Program-made: the position numbers and the translations under genes | The notes under the pieces: model-generated | What the model was told of the DNA's origin: nothing | Database searches by the model: none | Seen by the model: only the letters and a program-made list of their open reading frames with translations | Assembly: GCA_965112735.1 (NCBI GenBank) | Contig: OZ218954.1 | Coordinates: 3,906,001 to 3,970,000 of the forward strand | Length of the DNA stretch: 64,000 nucleotides | From: Phaeosaccion multiseriatum | Taxonomy: Eukaryota; Protista; Ochrophyta, other classes | Reading direction: 5' to 3' | Part shown: positions 1 through 64,000 of the stretch, piece by piece | Numbering within the stretch: the first letter of the stretch is position 1 | Layout: every line of letters begins with the position of its first letter

Positions 1-1656
1 GGCGCCGAGAAAGACGCCGCAGTAGCAGCGGCGGGCGGTGATTCAACAGCAGCAGCGGCCGATGGCAACGCTCAGAGCACCACCGAAGAGAAGGGCAAGG
101 CCCCGGGAGGGAAGGACACCGCAGCAGCTGCAGCAGTTGGTGATACAGCAGCAGCAGCGGCAGCAGCGGCGGGTGCCGACGAGTCTGTATCACCAACTGC
201 CGCGGATCCCCCCCTGCCCCACGGCCAGCGCTTGTTGCTCTGCTCTGGTGAGCTGTACGTGGTGCAGCGCCTCTTTGGGCTGCTTGTGGAGCGCCTCGGT
301 CGCGCTGCTTACCTGTGCGACGAACTTGCGATGGACGAGGCGAGGAGGGTCAGCGAGTCCAAGGGAGACGCAGGAGGAGACGCAAGCGCCGCGGCAAAGA
401 AAGCGGCAAAAGCAGCGGCAGTTGGTGATACAGCGGCCGCGGCCGGTGGCGAGGCGGCGACTGCTACTGCTGGAGGAGCTCTGAACGGACACGCGGAGGC
501 TGCGGAGAAGGGCGGCAAAGGAGGCGCCCCTGAGGGAGGCAGTGCCGCTGCTGAAGGGAAGGAGGAAGACGCGGCAGGTGCGGCAGTTGGTGCTACCGAC
601 AAGGCCGAGCTTCCCTACGAGTGCTTCCTGGCGCTGCTGTATGGCTGGATCAGCGGCTCGGTGTCCACAGAGAGGTACGAGGAGGGCTCGCGGCAGCTCA
701 TGGGTAACCAGGGCTACGTGTGCTTCACCATGGACGCCGTTGTCGCCAACCTGTTGAAGAACGCGCATGTGGCGGCGGAGAGTGAGGTTTCGGGGGCCCT
801 TGTGCAGCTGTATCGGTACCACGCTGCGCAGAATCGGGACGGAATGCGCCCCAAGCAGTACCTCAAGGAATGCAAGGAGCTTCTCAAGGGCAGGGAGGGG
901 GAGGGGCTGGAGATGTTCCGAGTGCAAATTTACCCGGGGGGGGATCCCGGGGGGGCAGTCAAGGAGGAGGCGAAGGAGGGGAAAGCGAAGGAAGCGAAGA
1001 TGCTCGTGGAGGTGTTGGGCGATCTGTGGAAGGAGGAGAAGGAGGAGAAGGAGGCAGAGGCAAAGGAGAAGGAGGAGGAGGCCAAGGAGGAGGAGGAGGG
1101 CGAGGAGGAGGGCGAAAAGGCGAAGAAGGTCAAGGAGGAGGAAGAGGGACATGGAGCCGGCGAGGGGGAGGAGGAGGGCGAGGAGCACAAGGCCAACAAG
1201 GCGGCGGAGGAGGAAGAGAGTAGTAGCAAGCAGCGCGACAGTGCGGAGGCGGAGGGGACGGCAGCAGACGGCGATGCTATGGACACCGCTGGGGATGGGC
1301 CAGCGGGCGAGGGTGCTGAGGAGGGGGGCGACGTAGACACCGCAGAGGCGGCAGAGGCCACCTCAGAAGGTGCAGCAGCAGCAGCAGCAGGGGGCGGGGG
1401 AGGGAGCAAGAGTCGGAAGCGGCCCATGAGCGCAAGCGGAGGAGACTCTGACGGGCGGGCAGGGGCAGGCGGGGCAGCAGCAGATGAGGCCGCGGGGGAG
1501 AAGGAGGGAGGCGCCTCGGGCTCGGGGACAGCAGGGACGGGTGCTGAGGAGGAGGCGGGGGGGGCAGCAGCGGGCACGGCAGGGGGTGATGCAGAGGATG
1601 CCGGAGAGGGCGAGGGGGAAGAGGGCGGAGAGCCGGCCAAGAAGAAGAGACGGTGA
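1..1656 (+). CDS. SIN3: 3' terminal exon of a Sin3-like paired amphipathic helix transcriptional corepressor (Sin3 C-terminal domain plus acidic tail); 5' end outside the window
   Basis: Frame 1 is open from base 1 to TGA at 1654-1656. Motifs LYVVQRLFGLLVERL and YECFLALLYGWISGSVSTERYEEGSRQLMGNQGYVCFTMDAVV match the Sin3 C-terminal domain pattern. Ends in an NLS-like PAKKKRR. Confidence 0.8.
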   Translation, partial: GAEKDAAVAAAGGDSTAAAADGNAQSTTEEKGKAPGGKDTAAAAAVGDTAAAAAAAAGADESVSPTAADPPLPHGQRLLLCSGELYVVQRLFGLLVERLGRAAYLCDELAMDEARRVSESKGDAGGDASAAAKKAAKAAAVGDTAAAAGGEAATATAGGALNGHAEAAEKGGKGGAPEGGSAAAEGKEEDAAGAAVGATDKAELPYECFLALLYGWISGSVSTERYEEGSRQLMGNQGYVCFTMDAVVANLLKNAHVAAESEVSGALVQLYRYHAAQNRDGMRPKQYLKECKELLKGREGEGLEMFRVQIYPGGDPGGAVKEEAKEGKAKEAKMLVEVLGDLWKEEKEEKEAEAKEKEEEAKEEEEGEEEGEKAKKVKEEEEGHGAGEGEEEGEEHKANKAAEEEESSSKQRDSAEAEGTAADGDAMDTAGDGPAGEGAEEGGDVDTAEAAEATSEGAAAAAAGGGGGSKSRKRPMSASGGDSDGRAGAGGAAADEAAGEKEGGASGSGTAGTGAEEEAGGAAAGTAGGDAEDAGEGEGEEGGEPAKKKRR

Positions 1657-2394
1657 TGGGATGTTGCATTGGCATGCATGCATGCATGCATGCCACAGTT
1701 TGCAATACATGCAGCTGTTGGTGATATACCTGCAGCAATACAATACTGCACACCGCGTATAGTTCTATTGGGGGTTGCGGTATCATGGGCAGGCGTGTAG
1801 GCCGGATGGGATGGGATACATGCAGACCGCGTTCCATAGACCCACAGAATGCAGTTCTATAGACCCACAGAATGCAGCGAGCAGCAGAGGCGGTGCGTTC
1901 CACCTCTCAGTAACACAAACAGTGCGATGAGCGCACAGACAGACAGACAGAGGTAGGAAGTACTTGCACACAGTGCACAGGTCTCACGTGGAGCGAAGGG
2001 CATGTGCTGCTGACGCGCAAGGGAGCGCGTTGGGGGACGGAGGGGAGGGGGGAGGGGTCCGCGCTGGGGTAACTCGCACGGACGGGATACGGTAGCAGCT
2101 AGATGGAATAAAAGGTTCAATTGATTGTCTTAACTCGCCATCACGGCCTGACCTGAGTAGCACCCACTGCAATCAAGAGGAAGGTCCTTTGCAGGTGTCA
2201 CTTTTTACATCCCGGGAGCATGAACCACTCCCCACAGGACCTGCGGGGGGGATCTGATAAGCTGCGACACTTCCCCACGCCCCGCCCGTCTCAATGAGTT
2301 CTCTTCTCTCTTTGCTGCTCGGCCGGGGATGCTGGAAGCCGTGTTTACCCGCCTTGCAACACCCTCGTCAAGTGAAACTCCACTCAGCTTCCAA

Positions 2395-2552
2395 ACGCGG
2401 AGGCTGCGGAGAAGGGCGGCAAAGGAGGCGCCCCTGAGGGAGGCAGTGCCGCTGCTGTGAAGGGAAGGACAGAAAGACGACGCAGCAGGTACGGCAGTTG
2501 GTGCTACGGACAAGGCCGAGCTTCCCTACGAGTGCTTCCTGGCGCTGCTGTA
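2395..2552 (+). pseudogene. Degenerate duplicated fragment of the Sin3 exon (copy of 491-641)
   Basis: acgcggaggctgcggagaagggcggcaaagg...gagtgcttcctggcgctgctgta matches 491-641 with small indels and substitutions. Confidence 0.9.
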
Positions 2553-2716
2553 GTGTCAACTCTTGTATTTCATGTATCGACATTGTACCTCGATCTTGTG
2601 CGTCGATACAGTGCCCGGTCACAAATGTCTAATTAAGTGACGCCATCGTGCGAAGGGACCAAATGTTTTCATTCGTGGTCTACAGTACACCGTGGTCAAC
2701 GCGGGTTCAAAACGTG

Positions 2717-5700
2717 TCAAGATTCAGGGACCGTTTCGGAAGATTCAGGGGCCGCTGACGTAGGGCTGCACAACATACTGCAGAAGGCGGCGCGGATGCT
2801 GTCGATCGTGTCTGACCTCTTGACGGAGTCTATCGAAGCATCAAGAGCTGCGGGTAGCAAAATCAAGCACTCGTTTGAGTATAGATTGAAGCTGCAGAGC
2901 AAACGATACTCAACAGCGAACACCCACGGCATCCATGCGCGCCATCCTGTCGGCTTCTTCTCCTGTATCACATGCACCTGACGCAACAAACATCGAACAT
3001 GAGTGGAAGAGCGGTTTCATGTACGATTGTAGGGACGATACTGATCGAAGCCCAAGCACGAAAACACTTGCAGGATGCCCCGGGTGCGGCTACGGCTACC
3101 CAGCTAAGCTCATGTCTTCGAACATTCGCTACTTGCTTCTTGTGCCATTCAGAGCATTCGAGGCAAGAATACATGTGCTGGGAGGCTGGGTACTTCGGCT
3201 GAAAACGCCCCATAAGTGTCACAGTCAGGGTCAGGGCGGGGTCGCGATAGGTTGGGTTGGGTTGCTTAGGTCAGGGTCACGGTTGGGTCAGGGCACGGTT
3301 AGGGTCAGGGTCACGGTTAGGGTCAGGATATGAGATGACAAGATCTTACCATGTTTGACGTATCTTTGTCGGGATGTAAACTGGTCGTACCGCCTTTATT
3401 CGGCTCGCTTGATTTTAAGACGCAACAACCAGCTTTGGACAGTGAATCCCACGTTCTTGCATACTTCCAATTCCCGTGGACCGCCAGCCCTACCCCTTTA
3501 AGCTTGGCCGACCCGTCCACCCCAGATGAATTCGTCTGAGTGGTCTGCACTGTTGGCCGCTCCGAAAAGAACGCCGCATCTTCCTACTCAGCAACATTTG
3601 CAGTCGGAGTGTTAGCAAAGATTCAAAGACTCAGGGGAATTGATGGCAACTATACTACTGGCTGACTTACCCCCGATACGTTGCCCAGCCAAATTTGATC
3701 CTTGTACTCCGTCACCGTGTGCCCCAATATGTTGGTGGCTTTGCTGCCGAACCAGACCTTACTCTTTCCTTTAAAGAAATATTGTTCTTTGTCAATCGCC
3801 TCAGCGACTGCAACTGCGCAAAAATGGGGTACGCCCACCACAGCCAGCATCATCCATGTAGGCTCGTCCTCCTCGGCTTCCAATTGAGCAAAGCTTACGT
3901 CGATGGTACAGCTGTCATCACATGGTGTCCAAGACTGTGTCTCCTCTCCCTCCGACATGAAGGCCGCAAACCGCTTTCCTCTTCCAAACATATCGCCCTC
4001 GTCCTCCTCTATTTCCTTCTTCAGTTCATCATTGGTAACCATCAGAGGAAAACAAAGCTTTGCGGTAGGCTCAAAGACGATCCCAGAAGGGCCGCTCACT
4101 GCGGTTGAAACCAGCCACTGCATATCGGGGTGCTCCTCGTCGAATGCCAAACCCAGCTTGAAGTCTGCCGAGAAGCTACGCTCGTCAATTATGTCGGTCG
4201 TGGAGCCCTCCTCCGTGTTAATCCGAAGGAAGTCGCATGCATTCGAAGTGTACGTGTACGGCCCGTTCCCTTCCCCCGAGCGTGTGAAGGATGACATGAT
4301 GGTCTTGGCTTCATTCATGGGTTCTTCTGTGCCTGAGAAGCAACAAGGGATTCAAAAATTGCCACAGGGTGAGGAGCTGTCATGTGCCTCATTGGCACAC
4401 ATCTGAGCAAGAAGGGATTTGGTGAGGCGCTTTTGGACCCTCATAAAGGAATGCATAAATCTAGACATCGGGTCCATGACCCACCACAGCCAAGTGCCAA
4501 GGCTGTCGCCTATGAGGCTGCACTGAGGCTGAGGACTAAAGTTGCTGCACCCCCACCACCCCGCCCTCCCATCATGCTCCCCACCCTCACCTTCAGCAAC
4601 GTCGGTCACGGTCTCCTCAATAGCCCTGGGGCTATAAACATACAAGGCAAGGAGAGTGACGAGAATGATTTTCAGAACTCGGGCCGTTATCACCAGCCAT
4701 GCCTCCTCCGTCGCTACTCAAGCTCACCTCTCTGGCTCCGATTCGGAGATGAACGTCTTCGCCGTGTTAGTACTGTCCGGGTCACGGTGTATGTCCCACA
4801 TGTCCGCCTCCCACTCACCAGTGAACTTGTTTCTACTAAAGACATCTATGGACAACTTTGTCCCTTTTCCGACCTGTGGCGGAACGCCCCCTGTAGATGG
4901 GAAGGAAGTCCTTAGGGCACACTAACATCAAGCCCAAGGAACGTGAGCGCGGACCACTTACCGGTGAACTGGTTGTCGGAGAGGTGCAGTAAATGAAGGT
5001 TCCGCAGACCTCCAAGCTCGGCTGGAATGGTCCCTGCGGATGGGAGGAAAGTTCTTTGGTCACACAAACATGAAGTCAAAGGGACGCGAACGGGTACGCG
5101 TACCACTTACCAGTGAGAATGTTGTTGTGGAGGAGCAAATGCCGAAGCTTCTCCAGACTTTCAAGCTCCCTTGGAATGCTCCCTGCGGTGAGGGAAGTTC
5201 TTTGTCATACGACTATCAAGCGAAAGTTACGCGAACGGGTGTGCGTACCACTTACCAGTGAGCTTGTTGTCGGATAGGTTCAAAACCTCAAGCTTCTCCA
5301 GACTGCCAAGCTCCGATGGAATGCTCCCTGCGGAGCCGAGGGAAATTCTTTGGTCACACAAAATATCAGGTGGAAGGGACGCGAACGGGTGTGCGTACCA
5401 CCTACCTACAAGGTCCTGACGCGAAAAATCGAGCTTGGTCAGATGGGTCTGGGTGTTGATGTCTTCAGGGAGACTGAGGCTGTTACCACGGAACCTGTAA
5501 TCCGTGATGTTGATCCCCAATCGCCCGATGAGGGCAGCGGGAATAGGACCTGTGTATCGGAGGGAACATGTTGGGTTATACACAAATCTAGAGTGAAAGG
5601 GACGCGAACGGGTACGCGTACCACTTACCAGTGAGAATGTTGTTGTGGAGGAGCAAACGCTTAAGCTTCAGACTTCCAAGCTCGGGTGGAATGCTCCCTG

Positions 5701-7676
5701 CGGGGCGGAGGGAAGTTCTTTGTCATACGACTATCAAGCGAAAGCGAGGCGAACGGGTGTGCGTACCACTTACCGCTGAGCTTGTTGTCGGAGAGGCTCA
5801 AAGCCTTAAGCTTCTCCAGACTTCCAAGCTCTGGTGGAATGCTCCCTGCGGGGCGGAGGGAAGTTCTTTGTCATGCAACTATCAAGCGAAAATACGCACG
5901 CGGGTACGCGTACTACCTACATTCTAGATTGTTGTGGTCGAGCCGTAGTACTTTAAGGTTTGCAAGCTGTCTTAGTTGCGGCGGAATACTCCCTGAGGTG
6001 TGGGGAAAGTTCTTCAGCCATACGAATATCAAGTCAAGAGGACGTGACCGGGTGTGCGTACCACTCACCAGTGAGCATATTGTTGTTCAAAAACAGTCTC
6101 TTAAGGTTCTGAAGACCTGCAAGCTCGGGTGGAATGCTCCCTGCGGATGGGAGGAAAGTTCTTTAGTTCATGCTCATATCAAGTTAAAGGGACGCGAACG
6201 GGTTCGCGTACTACCTACCTTCTAGATTGTTCTCGTCGAGCAGTAGTTCTTGAAGGTTTGAAAGCTTTGCAAGTTGCGGCGGAATACTCCCTGAGATGGG
6301 GGGAAAGTTCTTCAGCCATACGAATATCAAGTCAAGAGGACGTGAACGGGTATACGTACCACCTACCTACAAGGTCCTGACGGGACAAAGCGAGCTTGGT
6401 CAGATGGGTCTGGGTGTTGATGTCTTCAGGGAGAGTGAGGCTGTTATCACAGAAATAGTAACGCGTGATTGTGATCCCCAATCGCCCGATGAGGGCAGCG
6501 GGAATAGGACCTGTGTATCGGAGGGAGGTTCTTCGGTCATACACAAGATCTAGAGTGAAAGGGACGCGAACGGGGTTCGCGTACCACTTACCAGTGAGCT
6601 TGTTGTCGGATAGGTTTAAAACCTCCAGCTTCTCCAAACTTCCAAGCTCCCTTGGAATAATCCCTGCGGAGCGGAGGGAAGTTCTTTGTCACACGACTAG
6701 CAAGCGAGACGGACGCGAACAGGTACGCGTACCACTTACCAGTGAGCTTGTTTAAGGCGAGGCTCAAAACCTCAAGCTTCTCCAAACTTCCAAGCTCCCT
6801 TGGAATGCTCCCTGCGGAGTGGAGGAGAGTTCTTTGGTCATACTCATATCAAGCGAAAGGGACGCGAACGGGAACGCATACCACCTACCTTCTAGATTGT
6901 CTGAGGCGAGCCATAGTTTTTGAAGGTTTGACAGCTGTCCAAGTTGCGGTGGAATGCTCCCTGAGATGGGGAAAGTTCTTCAGCCATACTAATATCAAGT
7001 CAAGGGGACGCGAACGGGTGTGCGTACCACCCACCTTCTAGATTGTTCCATGCGAGCTGCAGATCTTGAAGGTTTGAAAGCTCTCCAAGTTGCGGCGGAA
7101 TGCTCCCTGAGATGTGGGGAAAGTTCTTCAGCCATACTCATATCAAGTCAAGAGGACGCGACCAGGTACGCGTACCACTTACCAGTGAGCTTGTTTAAGG
7201 CGAGGCTCAAAACCTCAAGCTTCTCCAAACTTCCAAGCTCCCTTGGAATGCTCCCTGCGGATCGGAGGGAAGTTCTTTGTCACACGACTATCAAGCCAAA
7301 GGGACGGCAACTCCGCTTCTTTCTGGGCCACTTCCCCATCGATGAGGTTGTTCCTTTCATCTCTAAGTCCATGATTCGCCACGCCACAGTACCTATCTGA
7401 AGGCACAGGGTTCGTGCAACACGCGCGCTACGCGCAAGGGTGGGGGACCAATCTTCACCCCAGCCCCAACCTCCACGGGACCTTCTTACCTTCGAGTCCG
7501 TTCCGAGGCAGCTCGAGACGCACCACATACCCTTTCTCGTCTACGGTCACTCCATGCCACTGGTCCAAAGGTTGTTCGGTGTTCCATCCCCCGCTTTCAT
7601 TCCACCCGTCTCCGTTTGTGGCCAAGAAGAAGACCCTAAGTACTGCACGCTGCTGCGTCTCTACTTCCTCCATCAC
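2717..7676 (-). CDS. Multi-exon LRR protein: N-cap exon, 16 LRR cassette exons, ZU5-like domain with HFC motif, unknown C-terminal domain
   Basis: Exon 7676-7490 (RAVLRVFFLATNGDGWNESGGWNTEQPLDQWHGVTVDEKGYVVRLELPRNGLEG) is a typical stramenopile LRR N-cap. AG/GT-bounded phase-1 LRR exons: 7254-7183, 7106-7035, 6960-6889, 6811-6740, 6663-6592, 6510-6367 (144 bp), 6290-6219, 6140-6069, 5992-5921, 5845-5774, 5697-5629 (69 bp), 5549-5406 (144 bp), 5327-5256, 5182-5111, 5033-4962, 4890-~4728. Consensus GSIPxELGxLxxLxxLxLxxNxLTG. Frame continues through ~4630-4590, 4332-3671, ~3583-3350, ~3198-3130 and 2978-2717; the 3' exons are less certain. Confidence 0.8.
3224..3327 (+). repeat. Degenerate telomere-like hexamer array (GGTCAG/GGTTAG/GGTCAC) inside an intron
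   Basis: gtcagggtcagggc...ggttagggtcagggtcacggttagggtcagg; a similar array sits at 19630-19672. Confidence 0.7.
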
Positions 7677-8918
7677 TCTTGCTGGTATGTATATGCGCGT
7701 CTTTGATCCTCAATAATTTATTCCGTCGTCGGATTCTAGGTGATGTCGTCTGTCGTCGGGTGTCTTCGATCTTCGATTTAAGGAGTGCAGCGCAGATGCT
7801 TCGTTATGGGCCTTCCCTGTGAGAGGCGGGGGGAGAAAGGGTAAGGCACCGGCTTTAACGATGGAGACGGAAGGAGAAGGGATACACCAGGGGCAGGTGC
7901 ATGGCATGGGGGGGGGGGGGAAAGGGATTGTACTGCTTGTACCCGCAGCATTTATTTAGAGACTTGTCAGCGAGTTCTCTCTTTGTCTGACGTCTTCCCT
8001 CCTTCCCCTTCCCCCCCGCCCTCAGATAAGCAGACGCTCTCTGCATGCCAGACGTCATGAGGGACTTCACGGACAATCAAGGTGACCACGGACACGCCCT
8101 TGACTAATGCACGTGCTTGTGATGGGTGGCAGGGCGCGCTGCCAGCGGCACAGCTCAGGCTCTTCGCATTCCTGCAGCTCTGATCGAGTGCGAGTGGTGG
8201 TTTTAAGGAGCGGCTCAGTTGCGGAGAGGACGGGAAGGAGGCTCTCTCTGATGGCATCGACCATCACCATCTCTTGCACGTATTCATCTTCCCCCACACC
8301 TCCTCTTACGCCTCTCCCTCCCTTCCTCCCCTCCCCTCTCCTCCCCTCCCCTCTCCCCCCCTCCCCTCCCCTCCTCCCCTCCCTCCCCTCCCGTCCCCTC
8401 ATCTCTCTCCCCTCTCCTCCCTCCCTCCCCTCCCCTCCCCTCCCTTCTCTTCCTTCCTCTTCACACCGATGAGAACAGTTCGACATCCGACAGAACGCCC
8501 CGGGGTGCAAGCAGCACCAGCTGTCCCTCCAAGAGAAAGTCTAGCTACTCCTGGGCACTGTGTCGTCAACCAAACCAACCCCCACCTCCACTACGTGGGT
8601 GGAGAGTGACCCTTCCTCCGCTGCTGTGACCAGCGCAAGCCCCTTGCTTCTAAGCATGTACATTGTCGCTCTCTTCTGTCCACGCGAGTACCGCCGTGAG
8701 GGCTTGCACATCACAGACATGCCCCCCCCCCGAGTTGGTGCGGCAGTGAGAGAGATACTCTGCAGCTCCAAACAACAGCCAAGGTGCGCTAAGTGGCGGT
8801 GGGGGTAGGAGTGGGGGTGGTGGTGGAGGAGGTGGAGATACGCTTACCACTCAAAGGTGAGGTCGTGGTCTGAGAGGTCTAGAGTCCCAAGGTTCTACAG
8901 CGCTCCCAGCGAGGCAGG

Positions 8919-9160
8919 GTGGAATGTTCCCTGGAATGTTCCCTGCCTGGAATGTTCCCTGCGGATGGGGGGGGGAGTTCTTTGGTCACCCGGATACCAA
9001 TTCAAAGGGACGCGAACGGGTTCGCGTAACCACTTACCTTTTAGATTGTTCTCGTCGAGCAGCAGTTCTTGAAGGTTTGAAAGCTGTCCAAGTTGCGGCG
9101 GAGTACTCAGGGGGGAACTCTTTAGCCATACAAATACCGAGCCAAGGGGACGCGAACGGG
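8919..9160 (-). pseudogene. Orphan LRR exon/intron units upstream of the LRR gene start
   Basis: 9108-9038 encodes STPPQLGQLSNLQELLLDENNLKG with an intact GTAAG donor but a damaged acceptor. It is flanked by the gggacgcgaacggg intron motif. 8919-8962 holds a triplicated exon start (ggaatgttccct x3). Confidence 0.8.
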
Positions 9161-9480
9161 TCGCTGGACTACCGCAGCTGACGATTGGCTGGCCAGCTGG
9201 TCGACCGATAGCAGATCAAGGCCGGCTGATGTCGGTGGTAACAGGTAGCACGTTGGCGAACGCCGGCGGTAGCAGGTAGCACGTTGGCTGACACCGGTGG
9301 TAGCAGGTAGCAGGTAGCATGCCAGAGGGAAAAAAAAGAGAGTCGATTAGCCACTGCAGTTGGTCTGACCACCAGACGTGATTGAGCTAGCCTCCTAGTC
9401 CATTTCTGGTGTCAGCCGGCGCGATATGGACCAGCCATGGCCAGCAGCGTCAGCCGGCATGCTATCAGCCAGCTATATGC
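9161..9480. mobile_element. Possible transposon-end remnant with short internal repeats
   Basis: Repeated ggtagcaggtagcacgttggc and many ggccagc/gctggc palindromic words. Begins exactly where the LRR intron motif is cut off. Confidence 0.3.
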
Positions 9481-9848
9481 GTGTCAATAGCGCATCAGGG
9501 ATCGACCGGAGAGGCTGGCGCGAAGTGAGATTTGTATTCGGAGCGCCTCACGCACCGATGAAACTGGCGCTGACTACCATGTAGCTGTACAGGCAGCTGT
9601 AGAGAGGGTCCTTCTTAGCCTGAGGAGAGTGTATGCACACTTCATGTGCGCACGTGTCAAGGGCAGGCTCTGCTGAGGAGCCGTCGCCCTCTGCCCGCAC
9701 ACTTTCACACTCCTTTGAGAGTAGTGTAGCCACAGGAATTAGTACATCATGGGTCTGTGAGCTAGTCTTCATGTAAGATACAAAACATCTCTAAAAAGCC
9801 TCTCAACCCTCCTACCCCTCTCTGCCCTTCCTTCCTTCCTTCCTTCCT

Positions 9849-12462
9849 TCAATCTCTCTGCCGGAGCTTCCTCTCCTCCCCTGCCAGCAGCCTCCTCGCC
9901 TCCGTCAGGTCCACATCTGCAGACACCATGTCACTCAAGGCCACGAAGAAGGCCCGCGTGTCCACGAGGCAAGCCCAAAAGTCCCTGCAGGTGCCCATGT
10001 CGTCCGGCTCCCCCCCCTGGGGAGGCAGGGGGGAGCTCCTGCGACTGATCCAGCTGGTGCTGCTCAGGCTGCTGTTGGCGTTGGTTTCGCGAGAAATCTC
10101 CCACCAGGGGGGCAGGTTGCTACTACCGCTGCTACTTTTGCTACCACTACTACTACTATGACGCTCTCCTCCTCCTCCTCCTCCTCCTCCTCCTCCTCCT
10201 CCTCCTCCTCCTCCTCCTCCTCCTCCTCCTCCTTCCTCCTCTCCCCCCTCCTCCTCGGGACAGAGGCTGCCTGCCGCTCGCGCTCCCCCCCCGCCCGACA
10301 CACTCTCCATCATGGCCCTCGTGTTGAGCTGCGCAAGTCCCTGCTCGGGGAAGAGCTGCATGAACTCCGCCCCTCTGCCCAACACGTCCTGCATCAACTC
10401 CAGAAAGGCCTCCCGAATGGCCAGGTCCTCGCCCGTAGGACTGTACATGGACACCAACGCTTCCACCCCAGGGGTACCCCGGGGGGACCTCCGCCGCAGA
10501 GGAGACATGGAGGAGGTCCGCCGCCGGAGCGGAGACATGGAAGAGATGGAAGAGGGTGTGTGCACCTCCTCCTCCTCCTCCTCCCCTCCTCCTCCTCCTC
10601 CTATCCCCGGCGACAGAGGAGTCACCGCCCCCTGCTTCTTGAGGCGGTGCAAGCCTCGCCCCAGGGCCATGAGGTCCTCCTGTGCAGGTGTCAGCTTCAC
10701 CTGTTGGTGATCCGACGCCGCATCGGCCTGTGAGTATGACGACTCTGCGTGGAACAAGTCTTGTTCGCCGCTCTCCTCCTCTTCCTCCTCCTCGTCGTCA
10801 TCGTCGTCGTCCTGCTTGCCTCCGTCGCAGAGCGGCAGCGGCAGCAGCAGAGGGAAGGTGTCAGTCGCGCTGCTGTCCCCCTCGCCCTCTCCTGGCTGCT
10901 GCTCAGGTTCCAGACACGGGGGACAGCGGTCGTAACCGTCGATTTCCGGCACCAGAATGGCTTGAGTCGCCCGGTGCACCTGAAGAAGACATGGCATTGA
11001 GAAAGATCGTGACATGGGGGGCACGGAAAGGGAAGGGAAGTGACGCATTAGAAAGGAAGGTAAGAGACGCATTTTCACCCGCACCCACGCATCCGCACAT
11101 ACACAGATACACACCCACACACATACACACAAGAGAGGTCAAAGCTGAAGGGCTGACAAAAAACCAACCTCCTCTCTCCTCTCCTTTCCTTTCCCCTCGC
11201 CTCTCCTCTCCATTCTCCTCCCCTCCCCTCCCCGTTCCTCTCCTCTCCTTTCTCCTCCCCTGCCCTTTCCCCTCTCTCTCCTCTCCCCCCTCCGACCACG
11301 GAATAACAAACAAGCACTGACCTTGGCAACCGCCCCTCTTGGCCAGGGCGGCAGCTTGGCAGCGTGGTGCAGCTTGCCCGCCGCAGCCTTCTGAGTGGCG
11401 GACATCGCCGGAGAGGGCTTTAGTGTGGCCTCATCAAAATCGAGGTCTACATGCACAGCACGGCTCAGCATGCGCCGCACACACTCCAGGGCGTTGCTGG
11501 GCGGGCCTGTCACACACACGTGCGCTTGGGCATCCTGTGGGGGGGGTGGGGGGGAGGGAGGGAGGAGGGAGGGAGGGAGGGAGGGAGGGAGGGAGGGAGG
11601 GAGGGAGGGAGGGAGGGAGGGAGGGAGGGAGGGAAGAGGTAGGATGGGAGAGGAGGTAGGATGGGAGAGGAGGTAGGATGGGAGAGGAGGGGGGGGAAGG
11701 AAGAGATGGAGAGGAGAACGGCAATTTGGGGTTGGAGGGGAGGAGAGGGGCGGCGAAGTAAGAGCTAGAGGCGTAGTCGAGGCGTATGGGCATGAGAAGC
11801 GAAAAGGCAGGGCCAGGTTGGGCGTGTGTGGGACCAAACCGGCTCTACCCTTCCGCTCGACTTCCAACATTCGCTGATCAACGCCAAGTGACGCACGCAC
11901 ACACGTACGCACACACGCAGACCCGCACGCACAAACGCTCACACACGCACACGCCCATACCCTTGCCCCCACAGGCGCCGCTCTCACCGTCTTTGCCGCT
12001 CCCAGGCACGACTCACTCGTGCGCACCCCCCACATTGTTCCCAAGCGAAGGTCCGAAGCACCCGCCTCTGATGAGTCTCCGCCCACACCGCCCCATCCGC
12101 CGCCGCCCGCCCCTCTGCTGCCATCCCCATTGGCCAGGGCCATGCAAGTGAGGCTCGAATCCAGGCCTACGAAGAAGGGGCGGCGTGAGGGGCCTCCTGC
12201 TGCTGCTGCTGCTGCTGAGGAGGAGGAGGAGGAGGATAGAGAAGGGCCGTTGGTGGGAGTGGAGCCGAGGTTGTTGGCCACTTCTTGCTCGGACATCTGA
12301 GGGGGGAAGAGGGAGGAACGGTGGGTGGGTGGGTGGGAGGGAGGGAGGAAGTCATTGAGTGAGTGAGAGGAGAGCGTGAGATACCTGAAATAATGAGAGG
12401 AGTGAGGAAGTGATTGAGTGAGTGACTGAGTGCATCATTGGGAGAGAGAGAGAGGGAGAGAG

Positions 12463-12500
<38 letters not shown>

Positions 12501-15500
12501 GAGAGAGAGAGAGGAGAGAGAGAGAGGAAAGAGGGAGAGAGAATGAGAGAGAGAGACAGGGATCATGGATGTTGGGTATTGAGGGGCACACGATAGGATG
12601 GGAGGCAGGGGCCCTCAGATGGCGCACTCGAATCACCACTTTGCCTACCTGGTTGGTGAGGTTGGTGGGCGATCGCCAGTTCGGGCCCATTCCCCCCGTG
12701 GGCGTCCTCTGCTCCGTCGCCTCCTGAAGAGACTGGAGAGTCAGGCCCGTCGCGCGCGCGTGTGTGTGTTTGTGTTTGTGTGTGTTTGTTCGTGTGTGTG
12801 TTTGTGTGTGCAATCGTGGGGACCGATGGAGGAACGGCCGCAGAGATGAGATTGAATAACGGTCACCCCAATGGTCACAACAATGGTCATCAGTACACGG
12901 GAGTAAGGCAGAACGGACACGCACACGGGAGGAAGGTAGAAGGGGGCGTCAGCAAAGTTGGAGTAGGGTGGTAGGGTGGTAGACAAGTAGGCAAGTAGGC
13001 GACCAAGCGGCGGAGGAAATACGAAAAAGAGTTTACTTATAAAAGAGAAGATGGAGCGAGCGAGACACTGCAGCACAAATAAATAACACTTCGTTTCATC
13101 ACGTATATGTATACAATGCACACGGCCACACACGCACGCACACACATCAAACACGCACGCACACACATCAAACACGCACGCACACACATACCCACCTGAC
13201 TCCTCCAGAACCAAAACACCTCCGTGGCGGGCAGGAGAGGGACGTAGGCGTAGTGCCACTGCAGGGGGTGCATGAGGGCTCGGAGACCCTCGCAGCAGAG
13301 CGTCACAAGGGCGGGGTCTTTACCGCTCACCACCACGGAGCGTTCGAGCACAAGCGCTTCCAGGGCAGTCAGTATAGTGCGTAGGCTCAGAGTCTTGGGG
13401 GCGGGGGGGGGAAGAGGGGGAAGAGGGGGAAGAGAGGGGGAAAGGACCGGGGTGTTGCTATACGTTAGTGGGAATTGCCGTACGTTAGCGGTAGAGTTGC
13501 TACACCCAGGGGGGGATAGAGGGGTAGAGGGGTAGGTGGGAAGGAGGGTACAAGGTGTAGGGGGTATGCACGTCATGTGCGCACTCCGTGGATGAAGAGA
13601 AAGCCGCGAGGGAGAGGGGCGAGAGAGAGTGAGAGAGAGAGAGACGAAAGGTACAAGTGACTGCCGACCGAAAGGGTCTGAGAGGGTGGATTTCCGATCG
13701 ATTGCCTCTTGCTTCCTCTTCCCTCCCTCTCCCTCACCAGCACGCCTCCTCCTCCCTCCCTTCCCCCCCCTCCCTCCCCCTCCCTCTCCCACCATCTCCA
13801 GCCTGCCTCTCTCAGCGGTACTTCTCAGTCCGTCCCACCCCGCCTCCTTCCGCCTCTTCTACCCACCCACCCACCCACCCACCCACCTGAAAGATTGGCA
13901 GCAGCGGCATGTCTAAAGCTGGCACAGCGCCAGAGCCCCAAAAGGCCCACAGCCGCGGCAGTCGCGTGGCCGGCGGGGCCCTCAGCAGCAGAGAAGAGAT
14001 GGGCCTCTTGTCCTCCATCTCCCTCTCCTTCGTCCTCTCCTTCTCCTTCTCCTTCTCGTCTTGGTCCTCGTCGTCCATATCTCCCGTCTCTGCAAAAAAG
14101 GCGCGGCTGCCCCTCCCCCTGCTGCCCTTACTGCCGCTGCCCTTACTGCCGCCTTGTCCTCCCCCCCCTCCTCCCGACCCCGACTCTGGAGGAGGCTCGG
14201 GGGGCAGAGTTGGTTTCTCCTCCGGCGTGTCTATGTGGAGAGTCGCTTCCAAGGTAGCAGCGAGCTCGTCGTCTGCTCCAACCTCTTCCCCTCTCGCCTC
14301 GGCCTCGCCGCCCTCCCCTCCCCACCCCGTCCCCCCTCCCTCCCTCTCCTTCCCTGTCCCCGTCTCTCCGAACATTTCCTCCTGCCCCAGTCCCTCTCTA
14401 TCCCTCCTCTCCCTCCTCCTCCTCCTCCTGCTCGCTCCTCGCCTCATCTTGTCGCGAGCCACCTGCTCCTCCCGAGCGGCCCGAATGAGGCGCATCGGTC
14501 TCTGAAGCGAGCTATGCTCAATCACTACCGCCCGAAGCGTGTCGAACAGGGGCAGGGGTGAGAGTGCACACACACAGTCGGGTACAAACACCACCTTATC
14601 CATCCCCTTCCCTCCTCCTTCTGTACCACCAACTCCTGTCGGATTCTCCAGCCGTCGCCAGGTGGTGAGGCATGCCCCGTATAGCACTGTATTCATCTCG
14701 CCCTTCTTCCGCAATATACCCCCGTCATTGCGGTCCAGCCTCCCTCCCCCCGCCCCTCCTCCTCCTCCTCCTCCTCCTCCTGTCCGACGTCCCACTGTGG
14801 CCACAAAGTGATGCAAAGTCGGCGGACACAGCTCCAGCCCCTTGCTCTCTCCGCCTCCAAGTTTCAATGCGAGGCCGTGGGCTACCTTCGCAAGTGTCCC
14901 GGGCAGGCAATAACCGGGCAATATCTCCATCAAATCGTGCTCCAACAGCCGCAGCAGCATCGTGTTTAACGGGCCCCGTTTGCTGCCATCGTTGCTCTCG
15001 TCCTCGTCCGGCCTCCCCCCCACCATGACCTCCTCCCCCTCCTTGGCCCCTCTGCGAATCGCCCCTGAAACCGTCATATGCCTCAGCTGCCTCACATGTG
15101 TACGGAACCGCCGCTCCATCTTGGGCTGGTGCACAGGTTCCCGCTTCGCCCTATTGCTGTGGTTGCTATTGGCCTGGGCCTTGCTGTTGCTGTTGCCGTG
15201 CTTGCCCATGCTGCGAGGGGAGGGAGAGCGCTTGCTGAGTGTGCTTTGGGCGGGAACGGAGGGCGCATCCGACCCTAAACAGCCGTGCAGACCTCCCACC
15301 GTGGAGGCGTACGTCCCGTGAGCTGACCCCAGGTCACCTCCCAGGGAGTTCTCGACCTGTTGGGAGAGGGAGGGGAGAGGAGGGTGTGTGTGTGTGGGGG
15401 GGGTGTGCGTCAGCGGGGCTTCGTACAGCAGAGGTACTTGAGAGGTTAAAGGGGAGGGGCCTGAACATCGTTGGAGAGTTGCGAGGAGCAAGGGCCTATC

Positions 15501-17799
15501 GACAGAGGGAGGGAGGGAAGGGAAGAAGACGAAAGAAAGAACAAAAGAAAGAACGAAAGAAAGAAACAAAGAATGAAGAAAGAAAGAAAGAAAGAAAGAA
15601 AGGATGAAGATGAAGCAAAGAAAGAAGAAAGGAAGAAAGAACGAAAGAAAGAAAGAAAGAAAGCCCTCGCAGCCCTCCCCCCACCCCACACAAACACTCA
15701 GGCACACACTGCCAGCACTCACAGGAGTCAGTTCGGTGGATTCCAACACATTAACGTTGAACATGAGCACCATGCCCGCCCCGGCCAGGTCCAGCGTCTG
15801 CAGGGGGTCACACACCCTCGCCTTCCGTAACAGCTCTATCTCTCCCTCCTTCGCTCCTTCCTCTCGACCGTCCCCGCCCCGGCCCTTGCTTCCCTTGCCC
15901 TCCACAGCAATGCTGGGAGTGCCACTGCAGCTGCTACTACTGCTGCTGACGATGCTGCTGCTCCTCTCCTTGCGCAGCCCACCTCCCCAACCAAGCCCTC
16001 CCTCCTCCTCCTCCTCCTCCTCCTCCTCCTTCTCCGCCGTGTCGTCTCCTCCTTCTCCCCCGTCCTCCTCCTCCTGCTGCCGCATGGCATCGCCCAACAG
16101 AGACCTCCTGCCCTCCAACGCCAGCACATCCCCCCCGGGGAGAGGAGCCGCCGATCCGAGCTGACCATCTAGTGCCATCTCCGCGGCCGACAAGCCGATG
16201 CCTCTCCACCCCCCCCGGGGCCTCCCCCCGCCCAATCCACTGCCACCCCTGTCCCTCGCTCGTCCTCCCCCTCTCCTCCTTAGAACCCATGCCGCATTGT
16301 CGAACATCTTCTTGCCCGTACGCCTGCGGGGGAGGAGGACAAGTATGACGATTGAGTGAGCGAGTGTGGCCATTGCCCTTTTCCAGTTCCCAAGTGTGAA
16401 GAAAAATGGAAGGGAGGGGGGTGATGAAGAGAATCTCATCACGGTCGCAAGCAAAGCAAAAAAGCAAGCACAAACACAGCACAGCACACGGCAGTTTTGG
16501 ACCACGGTAGCCCATTGAGGCAACGGCAGACCATCTAGTGCCATCGAGGCAACGGCAGGCCATCTAGTGCCATCGAGGTAGGGAGAGGCTGCATTGAGGC
16601 TTTGGGATAGACGGCATTCCTCCCTCCTTACTCAAGAGACCGGGGGGTGTCGTCCCAGCGCTACCATAATAGTTGCTGATAGACAACCAACTGCCCAACT
16701 GCTGCTATGTATGAACACTCTCTCGTTCTCTCGTTCCCTCTCTCTCCCTCTCTCACCTCCCCCTCCCTCCGGCGGTCACCAGCGGCGGCCAGGGCTTGAA
16801 TAAGTGGACCCAGTTGGGCATCTCTGACTGCTCGAGCTCACTATCAGGCCCCCCGGGGGTGTCCATCCCGTCTCCGGGACTGGCGAGGTGGTGCAGGCTC
16901 GACAGCCTCGAGCTCTCCTGCTCACAGATGGCAGCAGATGAGGCAGGGCAGATGGCAGCATATGGGACACGCGGTGGATGATGGACAGGAGGACAGGAAG
17001 CAGTGAGAGACAGACGAATTGCATTAGGAATAAGGGCAGTGATGCCAAGGAAGATCCATCTGACCTCACCCACCCACACACATCCACATACCCACACTGT
17101 ACACCCTGTCCTGACACCCTCCACCCTCTGTCCCAACACCCCGCACCCCTGACCTGCAGCCTGCTGGGGTCCTTCCTGAGTACGTCCGCCATGTCGTTGA
17201 GCAGCAGTAGCCTTCCCTGGAGCGAGGGAGAGAGGGGAGGGGGGGGAGGAAGACAGACAGAGGGAGGGAGAGGGAGGGAATGAGTGAGTGAGTGCCGCGA
17301 ACGGGTAAATTGTGATTGGAACCTTCCTTCCGTCGTTCCTTCCGTCGTTCCTTCCGTCCTTCCCTCCCCCCCTCTCCCTCCGTTCCTCAGCCCCCCCCCC
17401 CCCCTCCATCCCTCTACCTGCAGAGCCGGACACTCCAAGGCCAGCATGTCCTCCACGAACTCCGTGTAGGTAGGGCTACGCTTGAGGCGGAGGAGGAGGC
17501 GGCTCTCCAGCACCACAAAGGCTTGCTGCTGGGCCTCCAGGAGAGCATCTGCCAACCCAGTTATGTTGCTGGACGGGTGGCAGTGGGTGGTATGGATGGC
17601 AGTGGATGGAGGTGGGGGTTGGGGGTGGGGGTGGGTGAGTGGAGCGGAGGGGAGATGGGCCGAGGCTTTCACCTTCCCTCCACGATCCATTGATTGGGTG
17701 GATGGCAGGAGTGTACACATGCCCACGCACGCACGCACACACACACACACCCACACATCCACACACGCGCACACAAATACAAACACACACACACACACA

Positions 17800-17838
<39 letters not shown>

Positions 17839-19067
17839 GCACGCACACACGCACGCACGCACACGCACCGGGCCAGCTGGTCCTGATCGCTCTGCCTCAA
17901 AAGGCTCGGGCCGCTGCTGATGACTCCGCGAAAGGCACTGAGCCTGCCCAACCGACCGGCGATGGCGGCCCTTGTCTCCTGCGACACCTCCACATCCCCT
18001 GTGAGGCCCTCTGTGAGCCGCTTGCCCTCGTCCAGCAGGCTGCTCAGCACGTGCACGACGCTGTTGCCGGTGAGGTGGTCAAGGGCCTTGAGGACGTTGC
18101 CGCACAGAGGCCGCATGGTGCCGTTGAGGGCCGACCAAGTACGGAAGTTGGCGGACAGGAAGATGGGGCATTCCGTCCCACCGAAGCTTGTGCTGCGGCT
18201 GTTGCGGCTGCCACCACTGCTGCTGAGGTCGGTGGCGCCGTTGCTGCTGTTGCCGGCGGTGGTGGTGGTGTTGAGGGTAGTGCTGCTGTTGCTGCGCGAG
18301 GGGCCTGAGGAGTCCCCGCCTCGCATGTATCGCTTTAGGCAACCGTTGGCCGCGGTGCCCTCCTCCAGCAGGTCCTGAGCAAGGACAAGGGGAGGGAGAG
18401 GAGAGGAGAGGAGAGGCGATCAAGCGACGAGCGAGAGAGCGAGAGAGAGTCAAACGTGAATAAGGGCAAGCGGGGAGGAGAGGGGAGAGCATGAGCAAGC
18501 GACAAGCGAAAGAAATAAGGAGAGAGAGAGCCATGCATGCATCAATTGAGCCATATGCACGCACACACGCACCTGTAGAGTGATGGGGTACGTCATGCGG
18601 AGGTGGTCCACGAGAGCGAGATAGGAGTTGGAGGCAGTGAACTTGGGGAACCAGTATTCACGCAGCTCTAGGGCCACAAGCGCCTGAGGGGATGGGCGGA
18701 GGGAGGAAGGGAGGGGGGATGGATGAGAAGGCGCGCGACCCACGCACAGGCACATACACATACACTCATGCACAGGTACATACACATACACTCATGCACA
18801 CACACTCACACACACAAACTCTCTCTCTCACACACACGCACACACACACACACACACGCACACACACACATGCACACACACACACACAAACTCTCTCTCT
18901 CACACACACACACGCACACACACACACGCACACACACATGCACACACACACACACACATACACACACGCACACGCACACACATACACACACATACACACA
19001 CGCACACACACACACGCACACACACACATGCACACACACACACACATGCACACACACACACAAACTC

Positions 19068-19102
<35 letters not shown>

Positions 19103-21160
19103 CACGCACACACACACACATGCACACACACACACACATACACACACGCACACGCACACACATACACACACACATACACACACACGCACACACACACACA
19201 CGCACACACACACATGCACACACACACACACATGCACACACACACAAACTCTCTCTCTCTCACACACACACACGCACACACACACACGCACACACACACA
19301 CACACACGCACACACACACATGCACACACACACATACACACACGCACACGCACACACACATACATACACACACACATACACACACACACTTTCATTGACA
19401 TACACATGCCTGCGGGAGGGCGAATATGTAACCGCACGGCCATCCCCTGGCGGCGACTCGGGCGGTCTGCTGGAGAACCTCATGCGGAAGGCCGAGCGTG
19501 TCGGGGGTGGAGGGGTCGAAGTACTTCGCAGCGATGCTCTCCTGAAGAGGGAAAGAGACACACACAGCAAGTGGAGCAACAGTGAGGAAAGATTGAATAC
19601 GGGAGTGAGGATTGGGGAAGGGTAACAGCAGGGTCACGGTCAGGGTCACGGTCAGGGTCACGGTCAGGGTCAGCTCTCCGCGAAGGAGACGGAGCGGATA
19701 CAGCACAGGCCCAGTGCGTGTGTGTGTGCGTGCGTGTGTGTATGTGTGGGTGTGTGCGTGTGCGTGCGTGTGTGTATGCATATTGAAGTGTGCGCCTGTG
19801 TTTGTGTGTGCGTATACTCCCCACCTGCCGGCCGAGCATATCCTCTGAAGTGGCCCTGGCGCAGGCCATTCGGTACTGCTCCACCTCGAACCAGAACAGC
19901 AGCTTGTGCGCCTGGGGGGGGGGGGGCGTCCAGGGAGGGAGAGAGGGACGGACGGAGGGACGGAGGGAGGAAGTAAGAGAGAGAGAGCTAGACAGTCAGG
20001 GTGAGAGTGCCGTCCGGCAGTGCTGTGGCCGCCGCACAGAGGCTCAGGACAGGGTAGGATCGGATACGGACACAAAAGATAAACAAGCACAGCTGCGGAA
20101 GGGAAAGGCGGTACCGGTCCCCGCTCACTGACTGGCCGACTGACTGACTGACTGACCAACGGTCTGACTGCCCTCCTTCTTCCTCTCCTTCCTTCCTTCC
20201 TTCCTTCCTCTCTTCCTCCCCTCCTTCCTTCCCTCCTCTCTTGCTCCCTTCCTTCCTTCCTTCCTTCCTTCCTTCCTTCCTTCCTTCCTCCCTTCCTGGC
20301 TGGGTCGCACATGCTGTACGCACCTGATCAAAGCGCATGAGGAAATCAAGGAAGTAGCTGAAGCGGTTGTTGTCATACATCACGGCCTCAAAGTTCCGGA
20401 GGTTCGCGGCCCTCTCGGCCGTCATCTGCCCCCCAAACGACGAGTCCGCGCCTGCCGCACCCGCCGGGGAAGGGACGAAGGGCCCCCCACCCCCAGGGGA
20501 GGAGGCAAGGAGGAGCTCTTCGATGCTCGACTTGTCGACATTCGGCCTTGACTTTATGTCGATATTCGGCCGCCTCTCCCTCGGAGACAAGGTAAGCTGC
20601 TGCTTCTTGCCGCCATCTTTGCCATTCCTGCGAGCACCCGCAGTGCTCTTGCCATTGTCAGTGCCGTTCTTATCGCCGCCGCCGCCGCGGTTCCTGCTGC
20701 TGCTCATCCCCTCTCCCCGGTGTCGTGAAAAGCCCTTCGATGCCGACAAGTCACTCGCCTCCTCTGGTGACAGCGCCCCCGGAGAGGCGGGAGGCAGGGG
20801 CACATCTCCCTCGCCAATGTCGGTGTTGATGATGTCCCCCAGGCTGTCGGGAAGCTTGAAGGGATACTTCTTTGCTGCGGCGCCCAGGGCCTGCCTCATG
20901 AGGGAGGCCTCAGTAGGGGAGGTGGCCCCCGGCTGCGTGTGCGACCTGAGGCTGGAGGGCTGGAGGGGAGAAAAAGGGGTTGGGTGTGAAAAGAGAGAGA
21001 GAAGGGGGGGGTGGGGTGTAAGAGCGTGCCGCACAACAATCGTTGGGGTGGAGGAGAGGAGCAAGTGAGGGAGGGAGGCAGGCAGGGAGGGAGAGAAGAG
21101 AGAGCGAATGCTGCTCAAGCAAGACGGGTGTGGACGCAGAACGCAGGTAGCGCGAACCAT
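9849..21160 (-). CDS. Large multi-exon protein with N-terminal RGS-like domain(s) and uDENN/cDENN/dDENN Rab-GEF module
   Basis: RGS-like spliced segments: [18 protein letters not shown] / [13 protein letters not shown] / [16 protein letters not shown] / [28 protein letters not shown], plus a second [33 protein letters not shown] motifs: [60 protein letters not shown]...[40 protein letters not shown]...LVDTRAF. Start codon uncertain (21160 or ~20899). Confidence 0.85.
18770..19390. repeat. ~620-bp compound (CA)n microsatellite in an intron
   Basis: Continuous ca/cg/ct dinucleotide array with internal higher-order repeats (caaactctctctct recurs 4 times). Confidence 0.95.
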
Positions 21161-21590
21161 TGAGCCAGGTAATGGAGACGGTAGTGATGAGGAAGGAAAG
21201 GGTTTAAAAGAGAAATTAGGGCCAACACTCTGGGAGAGCAGACCCCCCCTCTCTCTCTGTGAGTACTACTGGAGCTCCGCCGTACCTCTCTCCTTTAGAG
21301 TAAACTATCTGCCCTTCATCGCTGGTCTTAAAGGGTATTTTCTCTCTTCTTTGCTTTCTTTGTGATGGATGTGGTGGTGTTTTTGTGTTTTTTGGCGACG
21401 GGAGCGAGGCCCAAACTGCGAATCGAGTTTTAAAGTCGAGCTCAACAAGTCGAATCCGCCATGCACCCCTCTATAATAAGGGGGCGCTCTCCAACAATAG
21501 ACTGCCTCTCTCCTCGGTTTGAGTCTGTACCAGTGGTCCTTTTTGTGTCAAGCATCTTCTCCGCACATACAGTAGGCCGTACGACTGTGT
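21161..21590. promoter_or_regulatory. Probable bidirectional promoter between the divergent DENN and MRS2 genes
   Basis: Short (~430 bp), lower-GC gap between head-to-head genes; TATAA-like word at ~21472. Confidence 0.4.
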
Positions 21591-23119
21591 ATGTGGAAGG
21601 AGGCCGCCATCCTTGAAGGCGCGAAAAGTGGCATGCCTTGTCCCCTCCACCAAGGCAGTAGCAGCAGCAGCAGCGGTAGCAGTAACAGCAACATACACAG
21701 CGTACAGAAAAGGGACAAGGGCCGCCTTCTCAAGCGCCCACGCAAGCCAAGGAGGCTCGAGCTGGTGCTCGTGCTGGCCTTCATAGCGCGCCATGCCCCT
21801 CCTGTGCACGCCCTGGCGCCCTTCTCGACCTCTTCCACATCCTCGAGCGCGACTACGGCTCCTCCACCCCGGCGGCAGACTTCTACTGTATCTTCTGAGG
21901 GCGGAGATGCTTCGCGGAGGCCCTTCTTTGTTGCAGCGCCGAGGGAGGAGCCAGAGACGAAGAGGTACATCCGCAACCAGCAGCAGCAGCAGCAGTGGCA
22001 GGGGGAGCAGGAGGGCGGGGAGCGAAAGGTAGTTCTAACAAGGAGTGTGGTTTTAGAAGGGATAGAAGTGGCAGAAAGGACGGCAACCGCACCGACAGGT
22101 AGTGTGTCGAGGCGGCCGCAGCAAGAGGGGCAGCAGCAGCAGCTGCAGCAGCAGATTGCGCATCGAGACTCGCACTTCCGCCGGCCCGAGCAGTCATATG
22201 GGCAGGAGCAGCCTCCCCGAGATCAGCCACCGCCCCCTCAGCAGGAGCCCTACCAGCACCAGGGTCAGCAGCAGCAGCAGCCGTCATACGCGCGGCAGCA
22301 GCAGCCTTATGGGCAGCTGCAGCAGTCTTATGGGCAGCAGCAGCCGCAGCAGCAGCAGCAGCCGCAGCAACAGCAGCAGCAGCAGCTCCGGTATGAACCC
22401 TCGGACCAGGCCCATCCCTCAGCATACGGACCTGCTGATGCTGCTGCTACGCCTCCACCCTTTTGGGGGAGAGCCCCTGGACTGGGCAGACGCGTGCACT
22501 CCTCTGCTGATGCAGGAGGAGGTGGAGGAGCAGGAGCAGGAGGAGGGGCAGGAGGAGGAGGAGGGGGAGCAGGAGAGGGGGAGGCAGTAGAAGGAGCGGC
22601 AGTAGGAGGAGGAGGAGAGGCAGCAGCAGCAGCAGGAGGAGGAGGAGCGGTACCAGCAGCAGAGGGAGGAGGAGGAGGAGGAGGAGGAGGAGGAGGAGGA
22701 GGAGGAGGAGGAGGGGGAAGGGGGGTGGCCGCGATGGAAGGAGCAGAAGGGGGCTCCCTCAAGGCGCCGCCTGCAAGAACGACTGTAGCACCAACTGGTG
22801 GAGCAGCGCAAAGGGGACCCGCGGTGAAGGATTTATTCCATCAGCCCGACGGCAGCAAATGGGAGTCGCCAGGCTCGGGTATGGCCGGAATCCGAGCTGC
22901 GGCCATGGGAGGATTAGGCAGCAGCAGCACTGGTGGTGCGATGAAGAAGGACATGCCGCAGGTAAAGAGGTGGATACCCGCTATCAGCATGAGGACCGAT
23001 GGCACCATAGGGAACACAGAGGTCAGTGAGCATCGTAAGGGGTAGCGTGATGCAGGAGATGACTGTCCTCCTCCCAGTTCCAGGTTGTGAGGCCTTTCTC
23101 TTTCTCTCTCTGTGCGTGC

Positions 23120-23175
<56 letters not shown>

Positions 23176-26100
23176 CCTATCCCCCCTGTTTGCTGACCAG
23201 CCTCGGCCCGTGTGTGTGTGCTCACTCACACCCCCCCCTGCACCGCTCAGATATCGAGGATAGCGATTTCCTCCGAGCTGGGATGTCCTCTCCGCGATTT
23301 GCGAGCCGTGGACCCCACCTTCTCCGGAGGTAAGGAGGATAGCAGAGGAGGCCCCCCGGATAGAAGAGAGGGTAAGGAGGAGAGCAGAGGAGGCCGGATG
23401 GAAGAGAGGAGGCAGGAAGAAGGAGAGGAATGGAGTCATTTGGAAGGAGAAGAGGGGGCAGGATGGATGGAGGAGAGGAGGCAATACAGAGAGCTGTGAG
23501 TCAACGCGCTCGAATGACCAATTGACCGACCCTTCTCCTACGACTACCCCTTCCCCCTTCCCCCTTTCTTGCCTCCTTTGACCCATGCCACCACGTCACT
23601 TCTTCCTCCTCCAACTGCTACTCCTTCTACAACTGCTCGTCGTCCTCTACCCCCTCTTACTACTCCTTCTACTCCCTACTTACACTACCTACTACTACTA
23701 CAACTGCTGCTACTACTTCTCTTCTGCTACTTCTATTACTTCTGCTGCTGCTGCTACTACTATCATTACTACTACTACTCGCCATCCTCTTCCCTGTCAC
23801 TCACCCACCAGGCCAATACCCGGCCATTCTGTGCCGCAAGGAGGCCGTGATTCTGTCCCTGAGCGGCGTCAAGGCCGTGATCAAGAAGGACGAGATGCTC
23901 GCCTTCAGCCCCGACCACGCCCAGACCAGGACCCTCATCGCCACTGCCCGACACCAGGTAGGCAGGGATGGCAGTGGATGGGCAGTGTAGAGGTGTATGA
24001 ACAAGGCAGGAGACGCGTTGTAGGCGGCAGTGTGTGTGGGGAGGGTGGTGGCAGGGTAGAGGTATATGGGCACATTGGGCAGGTATAGCAGGGACCCAGT
24101 CGCCACGGCCTCCCCATGCGAAGTATGATGTACTTGACCCACGGCACGCACACTGTACGATACGGTGTCCACTTGGGTGCTTGTTTCCGTCCCAAGCTTC
24201 TGTGCCTGACCCTCTCCCTGGTGTGCATGCATGTGTGTGCGTGCGTGTGCAGCTCCCTTCGTCAGGCGGAGTGCCCTTCGAGCAGATCGCTCTGGAGGCG
24301 TGTCTTCAAGTCGTGTGTCAAGACCTGCGTACCAGGGCAGAGGCAGTGCTGGGCCCGCTGGGGGAGGTGAGAGGCGAGCGAGGGAGGGAGGGAAGGAGGG
24401 GGTCAGGGAAGAGAGCGAGAGGAAGGGAGGGAGGATGTGAGGGAAAAGAGAGAGGAAGGGAGGGAGGGGGTGAGGGAAGAGAGAGAGAGGGAGGGAGGGG
24501 GTGAGGGAAGAGAGAGAGAGGCAGGGAGGGAGGGGGTGAGGGAAGAGAGGAGGAGGAAGGGAGGGAGGGGGTGAGGGAACAGAGAGAGAGCGGAAGGGAG
24601 GGAGGACCGGACCGCTTGATATGCCTGCTCATGGCCTTCGCCCTTGCCCCTCTTCGTGTAGTGCAGAGGGGTGATGTGTGGTGTTATCGGCGGCAGAAGT
24701 AGCAGGAGCAGCTGTTCACGGCCAAAGCTCCCTCCCTCCCTCCCTCCCTCTCTCCTTCCCTCCCTCCCTCTTTCCTTCCCTCCCTCCCTCCTTCCCTCCC
24801 TCCCTCCCTCCCTCCCTCCTTCCCTCCCTCCCTCCCTCCCTCCTTCCCTCCCTCCCTCCCTCCCTCCATCCATCCCTCCCTCCCCCCCCCCCCCCTGTGC
24901 ATCTGTCCGTGCCCAGCTCATGGGCGGCATCAAGCTCGGAAGCTCTCTGGCCATCAATCTGGAGTCTCTGTTGCCCCTCAAGAACAACCTCGACGAGCTC
25001 CTCTTCTGCGTTAAGGAGGTGCGGAACGGACGGGGAGGGAGGGAGGGACGGACGGAGGGAGGGAGGGAAAGGGGGGAAGGCGTGACGGGTGAGGGTGGGA
25101 GAGAGGTGGGGAGGGACTCGTGGAACTGGAAGGCCTGGCTGGTCCTCGGTTTCTGGTCACGTGCACATGTGGGTGGCATCATGAGACCGCGTGGAATCAC
25201 CAGCCTCTGCATTCACACCACCACCTGCCCCCCCCTCTGCTCTCTCTCTCAGACCACCAACTGCTTGAACGACGTTCTGTCCAACGACGATGATATGGCA
25301 CGCATGTATCTGACAGAGGGGAGGAGGGAGGACGAGCACGAGGAGGTGGAGATGATGCTGGAGACGTATCACATGCAGGTACGTCAGGAACGAGGAGAAG
25401 GAACCGTCGGAGAGAGCTTCGACAAGGGTTGGTTGCGAAGGACCCCCTGTCCTGTCCCAGGGGTGTGGTGACTCACGCCGCTGCTCCTCTCCCTTTCGTT
25501 GCCTCGCTACCTCTCCTTCTCTTCCTCCCTCTCTCTCTCTCGCTCCCCTCCCTTCCCCCTCTCTTCCTCCCTCCCTCCCGTCCCTTCCCTCGTCCCTTCC
25601 CTCTGCCTCTCCCTCTCCTTTCTGCCCATATGCCTGCCCCCCTCCCTTGTGCCCGTATGCCTGTATGCCCGACAGCTGGAGATGCTTGCGGAGGACCTGC
25701 GCGAGGTGCAGACGATGGTGAAGAACACGGAGGACGTGGTGGAGATCAACCTCGACATGCTGCGGAACAGGATAATGAAGTACGACTTCTTCTTGAGTAA
25801 GTGCTTTGAGTGAGGGTATGTATGTGCATACCGTGGGGGTTGTTCTTGAACATGCTTTGGGTGAGGTGTCTGTGTGTATGCAGAGGGACAGAGGGGAACT
25901 TTTGTTGGGTGAGTGTCTGTGCTGTGCATGTAGGGTACGAGGGGGGCGGTTCTTTTGTTGAGCATCTCCAGCGGGGTGTCTGCAGGCATGCACATAGGGA
26001 TTCCTTGCGGCTGACTGCTGGGTGGAGCAAGTGGATGGAGCAAGTGGTTGGAGCAAGTGGAGTTGTTGTTGCTTGTTGGGTGCCTTCACTGTGTTATGCT

Positions 26101-26380
26101 GTCACGCACACACACACACACACACACACACATACTCACTTGATTTCTCTACTCTCTCTCTCTTTCTCTCTCGGCTGTGTACAACCAACCCGCCACAGAC
26201 GTGGCCGCGTTGTCCGTCACGTTTGGCGCCATGGTGACGGGGGTGTTCGGCATGAACCTCGTAAGTCACTGGGAAGAGTACCCCAATGCTTTTTGGAGCG
26301 TGACGGGCGGGATCTACCTCTTCATTATGGTGTCTTTGGCGCTGGCCTTTGCGAGGTTGCGATCCATTGACGTCCTGTAG
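21591..26380 (+). CDS. MRS2: MRS2/CorA-family magnesium transporter with long low-complexity N-terminus, possibly plastid-targeted
   Basis: Spliced motifs LRDLRAVDP, PAILCRKEAVILSL, PFEQIALEACL, LLPLKNNL, DDDMARMYLT, EEVEMMLETY, NTEDVVEINLDMLRNRIM. Two C-terminal TM helices with the GMN motif (GVFGMNL); TAG at 26378-26380. Confidence 0.92.
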
Positions 26381-27409
26381 AGAGAGAGAGAGAGAGAGAC
26401 AGAGAGAGAGGGCCCTCAGCCCCAAGCGCAGGTGGGAGGAGGGGGTGCTTTATCTCTCCGCTCCATGGGAACAGGGGCGAGACCCCTCCCTCTGTGGTAG
26501 TGGTGGGAATGTATCTGGGAGCTCTCAACCACCCAGGCGTCCACCAACCCATGCGGCAGTAGAGCGGTATTGTAGTGGGAGGAGTGAGCTCCATTGAGAA
26601 GCTGGGCGCAGAGCTTGGCGATACTTCGGGGGTTCTTCCGGTCTCAGGTTGGTCGGAAGACTTCATGACCCATTCAACCTGCGAACAATACGAACCCTGA
26701 GTTACGCCCAGCTCTTTTTCTAGCCTCTCAATGGAGCTCACTCCTACTACACCACCACCCCTACACCTGTATCAGAGTACTGAAGTGAGGAGCTGCCCAC
26801 TGTGCCTATCGGTTGCTGCGGTTCTTAGCGACCTCACGGAGAGCCCCAAGCTGGCATGGAGACAAGGGGAGGGTGGGTGGGTGGGTGTTTCCTATTCTTA
26901 CCGGCCACGAGACCGAAGCCCTTCTGTCCGCCCCGCAGCCGAGAGCTGGGCAGAGGAGAGAAAGAAGGCAGAGGAGGGGGGCCTCGTCTTTCGTCTTCGT
27001 ATCGGCGGGGCCGCAGAAGGAGGAGGTGGCGGAGCATCTGCTGGTCTGGGCCCAGGGCTTAGCGTTTCGCCAAAAGAAGGGACTTATTTAGTTAAATAGC
27101 GAGGCGCTGAGTTAGGAGTGTGCAAAGCCATAGATGAGGCTTTCTGTGAAGCTCACCATGTGGTAATTCGATACGTGTGCGAGCCTGCCTTGGATATACT
27201 CGGCCGAGCCTCCACCCCCTTCATTGTATCGAGACACTAAGTAGGCTACGCAACCATGAGGACGGCGATGAAAGTCTCTCGTACGGGAGGCACATTGCCC
27301 CGGAGGCCTCTGGGAAATCTGAAGGCCTTCATTTGTTCTCCAGGGGGGCCACCCCAAAGAGGCCTTAGTCTGCCATGCGTCAACAACTGCCTTCGCTCCG
27401 CAACCCCTC

Positions 27410-28495
27410 TCAGTCCAGGCAGTCGCAGGGGTGGCCATTGGCGTGCACCCACTGCTTAATCTCCTCAAAGGTTTCGCCACGTATGTCCCACTCATCGTCG
27501 CCGAACAATCCCGCGTGTAGTTCACTGTCCCTGATTCTTTGTGGGCACGACATTTCGTCCCACGGGCACTGCACCTCCTCTGACCGGAGCCATTTGAGTA
27601 TCGCCAAGCTCTTGGCCTTCATGACTGCATCACAACAGATCGACTCGTTCCAACGGCATAGGTGGCGGGCATTGGCATGGAGGAACTGCAATGTCCCAAT
27701 GTTGCCATTGACAGCAGCGCACCATGCCCCCGCTCGCCACCTCCCGTCGCGATCCTCTTGGATCAAAGCTCTCGTGCGAGGATGATTGAGCAAATACTCC
27801 ACGATGAGTATAGACCCCTTGCTACAAGCATCGTTCCAGCTTTGGCTGAGGAAGGGAGCACTCCCTTCCTCCGACAGAAGCCATTTCACCATCTTCAGAT
27901 TCCCTCCACATGCGGCCCATCCACACATGTAGTCATGCCATGGACACCTCTCCTTGTCGGGAAGATCTTCGGATCGTAGCCATTGGAGGACACTCAGGCC
28001 ATGCTGCTCGTTGAACAACGTTTCCCGGCACACGTCTGCATTCCAGGGGCAGTCCTTGCCATGAAGAGCCTTGCAGACCTCGACATCCCCATGCTTGGCA
28101 GCAGCCCGGAAGACGTTCAAAGTGAGCTCCAGGGGAGGGATCGCCCATCTCACGCACTCCACGGAGCTGACCACAGACGACAAGTTCGTCTTCAAGGCTG
28201 GGTACAATTGGGTGTAGCGGGTCTTCCACTCTTTACTCGTACCAGCCAAAAAGAGGAAGTGCCCCTCCCCCATGTACTGCAAGATGACGTACATCAGCTA
28301 AATATTCGTCAAGACCTTGTGGCAAGCTTCAAAGCCCTCGTTCACTGGTCCTTCTCCTCCTTCTTCGCACGCGGCAGACCCTCCATCCTCGCTTGACTCA
28401 GCATCACCTTCTCTTTCAGAGTCCGATGGAGGCGCGCTTCCAGACTTGTATCTATTCGCCGTGCCCTCGTCTTGCCCCTCTCTAGTGTGCTGCAT
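27410..28495 (-). pseudogene. Intronless ankyrin-like (CPW-repeat) protein with an in-frame TAG near its N-terminus
   Basis: Repeats AAKHGDVEVCKALHGKDCPW, AACGGNLKMVKWL, AAVNGNIGTLQFLH, ILKWLRSEEVQCPWDE. The upstream ORF continues in frame as VLTNI*LMYVILQY (TAG at 28300-28298). Confidence 0.7.
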
Positions 28496-28948
28496 GGACT
28501 CCCCCACCTCCTTTTGCTCTTGCCTAGCACCTCGTATCCTTTCTTCCACCTTCCTTCCACCCCTACCTCCCCCTCATCAGCGAGACCCGTCAGGTTAAGC
28601 CTAGGGGGGAGGTGGAAATTGTGGCTCTGCGGCGGCGGCGGCGGCGGCGGCGGCTGCTTCTGCTGCTGTCGCTTTCTTTCTTCTGCTGCTGCTATGGTCC
28701 CTGTAGCAAGTCACGCTCAATATCTGTGATTCCTGGAGCACCAATACACGAACTTGCTGACGTAACGGAAAAAGGGGGAAAACATAAAGTATCTCAAGAA
28801 CAAGTGCCCGGTTATCTCCCCTCAGCCATTCATGTATGGGTCCACAGCCACAGCAGCGAGGGAGGGGAAGGGAGATCAAGATTGGGTGGGGGGAACGGGT
28901 ACACGTGGACAGCGAAAGGGGTGGAAGCACGTGGATCTAGAGGCAGCC

Positions 28949-29549
28949 ATGGGCCGCGAAGAGGGAGAAGAGGAGGGGGAGGATGGAACGGGAGAGGAGC
29001 AAGATGCCCACCACCATGTGCCTCCGCTCAGCCCGCCTCCGCGATTGCCGGAGTCTAGCGTGTCGAGAGAGAGCCTCTGCACCGAGGGCACGGATGGCCT
29101 CAGCGCTTCGGAAGGGAGCAGCGAAGACGAGCGTGACGACTACGAAGGGGGGAGTGCCGATAGAAGAAGGAGCACGGAGGCCAGGAGGATCCCTTCCAGC
29201 AGCAGGAAGAGCAGGACCAATGACCGAGGAAGGAGAGTAAGCAGCCCCGATAACGCCCATCTAGATGGAGGAGAAGAAGCAGAGCAGGGCTTAGGCGGAG
29301 GAGGTAAAGGATGGGGGCAAACGGGGGCTGCACTAAGAGAAGACGGTAGCAACCACAAGAGGGCCCTAAGAAGGGGCAAGTATAGCCGCTGTGCCTCCTC
29401 TGTGGCCCCGCTTTCCGGGTGCACCTGGCCCGATGACGAATCAGATTGTATTTCCACGGTGACGCCCTCCCCGGCCACGGCCGTATTATTCTCCAATGGC
29501 CGAGACGAGAAGAGCACAGGAGGGGAGTGCAAGCCCTGCCCCATGATAG
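28949..29549 (+). CDS. Possible exon of an unknown low-complexity protein
   Basis: 200-codon open frame ending at a GTGAG donor; no recognisable domain. Confidence 0.25.
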
Positions 29550-31436
29550 GTGAGTGCGTGCGCAACCGGTCTGCCTCTGTCTCTCCTGCTCAAAAGCTGT
29601 CATTCCCCTCCACTCCGAACCCTCCCTTACTACTCACGCCATTTTGAGAGACCTCTGTGTCTCCCGCCCCTGCCCCACGCCCTCACCATTCACATGCCTA
29701 GCATTTCTGCCTCCACTCCCCTCTCTTCATGTGCTCTATCCACCCCGCCGCCGCCCTCAGCTACGGCCGTTGTGGTCTTCTTCGTTGTGCTTTGGTCGTA
29801 CGTGCCTGCTCTCTTCTGAAGCGGAAGGCAAGGGGGCAAGGCAAGGCAAGACCTCTTCAAAAGGGCAGGGAAAGGCAAGGAAGAGGGTCGTGGCTCGATT
29901 GTGAGGGGCGTACTACGGGTGCGGGGTGAGGCCAAGTACAGTAGGCACACGAGTAATGTGGCAAATTCCACACTACGTGCGGCCCGCGGGCGTCAAGGCC
30001 TGCCTTATTCACCGCTTCTGCGCTACATCTTATGCAGCTACCCTTTGGCTAAGGGCGTAAAGCACCAATGTCTGTACAAGCTCTGGCTACCCTCTCATCC
30101 CAACCCAACGTCGTCGCTCCGGCCTTTCTGAGTCCAGCAGCGCATCCCTTCTCACTCAATGGTGCCCGTGGAATCGCTTGGGCAGCTGCACTTCATCCCC
30201 CATACTCAGCATCCTTCTCTTTCTGGAGGCACGACGGCGGCTGTGCTCCTCCTCTCCTTGAGCGCTGTCTCTCTCCTCGGCCTCCTTCCTGCTGATGCGC
30301 GCATGCCTCGTGCACATCCCGTTGAGCTTCCCTCTCTGCGCCTGCTTATCACACTCGCCAACAGGCAGATCTTCACCTGTGCCCCTTGGGAGACGCAGAC
30401 ACCTTCTTTGATCACCTGCTTTTAGCACCCTTCCACAGGATCTTGGTCGCCAGAGGCCTCCGCGGGATTGGCCTCCCGCTCGAGAGACTTTGTCCCCATT
30501 CCCTCAACTCAAAGAATATCACTCAGGTATTTGAATGGTGGCGTAGCCTAGCGTCTTCATACAAAGAAAGGAAGAGGCGGTTCGGCTGGGTGTCGCCAAG
30601 GCGTGCATAGCTGGTGCGCAAGTGGGGCGGAGGGAGAAGCAACCAGCTGTGTAACAGGAGTCTCAAAGAGCGAGGCGGAGAAGGAGCGAGTCGACGAAGG
30701 CCGGCGGAGCGATGGGTAGTACAAGCCAGCCAGTCTTGCGGAGTGAGGAAGGGGCGGCAGATACATACGCTGTGGAAAGGGGGCATGGTCTTTGATACAC
30801 AATCTCCCCCGACTGAGTGCCCATAGTCAGGAGACATGGAGGCGGCGCTGCGAAGGATTGCTTCAGAAGCGCTCTCACAACCTACTAGAAAGGGCACTCT
30901 CTGGCCTCAGCGCGACAGGTCTCTCACATTGAAAGCAAACACACACGAAAACGGGTTATTTCTTCGTCGCTTTCATTCTTTCCTTACTGTCTTGGCCTAT
31001 CACTCGCACCTGTGGGCTGCAACATACTATTGTTGTTCGAAGAAGGGTGGTGGTACGAGTAGTGATTTGAGCGGCTGGTCTTGACTGTGCCATCGCCCTC
31101 CACCCCCCCCTAGCTAATGAAGCACCCGGATACCCTACAAGTTCCAGCCAAAGTATCATGATCTGTGTCGCAATTGCGCCTCGCCAGTCGAGAGGAGCGG
31201 ACTGTAAGGGTATCGAAAGAGAAGCGCGTTGCAACAGGCGGCCCGCCAAAAAATCCCTACGAAGCCCCAACTGCCCAAAATGTGCGCCGCGCTAGTGTTG
31301 CCGTGCTGTCCAGAATCGAGTAACCATGTTGCGGCTGATGAGCAGGAGCCTGGGCGGCGGCTGGCAGCTCAAAAACAAACCACAACACCAACCAAGGACT
31401 ACTACATCCCGCCTCAAGACCAGCACCAAGGACATC

Positions 31437-32076
31437 ATGCGTTTCTCCTTCTTCGGCACCGCCCTCCTGGCCTTCCTCGCCATCACCAACCAGGCCACCG
31501 CCAAGATCGGGGAGCCCGCCAGCGACGAGTTGAAGAAACGCGAGCTCACGGGGTCGGTCCCTGTGGCGCCCGCCCCCTGGACTTCCCCTCCCCCAACCAA
31601 GCCCGACAAGCCCGGAAAGAACGTGAGCCACGACTCCTCGAAGGGGGACAGCTACGACTGCTCCTCGGACAGCAGCAGCAGCAGCAGCAGCGGCAGCAGC
31701 AGCAGCGACTCTTCCAGCTCCGACAGCTCGAAGGGGAAGAGGGGAAAGGTGAGCTACTGACGTTTTGTTCCCCTATCCTTCCCCTACAACGTGTTGGCTC
31801 TACTCATGACCCTTTCTCTCCTCTCCTCACTCTCACTCTTCTTCGATCCCTCTCCTCTCCCCCCCTCGCTTGTCTGTCGCTTGTCTCTCGCTCGCAGAGG
31901 GGTAGGGGGAAGGGCAAGGGCAAGGACAAGGGGAGGGGCAACAAGGGCAAGGGCAAGGGTAAGGGGAGGGGCAACAAGGGCAAGGGGAAGGGGAGGGGCA
32001 AGGGCAAGGGGAAGGGGGGGGCAAGGGGAGGGGCAAGGGCAAGGGTAAGGGCAGGACGGGAAGGGGCAAATATTGA
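31437..32076 (+). CDS. Secreted Ser-rich, Lys/Gly-rich protein A (silaffin-like family)
   Basis: Exon 31437-31748: signal peptide MRFSFFGTALLAFLAITNQATA, KKREL, WTSPPPTKP, poly-Ser/Asp, SSKGKRGK. Exon from 31898: RGRGKGKGKDKG.... Paralog B suggests an end of GRGKY* at 32076; as sequenced, a G run at ~32014-32021 shifts the stop to 32119. Confidence 0.8.
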
Positions 32077-33134
32077 AGCGGAACATCGCAGCGTAGCGTA
32101 TGCTCTATTTATGGAATAAAGTTTTGGAACGAAAGTCTTTATTCCATTGGCCCTGCTCTGGGCTGGTGGTCCCTTTGTCTCAAGCTGGGAGCTGTCAGCT
32201 CAGAGCCCCACCAGCCGATGCGCAGCTCTACAGCCCACCGCCGTAACCAGATAGACTGCTTCGTGAACTGTTGAGCCCCGATGGCCCGTGCATCTCCAGA
32301 CCCTGACCCACCGGCCTGCCCGTATGGCACTAACAATCGTGACGGACAAGCTACGGACTAGAGAGGGCGGGCAGAGAAAAGTCGTGGTTCGAAAGGCGCA
32401 GACTCTTCCTTCCTACCTCTCTCTGATGCAGCGAGAGAGCCCTATGAAGCAGCCCGCCCGGGGGAGAGCCCAGAGTCAGGACAGTCGGAAGAATAGTGCT
32501 AGGAAGGAATGCCGAAAAGAGAGATTGATAAGAAGGCGAGTGGGCAGGCAGGTCCGCTCCTTGATCACTCGCACCCGAAGAGGCTCAGTGAAAGCGAAGG
32601 AGAAAGGATGCTGGCGCGTATCGCCTGGCCTTTGATTTGCAACTGTCGGGCTGGTATCGGGTGGGCGCTCACCATTGCTCTTCACCTGTACCATCGCCGC
32701 TCTATCCCTCCCACCCACGTCAGTCAACATTCGGGTGCCCCAGGAAGCAAGGCCGCCCCGTGAGCGAAAATGCCATGACCTGTGTTCGAGATTGCATTCC
32801 ACCAGAGGAGGGGCGGTCGGACGAGAGGCGGCGCGTCGAGCAGGCGGCAGCCAAAAAGCAGAAAGCAGGAAGCAGCAGCGCAGTCGAGGAGGGTACATTT
32901 GGCGGGGGAGATGCCTTCCAGGGACATGGGATGGGACAGGCACAGGCATATCTCATCACAAGGGTTTGCTTAGCCCTGTGATTCTCGAAGCCCCAACTGC
33001 CCATGACGGTGAAGCGTTATTGTTGCTGTTCAGAAAAACGAATAATTGCGGCTGATGAGCAGGAGCATAGAGGCTCAAAAACAAACTGGACGAAAGCAAA
33101 GACTACAGCTTACGTGAGAAACATCGTGAGCACC

Positions 33135-36100
33135 ATGCGTGCCTCCTTCTTCGGCACCGCCCTCCTGGCCTTCCTAGCCGTCAGCCAGGCCACCTCCGAG
33201 AACGACAAGCCCCCGAACGACGAGCGGACGGATCGTGAGGTTCCTGAAGCCAGGATGCTGAAGTCCCGGTGGAGCCGGTACTGGTCCAGCCCCACTCCCG
33301 CGCCTGTCTGGACAGGGGCTACCCCGATGCCCACCACGAAGGTTAGAGAGCCCTGCCTTGAGAGACGCCGTGCTTGTCGTGTTATGTGAAGTCCACCCAA
33401 TAGTGCTCTCCTCATGTAGCGCCCGCCTGCGGTTCCTTCCTCCTCACCTCGCTCCAATTCGCTCCGCCGTCCACAAGCCCACGGAGCCTCCTACGTACGC
33501 ACCCACGCCCGCGCCAACGTGGATGGCCCCGCCCGTGCCTACGCCCCAGCCTACTTGGACGGACGCTCCGACCCCCGCCCCGACTACGGAGGTAGGTAAC
33601 CTCAGCAAATCAGAGGAAGAAAGCGGACTTGCTGCTAGCCTCCTCTTCCCTTGCTCTGCTTCTTCCTTTCGTCGGCGTTGCTCCGCATCATTCCCGTCCT
33701 TCCTTCGCGTGCTCGCTCCTTCAGCCACAGCCCACGATGGTTCCTACGGACGCTCCGACCCCCGCCCCGACTACGGATGTAGGTAACCTCAGCAAATCAG
33801 AGGAAGAAAGCGGACTTGCTGCTAGCCTCCTCTTCCCTTGCTCTGCTTCTTCCTTTCGTCGGCGTTGCTCCGCATCATTCCCGTCCTTCCTTCGCGTTCT
33901 CGCTCCTTCACCCACAGCCCACGATGGTTCCTACGGACGCTCCGACCCCCGCCCCGACTACGGATGTAGGTAACCTCAGCAAATCAGAGGAAGAAAGCGG
34001 ACTTGCTGCTAGCCTCGCTCTTCCCTTGCTCTGCTTCTTCCTTTCGTCGGCGTTGCTCCGCATCATTCCCGTCCTTCCTTCGCGTTCTCGCTCCTTCACC
34101 CACAGCCCACGATGGTTCCTACGGACGCTCCGACCCCCGCCCCGACTACGGATGTAGGTAACCTCAGCAAATCAGAGGAAGAAAGCGGACTTGCTGCTAG
34201 CCTCGCTCTTCCCTTGCTCTGCTTCTTCCTTTCGTCGGCGTTGCTCCGCATCATTCCCGTCCTTCCTTCGCGTGCTCGCTCCTTCACCCACAGCCCACGA
34301 TGGTTCCTACGGACGCTCCTACCCCCGCGCCTACGACCAAGCCAGTCTGGACAGCCGCACCTACGCCCGCCCCCACCATGAAGGTAAGGAATCTCAGTAG
34401 TCATGGGCAGTCCGCTGTGCCAGTCGACTTCATGTGATCGGCCCGTTTGAGCTCTACGCTCCCCGCTAAGCCTCGCTCTTCCGCTGCTCTGCTCGCTCCG
34501 TGTGCGGCCCTACATCACTCCCTTGCTCGCTTCCCCACCCACAGCCCACGAGGGCTCCTACGGATGCTCCTACCCCCGCCCCGACGATGAAGGTAAGCAA
34601 TCTCAGCAGTCATCGGCAGTCCGCTGTGCCCGTCGACCTCATGTGATCGTCCCGTTTGAGCTCTACGCTCCCCGCTAAGCTCACGCGTCTCTCACCCCTT
34701 GCTCCACTTCATGTCCGCCCTTCCTTCCCTTGCTCGCTTCCCCACCCACAGCCCACGAGGGCTCCTACGGACGCACCTACCCCCGCCCCGACGATGAAGG
34801 TAAGCCATCTCAGCAGTCATGGGCAGTCTGCTGTGCCCGTCGAGCTCATGTGATCGGCCCGTTCGAGCTCTACCCTCCCCGCTAGTCCTTTTACCCCTTG
34901 CCCCACTTCATTTCTGACTTTCTTCCCTTGCTCGCTTCCCCACCCACAGCCCACGAGGGCTCCTACTGATGCACCTACTCCCGCCCCGACGATGAAGGTG
35001 AGTAATCTCAGCAGTCAGGGGCAGTCTGCTGTGCCCGTCGACCTCATGTGATCGGCCCGTTTCAGCTCTACGCTCCCCGCTGAGCCTCACGCGTCTCTTA
35101 CCCCTTGCTCCACTTCATGTCCGCCCTTCCTTCCCTTGCTCGCTTCCCCACCCACAGCCCACGAGGGCTCCTACGGACGCACCTACCCCCGCCCCGACGA
35201 TGAAGGTAAGCCATCTCAGCAGTCATGGGCAGTCTGCTGTGCCCGTCGAGCTCATGTGATCGGCCCGTTCGAGCTCTACCCTCCCCGCTAGTCCTTTTAC
35301 CCCTTGCTCCACTTCATGTCTTACTTTCTTCCCGTGCTCGCTTCCCCACCCACAGCCCACGAGGGCTCCTACGGATGCACCTACCCCCGCCCCCACCATG
35401 AAGGTAAGCAATCTCAGCAGTCGAGTGTGTACGACCGGTCTCTGTCCTACACTCCCTGCTAAGCCTCGCTACTCCGTGTGCGGCCCCGATCATTCCCGGG
35501 CTCTCTCCTTCACCCACAGCCCACTATGGCTCCTACGGAGGCACCTACTCCCGCCCCGACGATGAAGGTGAGCAATCTCAGCAGTCGCTGGTGGCGTGCT
35601 TTGCCCATCGAGCGAGTGTGTCCGACGGTGTTTGCACTGCACTCCCTGCTAAGTCTCGCTCTTCCCCTTCTCTGCTCGCTCCGTGTGCGGCCCCGCATCA
35701 TTCCCGGACTCTCTCCTTCACCCACAGCCCACGAGGGCTCCTACGGAGGCACCTACTCCCGCCCCGACGATGAAGGTGAGCAATCTCAGCAGTCGCTGGT
35801 AGCGTGCTGTGCCCATCGAGCGAGTGTGTCCGACGGTGTTTGCACTGCACTCCCTGCTAAGTCTCGCTCTTCTGCTGGTCTGCTCGCTCCGTGTGCGGCC
35901 CCGCATCATTCCCGGACTCTCTCCTTCACCCACAGCCCACGATGGCTCCTACGGAGGCACCTACTCCCGCCCCGACCATGAAGGTGAGCAATCTCAGCAG
36001 TCGAGTGTGCACGACCAGTGTTTGTACTGCACTCCCTGCTAAGTCTCGCTCTTCCGCTGGTCTGCTCGCTCCGTGTCTCGCCGCTACCCCGCATCATTCC

Positions 36101-38403
36101 CGGACTCTCTCCTTCACCCACAGCCCACGATGGCTCCTACGGAGGCACCTACTCCCGCCCCGACGATGAAGGTGAGCAATCTCAGCAGTCGAGTGTGTAC
36201 GACCAGTGTTTGTACTGCACTCCCTGCTAAGTCTCGCTCTTCCGCTGGTCTGCTCGCTCCGTGTGCGGCTTCGCATCATTCCCGGGCTTGCTCCTTCACC
36301 CACAGCCCACGATGGCTCCTACGGAGGCACCTACCCCCGCCCCGACCATGAAGGTGAGCAATCTCAGCCGTCGAGTGCGTACGACCGGTGTTTGTTGCAC
36401 TCCCTGCTAAGTCTCGCCCTTCCGCTGGTCTGCTCGCTCCGTGTGCGGCTTCGCATCATTCCCGGGCTCTCGCCTTCACCCACAGCCCACGATTGCTCCT
36501 ACGGAGGCACCTACCCCCGCCCCGACGATGAAAGTAAGCAATCTCAGCAGTCGAGTGTGCACGACCAGTGTTTGTACTGCACTCCCTGCTAAGTCTCGCT
36601 CTTCCGCTGCTCTGCTCGCTCCGTATGCGGCCCCGCGTCATTCCCGGGCTCTCTCCTTCACCCACAGCCTACGATGGCTCCTACGGAGGCACCTACCCCC
36701 GCCCCTACGAACAAGCCCGTCTGGACAGCTGCACCTACGCCCGCCCCCACCATGATGGTGAGCAATCTCAGCCGTCGAGTGTGTACGACCAGTGTTTGCA
36801 CTGCACTCCCTGCTAAGTCTCGCTCTTCCCCTGCTCTGCTCGCTCCGTGTGCGGCCCCGCATCATTCCCGGACTCTCTCCTTCACCCACAGCCCACGATG
36901 GCTCCTACGGAGGCACCTACTCCCGCCCCGACCATGAAGGTGAGCAATCTCAGCAGTCGCTGGTAGCATGCTGTGCCCATCGAGCGAGTGTGTCCGACTG
37001 GTGTTTGTACTGCACTCCCTGCTAAGTCTCGCTCTTCCGCTGCTCTGCTCGCTCCGTGTGGGGCTTCGCATCATTCCCGGACTCTCTCCTTCACCCACAG
37101 CCCACGATGGCTCCTACGGAGGCACCTACCCCCGCCCCTACGACCAAGCCCGTCTGGACAGCTGCACCTACGCCCGTCCCCACCATGAAAGTGAGCAATC
37201 TCAGCAGTCGCTGGTAGTGTGCTGTGCCCGTCGAGCGAGTGTGTACGACCGGTGTCTGTACTGCACTCCCTGCTTAGTCTCGCTCTTCCGCTGCTCTGCT
37301 CGCTCCGTGTGGGGCTTCGCATCATTCCCGGGCTTGCTCCTTCACCCACAGCCCACGATGGCTCCTACGGAGGCACCTACCCCCGCCCCGACGATGAAGG
37401 TAAGCAATCTCAGCCGTACGACGGGTGTTTGTACTGCACTCCCTGCTAAGCCTCGCTCTTCCGCTGCTCGGCTCGCTCCGTCTCTCGCCGCTGCCCCGCA
37501 TCATTCCCGGACTCTCTCCTTCACCCACAGCCCACGATGGCTCCTACGGAGGCACCTACCCCCGCCCCGACGATGAAAGTAAGCAATCTCAGCAGTCGAG
37601 TGTGTACGACCAGTGTTTGTACTGCACTCCCTGCTAAGTCTCGCCCTTCCCCTGCTCTGCTCGCTCCGTGTGCGGCCCCGATCATTCCCGGGCTCTCTCC
37701 TTCACCCACAGCCCACGATGGCTCCTACGGAGGCACCTACTCCCGCCCCGACGATGAAGGTGAGCAATCTCAGCAGTCGCTGGTAGCATGCTGTGCCCAT
37801 CGAGCGAGTGTGTCCGACTGGTGTTTGTACTGCACTCCCTGCTAAGTCTCGCTCTTCCGCTGCTCTGCTCGCTCCGTGTGGGGCTTCGCATCATTCCCGG
37901 ACTCTCTCCTTCACCCACAGCCCACGATGGCTCCTACGGAGGCACCTACCCCCGCCCCGACGATGAAGGTAAGCAATCTCAGCCGTCGAGTGCGTACGAC
38001 CGGTGTTTGTACTGCACTCCCTGCTAAGTCTCGCTCTTCCGCTGGTCTGCTCGCTCCGTGTGCGGCCCCGCATCATTCCTGGGCTCTCTCCTTCACCCAC
38101 AGCCCACGATGGCTCCTACGGAGGCACCTACCCCCGCCCCGACCATGAAGGTGAGCAATCTCAGCCGTCGAGTGCGTACGACCGGTGTTTGTTGCACTCC
38201 CTGCTAAGTCTCGCTCTTCCGCTGCTCTGCTCGCTCCGTATGCGGCCCCGCGTCATTCCCGGGCTCTCTCCTTCACCCACAGCCTACGATCGCTCCTACG
38301 GAGGCACCTACCCCCGCCCCTACGACCAAGCCCGTCTGGACAGCGGCACCTACGCCGGCCCCCTGGACTTCCCCTCCCCCGACCAAGCCCGGAAAGAAGG
38401 GGG

Positions 38404-38444
<41 letters not shown>

Positions 38445-38457
38445 TCTTCCAGCTCCG

Positions 38458-38491
<34 letters not shown>

Positions 38492-38505
38492 ATCTTCCAG
38501 GTCCG

Positions 38506-38540
<35 letters not shown>

Positions 38541-38937
38541 TCTTCCAGCTCCGACAGCAGCAGCAGCAGCAGCAGCAGCGACTCTTCCAGCTCCGACAGC
38601 TCCAAGGTACTCCACCTCCCTCCCCCCCCTCTGGCCCTCTCACTCACCCCCCTCCTCATCTCGTGCTGCATACCCGCCTCTCGCTTGCCTCCAGATTTTA
38701 CAACGAGTTGGCTCTATTCATGACCCTCTTCGCCCCTCTCCTCTCCTCTCCTCAGTCTCACTCTCCTTCATTCCCCTCCTTTTCTCCCCCTTCGCTTTTC
38801 TGCCGCTTGTCTCTCGCTCGCAGAAGGGTAGGTGCAGGGGCAAGGACAAGGACAAGGACAAGGACAAGGACAAGGACAAGGGCAAGGGGAGGGGCAAGGG
38901 CAAGGGTAAGGGCAGGGCGGGAAGGGGCAAATATTGA
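33135..38937 (+). CDS. Secreted protein B: signal peptide, RML motif, ~24 PT-repeat exons, poly-Ser/Asp, KG/KD tail
   Basis: MRASFFGTALLAFLAVSQA...EARMLKSRWSRYW. 48-bp (some 96-bp) phase-0 exons encode PTMAPTEAPTPAPTMK variants. Exon from 38283 reads WTSPPPTKPGKKGD(S)n; last exon KGRCRGKDKDKDK...GRGKY*. Confidence 0.85.
33700..38280 (+). repeat. Tandem exon+intron array, ~165-250 bp units
   Basis: Repeating cacccacag|cccacga..gctcctacgga.gc.cctac.cccgccccgacgatgaag|gt.agcaatctcagc units in three sequence subtypes. Confidence 0.95.
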
Positions 38938-40327
38938 AGCGGAACATCGCAGCGTATGTATGCTCTATTTATGGAATGAAGTATTGGAACGAAAGTCTTT
39001 ATTCCATTGGCCCTGCTCTGGGCTGGTGGCCCCTTTGTCTCGCTCTTCCAGCTGGGAGCTGTCAGCTCAGAGCCCCACCAGCCGATGCGCGCAGCTCTAC
39101 AGCCCACCGCCGTACCAGATAGACTGCTCCGTGAACTGTTGAGCCCCGATGGCCCGTGCATCTCCAGACCCTGACCCACCGGCCTGCCCTCGGGGCTGAG
39201 AGTGGCTCGCAGTATCCAAGCTCAGCAGCACCACGGATGCCAACAAGATAAGGCATATGCCGCGGCTTCCCAGGGACGCACGAAATGTATCCGAACCCTC
39301 CCGTCGTATGGCACTAACAATCGTGACGGACAATCTATGGACTAGAGAGGGCGGGCAGAGAAAAGTCGTGGTTCGAAAGGCGCAGACTCTTGAAGCAACC
39401 CGCCCGGGGGAGAGCCCAGAGTCAGAACAGTCGGAAGTGGTGCTAGGAAGGATTGCTCAGATGCTCTCAAAGAGTGATTGATAAGAAGGCGAGTGGGCAG
39501 GCAGGGCTGGGCTGCTCTCTACTCACTCGCACCTGAAAAGGCTCAGTGAACGCGAAGGAGAAAGGATGCTGGCGCGTATCGCCTGGCCTTCGATTTGCAA
39601 GTGTCGTGCGCGGGGGGGGCTGGTATCGGGTGGGCGGTCACCACTGCTCTTCACCTGTACCATCGCCCCTCTATCCCTCCCACCCACGTCAGTCAACATT
39701 TGGATGCCTCAGGAAGCAAGGCTGCCCCTTGAGCAAAAATTCCACGACTTGCGTTCGAGATTGCACTCCACCAGAGGAGGGGCGGTCGGACGAGAGGCGG
39801 CACGCCGAGCAGGCGGCAGCCAGAAAGCAGGAAGCAGGAAGCAGCGCAGCAGACATGTTTTTCGAGAGGGTAACGGGAAATTTCGCGGGGGAGACTGCCT
39901 TCCCGGGACTTGGGGTGGGACAGGTGGTAGCTTAGCCCTGTGATTCTCGAAGCCCCAACTGCCCAAGAGAATTTGGCGCGTTATTGTTGCCTTGCTGTCC
40001 AGAAACGAATAACCATGTTACGGCTGATGAGCAGGAGCATAGAGGGCACATGCCTGCTCACAAACAAACCAACACTGGACGAAAGCAAAGACTACAGCTT
40101 ACGTGAGCAACATCGTGAGCACCATGCGTGCCTCCTTCTTCGGCACCGCCCTCCTGGCCTTCCTAGCCGTCAGCCAGGCCATCTCCGAGAACGACAAGCC
40201 CCCGAACGACGAGAGGACGGACCGTGAGGTTCCTGAAGCCAGGATGCTGAAGTCCCGGTGGAGCCGGTACTGGCACTGGACCAGACCCACTCCCGCGCCT
40301 GTCTGGACAGAGGCACCCACCATGAAG
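38824..40327 (+). repeat. Segmental duplicate of 31898-33340 (last exon, 3' UTR, intergenic spacer and first exon of the next gene)
   Basis: Long colinear matches, e.g. aatattgaagcggaacatcgcagcgta, ccagaccctgacccaccggcctgccc, gcgaaggagaaaggatgctggcgcgtatcgcctggcc, and the near-identical first exon. Confidence 0.92.
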
Positions 40328-43300
40328 GTTAAGGCACCGTGCTGTTGTGATATGTAAAGTCCAGCCAATAGTGCTCTCCTCACGTAAGCCGCCGCCTGCC
40401 GTTCCTTCCTCCTCACCTCGCTCCAATTCCCGCACCAACTGCGTGTGCCTTCCCGTCCTCGCTCCGCCGTCCACAAGCCCACGGAGCCTCCCACGTACGC
40501 ACCCACGCCCGCGCCAACGTGGACGGCCCCGCCCGTGCCTACGCCCCAGCCTACTTGGACGGACGCCCCGACCCCTGCCCCGACCATGAAAGTGAGCAAT
40601 CTCAGCAGTCGCTGGTAGCATGCTGTGCCCATCGAGCGAGTGTGTACGACTGGTGTTTGTACTGCACTCCCTGCTCATTCTCTCTATTCCCTTACTCTTC
40701 ATTCTTCCCGTCCTCCCTTTTCCTCCCCATTTCCCCACCCACAGCCCACGAGGGCTCCTACGGACGCTCCCACCTCCGCTCCCACGACCAAGCCAGTGTG
40801 GACGGCCGCACCTACGCCCGCCCCCACAATGAAGGTAGCATCTTAAGCAGTCAGGGGCTGTGTGCTGTGGCCGTCGAGCTGGTGTGTACGAGCCGTCTCT
40901 GTCCTACACTCTCTACTAAGCCTCGCTCTCCTGCTACCCCACATGCATTCCCGTGCTCGCTCCTTCACTCACAGCCCACGAGGGCTCCTACGGACGCTCC
41001 TACCCCCGCCCCGACGATGAAGGTGAGCCATCTCAGCAGTCAGGGGCCGTGTGCTGTGCCCGTCGAGCTCATGTGATCGGCCCGTTTGAGCTCTACGCCC
41101 CCCCGAAGCCTCGCGTTTCCCTAACTCTTGCTCCATTTCATTTCGATCCTTCCTTACCTTGCTCGCTTCGCCACCCACAGCCCACGAGGGCTCCTACGGA
41201 TGCACCTACGCCCGCCCCGACGATGAAGGTGAGCCATCTCAGCAGTAATGGGCAGTCCACCGTGCCCGTCGACCTCATGTGATCGGCCCGTTTGAGCTCT
41301 ACGCCCCCCCGAAGCCTCGCGTTTCCCTAACTCTTGCTCCACTTCATGTCCGTCCTTCCTTCCCTTGCTTGCTTCCCCACCCACAGCCCACGAGGGCTCC
41401 TACGGACGCTCCTACCCCCGCTCCCACGACCAAGCCAGTCTGGACACCCGCACCTACGCCCGCCCCCACCATGAAGGTGAGCCATCTCAGCAGTCATGGG
41501 CAGTCCGCCGTGCCCGTCGACCTCATGTGATCGGCCCGTTTGAGCTCTACGCTCCCCGCTAAGCCTCACGCGTCTCTTACCCCTTGCTCCACTTCATGTC
41601 CGTCCTTCCTTCCCTTGCTCACTTCCCCACCCACAGCCCACGAGGGCTCCTACGGATGCACCTACCCCCGCCCCGACGATGAAGGTGAGTAATCTCAGCA
41701 GTCATGGGCAGTCTGCTGTGCCCGTCGAGCTCATGTGATCGGCCCGTTTCAGCTCTACGCTCCCCGCTAAGCCTCACGCGTCTCTTACTCCTTGCTCCAC
41801 TTCATGTCCGCCCTACCTTCCCGTGCTCGCTCCTCCACTCACAGCCCACGAGGGCTCCTACGGACGCTCCTACCCCCGCTCCTACGACCAAGCCAGTCTG
41901 GACAGCAGCACCTACCCCCGCCCCGACGATGAAGGTGAGCCATCTCAGCAGTCAGGGGCCGGGTGTTGTGCCCGTCGAGCTCATGTGATCGGCCCGTTTG
42001 AGCTCTACGCTCCCCGCTAAGCCTCACGCGTCTCGTACCCCTTGCTCCACTTCATGTCCATTCTTCCTTCCCTTGCTCGCTTCCCCACCCACAGCCCACG
42101 AGGGCTCCTACGGATGCACCTACCCCCGCCCCGACGATGAAGGTAAGCCATCTCAGCAGTCATGGGCAGTCTGCTGTGCCCGTCGACCTCATGTGATCGG
42201 CCCGTTTGAGCTCTACGCTCCCCGCTAAGCCTCACGCGTCTCCTACCCCTTCCGTCCTTCCTTCTCCTGCTCGCTTCCCCACCCACAGCCCACGAGGGCT
42301 CCTACGGATGCACCTACGTTCGCCCCCACCATGAAGGTGAGCAATCTCAGCAGTCAGGGGCAGTCTGCTGTGCCCGTCGACCTCATGTGATCGGCCCGTT
42401 TCAGCTCTACGCTCCCCGCTAAGCCTCACGCGTCTCTTACCCCTTACTCCATCTCATGTCCGCCCTTCCTTCCCGTGCTCGCTCCTTCACTCACAGCCCA
42501 CGAGGGCTCCTACGGACGCTCCTACCCCCGCTCCCACGACCAAGCCAGTCTGGACAGCGGCACCTACGCCCGCCCCCACCATGAAGGTAAGCAATCTCAG
42601 CCGTGAGGGGGAAAGCTCCCTCCATGCCATTCCCGTCCTTTCCGGCTCGCTCCTTCCTCCTCCCCTCACCCCACTTGCCCTTCCCTCTTCTTCCTCCCCT
42701 CCCCCACTCTCTCTCCCTCCCCCAACCACTCCAAAGCCCACGCCTCAGCCTGTGTGGACAGCGGCACCTACGTCCGTCAGCAAGGATTCCTCGGACAGCA
42801 AGGATTCCTCCAAGGACAAGTCCAAGGGAAAGAAGCATCGCAAGAGAAAGGTCTGTTCTCCTCTCGCTTTTCTTGATTGTGTCTAGATTGTCACTCACCC
42901 ACCTCCTACTTCTCTTTCACTCTCTCTCACTTTGTCATCAGAACAAGAAGGGAAAGAAGCATCGCAAAAGAAAGGTGTGTTCCTTCTATCCTCTCGCTTT
43001 TCTTGATTGTGTCTAGATTGTCACTCACCCACCTCCTACTTCTCTTTCACTCTCTCTCACTTTGTCATCAGAACAAGAAGGGAAAGAAGCATCGCAAAAG
43101 AAAGGTGTGTTCCTTCTATCCTCTCGCTTTTCTTGATTGTGTCTAGATTGTCACTCACCCACCTCCTACTTCTCTTTCACTCTCTCTCACTTTGTCATCA
43201 GAACAAGAAGGGAAAGAAGCATCGCAAAAGAAAGGTCTGTTCCGCCTCTTCCTTCTATCCTCTCTCTGTCATATTCTCACAGGTCTTACTCACACACCTC

Positions 43301-43482
43301 CCTCTCTTGTTGCTTTCACTCACAGAAGGGCGGCAAGGGAAAAGGAAGGGTACGTTGTGCCTGCCATGCGTCTCTCTGTATCTCTCTCACCGCTTTTCAC
43401 TCACGCACCTCCCTCTCTTCGCTCCGCTCTTGTCGCTTGTCACTCACAGAAGGGCGGCAAGGGAAAGGGAAAATGGTGGTGA
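40124..43482 (+). CDS. Secreted protein C: same N-terminus as B, ~10 PT exons, SKDSSDSKDSSKDKSKGKKHRKRK, three NKKGKKHRKRK exons, KGGKGKGR, KGGKGKGKWW*
   Basis: ATG at 40124; AG/GT-bounded phase-0 exons; TGA at 43480-43482. Confidence 0.85.
42825..43235 (+). repeat. 130-bp tandem repeat (33-nt NKKGKKHRKRK exon plus intron) x3
   Basis: Near-identical units tttgtcatcag|aacaagaagggaaagaagcatcgcaaaagaaag|gt. Confidence 0.95.
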
Positions 43483-43891
43483 AGTGGTGAGGTCGCCCCG
43501 AAAACTCTTTATTGACAGATTAAATTGCTCGTAAGATCTATTAATGGAAGGCCATGTCATCAGCTGGTGTCTATTCCTCTGTGTAGAAGTGTTGCCTTGC
43601 TCCAGAGGACGACCCGTGAGACAACAGACCCTCTCCTACCATCATTGTTATTATAGCTTTATCACTCTCTCTAAAAATGAAAGTGTGCTTTCGCAGTTGA
43701 GTGAGACTTGAGGCACGAATGACCAGCCGTTTGCCGCTTGTGAATCTTAGTTTGAGCCACTCTTGAGTCGCCTTGGAATCAGCTCCGATCGAAAAAAGGT
43801 TCCAGTAAGTCAACAATTCTGTGAGTCCAAGCCCCAACTGCTCGAGATGCTGCGCGGCGCGTATTATATTCTTGCAACCCCCCGACATCAC

Positions 43892-43928
43892 ATGCGCTTC
43901 TCCTTCTTCGGCACCGCCCTCCTGGCCT
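43892..43928 (+). pseudogene. Truncated family member D (signal peptide only: MRFSFFGTALLA)
   Basis: atgcgcttctccttcttcggcaccgccctcctggcctt is identical to the start of gene F; homology stops abruptly. The upstream region matches that of gene F. Confidence 0.85.
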
Positions 43929-45417
43929 TATACGCGTGTAGAGTCACACACTCACACTTCATGGTCCAATGCCATCCTCCACCTCCATCCACTACCATCA
44001 TCTTTCTCCATCCGCTCCATCCCTTCCACTGCCATCCTCCTCCTCCGCCTCCTCCATTCACTGCCATCCCACCCACCTGAAGTTAGAACCAGGAGAGGCA
44101 CTGCTTGGTGTTTATGGTCCTGCTGCCGAGGTTGACCTCCTCCATGCCCTTGGCCACCGCGTCGTACACCGTCAGGCCTCCGGAGGGTCTGCGGTGTGCG
44201 TACGCCGTAACCCGCGCCGCTGTGCCCGTCATCTTGCGCAGATTTGTTGCATCGAGCACTGCGCTAACAGAGCAAGCAGCACTTGTGAGGGTCCAAAAGG
44301 GGAGGGGAGGGCAGTCAGTCAGAAACTCACTAGGGCGGGTGGTGCACCCTCCTGCGCTGGCTGGCCCCCGGCCTGGAAAGCGATTCCTGCAGGTCCAGCA
44401 AGACCCGCTCATATATCGCGTCCCGTCGGAGCTCAGTGCCCGCTTCATCATGGTTGAGGACGTGAATGAGGGAGGAAGTGAGTGAGCGGGTGCGTGCGTA
44501 GGTGCGTGCGTGGGTGGGTGTGTGGGTGGGTACGTGCGTGCGTGTGTGCGTGCGGGCGTGAGTGAGTGAGAGACGAGTGAATGAATGAGTGCGCGCCCGT
44601 GTGTGAGTGAGTGATTGCGTGGGTTAGGGAAAGAGTGAGTGAGTGCGTGTGTGTGGGTGGGTGGTACGCTGGGGGCGTGTAAGTGTATGGGCAGGACATC
44701 GACATTGGATATCGAGGAGGTCCATTTCGGTCAAATTCGGTACAGTGGGAGGGGCGGTTCAGTGACAGTGATGAGGCCGTGTAGGGGGGCAAAGGGGAGT
44801 GATGAGGCCGTGATGTGGCAAGTAGGCGGGTAGGGGGCAATAGGACAAGGACGGGCAGGGCATCAGGACAGGTGCCAGGACAAAGGACAGAGGGAGGAGA
44901 GGAGGGAGGGAGATATGTCATTCGTTGGAAGGTTGGAGTGAGCAGTAGACCACTAGGTGGTTGCTGAGAGCTGTTCTAAGAGGGATCGCCACTGCCCTGG
45001 CTCGGAAGCTAACAGGCGTGCTTGCATGAGAAGTGGGTGCCTGAGAAGTGGGGGGAGTGAGGAGGCAGGACAAGTGTCACACGCCGTGGGATGTCACTGG
45101 CTGCTGGACCAGCCAGCCACGCCTTACACACTTTGTCTCAAGATGCTGCTCTTGCCTTTATCCTTCCTAATGAGTGTCTGCTGTCCGAGTGATGCTATGA
45201 TGCTGAGATATGATGTTTGTAAAAAGGATTAGAGAGGGAGAGGCCCTACCTAGAGGCCAGGAGGCCAGGAACCACCAGAAGAGGAATTGGGCCCCCTAGG
45301 CCGGGATCCAGTAGAGGTCTAGGCCAGGGGTCCGGCGCCCCCCGTAGGTCTAGGCCAAGGGCCTGCGGCCCCTCTAGGCTAGCCTAGGCCCTGGCCAATA
45401 GTCTGGTCTGTGGCCGA
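43929..45417 (-). mobile_element. Putative truncated DNA transposon (TCGGCC terminus, CTAGGCC subterminal repeats, degenerate coding exon)
   Basis: Ends in ...tggccga at 45417, the same terminal word as the MITE at 59169-59422. CTAGGCC repeats at 45240-45400. Minus-strand exon 44451-44083 (WTLT...YDAVAKG..VNLG...TKQCLSWF) loosely recalls CxC regions of KDZ-type transposases. Confidence 0.4.
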
Positions 45418-45665
45418 ATTGCTTTTGCGGGCGGCACGAAGAGGTGCTAACAAATTTATGAAATCCTCTGAAAACCCCTTTTTTATTATTGATCCCGCCG
45501 ACCCGCGACTGAAAAGAAAGAACTTTTAAAGAGAAGCTGCAGGACAGGAGAAATGAAATGTACTTGTGTGTATGCGCACCAGGAGATAAAAGATATCACT
45601 CGCCTCCCGCACCACACACACACACACCAGAGGAGTTGGTTGAAAGCAGCACTCGGGGAGTGGTC

Positions 45666-48600
45666 ATGAGATCTTTCGTCGGTGCCCTGCTGCTCAGCAG
45701 CAGTGGCTTCGTCTTTCAGGTGCGTGTTGTGCAAGGCAAAGGCGGCGAAGCGATGGTTAGATTTATGTGGATTCAAGTGAGAGATGTCCTGGCCTCCCTG
45801 CGGCGTCCTTTTGCACCCACCCGGCCGCTCCTTCTTCTCCCGCTTCTTCCGTGGTATCTTCCAGCCCCTCGGGGCGGCTGGCGGCTGGGCACGCCGACTT
45901 GCGAACGAGGGCTTGTGCCTTGCTTGCGCAGTCACCCAAAGTAATCTACGACGCCTTCGCTCCTTTTGCTGCTCCTCTCCGCCTCTTTCTTCCTGTTTCC
46001 TACCCCGCATCTACTCGCGCTCAGCTCGCGTCGGCGGCGGGCGGCACTGCCGCCGTCGTGGAACGAGCTCTACAGTCTGAACAAGACTGCTCTGCCCTCT
46101 GCCTTGGGGTGAACGCTGCGGAGCCCTGCTTTGTGGATCCTTCCTGCGCAAGTGGAGGTAAAGGGGAAAATTGTATCCCCACTTCTTCATATAAGCCATG
46201 CCCCTCTCGGCCCGCCTGCTCCTTCTCCTCAGCAGCAGCAGCCATCACTGCTAATATCCAGAGTGCGAAGCTGCTGAGACCTTCCTCCGTGACCTGACTG
46301 TCCTCCCCTCCCCTTTCCTGCTGCTCTCGCCCTGCCTAAATGCACATCCATAGGCATCGGGTGCAACGCTGCGGGACTTGGGACGGAATGTAGATTCTGC
46401 GGCTTCAGCATCTTTGACCCTTGCCCGGCAGCTGACGCATCGACGGGAGTCCCCTCCGCGGCACCTCCTTCTCCTGCGTCACCGACAATCCCTCCGAGTA
46501 TCACCACCATGTCTCCTTCTTCTCCGGCAACAACCCCTCCGAGCAGCGCAGGAGGAGACAGTTGCTCAGTACTCTGTCGGCAGGGGAATCCGGCGGAGCC
46601 CTGCTTCCTTGACCCCTCCTGTACAAGTGGCGGTACGTGACGTCATCACTACGCCAGCACCAGCCCAGATATCCGCCAGTCACTGCCTGCTGCTGCCCTT
46701 GCTTCCTTCTCCCTCTAAGGCCTGACCTTCCCACCCTCCCCGCCCCTCCCGTGTCGTGCTGCTCTCCCTTTCCCTAAATGCGCATCCACAGGCATCGGGT
46801 GCAATGCACGGGGCTTGGGAAGGGAGTGTAGGTTTTGTGGATTCAGCATCTTTGATCCGTGCCCAGACGACTCATCTTCGACCTCCCCTCCGACGCCCAC
46901 TTCCGTGCCCGCCGCACCCACCACGCCTTCTGCTCCTGCGCCGACAAGAGTCCCAAGCAATGCAACAGGAGGAGGAGGAGGAGTCGACGACGCCTGCTCT
47001 GCCCGCTGTCACTCCAGCCAACCATGCTTCCTGGATCCTCTGTGCCTGGACTGCGCTAGAGACCCTCGCTCTTGTAAGTAGTAGATTGTACGTCTCCCCC
47101 CGCCGCCGCCATCCTGTTTGTGTGTCTTCTCACCTCACCATCGTTCTCATCATGTAAATGAGCGCTGCTCACCTCCTCTCTCATGATCATCGTCATCGCT
47201 CTCCCTCCCCCTACCCGCCTTCTCTTGATTCTCTCTAATGACCATAGGCATCGGGTGCAATGCACGAGGATTGGGACAAGAGTGTAGATTCTGTAACTTC
47301 TCCTTCTTCCCGGACTGCCCAGCGGTCGCCAACACGGTGACCCCGACATTGCCACCGACACCAGCTCCAGTGGCCATGGCACCCACTCAGGTTTGAAGCG
47401 AATCCTCTCCGCCCTGGGCTCTGGTCTCCCTTGCATTGCATATTGTCTCCTTTCCTCTCTCCTTTTGTTTCCAGTATACCCTCCACTTCAGCATCTTTGA
47501 TCCTTGCCCAGCAGACGATGACGCATCCTCTCAGGCATGTATTCATTCCATGGTACCTTTTTTTGCTTTGCCTCTGACGGGTAGCGCATGCATCCATCAC
47601 ACTCCCATTGTCTGCTCTCCCGCTGTCCGGCATCGTCTCTCCCTCAGGCCCCAACCACCATCGCTCCAACCACCACCCCTCCGACCCCCGCACCAGCAGC
47701 GGCAGCAAGCCCTGACACCACGATGGTACCCACCCCCGCGCCCTCGACTTCCGCGCCGACTGCTGCTATGACTATGGTATGTGACATGACGCCGTGTACT
47801 CCTGTATTGTCCCTCGGGCTTTGGTGTTAGCTCCTCTTGAGCACCTTTGATCCTTGCCCGGCAGACGATGACGCTCCACTCAGGCATGTATTCATTCCAT
47901 GGTACCTTCTCTTGCTGTGTATCTGACTAGTAGCGCATGCATCCATCATACTCCCATCGTCTGCTCTCCCGCTGTCCGGCATCGTCTCTCCCCCAGGCCC
48001 CAACCACCGTCGCTCCAACCACCACCCCTCCAACCCCCGCGCCCTCGACTTTGACTCCAACTGATGCGCCGACTACGGTAAGTGACATGACGCGGTGCAC
48101 TCCTGTGCTGTCCCTCAGGCTTCGGTTAGCATGCATTCATCATACTGCCATTGTCTGCTCTCCCGCTGTCCGGCATCGTCTCTCCCTCAGGCCCCAACCA
48201 CTGTCGCTCCAACCACCATCCCTCCGACCCCCGCGCCCTCGACTTTAACTCCGACTGATGCTCCGACTACGGTAAGTGACATGACGCGGTGCACTCCTGT
48301 GTTGTCCCTCGGGCTTGGTTGGCTCCACTTTAGCATCTGTGATCCTTGCCCGGCAGATGATGTCTCCTCCTCTGATGTCTCCTCCTCTTAGGCATGTATT
48401 GATTCCGTGGTGCCTTTTCTTGCTGTGCCTCGACTGTTAACGCATGCCTCCATCATACTGCCATTGTCTGCTCTCCCGCTGTCCGGCATCTTCTCTCCCT
48501 CAGGCCCCAACCACTGTCGCTCCAACCACCATCCCTCCGACCCCCGCGCCCTCGACATCAACTCCGACTGATGCTCCGACTACGGTAAGTGACATGACGC

Positions 48601-51600
48601 GGTGCACTCCTGTGTTGTCCCTCGGGTTTTGGTTGGCTCAACTTTAGCATCCGTGATCCTTGCCCGGCAGACGATAGTCTCCTCCTCTCAGGCATGTACT
48701 GATTCCGTGGTGCCTTTTCTTGCTGTGCCTCTGACTGGTAACGCATGCCTCCATCATACTGCCATTGTCTGCTCTCCCGCTGTCCGGCATCGTTTCTCCC
48801 TCAGGCCCCAACCACTGTCGCTCCAACCACCATCCCTCCGACCCCCGCGCCCTCGACATCAACTCCGACTAATGCTCCGACCACGGTAAGTGACATGACG
48901 CGGTGCACTCCTGTACTGTCCCTCGGGCTTTGGTTGGCTCCACTTTAGCATCTGTGATCCTTGCCCGGCAGACGATAGTCTCCTCCTCTCAGGCATGTAT
49001 TCATTCCATGGTACCTTCTCTTGCTGTGTATCTGACTAGTAGCGCATGCATCCATCATACTGCCGTTGTCTGCCCTCCCACTGTCTGGCATCGTCTCTCC
49101 CTCAGGCCCCAACCACTGTCGCTCCAACCACCACCCCTCCGACCCCCGCGCCCTCGACATCAACTCCGACTGATGCTCCGACCACGGTAAGTGACATGAC
49201 GCGGTGCACTCCTGTGTTGTCCCTCGGGCTTTGGTTGGCTCCACTTTAGCATCTGTGATCCTTGCCCGGCAGACGATATGTCTCCTCCTCTCAGGCATGT
49301 ATTCATTCCGTGGTGCCTTTTTTTGCTGTGCCTCTGACTGGTATTGCGTGCATCCATCATACTGCCATCGTCTGCTCTCCCGCTGTCCGGCATCGGCTCT
49401 CCTTCAGGCCCCAACCACCGTCGCTCCAACCACCATCCCTCCCACCCCCGCGCCCTCGACATCAGCTCCGACGGATGCTCCGACCACGGTAAGTGACATG
49501 ACGCGGTGCACTCCTCTGTTGACTCTTGGGGGCTTTGGTTGGCTCCTCTTTAGCATCTGTGATCCTTGCCCGCAGACGATGTCTCCTCCTCTCAGGCATG
49601 CATTCATTCCGTGGTACCTCATCTTGCTGTGCCTCTGACTGGTAACGCTTCCTTCCTATTACTCCCATCGTCTGCTCTCCCGCTGTCCGGCATCGTCTCT
49701 CCCTCAGGCCCCAACCACTGTCGCTCCAACCACCACCCCTCCGACCCCCGCGCCCTCGACATCAACTCCGACTGATGCTCCGACCACGGTAAGTGATATG
49801 ACGCGCTGTCCCTCGGATTTTGGTTTCCTCCAATGATGTGCCCTCGCAGGTACTTGGCAATCACGCTCCTGAAGCTCACGTCGCACACACGCCCACTCCC
49901 TGCTTTCTGTTCTGTTTTTTGTTTGTTCTGCTCGCATTCGCTTTCGCATTCGCATTCGTTCTCTGTCCATCCCCTCCCTCAGCCGGTGGCGGTTACCCCC
50001 CGTGTCACGGTCCCTTTTGAGGCCACCATCCAAAGCCTCGTCGTACCCCTCCGACACGCTCGCAGACGCCGTCTTGCCGCCGGAGACGAGGCGGACTCCG
50101 CACTCAGTGCGCAAGTGCTCAGCATTATCGTCGCCGCTGTGGACTTTGTCGCTCGTACTACCGTCTCCAATAGCGCTTCCGCCTCCGGCGTTGTGGAGGG
50201 CTCCTTCTCCATGATTGAGCTGCCGGACGAGGACGAGAACGTCGTCTCCTACGCCACATCTGCCACCACCTTCTACGACGTTACAGCAGAGGAGGAGCTA
50301 GACACCGAGGCTTTTGCCACGCTCGTGTCAGCGGCCGCACGCACGGCTGTGGAGGGAATTATTGCTACGTTAGCCAACCTCGACATCATCGACGGCGTCG
50401 AAGAGCCCCCTACAGACACCGCCTCTCCTGCGTCGACACCGACCACCGTGCCTTCAACCCCAGCTCTGACGTGTGTAAGTAGCCGTCAATGTCCATCAGG
50501 CCTCTTCTGCGTGGAGGGGATGTGCAGCGAGTGTCTCGTGGAGGGAGCGGAGTGCTCCGCATCCTCCTACAGCACCTCAGCTTGCTGCGGTAACGTCGCC
50601 TTCTCCGATGTTGGAGCTAGCGGCTTCTGCATCGACCAGGAGGACGACAGCACCGCTGCCACCCCCTTCACTGGCATATGCTCGCCGAGGTACGCTGTTG
50701 AGGGGGAGCGCTGCGCGGGAGATGTCTTGGATCGGTACGGGAGCTCCTGTGGCAGTGGTCTGGTCTGCACCGAGGGAAGATGCACTCAAGGAGGGGCGGT
50801 GGGGGAGCCCTGCTCGGAAGGGGGTGCCGCAAGCTCCTGTGGGAGTGACCTCCGCTGTGTGAAAGCCACGTGTACTGCCAAAGCAGTGGAGGGGGATGAG
50901 TGCTTCGATGGTCTCACTTGCGGCAGTGGCCTCATCTGCTCTTGGGGCAAGTGCACCCTCCCAAGCGCAGCGGGTGAGCGCTGCTCGCCGTTTAGCGCTC
51001 CGTATAGAACGGTGGGGCACAACAGCGCTTGCGGACCAGACCTGTACTGTGCGGACGGGATCTGCGGCGCGTGCGTCGAGAATGGAGGGCAATGCTCGGT
51101 TAGCCCCACGGGCTGGTACTCGTCCGTGTGCTGTGGTGACGTGACCGAGGGACAGGGCGCGGGTGGCTTCTGCATCGCCGGGGTGTGCTCATCGACGTAT
51201 ACTCAGGAGGGGGAGCCCTGCGAGGGGATTGACGACCAGAATTCCTGCAGCGGTGACCTCGTCTGCGTCGAGGGCAGTTGCATTGCCCCAGGAGGTGATG
51301 GAGCGGACTGCCAGGGAGACCTCACCAGCAACACGTGCGGGCGAGGGCTACACTGTGTGGAGGGGACCTGCACGGCCTGCATCGAGAATGGAGCACAGTG
51401 CTTGACTGAGACTTGGGCCAACTCAGCTTGCTGTGGCGATGTGTCCCCCTCTGGAGCGGGTGGCTTCTGTCTTTACGAGGAAGGCGCGTCCCGCATTAGC
51501 GAGCCACCCTTTATGGGCACTTGCTCATCTACATTCGGTGGGCTGGGAGACTCCTGCCTAGCAGCTGAGTTCGAAGGAAATGAGTCGTTGAGTTCCTGTG

Positions 51601-53423
51601 GCGGTGATCTGGTCTGTATCGAAGGGACATGCCGCGCGTGCATCGAGGAGGGAGCGGAGTGCTCGGCAAACTTGTTCAGCAGCTCAGCTTGCTGTGGCGA
51701 AGGAGCCTCTCCGGGCTTTTGCATCGACGAGGACAATCCCACGTCTGGCCGAAGCACCTACAGCTTTACCAGTAGTACCCCCGCCTTCTTCACTGGCATA
51801 TGCTCGTCGAGGCCTGGTCAGGACGGGGAGAGCTGCGCAGGAGGTGTGGGCGTCAACTCCTGTGCCCCAGGCCTCTTCTGCATCGAAGGCACCTGCAGCG
51901 GCTGCCTTATGGAGGGGGCACAGTGCTCCACATCTACCTCAGGCGACTTGCGCGACACCATTTGCTGTAGCAATGTTGCCCACCCGTTACCCTTCGCGGG
52001 TGGCTTGTGCATCAAAATGGACGATGAGGACACCGGCAACGGGCTTGAGACACCCACAGGCAACGGGTTTTGGGCAGATGTAGGCACTTGCTCTCCGACC
52101 TTTGGTCAGGAGGGTGAACGCTGTATGACAAACTCTGATGATGGAGACTCCTGTGGCCTCGGACTCTTCTGCATCGAGGGTACGTGCAGCGAACCTGGAG
52201 GTGCCGGTGACTCTTGCGTAACCACCTTCGACGGAGACTCCTGTGCCCCAGGCTTCTTCTGTAACGAGAGGACGTGCAGCGAGTGCCTCATGGAGGGAGC
52301 GGAGTGCGCAGCATCCTTCTACACCATCTCAGCTTGCTGTGGTGACGTGAGCTCCGTTGGAGCTGGTGGCTTCTGTATCTCGGGCAGTTGCTCAGCAAGT
52401 CGTGGCCAAGAAGGGGAGAGCTGCGCGGGAAGTGTGGAAAACAGCTCCTGTGCCTCGGGCCTCTTGTGCGTGGAGGGTAGCTGCGCTGCACCAGGAGGTA
52501 TTGGTGAGAAGTGCGACGGGCCCGAACTTGACCCCTTTCTCAATTCGTGCGAGGGAGTACTCCTCTGTATCGAGGGGACGTGCAGCGAGTGCCTCGTGGA
52601 GGGGACGGAGTGCTCAGCATCCTTCTACAGCGAATCAGCTTGCTGTGGTGACGTGAGCCCCCTTGGAGGTGGCGGCTTCTGCATTGGCGACGACGACTTT
52701 GGCACATCCACCACCCCCTCCTCCACAAGCACTTGCTTGGCGAGTCGTGGCCAAAACGGGGAGCGCTGCTCGGCAGATGGAGATGACAGTTTCAACAGCT
52801 CCTGTGTCGAAGGCCTCTTTTGCGTGGAGGGCAGCTGCGCTGGACCAGGAGGTATTGGCGACAGGTGCGATGGGCCCGAATTTGATGCCACTATCAACAC
52901 GTGCGAGGAAGGCCTCTTTTGCGTGGAGCGTAGCTGCGCTGCACCAGGAGGTATTGGTGAGAAGTGCGAGGGGCCCGAACTTAATGCCCTTCGCAATTCG
53001 TGCGAGGGAGTACTCCTCTGTATCGAGGGGACGTGCAGCGAGTGCCTCGTGGAGGGGGCGGAGTGCTCGGCATCCTTCTACACCAACTCAGCTTGCTGTG
53101 GTGACGTGAGCCCCCTTGGAGGTGGCGGCTTCTGCATCGGCGACGACGACTTTAGCACATCCACCGCCCCCTCCTCCACAAGCACTTGCTCGGCGAGTCG
53201 TGGCCAAAACGGGGAGCGCTGCTCGGCAGATGGAGATGACAGTTTCAACAGCTCCTGTGTCGAAGGCCTCTTTTGCGTGGAGGGCAGCTGCGCTGGACCA
53301 GGAGGTATTGGCGACAGGTGCGATGGGCCCGGATTTGGGCCCGACCTTGACCCCACTCTCAATACATGCGAGGGAGTACTCCTCTGCATCGAGGGGACGT
53401 GCCTGAGCCTTTTTTCTGAGTGA
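45666..53423 (+). CDS. Very large secreted protein G: signal peptide, ERAL, three C..DP.C..GIGCNAxGxGxECRFCxF..(F)..CP modules, ~8 PT exons, long Cys-rich repeat exon
   Basis: Exon 45666-45719 MRSFVGALLLSSSGFVFQ; exons from 46025, 46354, 46792 and 47248 carry the CRFCGF modules. 81-nt APTTVAPTTxPPTPAPSTxTPTDAPTT exons at 47.6-49.8 kb. Final exon 49983-53423 has many GExC...SCxxGLxCxEGxC and CxxEGAECS...SACCG...GGFCI repeats. Confidence 0.82.
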
Positions 53424-55300
53424 TTCTTGCAGGGAGCGGAGTGCTCAGCCCTCTCCTATGGAGCAGCTCAGCTTGCTGTGGTAACATGACCACCCGGAGA
53501 GGTGGCGGCTTCTGCGTCGACGATGAGGACTTTCGCACGTCCACTTCCAATGGCTGCACCAGCCACGGCAGTAGTACCGGCCCCTCCATCGGTGGTGGCT
53601 GGATGCTCGTCGGCGAGTCATAGTAGCTTCGTGGAGATTACTCTTACTTTGCATGTTTTAGCTCTAAGAGTCGAGTGTATTCCTTTTCATGTTCCCCTCT
53701 TCAAACGTCTTGTAGAAGAGAGCGCCGCAAGGCATTCCCAGCCAGGCAGTGCTTGTTGGTGGGTGTGACGGGTTTTTTTTCTCGTCTTCTTTCTCTCCCC
53801 TTCTCTCCTTTTTTCTTGTTGTACTTGTTCCAGAGAGAAAGCTCTTAAAACATACGTTCGTTAGTGACTCTCTCCAAAGTATTCCTTTGCTGCTCCCCTC
53901 CCCTACGCTCCTCGGCTCCAAAGCGAGTACCTAGTAGTACTAGCCACACGCTCTCCCTCTTGGGCCACAGTACCGTCGCAGACCAGGCACAGATTAGATA
54001 TTATGAATGTGATGCCGGAGCTCTTATGCCCAGAAAACAATCTGTGCTCCCCCCTCCCGTCGTCCGCCTGCCTCCCTCCCTCTCCGCGCGCTTACTTGCC
54101 CTGGTGCTGAATCACCACCTGCCGAGGACCCACCTAAGAGTCACTCGGCGCGCGCACAATACTCAAAGGGTTTAGAGAATGCATGCACTACCAGAGCCTT
54201 GCTCCCAATGGTAGGTCTCCTGTTGACCTTATGGCTATCTCCTATCGATTTCTCTCAGTAAAGACAACAAGAAATTGGGGGGCAACATAAGCAACAGTTA
54301 CAGAATGTTGCTACCGCTAGTACGTTTAAGACTCTCTACGCGACGAGCCTGGCTAAGCCCCCCCCCCTGGCTAGAGCTGCAGGAGTTGGTAAGGATGTGT
54401 GTCCCACTCACAGCCTCCTCTCCCCATACACCTCTACATCAGGCACACAACGCTTCTAGGGTTTGCTCTTTTTCGCAGTCAGACCGTCTCTTTTACCATC
54501 TCCCTCTCACTCTCTCTCCCTCTCCCTCTTTCACTCTCTCTGGTGTGCTTCTCTCACTGCATTGCCCTTGGTCTCCATCCCCCAACCCCCCACCCACCAA
54601 GTCCACCCCCCTCCCACCCCATATGACCGCGCAAAACCAAGCAGAAGAAAAGAGCCATTTTTTGGGCGCAAAGAGCTGTAGACCTTAGACAAGGATAGTG
54701 TATACTAGGTCTGTAAGGTGCAGGTCGATACCGCTCTTATAGCCTTTTCACTTGCCTATTTTTTCCCCAAGAATGATAAGGGAAATAGGGGGGAGGAGAA
54801 TGTTGGGGGGGGGAATACAGGCTGGCGACGCAAGTTTGGACAACCAGTTCGCGCTAATTCTTGCCTGTTGGGGGGAAGAGCAAAACACCACTACAAAATT
54901 AACGACACACACGAGCTCTGCTCCCCCAGAGCTGCCATTGCGCTTTATCCCCCTCACAAGGTCTCTCACCCGCACGACCAAGATCCTTGGAGCAGGCAAA
55001 GGTAAGTCTATTTTGCAGGCAGCCAGGCGCTGCGTTTTTGCGCCTGCTGAGGGGGAGTTCAGGGAAGCTCGCTGCAATATACGCGCTCCCGTTCATCTTG
55101 GCATTCTATCTCGTACTTCTATTCTTTATCTCTGTAGCACGACCGCGAGGACCCTCTATCCTTGTCGAATCGCAGGGGAATCGAGGTTGCTTGGTGCTGA
55201 TTTGCTTCCCCCCTCCCACTTTCATCCCTCCATCAGGTCTCTTCCACTCCCCCCGCACACGTCGCTCTCGCTAAGCTCCAGGGCAGACTACGTGTGAATT

Positions 55301-56840
55301 ATGATTGGCTTGAAGCTGGGGCTGTCAGCGCTCGGCCTTGCCCCTCTCAGCGGGGGAGGCAGCAGCCTCAGCTTCAAAGAGGCGTGCGTGCGCTTCACCG
55401 GATATGCTAACGCGTATCGGGAAGACGCGACCATTCGTGGCCTGTACGAAACGTGCGCCTGCGACCCCACGGAGGACAGGAGCTTTGTCTGCTCCGCCCC
55501 CTTCCTGCCCACGGCAGAGGGGGCAGATTCCAATGCCTGCAGTAGCGTGTGGGACCCCGAGCCCTCCTTCAAGACGTTTGAGAACTGTAACGTGGTCTGC
55601 AGCGGGAAGGACAGCTGTGACCTTACCACCTTCAGCGGGACTTCACGTGTGGCTTGTGAGGGCGATTACGCATGCTATCGCGCAGCTCTTCTGAATCAGT
55701 CCACCGCTTTGTGCCGGGGACCAAACAGCTGCATGGTGAGAGAGACGAAGAAGCATTGCTGAGTGTTACAAAATTCCGATACGTGGCTCTGCTCTCTCGC
55801 TCGTGCTCGCTCTTCCGCCCCGTACTGGCTGCTGCCTCCTGAAACTGCCTGTTGCTTTTCGTGCGTCTCGTGCTCCGCTCCCCAGGGTATCAATCTGTGC
55901 GAGTCTCTGCAAGGAGAGGGAAGACAGGACTCCGATTCGTGCTGCGCGAGTGCGATGTGCAGTGGCGAAGCTTCTTGCTCTTCCATCAGTGCCCAGGGTC
56001 ACTCTCGAGTGACTTGCGAAACCGCACGGGCCTGCCAAGCGCTGGTGAGGAGAATACTTCGCCAAGCGGTTCGCTGGCACGGGCCTGGAGTACTCAAGTG
56101 CTTGCTTACTGCCTGCCTCTCTCCATTGATGGGGGGGTGCTTACGAATGACGAGTGAAGTGTCTGTCTGTTGCTGCCACGCCCGCACGCCGCTCAACCTC
56201 TTTGTCTGATCCTCTGCAGGAGCGCACCTCATATTTAAGTGCCGAGACTGCCACGTCGTGCTGCATCTCGGAGGAAGAGGATGCATGGTGAGCACAGTGC
56301 AGTGTCCCCGTCACACAACACGGGGGGGTTGGGGAGAGGCTGATCGTCTCCTGATGCCGCTCAGCACGCGCAAAAGGCTTTCTTGTTGAATGCGCTCTCC
56401 CTCTTTCTCTCTGGGCGTGCCCACTGGCCCTGCTCTTCGCGGGAATTTCATCTTCATTGGTTACTTCATTCTCTTCTTGCGTTTGGTTGTTTGGTTCTCC
56501 CCTTCGCTGACCTTCACTGCCCCGACCTGCTTCCCTTCACTCCGCACGGCCTTCTCCTCCGCCTGGTCCCTTTGGAGTCGCTGTGGACGGCTTACAACTC
56601 ACCGTCCCACCAATCTCTCCCTCCCGTGCCGCTCACAGCAACGCCGCTGGGGAGTGCTCGGAGCTCGGCCTGCCTGCACAGAGCTGCCCCGAGATGCCGG
56701 CAGCGGCATCCTACTGGGAGGGGCCGACTGTGCTACCCTACACGGGGGAAGACGATGATGACATTGTATTTGGGGAGGGAGTGCGGTTGGCGGTGAACTT
56801 AGAGGAAGTTGGCTTCGAGACGGTGGTCATGATACAGTAG
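55301..56840 (+). CDS. Secreted Cys-rich protein H with CxGxxSC/AC repeats (4 exons)
   Basis: Hydrophobic N-terminus; VVCSGKDSC, VACEGDYAC, ALCRGPNSC, AMCSGEASC. The splice junction TG|C restores DACNAAGECSELG; TAG at 56838-56840. Confidence 0.78.
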
Positions 56841-57338
56841 CAAGCCAGCCAGCTAATAAGACCGGACTGAGGATGGGGGGGTGGAGGGATAGGTATTTAA
56901 CATCCAATTTCTCTTTTCCTTTCATGTAAATTAATTGTATATATATAATGTAAAAGGCTCCCGTCTCGCTCCCTCACCACCGCTGGCTCTGCTTACGAGG
57001 AAGGAAGCCAGAGGCAGCCTTAGACTCGCTTCACGTCTTCTCATCAGTCGCTACAGACACTGTCGCGCAGCTCACTGCATTCAGAGAGTCAAGGCCGTCC
57101 ATGTCAGCGGTGTTTCGGCGCCATGAGACTGGAAGCCTCCCTCGACAACTGTGAGTCTCCGAAGCCCGACTAGTTGCCCAAGAAGTGTTGGCGCTAAACA
57201 AGAGTAATTTCAGGAGAGAATAGCGATAAAGGGAGGGGAACTGAGGGCAGGTTTGATATAGCTGGGGGGTGGGCTCGCGAGTCTCCTGACTCTCTACCTC
57301 TCGCTCACACTAAGATCCAGTCGAGACCTCAGGTCCTA

Positions 57339-58670
57339 ATGATGACTGCGCGGCTGTCGGCGCTGGGCCTTGTCCTCCTCAGCGGGGGAGGCAGCAGCCT
57401 CAGCTTCAAAGAGGCGTGCGTGCACTTCACCGGAGATGCTAACGCGTATCGGGAAGACGCGACCACTGGTGGCCTGTACGAAACGTGCGCCTGCGACCCC
57501 ACGGAAGACAGGAGCTTCGTCTGCTCCGCCCCCTTCCTGCCCACGGCAGAGGGGGCAGATTCCAATGCCTGCAGTAGCGTGTGGGACCCTGAGCCCTCCA
57601 TCAAGACGTTTGAGAACTGTAACGTGATCTGCAGCGGGGAGGACAGCTGTCATCTCACCACCTTCAGCGGGACTTCACGTGTGGTGTGCGAGGACGCTTT
57701 CGCATGCTATCGCGCAGCTCTGCTGAGTCAATCCACCGCTTTGTGCCGGGGACCAAACAGCTGCATGGTGAGAGAGACGAAGAAGCATTGCTGATGTTGC
57801 GAGAGTAGTCGGACAAGCAACTCTTTCTCTCGCTCTTGTTCGCTCTTCCGCCCCGTACTGGTGCCTCCTGAGCCCTTTGCGTCTCGCGCGTGTCGTGCTC
57901 CGCTCCTCAGGGTATCAATCTGTGCGAGTCTCTGGAAGGAGAGGAATCCGAGCAGTCGTGCTGCGCGAGTGCGGTGTGCGGTGGCGAAGCTTCTTGCTCT
58001 TCCGTTCGTGCCAAGGGCCACTCTCGAGTGACTTGCGAAACCGCACGGGCCTGCCAACCGCCGGTGAGCCTTCCGCTTTTCCTTTCACGGCACGTACGCC
58101 CTCGCGCACTTTTGCTTGATCCTCTGAACCTCTTTGCTCGGCTGGCCTCCTCAGGTGTACAGGCCGTACGACGCCACCAGTGACATTGCCACCTCGTGCT
58201 GCATTCCAGGGGAAGATGGCGCATGGTGAGCACAGTCGAATCTCTCCGTCACGCAACAAAGAGTGGAGGGCACTCATCACGCTGCACAGGATTGTTGTCG
58301 CTTGTGCCCCTTTTCTCTTGCTTTGCAGGCACCCTCCACTCAGCGCACTGCATCTCCTTGGCTCATCCCGATTGCCTGGCTGGTTCCACACACACTCCAA
58401 CCTGCCCTAACTCTCTGCTCTGTCTGCGCGCCTTTGGATTCGCCGCCTACGACTTTCTTCTTGCCGTCTCACGAACCTCGCCCTCCCATGCCGCTCACCC
58501 GCCGCCCTTCTTGGAGCAAACACAGCCCTCCGACGTACTTCGTCAGCAACCCTCCTGGGGAGTGCTCGGAGCTCGGCCTGCCCTCCAATGGATGCCTCGC
58601 AGCCTCAGCAGCAGCGCACACCCCCCCGGACTCACCGATGAGTAACGTTAACGTTTGGGCCACAGACTAG
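57339..58670 (+). CDS. Tandem paralog of H (protein I)
   Basis: Exon 1 nearly identical to that of H; same intron positions; diverged last exons ending NVNVWATD*. Confidence 0.78.
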
Positions 58671-59040
58671 TCCTCAGGCTACATCTCAGAGGAATTGGCA
58701 AAGTCTGATGGCGGTGTGCTGATGGCGGTGAACTTGGGGGGGGGGGCAACTCCGAGGGTGCTGTCATGGTAGAAGAGCAGGCCAGCCAGCCAGCCAGCCA
58801 GCCAAGGGAGGCCTTAGGGGGGGGGGGAGGCTTCAATTCATTAATTTTAAAATATGCACCGCTCTGTGCGGAGGACGGATAGTATGGGATGGAATGGAAT
58901 AGAATGGAATAGAATGGGAGATGGAGCCTGTTGGGTATGTATGTAGGATGGACTGTATATAGCTGTATCTCAGTGATTGTGGTACATAATCTATTCATAG
59001 TTAATTTAAGCTCTCATCGCGCTCTCTTCCGGGGGAAGAC

Positions 59041-59776
59041 CTACGTATGAGTGAGCACCTCCTTCGTGAATGGACTCGCTTCGCTTCCTCTCGCTTGCGC
59101 ACCTCCTTCTTCTCCTTCACTCTCTCTCGCTTTGTCCCTCACAGAAGGGCGGCAAGGGAAAGAGAAAGTCGGCCCCCCCGCGGGGCTTCTCGGGCCCCCG
59201 ATAAGCAGAAGCCTGAGGCGGCCAGCGGCCGAAAGCAAGAAGCCCGGGGCTGGCCTGCGGCCAGAAGCCTGCAGGAAAGTAGCGAGAAGCCCAAGTTTCC
59301 CATTTTTTTTCCCAGCCTGAGAAGCCCGAAGCCCAGACCTCTGGCCTGCGGCCAGAAGCCCGAAGCCTAGAGGGGGCTATGGCCTAGAAGCCCGGAGCCC
59401 GAGAAGCCCCGCGGGGGGCCGAAGAAAGGTGTGTTGCTACATCCCTGCGGTACTCCACTCGCTCGCTTGTCTTGCTGGTCTATCGCCTGTCACTCACATA
59501 CATCTCAATTCTCCCTTCTCTTCTCTCTTACGCCCCTTTCGCTTGTCCCCGCTTGTCTCTCGCAGAAGGGAAAGGCACGTCGCGCTTCTCCCCCTCTCCG
59601 TCTCTCTCTCTCACAGTTCTTACTCACACACATCCGTCTCTTCTCTCTCTTGTTGTGTTCACTCACAGAAAGGCGGCAAGGGAAAAGGAAAGGGCAGGGA
59701 TGGTGGTAAAGTGGTGAAGTCGGAGAGCCAATATCATAAAGGGGGGGGGAATAAAAGGGTTCCAGTAAGTCAGTAA
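59041..59776 (+). pseudogene. 5'-truncated family member E (only K/G tail exons: KGGKGKRK, KGK, KGGKGKGKGR...)
   Basis: Exons 59145-59168, 59566-59574 (GC donor) and from 59669 resemble the 3' exons of C. No signal-peptide exon upstream; a MITE is inserted at the first donor. Confidence 0.7.
59169..59422. mobile_element. 254-bp MITE with ~26-bp TIRs and 6-bp TSD (AGAAAG)
   Basis: Left end tcggcccccccgcggggcttctcgggc; right end gcccgagaagccccgcggggggccga. agaaag at 59163-59168 and 59423-59428; internal agaagcc repeats. Confidence 0.9.
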
Positions 59777-59967
59777 TTCTGTGAGTCCGAAGACCCAACT
59801 GCTCGAGATGCTCGGGCCCGCGCGTTGTTACTCTTTCAAAACCCCGCGTAAATCATGAAATATTGCTTTGGGGGTGGCGTTAGCTATCCAGCCATGGCCA
59901 AGAGGAGATCAGATCACAAACCAACCCGCACTCCTACAGCCTACCTCAAGACCTTCACCTGAACACC

Positions 59968-60871
59968 ATGCGCTTCTCCTTCTTCGGCACCGCCCTCCTG
60001 GCCTTCCTCGCCATCAACCAGGCCACCGCCGAGACCGCCAGCGACGAGCTAAAGACGCGCGAGGAGGCTCCCCTTCAGCCCCGAAGGCTGGGGACCTGGA
60101 CTGCCCCTCCCCCTCAGCACTCGAGCTCGCCGGACAGCTCGTCCTCTTCGTCGTCCTCCTCCGGCGGCAGCAGCAGCAGCTCCTCCTCCTCCAGCAGCTC
60201 CGACAAGGGCAAGGGCAAGAAGGGCAAGGTATACCATTTTAAAGCTTAGCGCGCTTCCTTTGTGCCCTTCTCTGCCGCTCCTCTTCTGGCATTCACATTC
60301 ACCCCTTCCCCAAATCTTCTCCCCTTCACTGACTCCTCGTTTGTCTCTCATCACAGAAGGGCGGCAAGGGAAAGGGCAAGGGAAAGGTAGGTCCTTCCCT
60401 CTTTATGTCTCTCCCCCCACCACCACACACCTTCTTTCTCCCTCTCTCGCTTGTCTTGTTGTGCTTGTCTCTCGCAGAGGGGAAAGGTACTCTGTCTCGC
60501 TTTCGCTTCATTGGTGTCCCATTCCCGCTGTCTTCACGTTCTTTGCATTTCTCCACCCCCCCCCCTCTGTTAACCCCTCCCCCTCTTGTCCCTCCTTGTC
60601 ACTCGCACACCTCTCCCGTGTCCTCCCTCTCTCGGTTGTCACTCACACAGAAGGGAGGCAAGAAGGACGGAAAGGTGGGTTACTACTTCCCCTTTGTCTT
60701 TCCCCCACCATCTTTCCTCTTTTTCGTTCCCCCCACCCCTCTCCTTCCTCACTCACACGCATTCCCATTCCCTCGCTTGTCACTCACAAGAAAAACAAAG
60801 GTGGCAAGAAGAACAAGGGCGGCAAGAAGAACGAGGGCGGCAAGGGACACAAGGGCGGAAGCAAGTGGTAG
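59968..60871 (+). CDS. Secreted Ser-rich, Lys/Gly-rich protein F (silaffin-like family) with micro-exons
   Basis: Exons 59968-60228 (signal peptide, PRRL, poly-Ser, DKGKGKKGK), 60357-60386 (KGGKGKGKGK), 60478-60486 (RGK), 60651-60674 (KGGKKDGK), 60791-60871 (KNKGGKKNKGGKKNEGGKGHKGGSKW*). Confidence 0.85.
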
Positions 60872-60992
60872 AAGGGAAATTCTAGAGGTTAACAAAGCTC
60901 TTTAAGAATGGAATGATCTATTGAAAAACACACACGTCTTTCACATTTCTTTAGTGGTGTGTTCCACGAACACTCCGCAGTCCTCTACATCC

Positions 60993-63900
60993 TTACAGCC
61001 CGCCGCCGCCACTCCACATGCCGCCGAAGGACTGCTGCAGCTCCTGGTCGTTGGTGGTGTTGCTGGTGCTGCTGCTGCTGCTGGATCGAGGAACCATGAG
61101 CATTCCTGCACAGTGGGAGAGGGGTTGCACAGAGTAGACGCATATGGGGGGTTAAACACTCTGAGGGCATACACACACGGTTAAGTCTGTCCGCATGTGA
61201 AGAGACCTTGGCATGGCAGTAGCGACAGAGAGTTCATGCCTGTGACTCAATCACAGACAGACGGGCTGGCCGTTCGAAGACCCCCCCCTCCCTGCTCACC
61301 TGCGGCCCCGTTCAGGGCGGGGGAGGAACTGCTCCCTCCCCAGTCTGCAATCTGCGCAAGGCCGGGGGGCTTGGGCGGCAGAGGCGGGGGAAGCGGCTCG
61401 GAGTAGTGTGGCTGCTGCTGCGGTGCTGACTGCTGCTGCTGTATCACCAACTGCTGCTGCTGCCACAGTTGCTGCTGTGAGCCGAGGGATGACATGCTCT
61501 TCGGCCGGGCGGGAAGAGGAGGAGGGAGAGCGGCCTGCCCATATGACTGCAGCTGCTGCCGCTGCTGCTGCTGTTGCTGCTGCCGCTGCTGGCCTTGCGG
61601 AGATGCGGCGCGAAGTGGCAGTCCTGCAGCCAGGGAAGGGCTGGGCACGCCTGCAAAGGGGTCCACGCTCAGGCCTCCGAAGCCGCTCCCAAAGGGGCTT
61701 GCTCCACCTCCTCCTCCTCCTCCTCCTCCTCCTCCTCCTCCTCCGCCACCTCCTCCTGCTGCTGCTGCTCCTGCCGGTGGTTTAAGAGGTGAAGAAAAGG
61801 GGTCTATACTGCTGCTTCCCCCCCCCCCTCCTCCTCTTGCCAGTGGTACTAGCGGTGAAGGTGAAGCAAAGGGGTCTGCGCCGCTCCCAAAGGGATCCAC
61901 CCCGCCCCCTTGTCCTCCTCCTTCTGACCCTGCCCCCAGTCCCGTTGGAGAGAAGAGGTTTCTGCCACTGGATAGAGCTCCACTCGGACCCACCGCCCCC
62001 CCTGCCGAGGCGGCGAATGGATCTGACGTCGAGTTAAATAGGTCCGTAGGCTGCTGCTGCTGCGGCTGATTTGCCGATGCGGGGGCGGTCGGGGGAGCGA
62101 AGAAGTCAACGAGGGCAGGAGAGGCGTGGGGTGGGAAGGCGGTTTCAGAAGAGGAAGACGGGGTGGTGGTGTTGGGGTTGGAGAACACGTCCCAATGCTG
62201 TTGACTCTGCTGTTGGGCTTGTTCTTGCTGCTGGTGCTGCTGCTGTGGTTGTTGCCTTTGGTTCTGCTGACGAAGGCCACCGCTTCCTCCTCCTCCTCCT
62301 CCCCCCCCTGCTGCTGGTGGGGGTGCTGTATCACCAACTGCTGCTGCTGCTGCTGCCCCCCCCTGCCGCATGGCCAATCGCCGTGCTGCGACCGAGTTGG
62401 GATTGAGCCCCGCCCCCGCCGGCTCAGCCACCGCCCTCCTGCTCCCTGCCTCCTGCTGCGTCTGCCTGGCCTTGAGCTTCAGGGCCATGTTCTTCCTCGC
62501 CTCCTCTTCCTCCGTATCCGCCGCTCCTGAGCAAGAGAGACAAGCAGGCAAGCCAGCAAGCAAGCAAGCAAAAAAAGACAAGAGAGGAGGGGGAGGAAGA
62601 GGAGCAAGGGGGGGAAGGGCAGAAAACAGCGAGGTACAGGCGGGTACAGAGTTACAGAGAGGTACATACAGAGAGGTACAGGCGGGTACAGAGCTACATA
62701 GAGATACATGCAGAGAGGTACAGGCGGGCACAGAGTCACATAGAGGTACATACAGAGAGGTACAGGCGGGTACAGAGTCACATAGAGGTACATACAGAGA
62801 GGTACAGGCGGGTACAGAGTCACATAGAGGTACATACAGAGAGGTACAGGCGGGTACAGAGCTACATAGAGGTACATGCAGAGAAGTACAGGCGGGTACA
62901 GAGTCACATAGAGGTACATACAGAGAGGTACAGGCGGGTACAGAGTCACATAGAGGTACATACAGAGAGGTACAGGCGGGTACAGAGTCACATAGAGGTA
63001 CATACAGAGAGATACAGGCGGGTGAGGTGCGTTCGGTTCGCTTGCAACAAGAGAGTCTCTGCTTGTCGTGTACTGAGCAACTGAGCGTCAAGCCAAGTCG
63101 GCATGGGGAAGGTATACTTTTCGTCTTGCGGCAACCAAAAGAGGTTACGCACGCAAGCTCAACTCACTTATCTCTCGCTTCTCTGTGTGTGTGTGTGGTT
63201 GTGTATCCAAGGCTCCCATCCATCCATATACACCACCGTACGAAAACAGCAGTCCAAAGTGCACCAACACTGCATCAACAGTGCAGCAACAGTGCATGAC
63301 CCCCATACACGCACCTGCCGTCTTGCTTGGCGGCAAAGGGCGGCCATTGAGAAGGGCCTCTACACACGCAGACACCTCCCCCACCGCCGCTCTCCGGGCA
63401 GGGTCCGTCTGCAGCATGCGCAGAATCAAGGCTCGGAAATCTTCCGAGAAGGAAAAGCCTATGGAGGAGGAGAGAGAGGTAGAGAGAGAGGAAGGGGGGG
63501 GTTTGAGATAGAGAGGGGAGAGGAGAGAGAGGGAGAGGAGAGAGAGGGAGAGGGAGAGAGAGGGAGAGAAGCAGAGAGACAGCGAGTGTGCAAAGGAGGA
63601 TGAGGATGAAGATGGCAGTGGAGGGGAAGGAGGAAGAGGAGGAAGATGGGTTCGGGGAAAGCAGTGGTGAGGAAACGGGTCAGCTGGGGGAAGAGAGCGA
63701 ACCAGAGGGAGAGGCCGAGAGGAAGAAAGATAAGCGAGGGAGGGATGGCAATGGATGGAGAGCGAGGGAGGGATGGCAATGGATGGAGGCGAGGCGGGGA
63801 TGCGCACTGCCTGCCGGGGGTGGTTCACTTTGCACAAGGGGTGCAGCGTCGAGACGCACGAACTCCAGAGCACCCGTGTCTCTCTCTCCCCTCCACCCTC

Positions 63901-64000
63901 CTCTCTCTCACCCGGAAGGAAGGTGACCTTGGCGTTGACAACTCCCAACTTGGAGTCCGTGTTGATGGGGTGCTTGAGATAGGCAGCGGCGTAGAGCAAA
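60993..64000 (-). CDS. 3' part of a NAK-family (AAK1/BIKE-like) Ser/Thr kinase with a DPF-rich tail
   Basis: Kinase subdomains IX-XI: LYAAAYLKHP...KLGVVNAKVTFLP / FSEDFRALILRMLQTDPARRAAVGEV. Tail has several DPF, DLF and DFF adaptor-binding motifs and PPLPxK/RP. Last exon ~61106-60993 (…QQSFGGMWSGGGGL*). Confidence 0.78.
62630..63022. repeat. 39-bp intronic minisatellite, ~10 copies
   Basis: gaggtacaggcgggtacagagtcacatagaggtacatacaga-type unit repeated in tandem. Confidence 0.95.

What the first reader, a model, noticed from the sequence alone, without database searches (positions are those of the whole stretch)
3671..7676. PIDD-like LRR-ZU5 receptor with a candidate Cys autoproteolysis site
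Seen: the LRR array splices in frame into exon 4332-3671, containing FTRSG...LRINTEEG...LVSTAVSGPSGIVFEPTAKLCFP...SW...VGVPHFCAVAV (HFC at 3826-3818). Established: ZU5 domains have the pattern (L/V)SPxVxCGPxGxxFxxPVxLxxP; animal PIDD1 (LRR-ZU5-ZU5-UPA-DD) and Nup98 self-cleave at H-F-S. Exon-shuffled LRR genes known from brown algae are mostly LRR-ROCO; no Roc/COR or kinase domain is visible here. Inference: a cytosolic (no signal peptide or clear TM) self-processing, diversifying immune-type receptor class in a stramenopile, with Cys as nucleophile.
Basis: partly seen in the sequence, partly recalled or inferred. Interest (0 to 1): 0.85.

Follow-up and report, generated by a model that had tools for sequence, protein, structure and literature searches.

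The report
Cassette-LRR gene with possible ZU5-like tail
A brown-alga-type gene built from one-repeat-per-exon LRR cassettes very probably continues into a 220-codon exon with no detectable relatives; that exon resembles the self-cutting ZU5 domain of animal immune and cell-death sensors only in short motifs and in a protein-language-model comparison, so the idea is worth testing but is unproven.

Summary
On the minus strand an N-terminal cap exon (7673-7490) is followed by 16 LRR exons with canonical GT-AG introns of one phase. Three alternative splice paths all join the array in frame to exon 4332-3671. The quoted motifs are present, and H-F-C lies at 3826-3818.

The ZU5 interpretation is only partly supported.
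- **Against:** Pfam finds no ZU5, FIIND or Peptidase_S59/S68 match in the whole exon or six sub-fragments. PDB sequences give nothing. phmmer against 1.84 billion representatives gives only a repeat artefact. Two single-sequence AlphaFold models are unusable (pLDDT 30-33), so the fold is untested.
- **For:** the nearest named ESM-Atlas clusters are ZU5 (30 of 100, top score 0.90), then FIIND, UNC5B and DTHD1. Four ZU5-like motifs are collinear. HF[STC] between hydrophobic flanks is rare in shuffles.

No RNA evidence was obtainable, because the four runs found are DNA. No UPA, Death, Roc/COR or kinase domain follows. Two hydrophobic segments weaken the claim of "no TM".

The scan had already noted this LRR array (s1-331466) and another LRR-"ZU5" gene elsewhere in the genome (s1-331315). 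Both notes are unchecked.

Verdict: a real cassette-LRR gene with an orphan tail. I put ZU5-like at about 40-50% and self-cleavage at about 15-20%.

The parts
7490..7673 (-). Exon 1: start codon and LRR N-terminal cap (MEEVETQQRAVLRVFFLATNGDGW...WHGVTVDEKGYVVRLELPRNGLE)
   Evidence: ORF and donor G|gtaaga. There is an in-frame stop 12 codons upstream. Pfam gives a weak LRR_10 hit, E 0.089.
4962..7254 (-). Fifteen LRR cassette exons: 7254-7183, 7106-7035, 6960-6889, 6811-6740, 6663-6592, 6510-6367, 6290-6219, 6140-6069, 5992-5921, 5845-5774, 5697-5629, 5549-5406, 5327-5256, 5182-5111, 5033-4962
   Evidence: Canonical phase-1 GT-AG sites and an open frame throughout. Consensus is GSIPxELGxLxxLxxLxLxxNxLT. 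Introns are 71-81 nt and 65-90% identical. DNA-run depth is 20-60 times the single-copy level.
4728..4890 (-). Last, diverged LRR exon (core 4890-4819), with a possible coding extension to 4728 that forms a hydrophilic linker (GEWEADMWDIHRDPDSTNTAKTFISESEPE)
   Evidence: Donors occur after 4819 (G|gtgagt, phase 1) and after 4728 (AG|gtgagc, phase 2). The extension has GC3 of 0.77.
4591..4713 (-). Linker exon: either the mini-exon 4631-4591 (PRAIEETVTDVAE), or the longer alternative 4713-4591, which adds the TM-like ATEEAWLVITARVLKIILVTLLALYVY
   Evidence: Phases are compatible with the neighbouring exons. Kyte-Doolittle 19-residue mean is 2.2. No RNA evidence is available to choose between the two.
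3671..4332 (-). Large exon encoding the 220-residue orphan domain that is the ZU5-like candidate
   Evidence: Good acceptor and donor, and coding-type GC periodicity. No Pfam, PDB or phmmer relatives. Language-model neighbours are ZU5/FIIND/UNC5B/DTHD1. DNA depth is single-copy.
4046..4114 (-). Motif LVSTAVSGPSGIVFEPTAKLCFP, resembling the central ZU5 motif S-P-x-V-x-C-G-P-x-G-x-x-F-x-x-P-V-x-L-x-x-P
   Evidence: Read directly from the sequence. The comparison motif is from memory, not a tool result.
3794..3856 (-). Hydrophobic segment WMMLAVVGVPHFCAVAVAEAI, containing H-F-C at 3826-3818. The candidate scissile bond F|C lies between 3821 and 3820.
   Evidence: Coordinates. Kyte-Doolittle maximum is 1.94. 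Shuffle test. The low-confidence AlphaFold model places a beta hairpin here with HFC at the start of the last strand.
3350..3583 (-). Candidate last coding exon (78 codons to donor ATG|gtaaga, or 86 codons to the stop at 3325-3323). Status uncertain.
   Evidence: Acceptor gagtag|GAA in phase 0 and an open frame. GC by codon position is flat, 0.48/0.52/0.53. No Pfam hit. Language-model neighbours are beta-pore-forming toxin families, but recognition is low.

Best explanation
This is one gene of the brown-alga cassette-LRR kind.

**Structure (shown at sequence level)**
- An N-terminal cap and about 18 LRRs, each 24-residue repeat on its own 72-nt phase-1 exon, form a ligand-binding solenoid.
- A short linker may, in one splice form, include a membrane-spanning segment.
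- The linker joins the solenoid to a lineage-restricted, strand-rich domain of about 165 residues, encoded by exon 4332-3671.

**Inferred: what the domain is**
- It is a highly diverged member of the ZU5 superfamily (ZU5/FIIND-like beta sandwich).
- A 35-residue acidic insertion interrupts it.
- It ends in H-F-C just before a long hydrophobic strand. This is the position of the HF|S site of PIDD1 and the SF|S site of NLRP1/CARD8.

**Inferred, and less likely: how it works**
- The Cys thiol attacks the Phe carbonyl (N-to-S acyl shift) and the thioester is hydrolysed.
- This leaves the LRR-ZU5 part and a C-terminal fragment of roughly 50-135 residues non-covalently associated.
- An event sensed by the LRRs then frees or destroys one part.

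**My odds:** single gene about 0.7; ZU5-like fold about 0.4-0.5 overall; actual self-cleavage about 0.15-0.2.
For: **Gene model**
- Sixteen consecutive LRR exons have canonical same-phase splice sites and an unbroken frame.
- Three in-frame routes lead into 4332-3671.
- Only about 400 bp on the same strand separate the last LRR exon from the big exon.
- The terminal LRR cassette is diverged (58-65% identity to the others), as expected for a fixed junction to a downstream domain.
- The big exon has coding-type GC periodicity.

**ZU5 likeness**
- In the ESM-Atlas feature search of residues 12-180, the three best named clusters are ZU5 (0.90, 0.89, 0.88).
- 30 of the 100 best named hits are ZU5. 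Seven more are FIIND, and UNC5B ZU5-UPA and DTHD1 also appear.
- The unfiltered search of the whole exon also brought up ZU5.
- Four ZU5-like motifs are collinear: LRINTEEG...D-I-I; LVSTAVSGPSGIVFEPTAKLCFP...QSW...; VGVPHFCAVAV.
- HF[STC] with flanks this hydrophobic occurs in 0.012% of shuffles.

**Literature**
- The cleavage motif of ZU5/FIIND sits at the C-terminal end of ZU5, just before a long strand, with a buried Phe. Ser, Thr or Cys can serve as nucleophile in this class of reaction (PMC3210808).
- ZU5-superfamily autopeptidases are also described in bacteria, as thiol autopeptidases (PMC3482391).
Against: - No profile or sequence support. Pfam ZU5, FIIND, UPA, Death and Peptidase_S59 are all silent at E<=10 on the exon and six sub-fragments. 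The PDB sequence search is empty at E<=10.
- phmmer against 1.84 billion representatives returns only a repetitive plant Rx_N artefact.
- Atlas scores of 0.8-0.9 with about 107 shared features lie in the range that chance hits or distant relatives also reach, by the tool's own calibration.
- No usable structure. pLDDT is 30-33 and Foldseek returns noise.
- The IPPGA-type N-terminal ZU5 motif is poor.
- No conserved His lies 25-45 residues upstream of the site, unlike CARD8 His-252 and His-270.
- No UPA or Death-fold domain follows.
- The HFC segment is the most hydrophobic stretch of the protein. It could simply be a buried strand or a membrane segment.
- No RNA evidence links the exons.
Confidence: 0.4

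Rival explanations
1. The gene is a cassette-LRR protein whose C-terminal exon encodes a fast-evolving, lineage-specific domain unrelated to ZU5. The Ala/Val-rich segment WMMLAVVGVPHFCAVAVAEAI is a membrane anchor or an ordinary buried strand. It is preceded by an acidic run and followed by K-rich sequence. H-F-C is a chance tripeptide. The protein would act like the C-terminally anchored LRR-ROCO proteins of Ectocarpus, but without a GTPase, as a membrane-tethered LRR scaffold or decoy.
For: - No ZU5 hit by any profile or sequence method.
- No homologues at all.
- The segment has the highest hydropathy of the protein, Kyte-Doolittle 1.94.
- HF[STC] alone occurs in 3.7% of shuffles.
- Zambounis et al. 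report many Ectocarpus LRR proteins with no other recognisable domain, and ROCO proteins with C-terminal TM anchors (PMC3341825).
- An unchecked scan note calls the other 'ZU5' gene of this genome membrane-anchored (s1-331315).
Against: - The coherent ZU5/FIIND/UNC5B/DTHD1 neighbourhood in the language-model search would have to be coincidence or driven by local motifs.
- Pro and His in the middle of a 21-residue Ala/Val-rich segment are unfavourable for a membrane helix. This rests on established hydrophobicity scales and was not computed with a dedicated predictor here.
- Both low-confidence AlphaFold models make strands here, not a helix.
Confidence: 0.35
2. The LRR array and exon 4332-3671 are not one functional protein. 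One possibility is that the LRR gene ends at the stop reached by reading through the donor after 4728 (…SEPER*), and a separate small gene starts at ATG 4318 (MNEAK…, 222 aa). The other is that the big ORF is an untranscribed or decaying remnant.
For: - An in-frame ATG lies four codons into the exon, and the ORF 4318-3650 is self-contained.
- Read-through of donor 4728 stops at once.
- No RNA data could be obtained.
- No homologue shows conservation of the exon.
- Decayed cassettes lie nearby, at 9190-8870.
Against: - Three independent splice routes keep the frame, with strong donor and acceptor sites.
- Only about 400 bp separate the two on the same strand, which is short for a terminator plus promoter.
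- The exon shows clear coding GC periodicity and an intact 220-codon frame.
- The whole 17-exon LRR frame is intact, which argues for a live gene.
Confidence: 0.2

Closest known systems
PIDD1 (animal LRR-ZU5-ZU5-UPA-Death domain protein, self-cleaving at two HF|S sites)
   Same: N-terminal LRRs are followed by a candidate ZU5-like module. That module ends in H-F-(nucleophile) immediately before a hydrophobic strand. There is no signal peptide.
   Different: - No Pfam ZU5 match.
- One candidate module, not two.
- No UPA or Death domain detected.
- Cys in place of Ser.
- The LRRs are 24-residue plant-type repeats on individual shuffled exons.
- There is no detectable sequence homology, so any relationship would be very remote or convergent.
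FIIND (ZU5-UPA) of NLRP1 and CARD8, self-cleaving at SF|S (PMC3210808)
   Same: FIIND clusters are among the language-model neighbours. The LRR-then-autoprocessing-module order matches NLRP1. The Phe-nucleophile dipeptide sits at the end of the ZU5-like part.
   Different: - No NACHT or CARD domain.
- No conserved upstream His or Glu equivalents could be identified.
- The C-terminal fragment is short and of unknown fold.
- There is no Pfam FIIND hit.
Brown-alga LRR-ROCO candidate immune receptors with exon-shuffled LRRs (Zambounis et al. 2012, PMC3341825; PMC11378527)
   Same: One LRR per 72-nt exon, a single intron phase, homogenised short introns, cassette classes shared across the genome, a cytosolic N-terminal cap, and a possible membrane anchor.
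   Different: No Roc or COR GTPase domains. The C-terminal effector position is taken by an orphan domain.
Bacterial ZU5-superfamily releasing autopeptidases of polymorphic toxins (Zhang et al. 2012, PMC3482391)
   Same: A thiol (Cys) autopeptidase version of the ZU5 superfamily that works as a self-cutting release module next to repeat arrays.
   Different: - Those are secreted bacterial proteins with RHS repeats and toxin tips.
- No sequence link to them was found here; phmmer over bacterial proteomes was empty.

Membership tests
ZU5 domain (Pfam PF00791) / ZU5 superfamily | Significant match to the family profile | tested here: not met
   hmmscan against Pfam-A at E<=10 on the whole exon and six sub-fragments gave no ZU5, FIIND, UPA or Peptidase_S59 hit. 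phmmer against PDB chains at E<=10 gave none.
ZU5 domain (Pfam PF00791) / ZU5 superfamily | Two-layer beta-sandwich fold of about 110-150 residues | tested here: inconclusive
   Two single-sequence AlphaFold2 runs gave pLDDT 30.3 and 33.1. Foldseek on such a model returns noise. No homologues were available to build an alignment.
ZU5 domain (Pfam PF00791) / ZU5 superfamily | Resemblance to family members by an alignment-free method | tested here: met
   ESM-Atlas features: the top three named clusters are ZU5 (0.90-0.88). 30 of 100 hits are ZU5, plus FIIND, UNC5B and DTHD1. By the tool's own calibration this is a lead, not proof.
Self-cleaving ZU5/FIIND (PIDD1, NLRP1, CARD8) | x-F-(Ser/Thr/Cys) motif at the C-terminal end of the ZU5 part, just before a long beta strand | tested here: met
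   H-F-C lies at 3826-3818, followed by AVAVAEAI and preceded by MLAVVGVP. It is rare in shuffles. Its position relative to a fold is only inferred.
Self-cleaving ZU5/FIIND (PIDD1, NLRP1, CARD8) | Demonstrated autoproteolysis that depends on the nucleophile | not testable with these tools
   This needs expression of wild type against Cys-to-Ala protein.
PIDD-like architecture (LRR-ZU5-ZU5-UPA-DD) | Second ZU5, UPA and Death domain C-terminal to the first ZU5 | tested here: not met
   No Pfam hit in the rest of the exon, in candidate exon 20 or in any downstream ORF of 75 aa or more as far as the neighbouring Sin3-like gene. Only about 50-135 residues follow H-F-C.
Brown-alga exon-cassette LRR genes | One LRR per 72-nt exon, all introns in one phase, short mutually similar introns, cassettes repeated across the genome | tested here: met
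   Depth in DNA runs is 20-60 times single copy. This matches the description in PMC3341825 and PMC11378527.
ROCO GTPases | Roc and COR domains after the LRRs | tested here: not met
   No Roc, COR or kinase hit in any exon or ORF between 4890 and 1860.

The most novel reading that the evidence does not exclude
A brown-alga 'cleave-and-release' immune sensor. Shuffled LRR cassettes would sense a pathogen. A cryptic ZU5/FIIND-like module cuts itself at HF|C through a thioester. The freed C-terminal fragment of about 130 residues would then be a membrane-inserting beta-hairpin effector. Its candidate last exon is nearest, by language-model features, to MACPF, aerolysin, ETX-MTX2 and leukocidin pore formers. 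This would be an NLRP1-plus-gasdermin logic invented independently, or inherited anciently, outside animals.
Probability: 0.06. Interest if true: 0.9.

Novelty: new variant of a known kind. Interest (0 to 1): 0.5.

Why it matters
[quoted passage not shown] No signalling or death-fold module of the animal type has been tied to their shuffled LRR arrays.

If the C-terminal exon is truly a ZU5/FIIND-type self-processing module, three things would follow:
- A new receptor class would be added to an independently multicellular lineage.
- The ZU5 superfamily would extend to stramenopiles. A full-text search found no paper that holds both 'ZU5' and 'brown alga', and none of the 15 listed papers in a wider search with Ectocarpus, Phaeophyceae and stramenopile terms mentioned ZU5.
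- There would be a direct, testable handle (HF|C) on how these receptors signal.

If it is not, the locus is still a clean example of the shared LRR cassette pool being attached to a non-ROCO, orphan effector domain.

Tried and rejected
1. **RNA evidence.** The look-up of sequencing runs returned four runs of one sample. Read laying showed an unspliced contig across 2523-5060 with flat depth, so these are DNA. The joints seen inside the LRR region are assembly collapses between cassettes, not splicing. No read-laying run was left afterwards.
2. **Homologues.** phmmer against 1.84 billion representatives gave one hit, P0001, at E 5e-39. It is a 3237-residue tandem Rx_N coiled-coil protein whose score is the sum of 23 weak repeat matches, so I rejected it as an artefact. 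The word-index search at E<=10 gave none. The JGI metagenome peptide scan gave none. A cassette-intron DNA pattern in metagenomes gave none.
3. **Controls for how well this lineage is represented in the protein collection.** I used the Sin3-like exon and a 1196-codon ORF. Both came back empty because candidate lists were cut at 8000. The orphan status of the exon is therefore weak evidence of true restriction.
4. **Structure.** Two single-sequence AlphaFold2 jobs were unusable. Foldseek against the PDB on the second model had its best E at 0.16 and TM below 0.25, which is meaningless.
5. **Building a ZU5 profile for hhalign.** No tool supplied ZU5 sequences. I did not type sequences from memory, and I did not feed AlphaFold a ZU5 alignment, because that would be circular.
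6. **DUF3806.** The Pfam hits (E 0.08-0.2, below the cutoff) fall on the acidic insertion, so I rejected them as noise.
7. **Paralogues in the window.** tblastn found none.
8. **Earlier scan notes.** The search by sequence was blank.

Full report
**1. What is in the sequence**

On the minus strand a start codon at 7673 opens a 61-codon exon (7673-7490). An in-frame stop lies 12 codons upstream. The exon encodes the usual cap of brown-alga LRR proteins (…GDGW…WHGVTVDEKGYVVRLELPRNGLE). It has a weak Pfam LRR_10 hit and no signal-peptide-like N-terminus.

Sixteen LRR exons follow:
- Thirteen are 72 nt, one is 69 nt, and two are 144-nt double repeats.
- Every one is bounded by cag|G … G|gtaagt-type sites in the same phase, and the frame is open throughout.
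- Introns are 71-81 nt and 65-90% identical to one another.
- Two exons (7254-7183 and 6811-6740) are identical.
- Two cassette classes are visible, …NKLT and …NNLE.
- The last cassette (4890-4819) is the most diverged.

In four public DNA runs of the organism, the cassette region has 20-60 times the depth of the flanks, while 2523-5060 is one flat, single-copy contig. The cassettes therefore belong to a genome-wide family. The exon discussed below has no near-identical copy.

This is the architecture described for Ectocarpus LRR-ROCO genes (PMC3341825, PMC11378527). The scan had already noted it for this stretch (s1-331466).

**2. The join to exon 4332-3671**

The exon has a strong acceptor (ttgttgcttctcag|GC) and donor (GGG|gtaagt). 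It enters in phase 1 and leaves in phase 0. Three routes from the array keep the frame:

| Route | Path | Product |
|---|---|---|
| A | Last LRR exon extended to 4728 (extension GC3 0.77), then the 41-nt exon 4631-4591 | Hydrophilic linker |
| B | Donor after 4819 straight to 4332 | No linker |
| C | Donor after 4819 to an acceptor before 4713, giving exon 4713-4591 | Adds ATEEAWLVITARVLKIILVTLLALYVY (Kyte-Doolittle 2.2), a possible membrane span |

The 220-codon exon has the GC periodicity of coding DNA (0.52/0.42/0.63, against 0.56/0.34/0.57 for the LRR exons).

I could not obtain RNA evidence. The only runs that hold the stretch are genomic. The fusion is therefore shown by sequence logic only, and I put it at about 0.7.

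Downstream there is a candidate 78-86-codon exon (3583-3350, or to the stop at 3325-3323). Its coding signal is flat. If the 3671 donor is not used, the protein ends six codons later.

**3. The ZU5 question**

All quoted motifs are present, and H-F-C is at 3826-3818.

Profile and sequence methods give nothing:
- Pfam finds no ZU5, FIIND, UPA, Death or Peptidase_S59 at E<=10, on the exon or on six sub-fragments.
- The PDB sequence search finds nothing.
- phmmer over 1.84 billion representatives finds only a tandem Rx_N artefact.
- The word-index search and two metagenome scans find nothing.

Two control queries from the same window were also blank. The collection may simply lack this lineage, so 'orphan' should be read cautiously.

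Without homologues, AlphaFold2 failed (pLDDT 30.3 and 33.1). Foldseek on the model is noise.

The positive evidence has three parts.

(a) The ESM-Atlas feature search:
- For residues 12-180, the three best named clusters are ZU5 (0.90, 0.89, 0.88).
- 30 of the 100 best are ZU5 and seven are FIIND. UNC5B ZU5-UPA and DTHD1 also appear.
- ZU5 was also the first named family in the unfiltered search.
- By the tool's calibration these scores and about 107 shared features are compatible with a distant relative, but also with chance.
All the neighbouring families share the ZU5 fold.

(b) Four ZU5-like motifs are collinear with plausible spacing. A 35-residue acidic insertion (4033-3932) interrupts them.

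(c) H-F-C is followed by a hydrophobic strand-like run. This is the arrangement described for HF|S in PIDD and Nup98 and for SF|S in CARD8 and NLRP1 (PMC3210808). HF[STC] occurs in 3.7% of shuffles. With such flanks it occurs in 0.012%, though that is a post-hoc criterion.

A Cys nucleophile is chemically ordinary for N-to-O or N-to-S acyl-shift autoprocessing (PMC3210808). Zhang et al. describe the ZU5 superfamily as a thiol autopeptidase in bacteria (PMC3482391).

**4. What argues otherwise**

- The H-F-C segment (WMMLAVVGVPHFCAVAVAEAI) is the most hydrophobic stretch of the protein (Kyte-Doolittle 1.94). An acidic run precedes it and Lys-rich sequence follows. It could be a membrane anchor or simply a core strand. 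The central Pro and His argue against a helix.
- There is no upstream His or Glu equivalent to the residues needed in CARD8.
- No UPA or Death domain follows.
- Only one ZU5-like unit is present. 'PIDD-like' is therefore too strong.

**5. Mechanism, with odds**

- Most likely (0.4): an LRR sensor whose C-terminal module is a diverged ZU5-superfamily domain.
- Self-cleavage at F|C is a further inference (about 0.15-0.2 overall).
- Rival 1 (0.35): an unrelated orphan domain with a hydrophobic anchor.
- Rival 2 (0.2): separate or dead transcription units.

A speculative extension comes from candidate exon 20. Its language-model neighbours are beta-pore-forming toxin families (MACPF, leukocidin, ETX/MTX2, aerolysin), but recognition is low. 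If the exon is real, the fragment released by cleavage could be a membrane-active effector. I give this about 0.06.

**6. Novelty and score**

- The LRR array is of a known kind.
- An LRR cassette array attached to a non-ROCO, ZU5-like tail would be a new variant.
- No paper in the library holds both 'ZU5' and 'brown alga'. None of the 15 listed papers in a wider search with Ectocarpus, Phaeophyceae and stramenopile terms mentioned ZU5.
- Another first-stage note reports a second LRR-'ZU5' gene in this genome (s1-331315 and s1-331427). It is unchecked, but it is the obvious source of the alignment needed to settle the fold.

Noticed in passing
window 8870-9190 (minus strand): Two decayed LRR cassettes lie 1.2-1.5 kb upstream of the gene's start. 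One has lost its AG acceptor. The other carries in-frame TAG codons and a triplicated GGAACATTCCA. They look like orphan remnants of cassette turnover.
   Followed up: partly
window 4632-4713 (minus strand): An in-frame alternative exon part encodes ATEEAWLVITARVLKIILVTLLALYVY (Kyte-Doolittle 2.2). It is reachable from the donor after 4819. The skipped segment contains TACTAAC about 50 nt upstream of the acceptor. Soluble and membrane-anchored isoforms are therefore possible.
   Followed up: partly
window 3350-3583 (minus strand): Candidate last exon, rich in Ser, Thr and Gly with alternating polar and hydrophobic stretches. Its nearest language-model neighbours are beta-pore-forming toxin families (MACPF, leukocidin, ETX/MTX2, aerolysin), but recognition is low, there is no Pfam hit, and the GC periodicity is flat.
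   Followed up: partly
window 3230-3340 (minus strand): An imperfect minisatellite (GACCCTAACCGTGACCCTGACCC…) lies directly after the candidate last exon. DNA-run depth is somewhat raised at 3150-3349.
   Followed up: no
window 4950-7350: In four DNA runs of the organism the cassette region has 20-60 times the depth of the single-copy flanks, with many chimeric contig joints between cassettes. The cassette family is highly repeated genome-wide and collapses in short-read assembly.
   Followed up: partly
window 232-1656 (plus strand): Last exon of a Sin3-like gene (Pfam Sin3a_C, E 6e-14) with a long Glu/Lys/Gly/Ala-rich tail. It is convergent with the LRR gene, so the two 3' ends must lie between about 1700 and 3300.
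   Followed up: partly
window 49833-53423 (plus strand): A 1196-codon ORF with repeated Cys-rich units (C..G L.C..G.C pattern) after a hydrophobic N-terminus. It has no Pfam hit and no homologue by word-index search. It may be a lineage-specific secreted repeat protein.
   Followed up: partly
window 5921-5992 and 5629-5697 (minus strand): Two cassettes carry in-frame oddities. The donor of 5992-5921 is T|gt, which turns the conserved junction Gly into Trp. Exon 5697-5629 has a 3-nt deletion (69 nt). Both keep the frame.
   Followed up: no

What the first reader, a model, noticed from the sequence alone, without database searches (positions are those of the whole stretch)
4819..7254. One-LRR-per-exon cassette array with evidence of shuffling and within-exon recombination
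Seen: 13 exons of 72 bp (the last one reads through its donor), one of 69 bp and two of 144 bp, all phase 1-1, on a ~148-bp period. Any subset therefore stays in frame. Exons 7183 and 6740 are identical. The 144-bp exon occurs twice, differing mainly at exposed positions (TITRYYFCDN vs NITDYRFRGN). Exon 5111 is a mosaic (PREL..SLEKL front, LLLHNNILT back as in 5629); exon 6592 joins a 7183-type front to a 5256-type back. Variation concentrates in the xxLxLxx face (QDLQLAW, QKLWLAS, QELLLDE, KVLRLDH). Inference: a diversity generator working by unequal crossover, gene conversion or combinatorial splicing.
Basis: partly seen in the sequence, partly recalled or inferred. Interest (0 to 1): 0.75.

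Follow-up and report, generated by a model that had tools for sequence, protein, structure and literature searches.

The report
One-repeat-per-exon LRR cassette gene
This is a real algal gene whose leucine-rich-repeat binding domain is built from 16 interchangeable exons, a design published for brown-algal candidate immune receptors in 2012; the sequence shows past recombination and selection for variety, but nothing shows the cell reshuffles it actively.

Summary
The anatomy is confirmed. On the minus strand, 4819-7254 holds 16 exons (13 of 72 nt, one of 69, two of 144). All have AG/GT borders, phase-1 introns of 71-81 nt and no stop in the spliced frame. Exons 7254-7183 and 6811-6740 are identical.

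This is the "type I LRR exon" design of brown-algal ROCO and other LRR genes (Zambounis 2012; Teng 2024).

What I could show:
- One 99-nt perfect tract covering a single cassette, with ~78% identical upstream flank.
- A recombination signal among the array's cassettes (p about 0.001).
- Nonsynonymous excess at the concave-face codons (dN/dS 6.1 here; 1.9 over nine loci), against 0.24-0.55 elsewhere in the repeat.
- A cassette pool shared with ROCO genes on other contigs.
- An intron core about three times less diverged than fourfold sites.

This gene is not a ROCO. The array most likely splices to a membrane helix and a single-copy C-terminal domain with no detectable relatives; ZU5 is only a weak lead.

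No data bear on combinatorial splicing, and nothing supports somatic rearrangement. Other agents of this scan reported the same cassette system on other DNA of this genome. Verdict: a new member of a known kind.

The parts
7490..7673 (-). First coding exon: ATG at 7673, N-terminal LRR cap (Trp/Gly-rich cap motif, then the first LxLxxNxLxG), ending in phase 1 before a GTAAG donor
   Evidence: At least 37 paralogous cap exons head LRR arrays elsewhere in the genome. No Pfam hit.
7255..7489 (-). First intron (235 nt). It holds the decayed 3' end of a cassette (about 7350-7320; the donor reads GG instead of GT) followed by a normal cassette-intron 3' part.
   Evidence: Read directly.
7183..7254 (-). 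LRR exon 1, 72 nt, T-type (ends NKLT); identical to exon 4
7035..7106 (-). LRR exon 2, 72 nt, E-type (ends NNLE)
6889..6960 (-). LRR exon 3, 72 nt, E-type
6740..6811 (-). LRR exon 4, 72 nt, T-type; identical to exon 1
6592..6663 (-). LRR exon 5, 72 nt, T-type; candidate mosaic (front like exon 1, back like exon 13)
6367..6510 (-). LRR exon 6, 144 nt, a double irregular LRR (D-type cassette)
   Evidence: Another 13 copies elsewhere in the genome, on other contigs and on C5, at 69-90% identity, besides its 91% twin in this array.
6219..6290 (-). LRR exon 7, 72 nt, E-type
6069..6140 (-). LRR exon 8, 72 nt, T-type
   Evidence: Single-exon Pfam LRR_4 E = 0.002, below the cut-off.
5921..5992 (-). 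LRR exon 9, 72 nt, E-type. Its last base is T, so the junction codon reads Trp instead of Gly.
5774..5845 (-). LRR exon 10, 72 nt, T-type
5629..5697 (-). LRR exon 11, 69 nt (one codon deleted at repeat position 11)
5406..5549 (-). LRR exon 12, 144 nt, the second D-type cassette; 91% identical to exon 6
5256..5327 (-). LRR exon 13, 72 nt, T-type
5111..5182 (-). LRR exon 14, 72 nt, T-type; closest to exon 11 (7 differences)
4962..5033 (-). LRR exon 15, 72 nt, divergent T-type
4819..4890 (-). LRR exon 16, 72 nt, the most divergent (C-terminal capping repeat); GTGAGT donor at 4818
7163..7261 (-). 99-nt perfect identity tract shared with 6720-6818. It covers 7 nt of acceptor, the whole exon and 20 nt of the downstream intron. 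The upstream flank is only ~78% identical.
   Evidence: The next best copy in the genome is 90% identical.
5082..5104 (-). One example of the conserved 23-nt intron core. It is found in 12 of the 15 array introns and in the stray cassette, always on the minus strand.
   Evidence: 13 matches against 0 expected. Genome-wide 198 matches against 0 for the control pattern.
4717..4818 (-). Inferred last array intron (about 102-105 nt) with a TACTAAC branch site at 4772-4766 and AG acceptors at 4718-4717 or 4715-4714
   Evidence: inferred, no transcript
4591..4716 (-). Inferred exon for a hydrophobic helix (21-residue window, mean Kyte-Doolittle about 2.1 by my hand calculation); phase 1-1
3671..4332 (-). 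Inferred exon inside a 233-codon open frame (4351-3653): the C-terminal domain. It is single copy in the genome, has no detectable relatives and carries a His-Phe-Cys motif near 3830-3819.
   Evidence: ZU5 is a weak lead only.
9004..9145 (-). Stray inactivated E-type cassette 1.3 kb upstream of the ATG. Its exon is 68 nt (a 4-nt loss at the 5' end breaks the frame) and an intact cassette intron follows.
8920..8989 (-). Truncated start of a T-type cassette after the stray one, decayed into a short tandem duplication of its first 12-16 nt

Best explanation
The stretch is the ligand-binding domain of one gene of the 'type I LRR exon' kind known from brown algae. It has an N-terminal cap exon and then 16 symmetric phase-1 exons that each encode one plant-type 24-residue LRR (two of them encode two). 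Short introns with a nearly uniform centre separate the exons. The array diversifies in the germline over evolutionary time by two steps. First, ordinary homologous recombination (unequal crossover and short-tract gene conversion) uses the shared intron core as homology. This moves, copies or deletes whole cassettes within the array and between at least 15 cassette loci, and because all introns are phase 1 every product stays in frame. Second, selection favours amino-acid change at the four or five concave-face positions of the beta-strand. Shown here: the anatomy, a recent single-cassette conversion or duplication, mosaicism, the shared pool, the nonsynonymous excess, and the uniform intron core with class-specific ends. 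Inferred: that recombination happens in the intron core; that the array is spliced to a membrane helix and an orphan C-terminal domain (so this is a non-ROCO member); and that the protein is a receptor.
For: Anatomy. Literature match (72-nt exon, same register GxxPxxLxxxxxLxxLxLxxNxLx, same selected positions). Recent event: a 99-nt perfect tract limited to one cassette, unique in the genome. Mosaicism: PHI-type test with same-codon pairs excluded, p = 0.0003 for the unit and 0.0013 for the exon only, among the 8 distinct T-type cassettes of this array. Shared pool: mean exon difference is 24.7 within arrays against 25.1 between them. About half of this array's cassettes have their nearest relative on another contig, and several map to the same foreign cassette, so there is no collinearity. 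Cassette units are 81-91% identical to foreign units (12 of 13; the divergent last exon matches only partially), while the cap exon reaches 74% at best. Selection: exposed codons give dN/dS 6.1 in the window (Fisher p = 0.018) and 1.9 over 51 independent pairs from nine loci (p = 0.0013). Other codons give 0.24 and 0.55. Introns: in 91 aligned introns, core columns 5-50 have mean pairwise difference 0.152, against 0.419 at fourfold sites and 0.348 over whole exons. Column 4 follows the upstream exon class, columns 51-77 follow the downstream class, and the core follows neither. The core occurs 198 times in the genome against 0 for the control. Gene model: an open frame of 755-833 codons through consensus splice sites.
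Against: No transcript confirms any splice site or the join to the C-terminal open frame. The PHI signal vanishes in the genome-wide sets, probably through saturation, so it rests on 8 sequences. dN/dS between paralogous cassettes that recombine is only approximate, and the window-only estimate rests on 5 pairs. The uniform intron core could be kept by selection on splicing of very short introns rather than by recombination. An ungapped comparison gives a higher core difference (0.247), still below the fourfold sites. I could not identify the organism, so 'brown-alga-type' rests on resemblance to the papers, not on phylogeny.
Confidence: 0.8

Rival explanations
1. Combinatorial splicing. The array is a menu, and the cell makes many receptor isoforms from one gene by skipping different subsets of the in-frame cassettes. 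This could act on top of germline shuffling.
For: Every exon is a multiple of 3 with phase-1 borders, so any subset stays in frame. Splice sites and introns are nearly uniform. Multiple LRR-skipping variants are reported for two Ectocarpus ROCO genes (PMC11378527).
Against: No transcript data for this organism were available. Symmetric phase is also what exon duplication alone produces. No conserved RNA structure exists in the introns (alifold finds none; mean z +0.65). No antisense docking copy of the intron core exists in the window, so a regulated Dscam-like choice has no visible apparatus.
Confidence: 0.3
2. Programmed somatic recombination. The cassettes are rearranged in somatic cells, with the conserved intron core as the recombination signal, as Zambounis et al. 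proposed for brown algae by analogy with lamprey VLRs.
For: A 23-nt core is present in 198 cassette introns and nowhere else seen. Breakpoints fall between the class-specific intron ends. Spare inactivated cassettes lie beside the gene. Inverted cassette copies exist at another locus (C10).
Against: The germline gene is complete and spliceable, unlike a VLR germline gene. The perfect 12-nt palindrome occurs in only 12 of 91 introns. A shared core is what ordinary homologous recombination both uses and maintains. One assembly gives no information on somatic variation. No recombinase or deaminase was linked to the locus, though I did not search for one.
Confidence: 0.05
3. Decaying or unexpressed repeat. 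The array is a relic of tandem duplication with no present function, and the variation is neutral decay.
For: The C-terminal domain has no relatives. Decayed cassettes lie in the first intron and upstream. There is no expression evidence.
Against: All 16 exons keep the frame and all 32 splice dinucleotides. Scaffold codons show dN/dS of 0.24. The introns carry in-frame stops while the exons do not (read from the sequence). The whole model is open for 755-833 codons.
Confidence: 0.08

Closest known systems
Type I LRR exon genes of Ectocarpus and other brown algae, including non-ROCO LRR loci (Zambounis et al. 2012, PMC3341825; Teng et al. 2024, PMC11378527)
   Same: One LRR per 72-nt exon in the same register (GxxPxxLxxxxxLxxLxLxxNxLx). 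The phase is symmetric. Inactivated spare cassettes occur. Cassettes are shared between loci. Positive selection falls on the same four concave-face positions (their 14, 16, 18, 19 are my 15, 17, 19, 20). The genome also holds many LRR-Roc genes with the same cassettes.
   Different: This gene has no Roc domain. The array appears to continue into a membrane helix and a single-copy orphan domain. The genome is 67 Mb in 22 contigs. No antisense cassettes occur at this locus. A 144-nt double-LRR cassette class is part of the pool. Term searches of the two papers for 'intron', 'palindrom', 'gene conversion' and 'unequal' turned up no passage about the uniform intron core.
Lamprey and hagfish variable lymphocyte receptors (VLR)
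   Same: LRR modules serve as interchangeable cassettes, diversity lies on the concave face, and spare cassettes lie near the gene.
   Different: VLR germline genes are incomplete and are assembled somatically by a gene-conversion-like process. Here the germline gene is complete, each cassette is a spliceable exon, and no somatic change is shown.
Plant LRR resistance genes and receptor-like proteins (plant-specific 24-residue LRR class)
   Same: The same 24-residue LRR consensus with GxIPxxLG. Diversifying selection acts on the xxLxLxx residues. Unequal crossover and gene conversion occur among repeats and paralogues.
   Different: I recall plant LRR domains as mostly encoded in one or a few large exons, not one repeat per exon with uniform introns (not checked here). 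No signal peptide is evident at this gene's N-terminus.
PIDD1 / UNC5-type LRR-ZU5 proteins
   Same: An LRR domain is followed by a beta-rich domain with a His-Phe-Cys motif that recalls the His-Phe-Ser autoproteolysis site. The protein-language-model neighbours are ZU5 clusters (scores 0.81-0.83).
   Different: No Pfam ZU5 match in the open frame or in the six-frame genome search. No PDB or HMMER relative was found. The fold prediction failed with pLDDT 31. Membership is not established.

Membership tests
Type I LRR exon cassette genes (brown-algal kind, Zambounis 2012) | Each LRR is encoded by one 72-nt exon in the register GxxPxxLxxxxxLxxLxLxxNxLx | tested here: met
   13 of 16 exons fit exactly. 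One has a codon deletion and two are double-length. Definition quoted.
Type I LRR exon cassette genes (brown-algal kind, Zambounis 2012) | Exon length is a multiple of three and the intron phase is the same on both sides, so exons can be added, lost or skipped in frame | tested here: met
   All 16 exons are phase 1-1, and the joined 1293 nt have no stop. Teng 2024 calls the same offset 'phase 2'.
Type I LRR exon cassette genes (brown-algal kind, Zambounis 2012) | Inactivated or opposite-strand cassettes in or beside the LRR domain | tested here: inconclusive
   There are two inactivated cassettes on the coding strand (first intron; 9004-9145). No opposite-strand copy exists in the window. Opposite-strand copies exist at C10 of the genome.
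Type I LRR exon cassette genes (brown-algal kind, Zambounis 2012) | Excess amino-acid change at the concave-face positions | tested here: met
   dN/dS is 6.1 in the window and 1.9 over nine loci at positions 14, 15, 17, 19 and 20, against 0.24 and 0.55 elsewhere.
Type I LRR exon cassette genes (brown-algal kind, Zambounis 2012) | Cassettes exchanged within and between loci | tested here: met
   99-nt conversion tract. PHI p about 0.001. Within- and between-array distances are equal, and identical exons occur on different contigs.
ROCO GTPases (LRR-ROC-COR) | A Roc GTPase domain downstream of the LRRs | tested here: not met
   PF08477 hits lie just downstream of at least 17 other cassette arrays in the genome, but none falls in C5:3906001-3970000. 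The open frames downstream of the array have no Pfam hit.
ROCO GTPases (LRR-ROC-COR) | A COR domain after Roc | not tested
   Not searched, since Roc is absent.
ZU5 domain proteins (PIDD1/UNC5/ankyrin type) | Match to the ZU5 profile (PF00791) | tested here: not met
   No hit at E up to 1 in the open frame or up to 10 in the six-frame genome search. That genome search rang in no control genome either, so it is weak evidence.
ZU5 domain proteins (PIDD1/UNC5/ankyrin type) | ZU5 beta-sandwich fold | tested here: inconclusive
   The single-sequence AlphaFold2 model has pLDDT 31. No homologues exist to build an alignment. The ESM Atlas neighbours are ZU5 clusters at 0.81-0.83, below the 0.9 level.
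VLR-type somatically assembled LRR receptors | An incomplete germline gene completed by somatic insertion of flanking cassettes | tested here: not met
   The germline gene is complete and open through all 16 exons.
VLR-type somatically assembled LRR receptors | Somatic sequence variation between cells | not testable with these tools
   Only one assembly is available.
Dscam-like regulated exon choice | A docking site complementary to a selector sequence in each variable-exon intron | tested here: not met
   All 13 copies of the intron core in the window lie on the gene's own strand and none is antisense. No conserved intron structure was found.
Plant-specific 24-residue LRR class | Consensus LxxLxLxxNxLxGxIPxxLGxL with a 24-residue period | tested here: met
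   Column profile. Single exons give sub-threshold LRR_8, LRR_4 and LRR_1 hits (E 0.002-0.02). The joined domain was not searched.

The most novel reading that the evidence does not exclude
The near-invariant intron core is found 198 times in the genome and only between LRR cassettes. It might be a dedicated cis-signal, not merely shared homology. A cell-encoded machinery might use it to exchange cassettes among the ~15-35 loci, or to choose exons during splicing, within the life of an individual. That would make this an LRR-based anticipatory receptor system outside vertebrates.
Probability: 0.06. Interest if true: 0.9.

Novelty: new member of a known kind. Interest (0 to 1): 0.35.

Why it matters
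One-repeat-per-exon LRR arrays are the main candidate pathogen-receptor repertoire of brown algae. They are also the basis of a still untested proposal that an alga might diversify receptors somatically. This locus adds a clean, complete example on a non-ROCO gene, drawing on the same cassette pool as the ROCO genes. It gives three measurable handles for the open question: a dated single-cassette conversion tract, class-specific intron ends that place the exchange zone in a uniform 45-nt core, and a strong contrast between hypervariable exposed codons and a frozen intron. With a compact 67-Mb, 22-contig genome, the somatic-versus-germline question could be tested with modest long-read sequencing.

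Tried and rejected
(1) ROCO identity: rejected, because no Roc hit falls in the window while other arrays have one.

(2) C-terminal domain identity: left open.
- Pfam gave nothing.
- The word-index protein search gave nothing.
- The full HMMER search gave one hit. It is a 3237-residue protein made of 25 Rx_N repeats, and its E-value is the sum of 23 weak stretches of about 31 bits each. I treat it as spurious.
- The PDB sequence search gave nothing.
- The ZU5 profile gave nothing.
- AlphaFold2 without an alignment failed, so I ran no fold search on that model.

(3) Palindrome as the key feature of the introns: rejected. The perfect 12-nt palindrome occurs in 12 of 91 introns, and the commonest form is not a palindrome.

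(4) RNA hairpin or docking-selector pairing: no support.

(5) Antisense cassettes at this locus: none found.

(6) Relatives in metagenomes through the intron core: no match.

(7) Genome-wide PHI tests: not significant, probably because the hypervariable sites are saturated.

(8) Organism identity: not obtainable with these tools. The Phaeoexplorer preprint gave no usable clue.

Exons were searched one by one by reference. Joining was done only inside scripts, to count stops and lengths.


Full report
**Observation.**
The region lies in a eukaryotic, intron-rich genome: G000 has 67 Mb in 22 contigs, and the window is C5:3906001-3970000. The gene is on the minus strand.

- Each exon begins with two bases that complete a Gly codon started by the last base of the exon before, so all introns are phase 1.
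- Introns are 71-81 nt, which gives the ~148-nt period also reported by Tandem Repeats Finder.
- The 16 exons joined are 1293 nt with no stop.
- Exons 7254-7183 and 6811-6740 are identical.
- The two 144-nt exons differ in 9 codons, 8 of them amino-acid changes.
- Positional entropy peaks at repeat positions 14, 15, 17, 19 and 20, the x positions of xxLxLxx.
- Single exons give only sub-threshold Pfam LRR hits, as expected for one repeat.

Joining was done only inside scripts to count stops.

**What it is.**
[quoted passage not shown] Teng et al. 2024 found the same in four brown algae. Their positively selected sites 14, 16, 18 and 19 are counted from exon base 3, which makes them my 15, 17, 19 and 20. 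They also reported LRR-skipping splice variants (PMC11378527). Zambounis et al. had already proposed exon shuffling and possible somatic recombination.

The genome holds the same system at large scale:
- at least 142 DNA matches to a five-cassette probe;
- at least 37 cap exons;
- Roc GTPase domains directly downstream of at least 17 arrays.

**This gene is not a ROCO.**
No Roc hit falls in the window. After exon 16 there is a GTGAGT donor (4818), a TACTAAC branch site and an AG acceptor at about 4715. These give an in-frame join to an exon for a hydrophobic helix (4716-4591). A second phase-1 join leads to an exon within a 233-codon open frame (4332-3671). The whole model from the ATG at 7673 is open for 755-833 codons. 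Reading through the exon-16 donor instead ends the protein at residue 523.

The C-terminal frame is single copy and has no Pfam, word-index, PDB or credible HMMER relative. The only lead is ZU5-like, from language-model neighbours at 0.81-0.83 and a His-Phe-Cys motif. The model without an alignment was unusable at pLDDT 31. I put the fused LRR-helix-orphan-domain model at about 65%, against a separate downstream gene.

**Evidence for recombination.**
- *Single-cassette tract.* The exon 1/exon 4 identity extends over exactly 99 nt: 7 nt of acceptor, the exon and 20 nt of intron. It reaches 108 nt with one mismatch. The upstream flank is ~78% identical, and the downstream intron halves belong to different classes. 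The next best copy in the genome is 90% identical. This is a recent single-cassette gene conversion or insertion, not a multi-unit tandem duplication.
- *Mosaicism.* I used a PHI-type test that excludes same-codon site pairs and permutes codon blocks. Among the 8 distinct T-type cassettes of this array it gives p = 0.0003 for the unit and 0.0013 for the exon only. Genome-wide sets are not significant, probably because the hypervariable sites are saturated.
The mosaic of exon 5182-5111 rests on one codon.
- *Shared pool.* Cassettes do not cluster by locus. The mean difference is 24.7 within arrays and 25.1 between them. Identical exons occur on different contigs. Several of this array's units map to one and the same foreign unit. 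The units are 81-91% identical to units of ROCO loci, except the divergent last exon, which matches only partially. The cap exon reaches at most 74%.

**Evidence for selection.**
I applied Nei-Gojobori counts to independent nearest-neighbour pairs.

| Codon set | Window array | Nine loci, 51 pairs |
|---|---|---|
| Exposed positions (14, 15, 17, 19, 20) | dN 0.78, dS 0.13, ratio 6.1, Fisher p = 0.018 | ratio 1.9, p = 0.0013 |
| Other 18 codons | ratio 0.24 | ratio 0.55 |

They are approximate, because the cassettes compared are paralogous and recombine.

**The introns.**
I aligned 91 inter-cassette introns from nine loci on eight contigs. They are strikingly uniform.
- Columns 5-50 have a mean pairwise difference of 0.152. 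Fourfold-degenerate exon sites show 0.419 and whole exons 0.348.
- An ungapped estimate is 0.247, which is still lower than the fourfold sites.
- Column 4 tracks the class of the upstream exon and columns 51-77 track the class of the downstream exon. The core tracks neither.
- Exon distance correlates with the upstream 27 nt (rho 0.40) but hardly with the downstream core (rho 0.10).

The mobile unit is therefore the 3' intron end, the exon and the first few intron bases. The exchange zone is the shared core.

The core occurs 198 times in the genome against 0 for the control pattern. In the window it occurs 13 times, all on the gene's strand. The other four introns of my gene model lack it. It is not a conserved RNA structure, and the perfect palindrome occurs in only 12 of 91 introns.

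The simplest reading is that ordinary homologous recombination both uses and homogenises this core, while selection keeps the exons different. Purifying selection for splicing of very short introns cannot be excluded.

**Spare cassettes.**
- The first intron holds the decayed 3' end of a cassette whose donor reads GG instead of GT.
- An E-type cassette with a frame-breaking 4-nt loss lies 1.3 kb upstream of the ATG, followed by an intact cassette intron and a truncated T-type start (9145-8948).
- No antisense cassette lies at this locus. The C10 locus has alternating orientations.

**What could not be tested.**
No transcript, strain or read-level data were available, so combinatorial splicing and somatic rearrangement remain open. 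A metagenome scan for the core found nothing. I could not identify the organism. "Brown-alga-type" rests on the match to the papers, not on phylogeny.

**Earlier work of this scan.**
Other agents reported the same cassette system, the uniform introns, the mostly imperfect palindrome and a roughly sixfold excess at exposed residues, all on other DNA of this genome. My measurements on this locus agree with them independently.

**Verdict.**
It is a new member of a known kind, on a non-ROCO gene. Interest 0.35.

Noticed in passing
window 3819-3830 (minus), within the open frame 4351-3653: A His-Phe-Cys motif sits in a predicted beta-rich part of the orphan C-terminal domain. It recalls the His-Phe-Ser autoproteolysis site of PIDD1/UNC5-type ZU5 domains. 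Language-model neighbours are ZU5 clusters, but no profile or fold support was obtained.
   Followed up: partly
window 8920-9145 (minus): A stray frame-broken E-type cassette with an intact cassette intron, followed by a T-type exon start that has decayed into three tandem copies of its first 12-16 nt. It lies 1.3 kb upstream of the gene's ATG.
   Followed up: yes
window 7320-7350 (minus), in the first intron: The remnant of a cassette 3' end (reads ...NNLIDG) whose donor GT has become GG. Its intron core has diverged, while the 3' intron part is intact and serves exon 1.
   Followed up: partly
window 5921 (minus): Exon 9 ends in T instead of G, so the split junction codon reads Trp instead of the Gly found at all other junctions.
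   Followed up: no
G000:C10:562000-568400 (locus L006): Cassette copies alternate between the two strands every ~600-750 nt. All carry the perfect-palindrome form of the intron core. This array differs in kind from the one in the window.
   Followed up: no
window 3269-3327: A hexamer and 17-mer microsatellite (GGTCAG-like on the plus strand) in what would be an intron downstream of exon 3583-3349.
   Followed up: no
window 1-2000 and 8311-8449: Very GC-rich low-complexity stretches (GC 0.64, GC skew +0.29 in 1-2000; a CCTCC-type array at 8311-8449) with long Pro/Ser/Ala-rich open frames on the minus strand. Coding status is unknown.
   Followed up: no
protein P0001: The only HMMER hit of the C-terminal domain is a 3237-residue protein made of 25 Rx_N repeats. 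Its E-value of 9e-38 is the sum of 23 weak repeated stretches and should not be read as homology.
   Followed up: yes
G000, several contigs: At least 17 Roc GTPase hits lie directly downstream of cassette arrays (C3, C6, C15, C16, C5:671750), so the genome has a large LRR-Roc family in clusters. C3:5479000-5574000 holds at least seven arrays.
   Followed up: partly

Follow-up and report, generated by a model that had tools for sequence, protein, structure and literature searches.

The silaffins, silacidins and cingulins of diatoms carry an ER signal peptide with an RxL site soon after it, contain Ser- and Lys-rich sequence of low complexity with KxxK motifs and clusters of at least five Lys, and are zwitterionic in design. 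Diatom silica proteins evolve fast, with little or no sequence conservation (PMC4557024). The "silaffin-like" screen of Scheffel et al. (quoted in PMC3478156) selects proteins with a signal peptide whose Ser and Lys contents over 100 aa reach at least 18% and 10%, respectively; its specificity is low, as 89 genes pass it in T. pseudonana (PMC3478156).

Mucins and arabinogalactan proteins (AGPs), which are hydroxyproline-rich glycoproteins, have a signal peptide and short tandem repeats that are rich in Pro+Ala+Ser+Thr and in AP and TP dipeptides, and the Lys-rich AGPs (a class named in PMC8658186) possess a basic Lys-rich subdomain. The sandcastle-worm cement, which is secreted and highly repetitive, pairs a Ser-dominated, phosphorylated and acidic component (Pc-3) with basic ones (Pc-1/2/4/5), and the opposite charges undergo complex coacervation (PMC4275877). 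The RxLR motif of oomycete proteins and the PEXEL motif of Plasmodium proteins are cut before the proteins are secreted or exported (PMC11754927, PMC4740378); RxL-type cleavage is therefore not specific to silica proteins. Finally, Siliplant1 of sorghum is reported to be a basic protein with repeats that is secreted and causes silica to precipitate, and it has been treated together with RXL motifs (bioRxiv 10.1101/518332).

The tandem array

The window (the whole stretch of DNA that was analysed, 64,000 nucleotides) contains six related units, designated A to F. They are well supported as a real gene family that is tandemly expanded, predicted to be secreted and without detectable relatives, as a first-pass annotation of this DNA had proposed. 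The family members and their neighbours are the following:

31437-32119, + strand: gene A, 2 exons (31437-31748 and 31898-32119), 177 aa
33135-38937, + strand: gene B, 27 exons, 662 aa
40124-43482, + strand: gene C, 17 exons, 395 aa
43893-43929, + strand: D, a head stub made of an ATG and 12 signal-peptide codons (MRFSFFGTALLA)
45667-53423, + strand: gene G, between D and E, with a signal-peptide-like start (MRSFVGALLLSSSGFVFQ)
55301-55762, + strand: small Cys-rich ORF
57339-57794, + strand: small Cys-rich ORF, paralogous to the preceding one
59145-59730, + strand: E, a decayed tail-only remnant without a head
59169-59428, no strand assigned: high-copy insertion in E, about 254 bp long and flanked by a duplication of the 6 nt AGAAAG
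59968-60871, + strand: gene F, 5 exons, 134 aa

A 27-nt signal-peptide seed occurs in exactly five identical copies on the + strand, against 0 expected by chance (pattern count), and these belong to the gene heads with ATG at 31437 (A), 33135 (B), 40124 (C), 43893 (D) and 59968 (F). The flanks of the units are duplicated with a spacing of about 6.97-6.99 kb and the tail-to-head junctions are homologous, which points to tandem duplication. Additional heads, located elsewhere or on the other haplotype, were found in contigs from the same sample.

A, B, C and F were modelled as spliced genes. All their modelled introns are GT-AG and in phase 0, and AG/GT and phase 0 are kept at all of the approximately 50 exon boundaries; it should be noted that exons were chained, and the models thus built, on canonical donors. 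The Lys/Gly tails are partly encoded by micro-exons of 9-33 nt, which are predicted on the grounds of splice signals, preserved frame and conservation between paralogues. For positions 55000-60999, contigs from four sequencing runs of one sample represent genomic DNA, which reads through the introns and contains no spliced joints. The short strings quoted in the first-pass annotation, i.e. KREL (A), ARML (B and C), PRRL (F), KGGK (C and F), KDSSKDKSKGKK and NKKGKKHRKRK (C), are all present in the spliced models. Antisense and other-frame ORFs were ruled out as real genes, since the variation falls mainly on third codon positions in the + frame.

The proteins have a common layout: signal peptide, short pro-segment, 0-25 Pro/Thr/Ala exons, Ser/Asp block and Lys/Gly tail. 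In gene A, a pro-segment ending in REL is followed by a PWT motif, a Ser/Asp block of 36 aa (64% Ser) and a (G/K/R)n tail. Compared with B, gene A has 65 nt extra, which put its last ~37 codons out of frame with the conserved end ...GRGKY-stop. A run of G lies near 32015 in this gene. Gene B starts with a head exon (33135-33341) containing the RML motif and continues with 24 Pro/Thr/Ala exons of 48, 90 or 114 nt (33478-38150), separated by introns of 116-161 nt; exon 38283-38606 contains a terminal 69-aa block with 83% Ser, and the tail exon (38824-38937) encodes KGRCRG(KD)6KGKGRGKGKGKGRAGRGKY and the stop codon.

The head of gene C is about 89% identical to exon 1 of B, and is followed by 10 Pro/Thr/Ala exons (40478-42586) and by an exon encoding SKDSSDSKDSSKDKSKGKKHRKRK (42737-42850). 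The peptide NKKGKKHRKRK, which occurs four times in C, is carried by three 33-nt micro-exons (42942-42974, 43072-43104 and 43202-43234); a 24-nt micro-exon (43326-43349) and a last exon encoding KGGKGKGKWW-stop (43450-43482) complete the gene. In gene F, the first exon (59968-60228) encodes the signal peptide, the RRL motif, GTW and a 28-aa block with 82% Ser, three micro-exons encode KGGKGKGKGK (60357-60386), RGK (60478-60486, 9 nt) and KGGKKDGK (60651-60674), and the last exon (60791-60871) ends in ...KGGSKW-stop.

D and E are clearly broken. In D, 36-37 nt of coding sequence run into unrelated sequence; at position 43930, the contigs of the sample have G and the assembly has A. E retains micro-exons at 59145-59168 (KGGKGKRK) and 59566-59574 (KGK, followed by GC in place of GT), and its last exon, starting at 59669, has gained 8 nt by insertion and lacks the stop codon present in C. 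The high-copy insertion sits at the donor site of the first micro-exon of E, and its depth is 11,000-28,000, whereas that of the flanking sequence is a few hundred. Empty-site copies exist as well, since runs X1 and X4 contain contigs that pass over the insertion. The earlier count of four intact and two broken genes thus holds for D and E, but A is not fully intact because of its frame-shifted end. With two dead units among the six and a shifted frame at the end of A, part of the array is decaying.

The neighbouring genes are Cys-rich with signal-peptide-like N-termini, in agreement with the proposed clustering with genes of extracellular type. Gene G combines Cys motifs that read GIGCNAxGLGxECRFCGF..DPCP with a Pro/Thr-rich array, which repeats every 301 bp at about 47.9-49.9 kb, and with an ORF of 1196 aa with 10.4% Cys that is composed of repeated modules. 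The two small ORFs encode 13 Cys in ~150 aa each, have hydrophobic N-termini and share 95% identity over 300 nt.

Domains of the encoded proteins

The alignment of the N-termini contains 23 invariant columns. By-eye inspection revealed a predicted signal peptide, MR[FA]SFFGTALLAFLA[IV]..QA[TI][AS], made up of a short, charged beginning, a core of hydrophobic residues and a cleavage region with small residues. Each of A, B, C and F has a single RxL, at residue 35, 40, 40 and 39, respectively, 13-19 aa past the predicted signal-peptide cleavage site; the alignment column of the RxL in A differs from that in B, C and F. In each protein, a Trp lies 3-11 residues beyond the RxL. The series signal peptide, RxL, Trp is therefore common to the four proteins, as first described, and the pro-segment does end in RxL, but its supposed acidity is weak (net charge 0 to about -3). 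Plastid targeting by this N-terminus was considered and appears unlikely: inspection showed no Phe after the predicted cleavage site and no region resembling a transit peptide.

The Pro/Thr/Ala repeat domain makes up most of B (487 aa) and C (250 aa). These rods contain 75-76% Pro+Ala+Ser+Thr, and are built of units of 16 or 30 residues, PT(M/R)APT(D/E)APTPAPT(M/T)K; B has about 25 such units and C about 11, and A and F have no rod. The AP/TP dipeptides number 114 in B (81 AP and 33 TP) and 60 in C (43 AP and 17 TP). Identity is 91% among the repeat exons and 70% among their introns, and diversity at codon positions 1, 2 and 3 is 0.019, 0.065 and 0.189. The higher conservation of exons than of introns, together with the third-position bias (25 units; B versus C), indicates that the coding frame of the repeat exons is under purifying selection.

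The Ser/Asp-rich blocks reported earlier are present in A, B and F (64-83% Ser), but C has almost none (4% Ser). The mixture of AGC, TCC, TCG and TCT codons in the poly-Ser stretches shows that they are not a plain microsatellite, and the Lys and Gly codons are likewise mixed. The description of the tails as strongly basic with KxxK motifs proved accurate for all four proteins: the tails contain 22-45% Lys and 27-38% Gly, with a pI of 10.4-12 and a net charge of about +12 to +39, and KxxK occurs 3 times in A, once in B, 18 times in C and 12 times in F. Lys clusters are dense, with 22-58 windows of 14 residues containing at least five Lys per protein, a result that is near-automatic for tails so rich in Lys. 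The C-termini of the models are polybasic, ending in KY, WW or KW before the stop codon, and contain no hydrophobic or GPI-like segment.

Comparison with known systems

No relative of the family was found by a word-indexed protein search with residues 1-62 of A, or by searching back-translated patterns in the JGI metagenomes. An HMM of the four N-termini, run against 1.84 billion representative proteins, gave two matches, both to unrelated repeat proteins, and the sole Pfam match was a sub-threshold, low-complexity one to SR-25. A string search of 8.4 million scientific papers found no literal peptide strings of the family. For ankyrin and Sin3 pieces, the Atlas returned nothing beyond uninformative phylum labels, an ankyrin search at a cut-off of 1e-10 had no match, and Rfam and an exact-protein look-up were likewise negative.

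The diatom silica proteins resemble the family in their signal peptide with an RxL soon after it, in Ser- and Lys-rich low complexity, in KxxK motifs and clusters of at least five Lys, and in fast evolution with little or no sequence conservation; if the Ser residues of the family were phosphorylated, the zwitterionic design would be shared as well. Unlike the diatom proteins, with which protein searches and Pfam showed no sequence similarity, the family has Ser and Lys largely in separate blocks, one RxL per protein instead of RxL-punctuated repeats, long Pro/Thr/Ala rods in B and C, and Gly/Lys tails with almost no Ser. The alternation of KXXK-rich and Trp/Tyr-rich domains typical of cingulins is absent from the models, in which Trp is found in PVWT within the Pro/Thr units and near the N-terminus, and Lys clusters are C-terminal only. 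The silaffin-like composition screen is passed by A (74 windows), B (23) and F (35), but not by C, which has 0 windows (the best containing 8 Ser and 9 Lys). Of the original label of silaffin/cingulin-like proteins, the composition of A, B and F is thus retained, but not that of C, nor any homology or cingulin-type alternation.

AGPs and mucins are recognized by at least 50% Pro+Ala+Ser+Thr, AP/TP/SP dipeptide repeats and a signal peptide. Over the whole protein, B (68%) and C (56%) have such a composition, while A and F reach only 33-34%. In appearance, the rods of B and C are as close to mucins or AGPs as to cingulins, and the family has a basic Lys-rich part as do the Lys-rich AGPs. However, the C-termini of the family do not carry the hydrophobic GPI signal of classical AGPs, its Lys part is a long terminal polycation rather than the short internal stretch of Lys-rich AGPs, and, in contrast to mucins and AGPs, it has a poly-Ser/Asp block, and A and F have no rod.

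With the sandcastle-worm cement, the family shares predicted secretion, high repetitiveness and the opposition of Ser-dominated and basic parts. This likeness is compositional only: both charge blocks are in one chain, the organism is an alga and not an annelid, and the tails are almost devoid of Tyr, which leaves no DOPA. As in RxLR and PEXEL proteins, the RxL lies within ~20 residues of the signal-peptide cleavage site, but its contexts in the family (KRELTG, ARMLKS and RRLGTW) contain neither RxLR with a downstream EER nor RxLxE/Q/D; the fourth and fifth positions are off-consensus, and there is no host-targeting context. Siliplant1 appears to be unrelated to the family in sequence and in repeat type.

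Possible function

We consider it about an even chance (roughly 0.5) that the family encodes modular secreted, probably disordered proteins of the matrix or the cell surface, without detectable relatives. We infer secretion, cleavage at the RxL, the modifications and the binding partners as follows. The signal peptide would lead the protein into the ER, and the pro-segment of 13-19 residues would be cut off at the single RxL. The rod units may be O-glycosylated as in mucins or AGPs, and the Ser/Asp block would become strongly anionic if phosphorylated. The C-terminal Lys/Gly(/Arg/His) polycation (about +12 to +39) would anchor the protein by binding an anionic matrix, candidate ligands being sulphated or uronic polysaccharides and, should the organism produce it, silica. 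Owing to their oppositely charged blocks, the molecules could associate or coacervate with each other; precedents for such charge-block assembly are the silaffins (PMC4557024) and the sandcastle-worm cement (PMC4275877). Because each repeat lies on its own phase-0 exon-intron unit, unequal crossing-over could shift rod length and tail charge.

A more specific proposal, which we regard as rather unlikely, is that of a self-coacervating underwater adhesive or mucilage protein attaching spores, zygotes or cells, with the phosphoserine block and the Gly/Lys polycation in one chain. The blocks of 64-83% Ser and the tails of 27-38% Gly and 22-45% Lys would parallel the coacervating pair of phosphorylated, Ser-dominated Pc-3 and basic Pc-1/2/4/5 (PMC4275877), and predicted secretion, tandem expansion and mucin-like neighbours are consistent with this role. 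The near absence of Tyr from the tails speaks against DOPA chemistry, and the proposal overlaps strongly with that of a matrix or cell-surface protein, the substrate being the sole difference.

Some ochrophyte lineages produce silica, and the function originally suggested for the locus was that of silaffin or cingulin analogues, in which phospho-Ser blocks and modified Lys would self-assemble and cause silica to precipitate or give it its pattern, whether in scales, in cysts or in a lorica, with the Lys clusters acting also as silica-targeting signals. Such a role is an analogy from composition, and the same composition fits an ordinary cell-wall or adhesive matrix; we consider it unlikely. 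It would agree with the passing of the silaffin-like screen by A, B and F, with the abundance in all four proteins of 14-aa windows with at least five Lys, with the stretch SKDSSDSKDSSKDKSKGKK of C, which mixes Ser, Asp and Lys much like silaffin peptides, and with the one RxL past the signal peptide, a feature also of diatom silica-protein precursors (PMC4557024). Yet the screen is unspecific, as seen from the 89 T. pseudonana genes (PMC3478156), Ser and Lys are mainly in separate blocks and not interspersed, the Ser block is missing in C, no silicon-related gene was found, and protein searches gave no similarity to any diatom protein. Improbable, too, is the idea of silaffin analogues that evolved independently in a non-diatom alga as single chains of poly-phosphoserine and poly-Lys with an optional glycosylated spacer, templating or targeting silica or another mineral in scales, cysts or walls; their mineral-binding valency would be tuned by duplication of the 9-33-nt Lys micro-exons and of the 48-nt spacer exons.

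It is likewise quite improbable that the locus consists of decaying genes or wrong models, i.e. of low-complexity ORFs that evolve fast and have hardly any function, if any, or of genes whose Lys micro-exons are spliced otherwise. The dead copies D and E and the frame-shifted end of A fit this explanation, as do the closeness of the tails and Ser blocks to microsatellites, among which TRF flagged (GGGCAA)n and (CAG)n, and the lack of a homologue in the protein representatives or the JGI metagenomes. Against it stand the third-position bias and the stronger conservation of exons than of introns, which indicate purifying selection, the ~50 exon boundaries that are all AG/GT and in phase 0, the mixed Ser, Lys and Gly codons, and the further heads in contigs of the same sample. 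Finally, precursors of secreted polycationic peptides (e.g. antimicrobial or DNA-/membrane-binding) freed by proteolysis are very improbable, in spite of the extreme basicity of the tails (pI up to 12), the four copies of NKKGKKHRKRK and the presence of a processing motif, as the tails are neither amphipathic nor hydrophobic, the repeat units have no intervening processing sites, and the Pro/Thr rods and Ser blocks would be left unexplained.

Concluding remarks

While A to F are well supported as a family of genes, their function as secreted matrix or cell-surface proteins is inferred from composition. If the models are right, this is a clear example of a matrix family tunable by exon-unit duplication: its rods could lengthen or shorten, its anionic block could grow or shrink, and its cationic charge could change. 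Each 16-residue repeat and each Lys cluster has a separate phase-0 exon, the shortest being of 9 nt, which would make changes in copy number by unequal crossing-over easy; micro-exons this small are often missed by gene predictors, for which such a layout is hard. Should the proteins be components of the wall or of an adhesive, studies of coacervates and adhesion would gain a natural polyampholyte contained in a single chain. Should they be associated with silica or another mineral, they would provide a second, independent molecular entry to protein-guided biosilica outside diatoms.

Gene structure and coding signal

The tandem family of predicted secreted proteins reported by the first-pass annotation was confirmed and could be defined more sharply. 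A 27-nt stretch of signal-peptide coding sequence, used as a seed, occurred exactly five times, always on the + strand, against a chance expectation of zero, and the corresponding ATGs (31437, 33135, 40124, 43893 and 59968, in genes A, B, C, D and F) coincide with the gene heads previously proposed. Models were built by reading the sequence and searching for exons bounded by canonical splice signals:

From 31437, + strand: gene A, 2 exons, 177 aa, predicted
From 33135, + strand: gene B, 27 exons, 662 aa, predicted
From 40124, + strand: gene C, 17 exons, 395 aa, predicted
From 59968, + strand: gene F, 5 exons, 134 aa, predicted

All the modelled introns are GT-AG and in phase 0, with (c/t)cacag at most acceptors, and the spliced models contain all the peptide strings quoted earlier. 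The common plan in the models is a signal peptide, an RxL pro-segment, a Trp, Pro/Thr/Ala units, a Ser/Asp block and a Lys/Gly(/Arg/His) tail. Alignment of the four full heads gave 23 invariant columns, MR[FA]SFFGTALLAFLA, then QA, DE..RE and P..WT. The pro-segment following the predicted signal peptide is 13-19 residues long and contains a single RxL (REL in A at residue 35, RML in both B and C at residue 40, RRL in F at residue 39), with the Trp 3-11 residues downstream in each of these genes. The upstream regions are of two types, one in A, B and C and the other in D and F.

The Pro/Thr/Ala units, PT(M/R)APT(D/E)APTPAPT(M/T)K, are absent from A and F but number about 11 in C and about 25 in B. 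Each unit has an exon of 48 or 90 nt to itself, and an intron of about 115-160 nt comes after it. The Ser/Asp block spans 36 aa in A (64% Ser), 69 aa in B (83%) and 28 aa in F (82%), while C has only a short SKDSSDSKDSS stretch in its place. In the models, the exons of the C tail include three identical 33-nt micro-exons, each encoding NKKGKKHRKRK, one of 24 nt and a final one whose product ends in KWW*; the F tail is divided among exons of 30, 9, 24 and 81 nt. All the sequencing runs carrying the locus are genomic DNA from one sample, with contigs continuous across introns (e.g. 60230-60961), even depth and no contig joint at a predicted intron.

When the 25 exons of 48 nt from B and C were compared with their downstream introns, mean pairwise identity was 91% for exons vs 70% for introns (90% and 66% for B-vs-C pairs). 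Diversity per site was 0.019 at first, 0.065 at second and 0.189 at third codon positions; the Pro, Thr and Ala residues of the repeat exons are invariant and their third positions variable. Poly-Ser draws on AGC, TCC, TCG and TCT, and codon use is mixed for Lys and Gly too. The identity gap, the third-position diversity and the mixed codons indicate that the + strand frame is, or recently was, under purifying selection, and on the same grounds an origin of the repeats as a pure slippage product was rejected.

State and growth of the array

Genes A, B, C and F had been counted as intact, and D and E as broken. This division stands for all but A, which is frame-shifted at its end: its tail has 65 nt more than that of B, and over its last ~37 codons the conserved ...GKGRGKGKGKGR.GRGKY* end is out of frame, running into the equivalent of the B 3' UTR. 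A run of eight G (~32015) sits at or close to the shift, which may be genuine or may stem from an error in that run.

D, a head stub, keeps 12 codons and no more. At position 43930, directly after its truncated signal-peptide codons, the sample contigs (three runs) have G and the assembly A (GTACGCG vs ATACGCG); the G would create a GT, a candidate splice donor, at the breakpoint. E (~59145-59730) is a headless tail remnant, whose last exon has an 8-nt insertion relative to C and has lost the stop. It is also interrupted:

59169-59428: insertion of ~254 bp in E, at the donor of the first micro-exon, with a 6-nt duplication (AGAAAG) on either side

Word depth of 11,000-28,000, vs a few hundred in the flanks, marks the insertion as a high-copy element, which behaves like a small non-autonomous transposon; because empty-site contigs occur in the same sample, it is polymorphic or specific to one paralogue.

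Since the segment just upstream of the D ATG (43798-43850) recurs upstream of F (59760-59812), the D head and the E tail may derive from opposite ends of a single ancestral gene, now ~15 kb apart, with other predicted secreted-protein genes in the interval. The duplicated flanks, spaced ~6.97-6.99 kb (repeat families D12 and D13), and the homology of the A and B tails, 3' flanks included, indicate that tandem segmental duplication enlarged the array. Loose contig ends in the sequenced sample add at least two upstream contexts, and another A-like head, to those described here; therefore, additional copies or divergent alleles are present elsewhere. Across 55000-60999, the sample differs from the assembly at ~56 single-base sites in 6 kb (40 listed) and by small indels, which points to heterozygosity in a diploid, or to divergence between haplotypes or paralogues.

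Neighbouring genes and the window

Cys-rich genes lie between D and F:

45667-53423, + strand: gene G, between D and E, with a signal-peptide-like start
55301-55762, + strand: Cys-rich ORF, 13 Cys in ~150 aa
57339-57794, + strand: paralogous Cys-rich ORF, 13 Cys in ~150 aa

Gene G has repeated GIGCNAxGLGxECRFCGF..DPCP motifs (~46.3-47.5 kb) and then, at 47.9-49.9 kb, a Pro/Thr-rich array whose exon-intron units recur every 301 bp. Its terminal 1196-aa ORF holds 124 Cys, arranged in modules such as C.EG.C..C..EGAECSAS.Y..SACCGDVS..G.GGFC. The gene matched no Pfam family significantly; domains of the DUF7107, Dickkopf_N or EB-like type are weak leads (Atlas score 0.85; Pfam E-value 0.02). The two paralogous ORFs, 95% identical over 300 nt and with hydrophobic N-termini, matched no Pfam family and probably extend into further exons.

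The DNA is eukaryotic, with a GC content of 0.52-0.64 across the window, spliceosomal GT-AG introns in its genes, and frequent low-complexity ORFs and microsatellites. A long (CA/TG)n-type tract occupies 18690-19630; the His/Thr and Cys/Val ORFs on its two strands are spurious products of the repeat and were rejected as a gene. The Rfam search of the window returned no RNA family, and above the curated Pfam cut-off the scanned flanks contained only the C-terminal domain of Sin3a and ankyrin repeats. An ankyrin-repeat ORF was noted:

27410-28294, - strand: ankyrin-repeat ORF, single exon, 294 aa

This ORF had no relatives at E <= 1e-10 in a collection of 5.8 billion protein clusters, nor an identical sequence in protein records, which suggests that the lineage of this genome is poorly sampled.

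Search for relatives

No relatives of the family were retrieved by a word-indexed protein search with the non-repetitive N-terminus, by searching 1.84 billion representatives (of ~15 billion proteins) with an HMM built on the four N-termini, or by a pattern scan of JGI metagenomes. Two HMM matches were rejected as unrelated repeat proteins. The family had no Pfam match, and its literal peptide strings were absent from the literature searched. Because the window's own proteins are likewise absent from the searched collections, this blank places the family in no sampled organism and is not proof of confinement to one species.

Interpretation

We consider it about 50% probable that the family consists of secreted matrix or cell-surface glycoproteins with oppositely charged blocks; the sequence shows structure, selection and composition, and we infer every biochemical step. 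Cleavage at RxL would remove the propeptide, the Pro/Thr rod would be glycosylated, and the Ser block would be phosphorylated and thus anionic; the cationic tail might then bind anionic wall polymers, and the opposite charge blocks could drive self-association. The rods of B and C (75-76% Pro+Ala+Ser+Thr, rich in AP and TP dipeptides) resemble mucins or arabinogalactan proteins in composition but, unlike GPI-anchored arabinogalactan proteins, these proteins have no GPI-type C-terminus.

Silica templating, in line with the silaffin/cingulin-like interpretation of the first-pass annotation, appears doubtful. The background invoked holds: the precursors of silaffins, cingulins, silacidins and frustulins contain RXL motifs, the unusual Lys modifications sit on KXXK clusters, and tpSil3 is directed to silica by Lys clusters acting with phosphoserines (PMC4557024). 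The interpretation draws partial support from its analogy in composition: A, B and F pass a published silaffin-like screen (signal peptide, with Ser >= 18% and Lys >= 10% within 100 aa; PMC3478156). C fails it, and passing is weak evidence because 89 genes passed in T. pseudonana (PMC3478156). Nor is RxL specific to silica proteins, since similar cleavage soon after the signal peptide is documented for oomycete RXLR effectors and Plasmodium PEXEL proteins (PMC11754927, PMC4740378); the contexts found here (RELTG, RMLKS, RRLGT) match neither consensus.

An adhesive coacervate is a similarly tentative alternative: joining a Ser-dominated block to a Gly/Lys polycation mirrors, in composition, the sandcastle-worm cement, in which phosphorylated Pc-3 coacervates with basic Pc proteins (PMC4275877). 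Decay of the genes, to which the state of A, D and E could point, or wrong gene models, is unlikely. That the basic tails make these proteins precursors of polycationic peptides is highly improbable.

The gene family has no detectable relatives; its products, as judged from sequence, would be of an already known kind, the secreted low-complexity matrix proteins, and its notable features are the micro-exons and the one-exon-per-repeat architecture.
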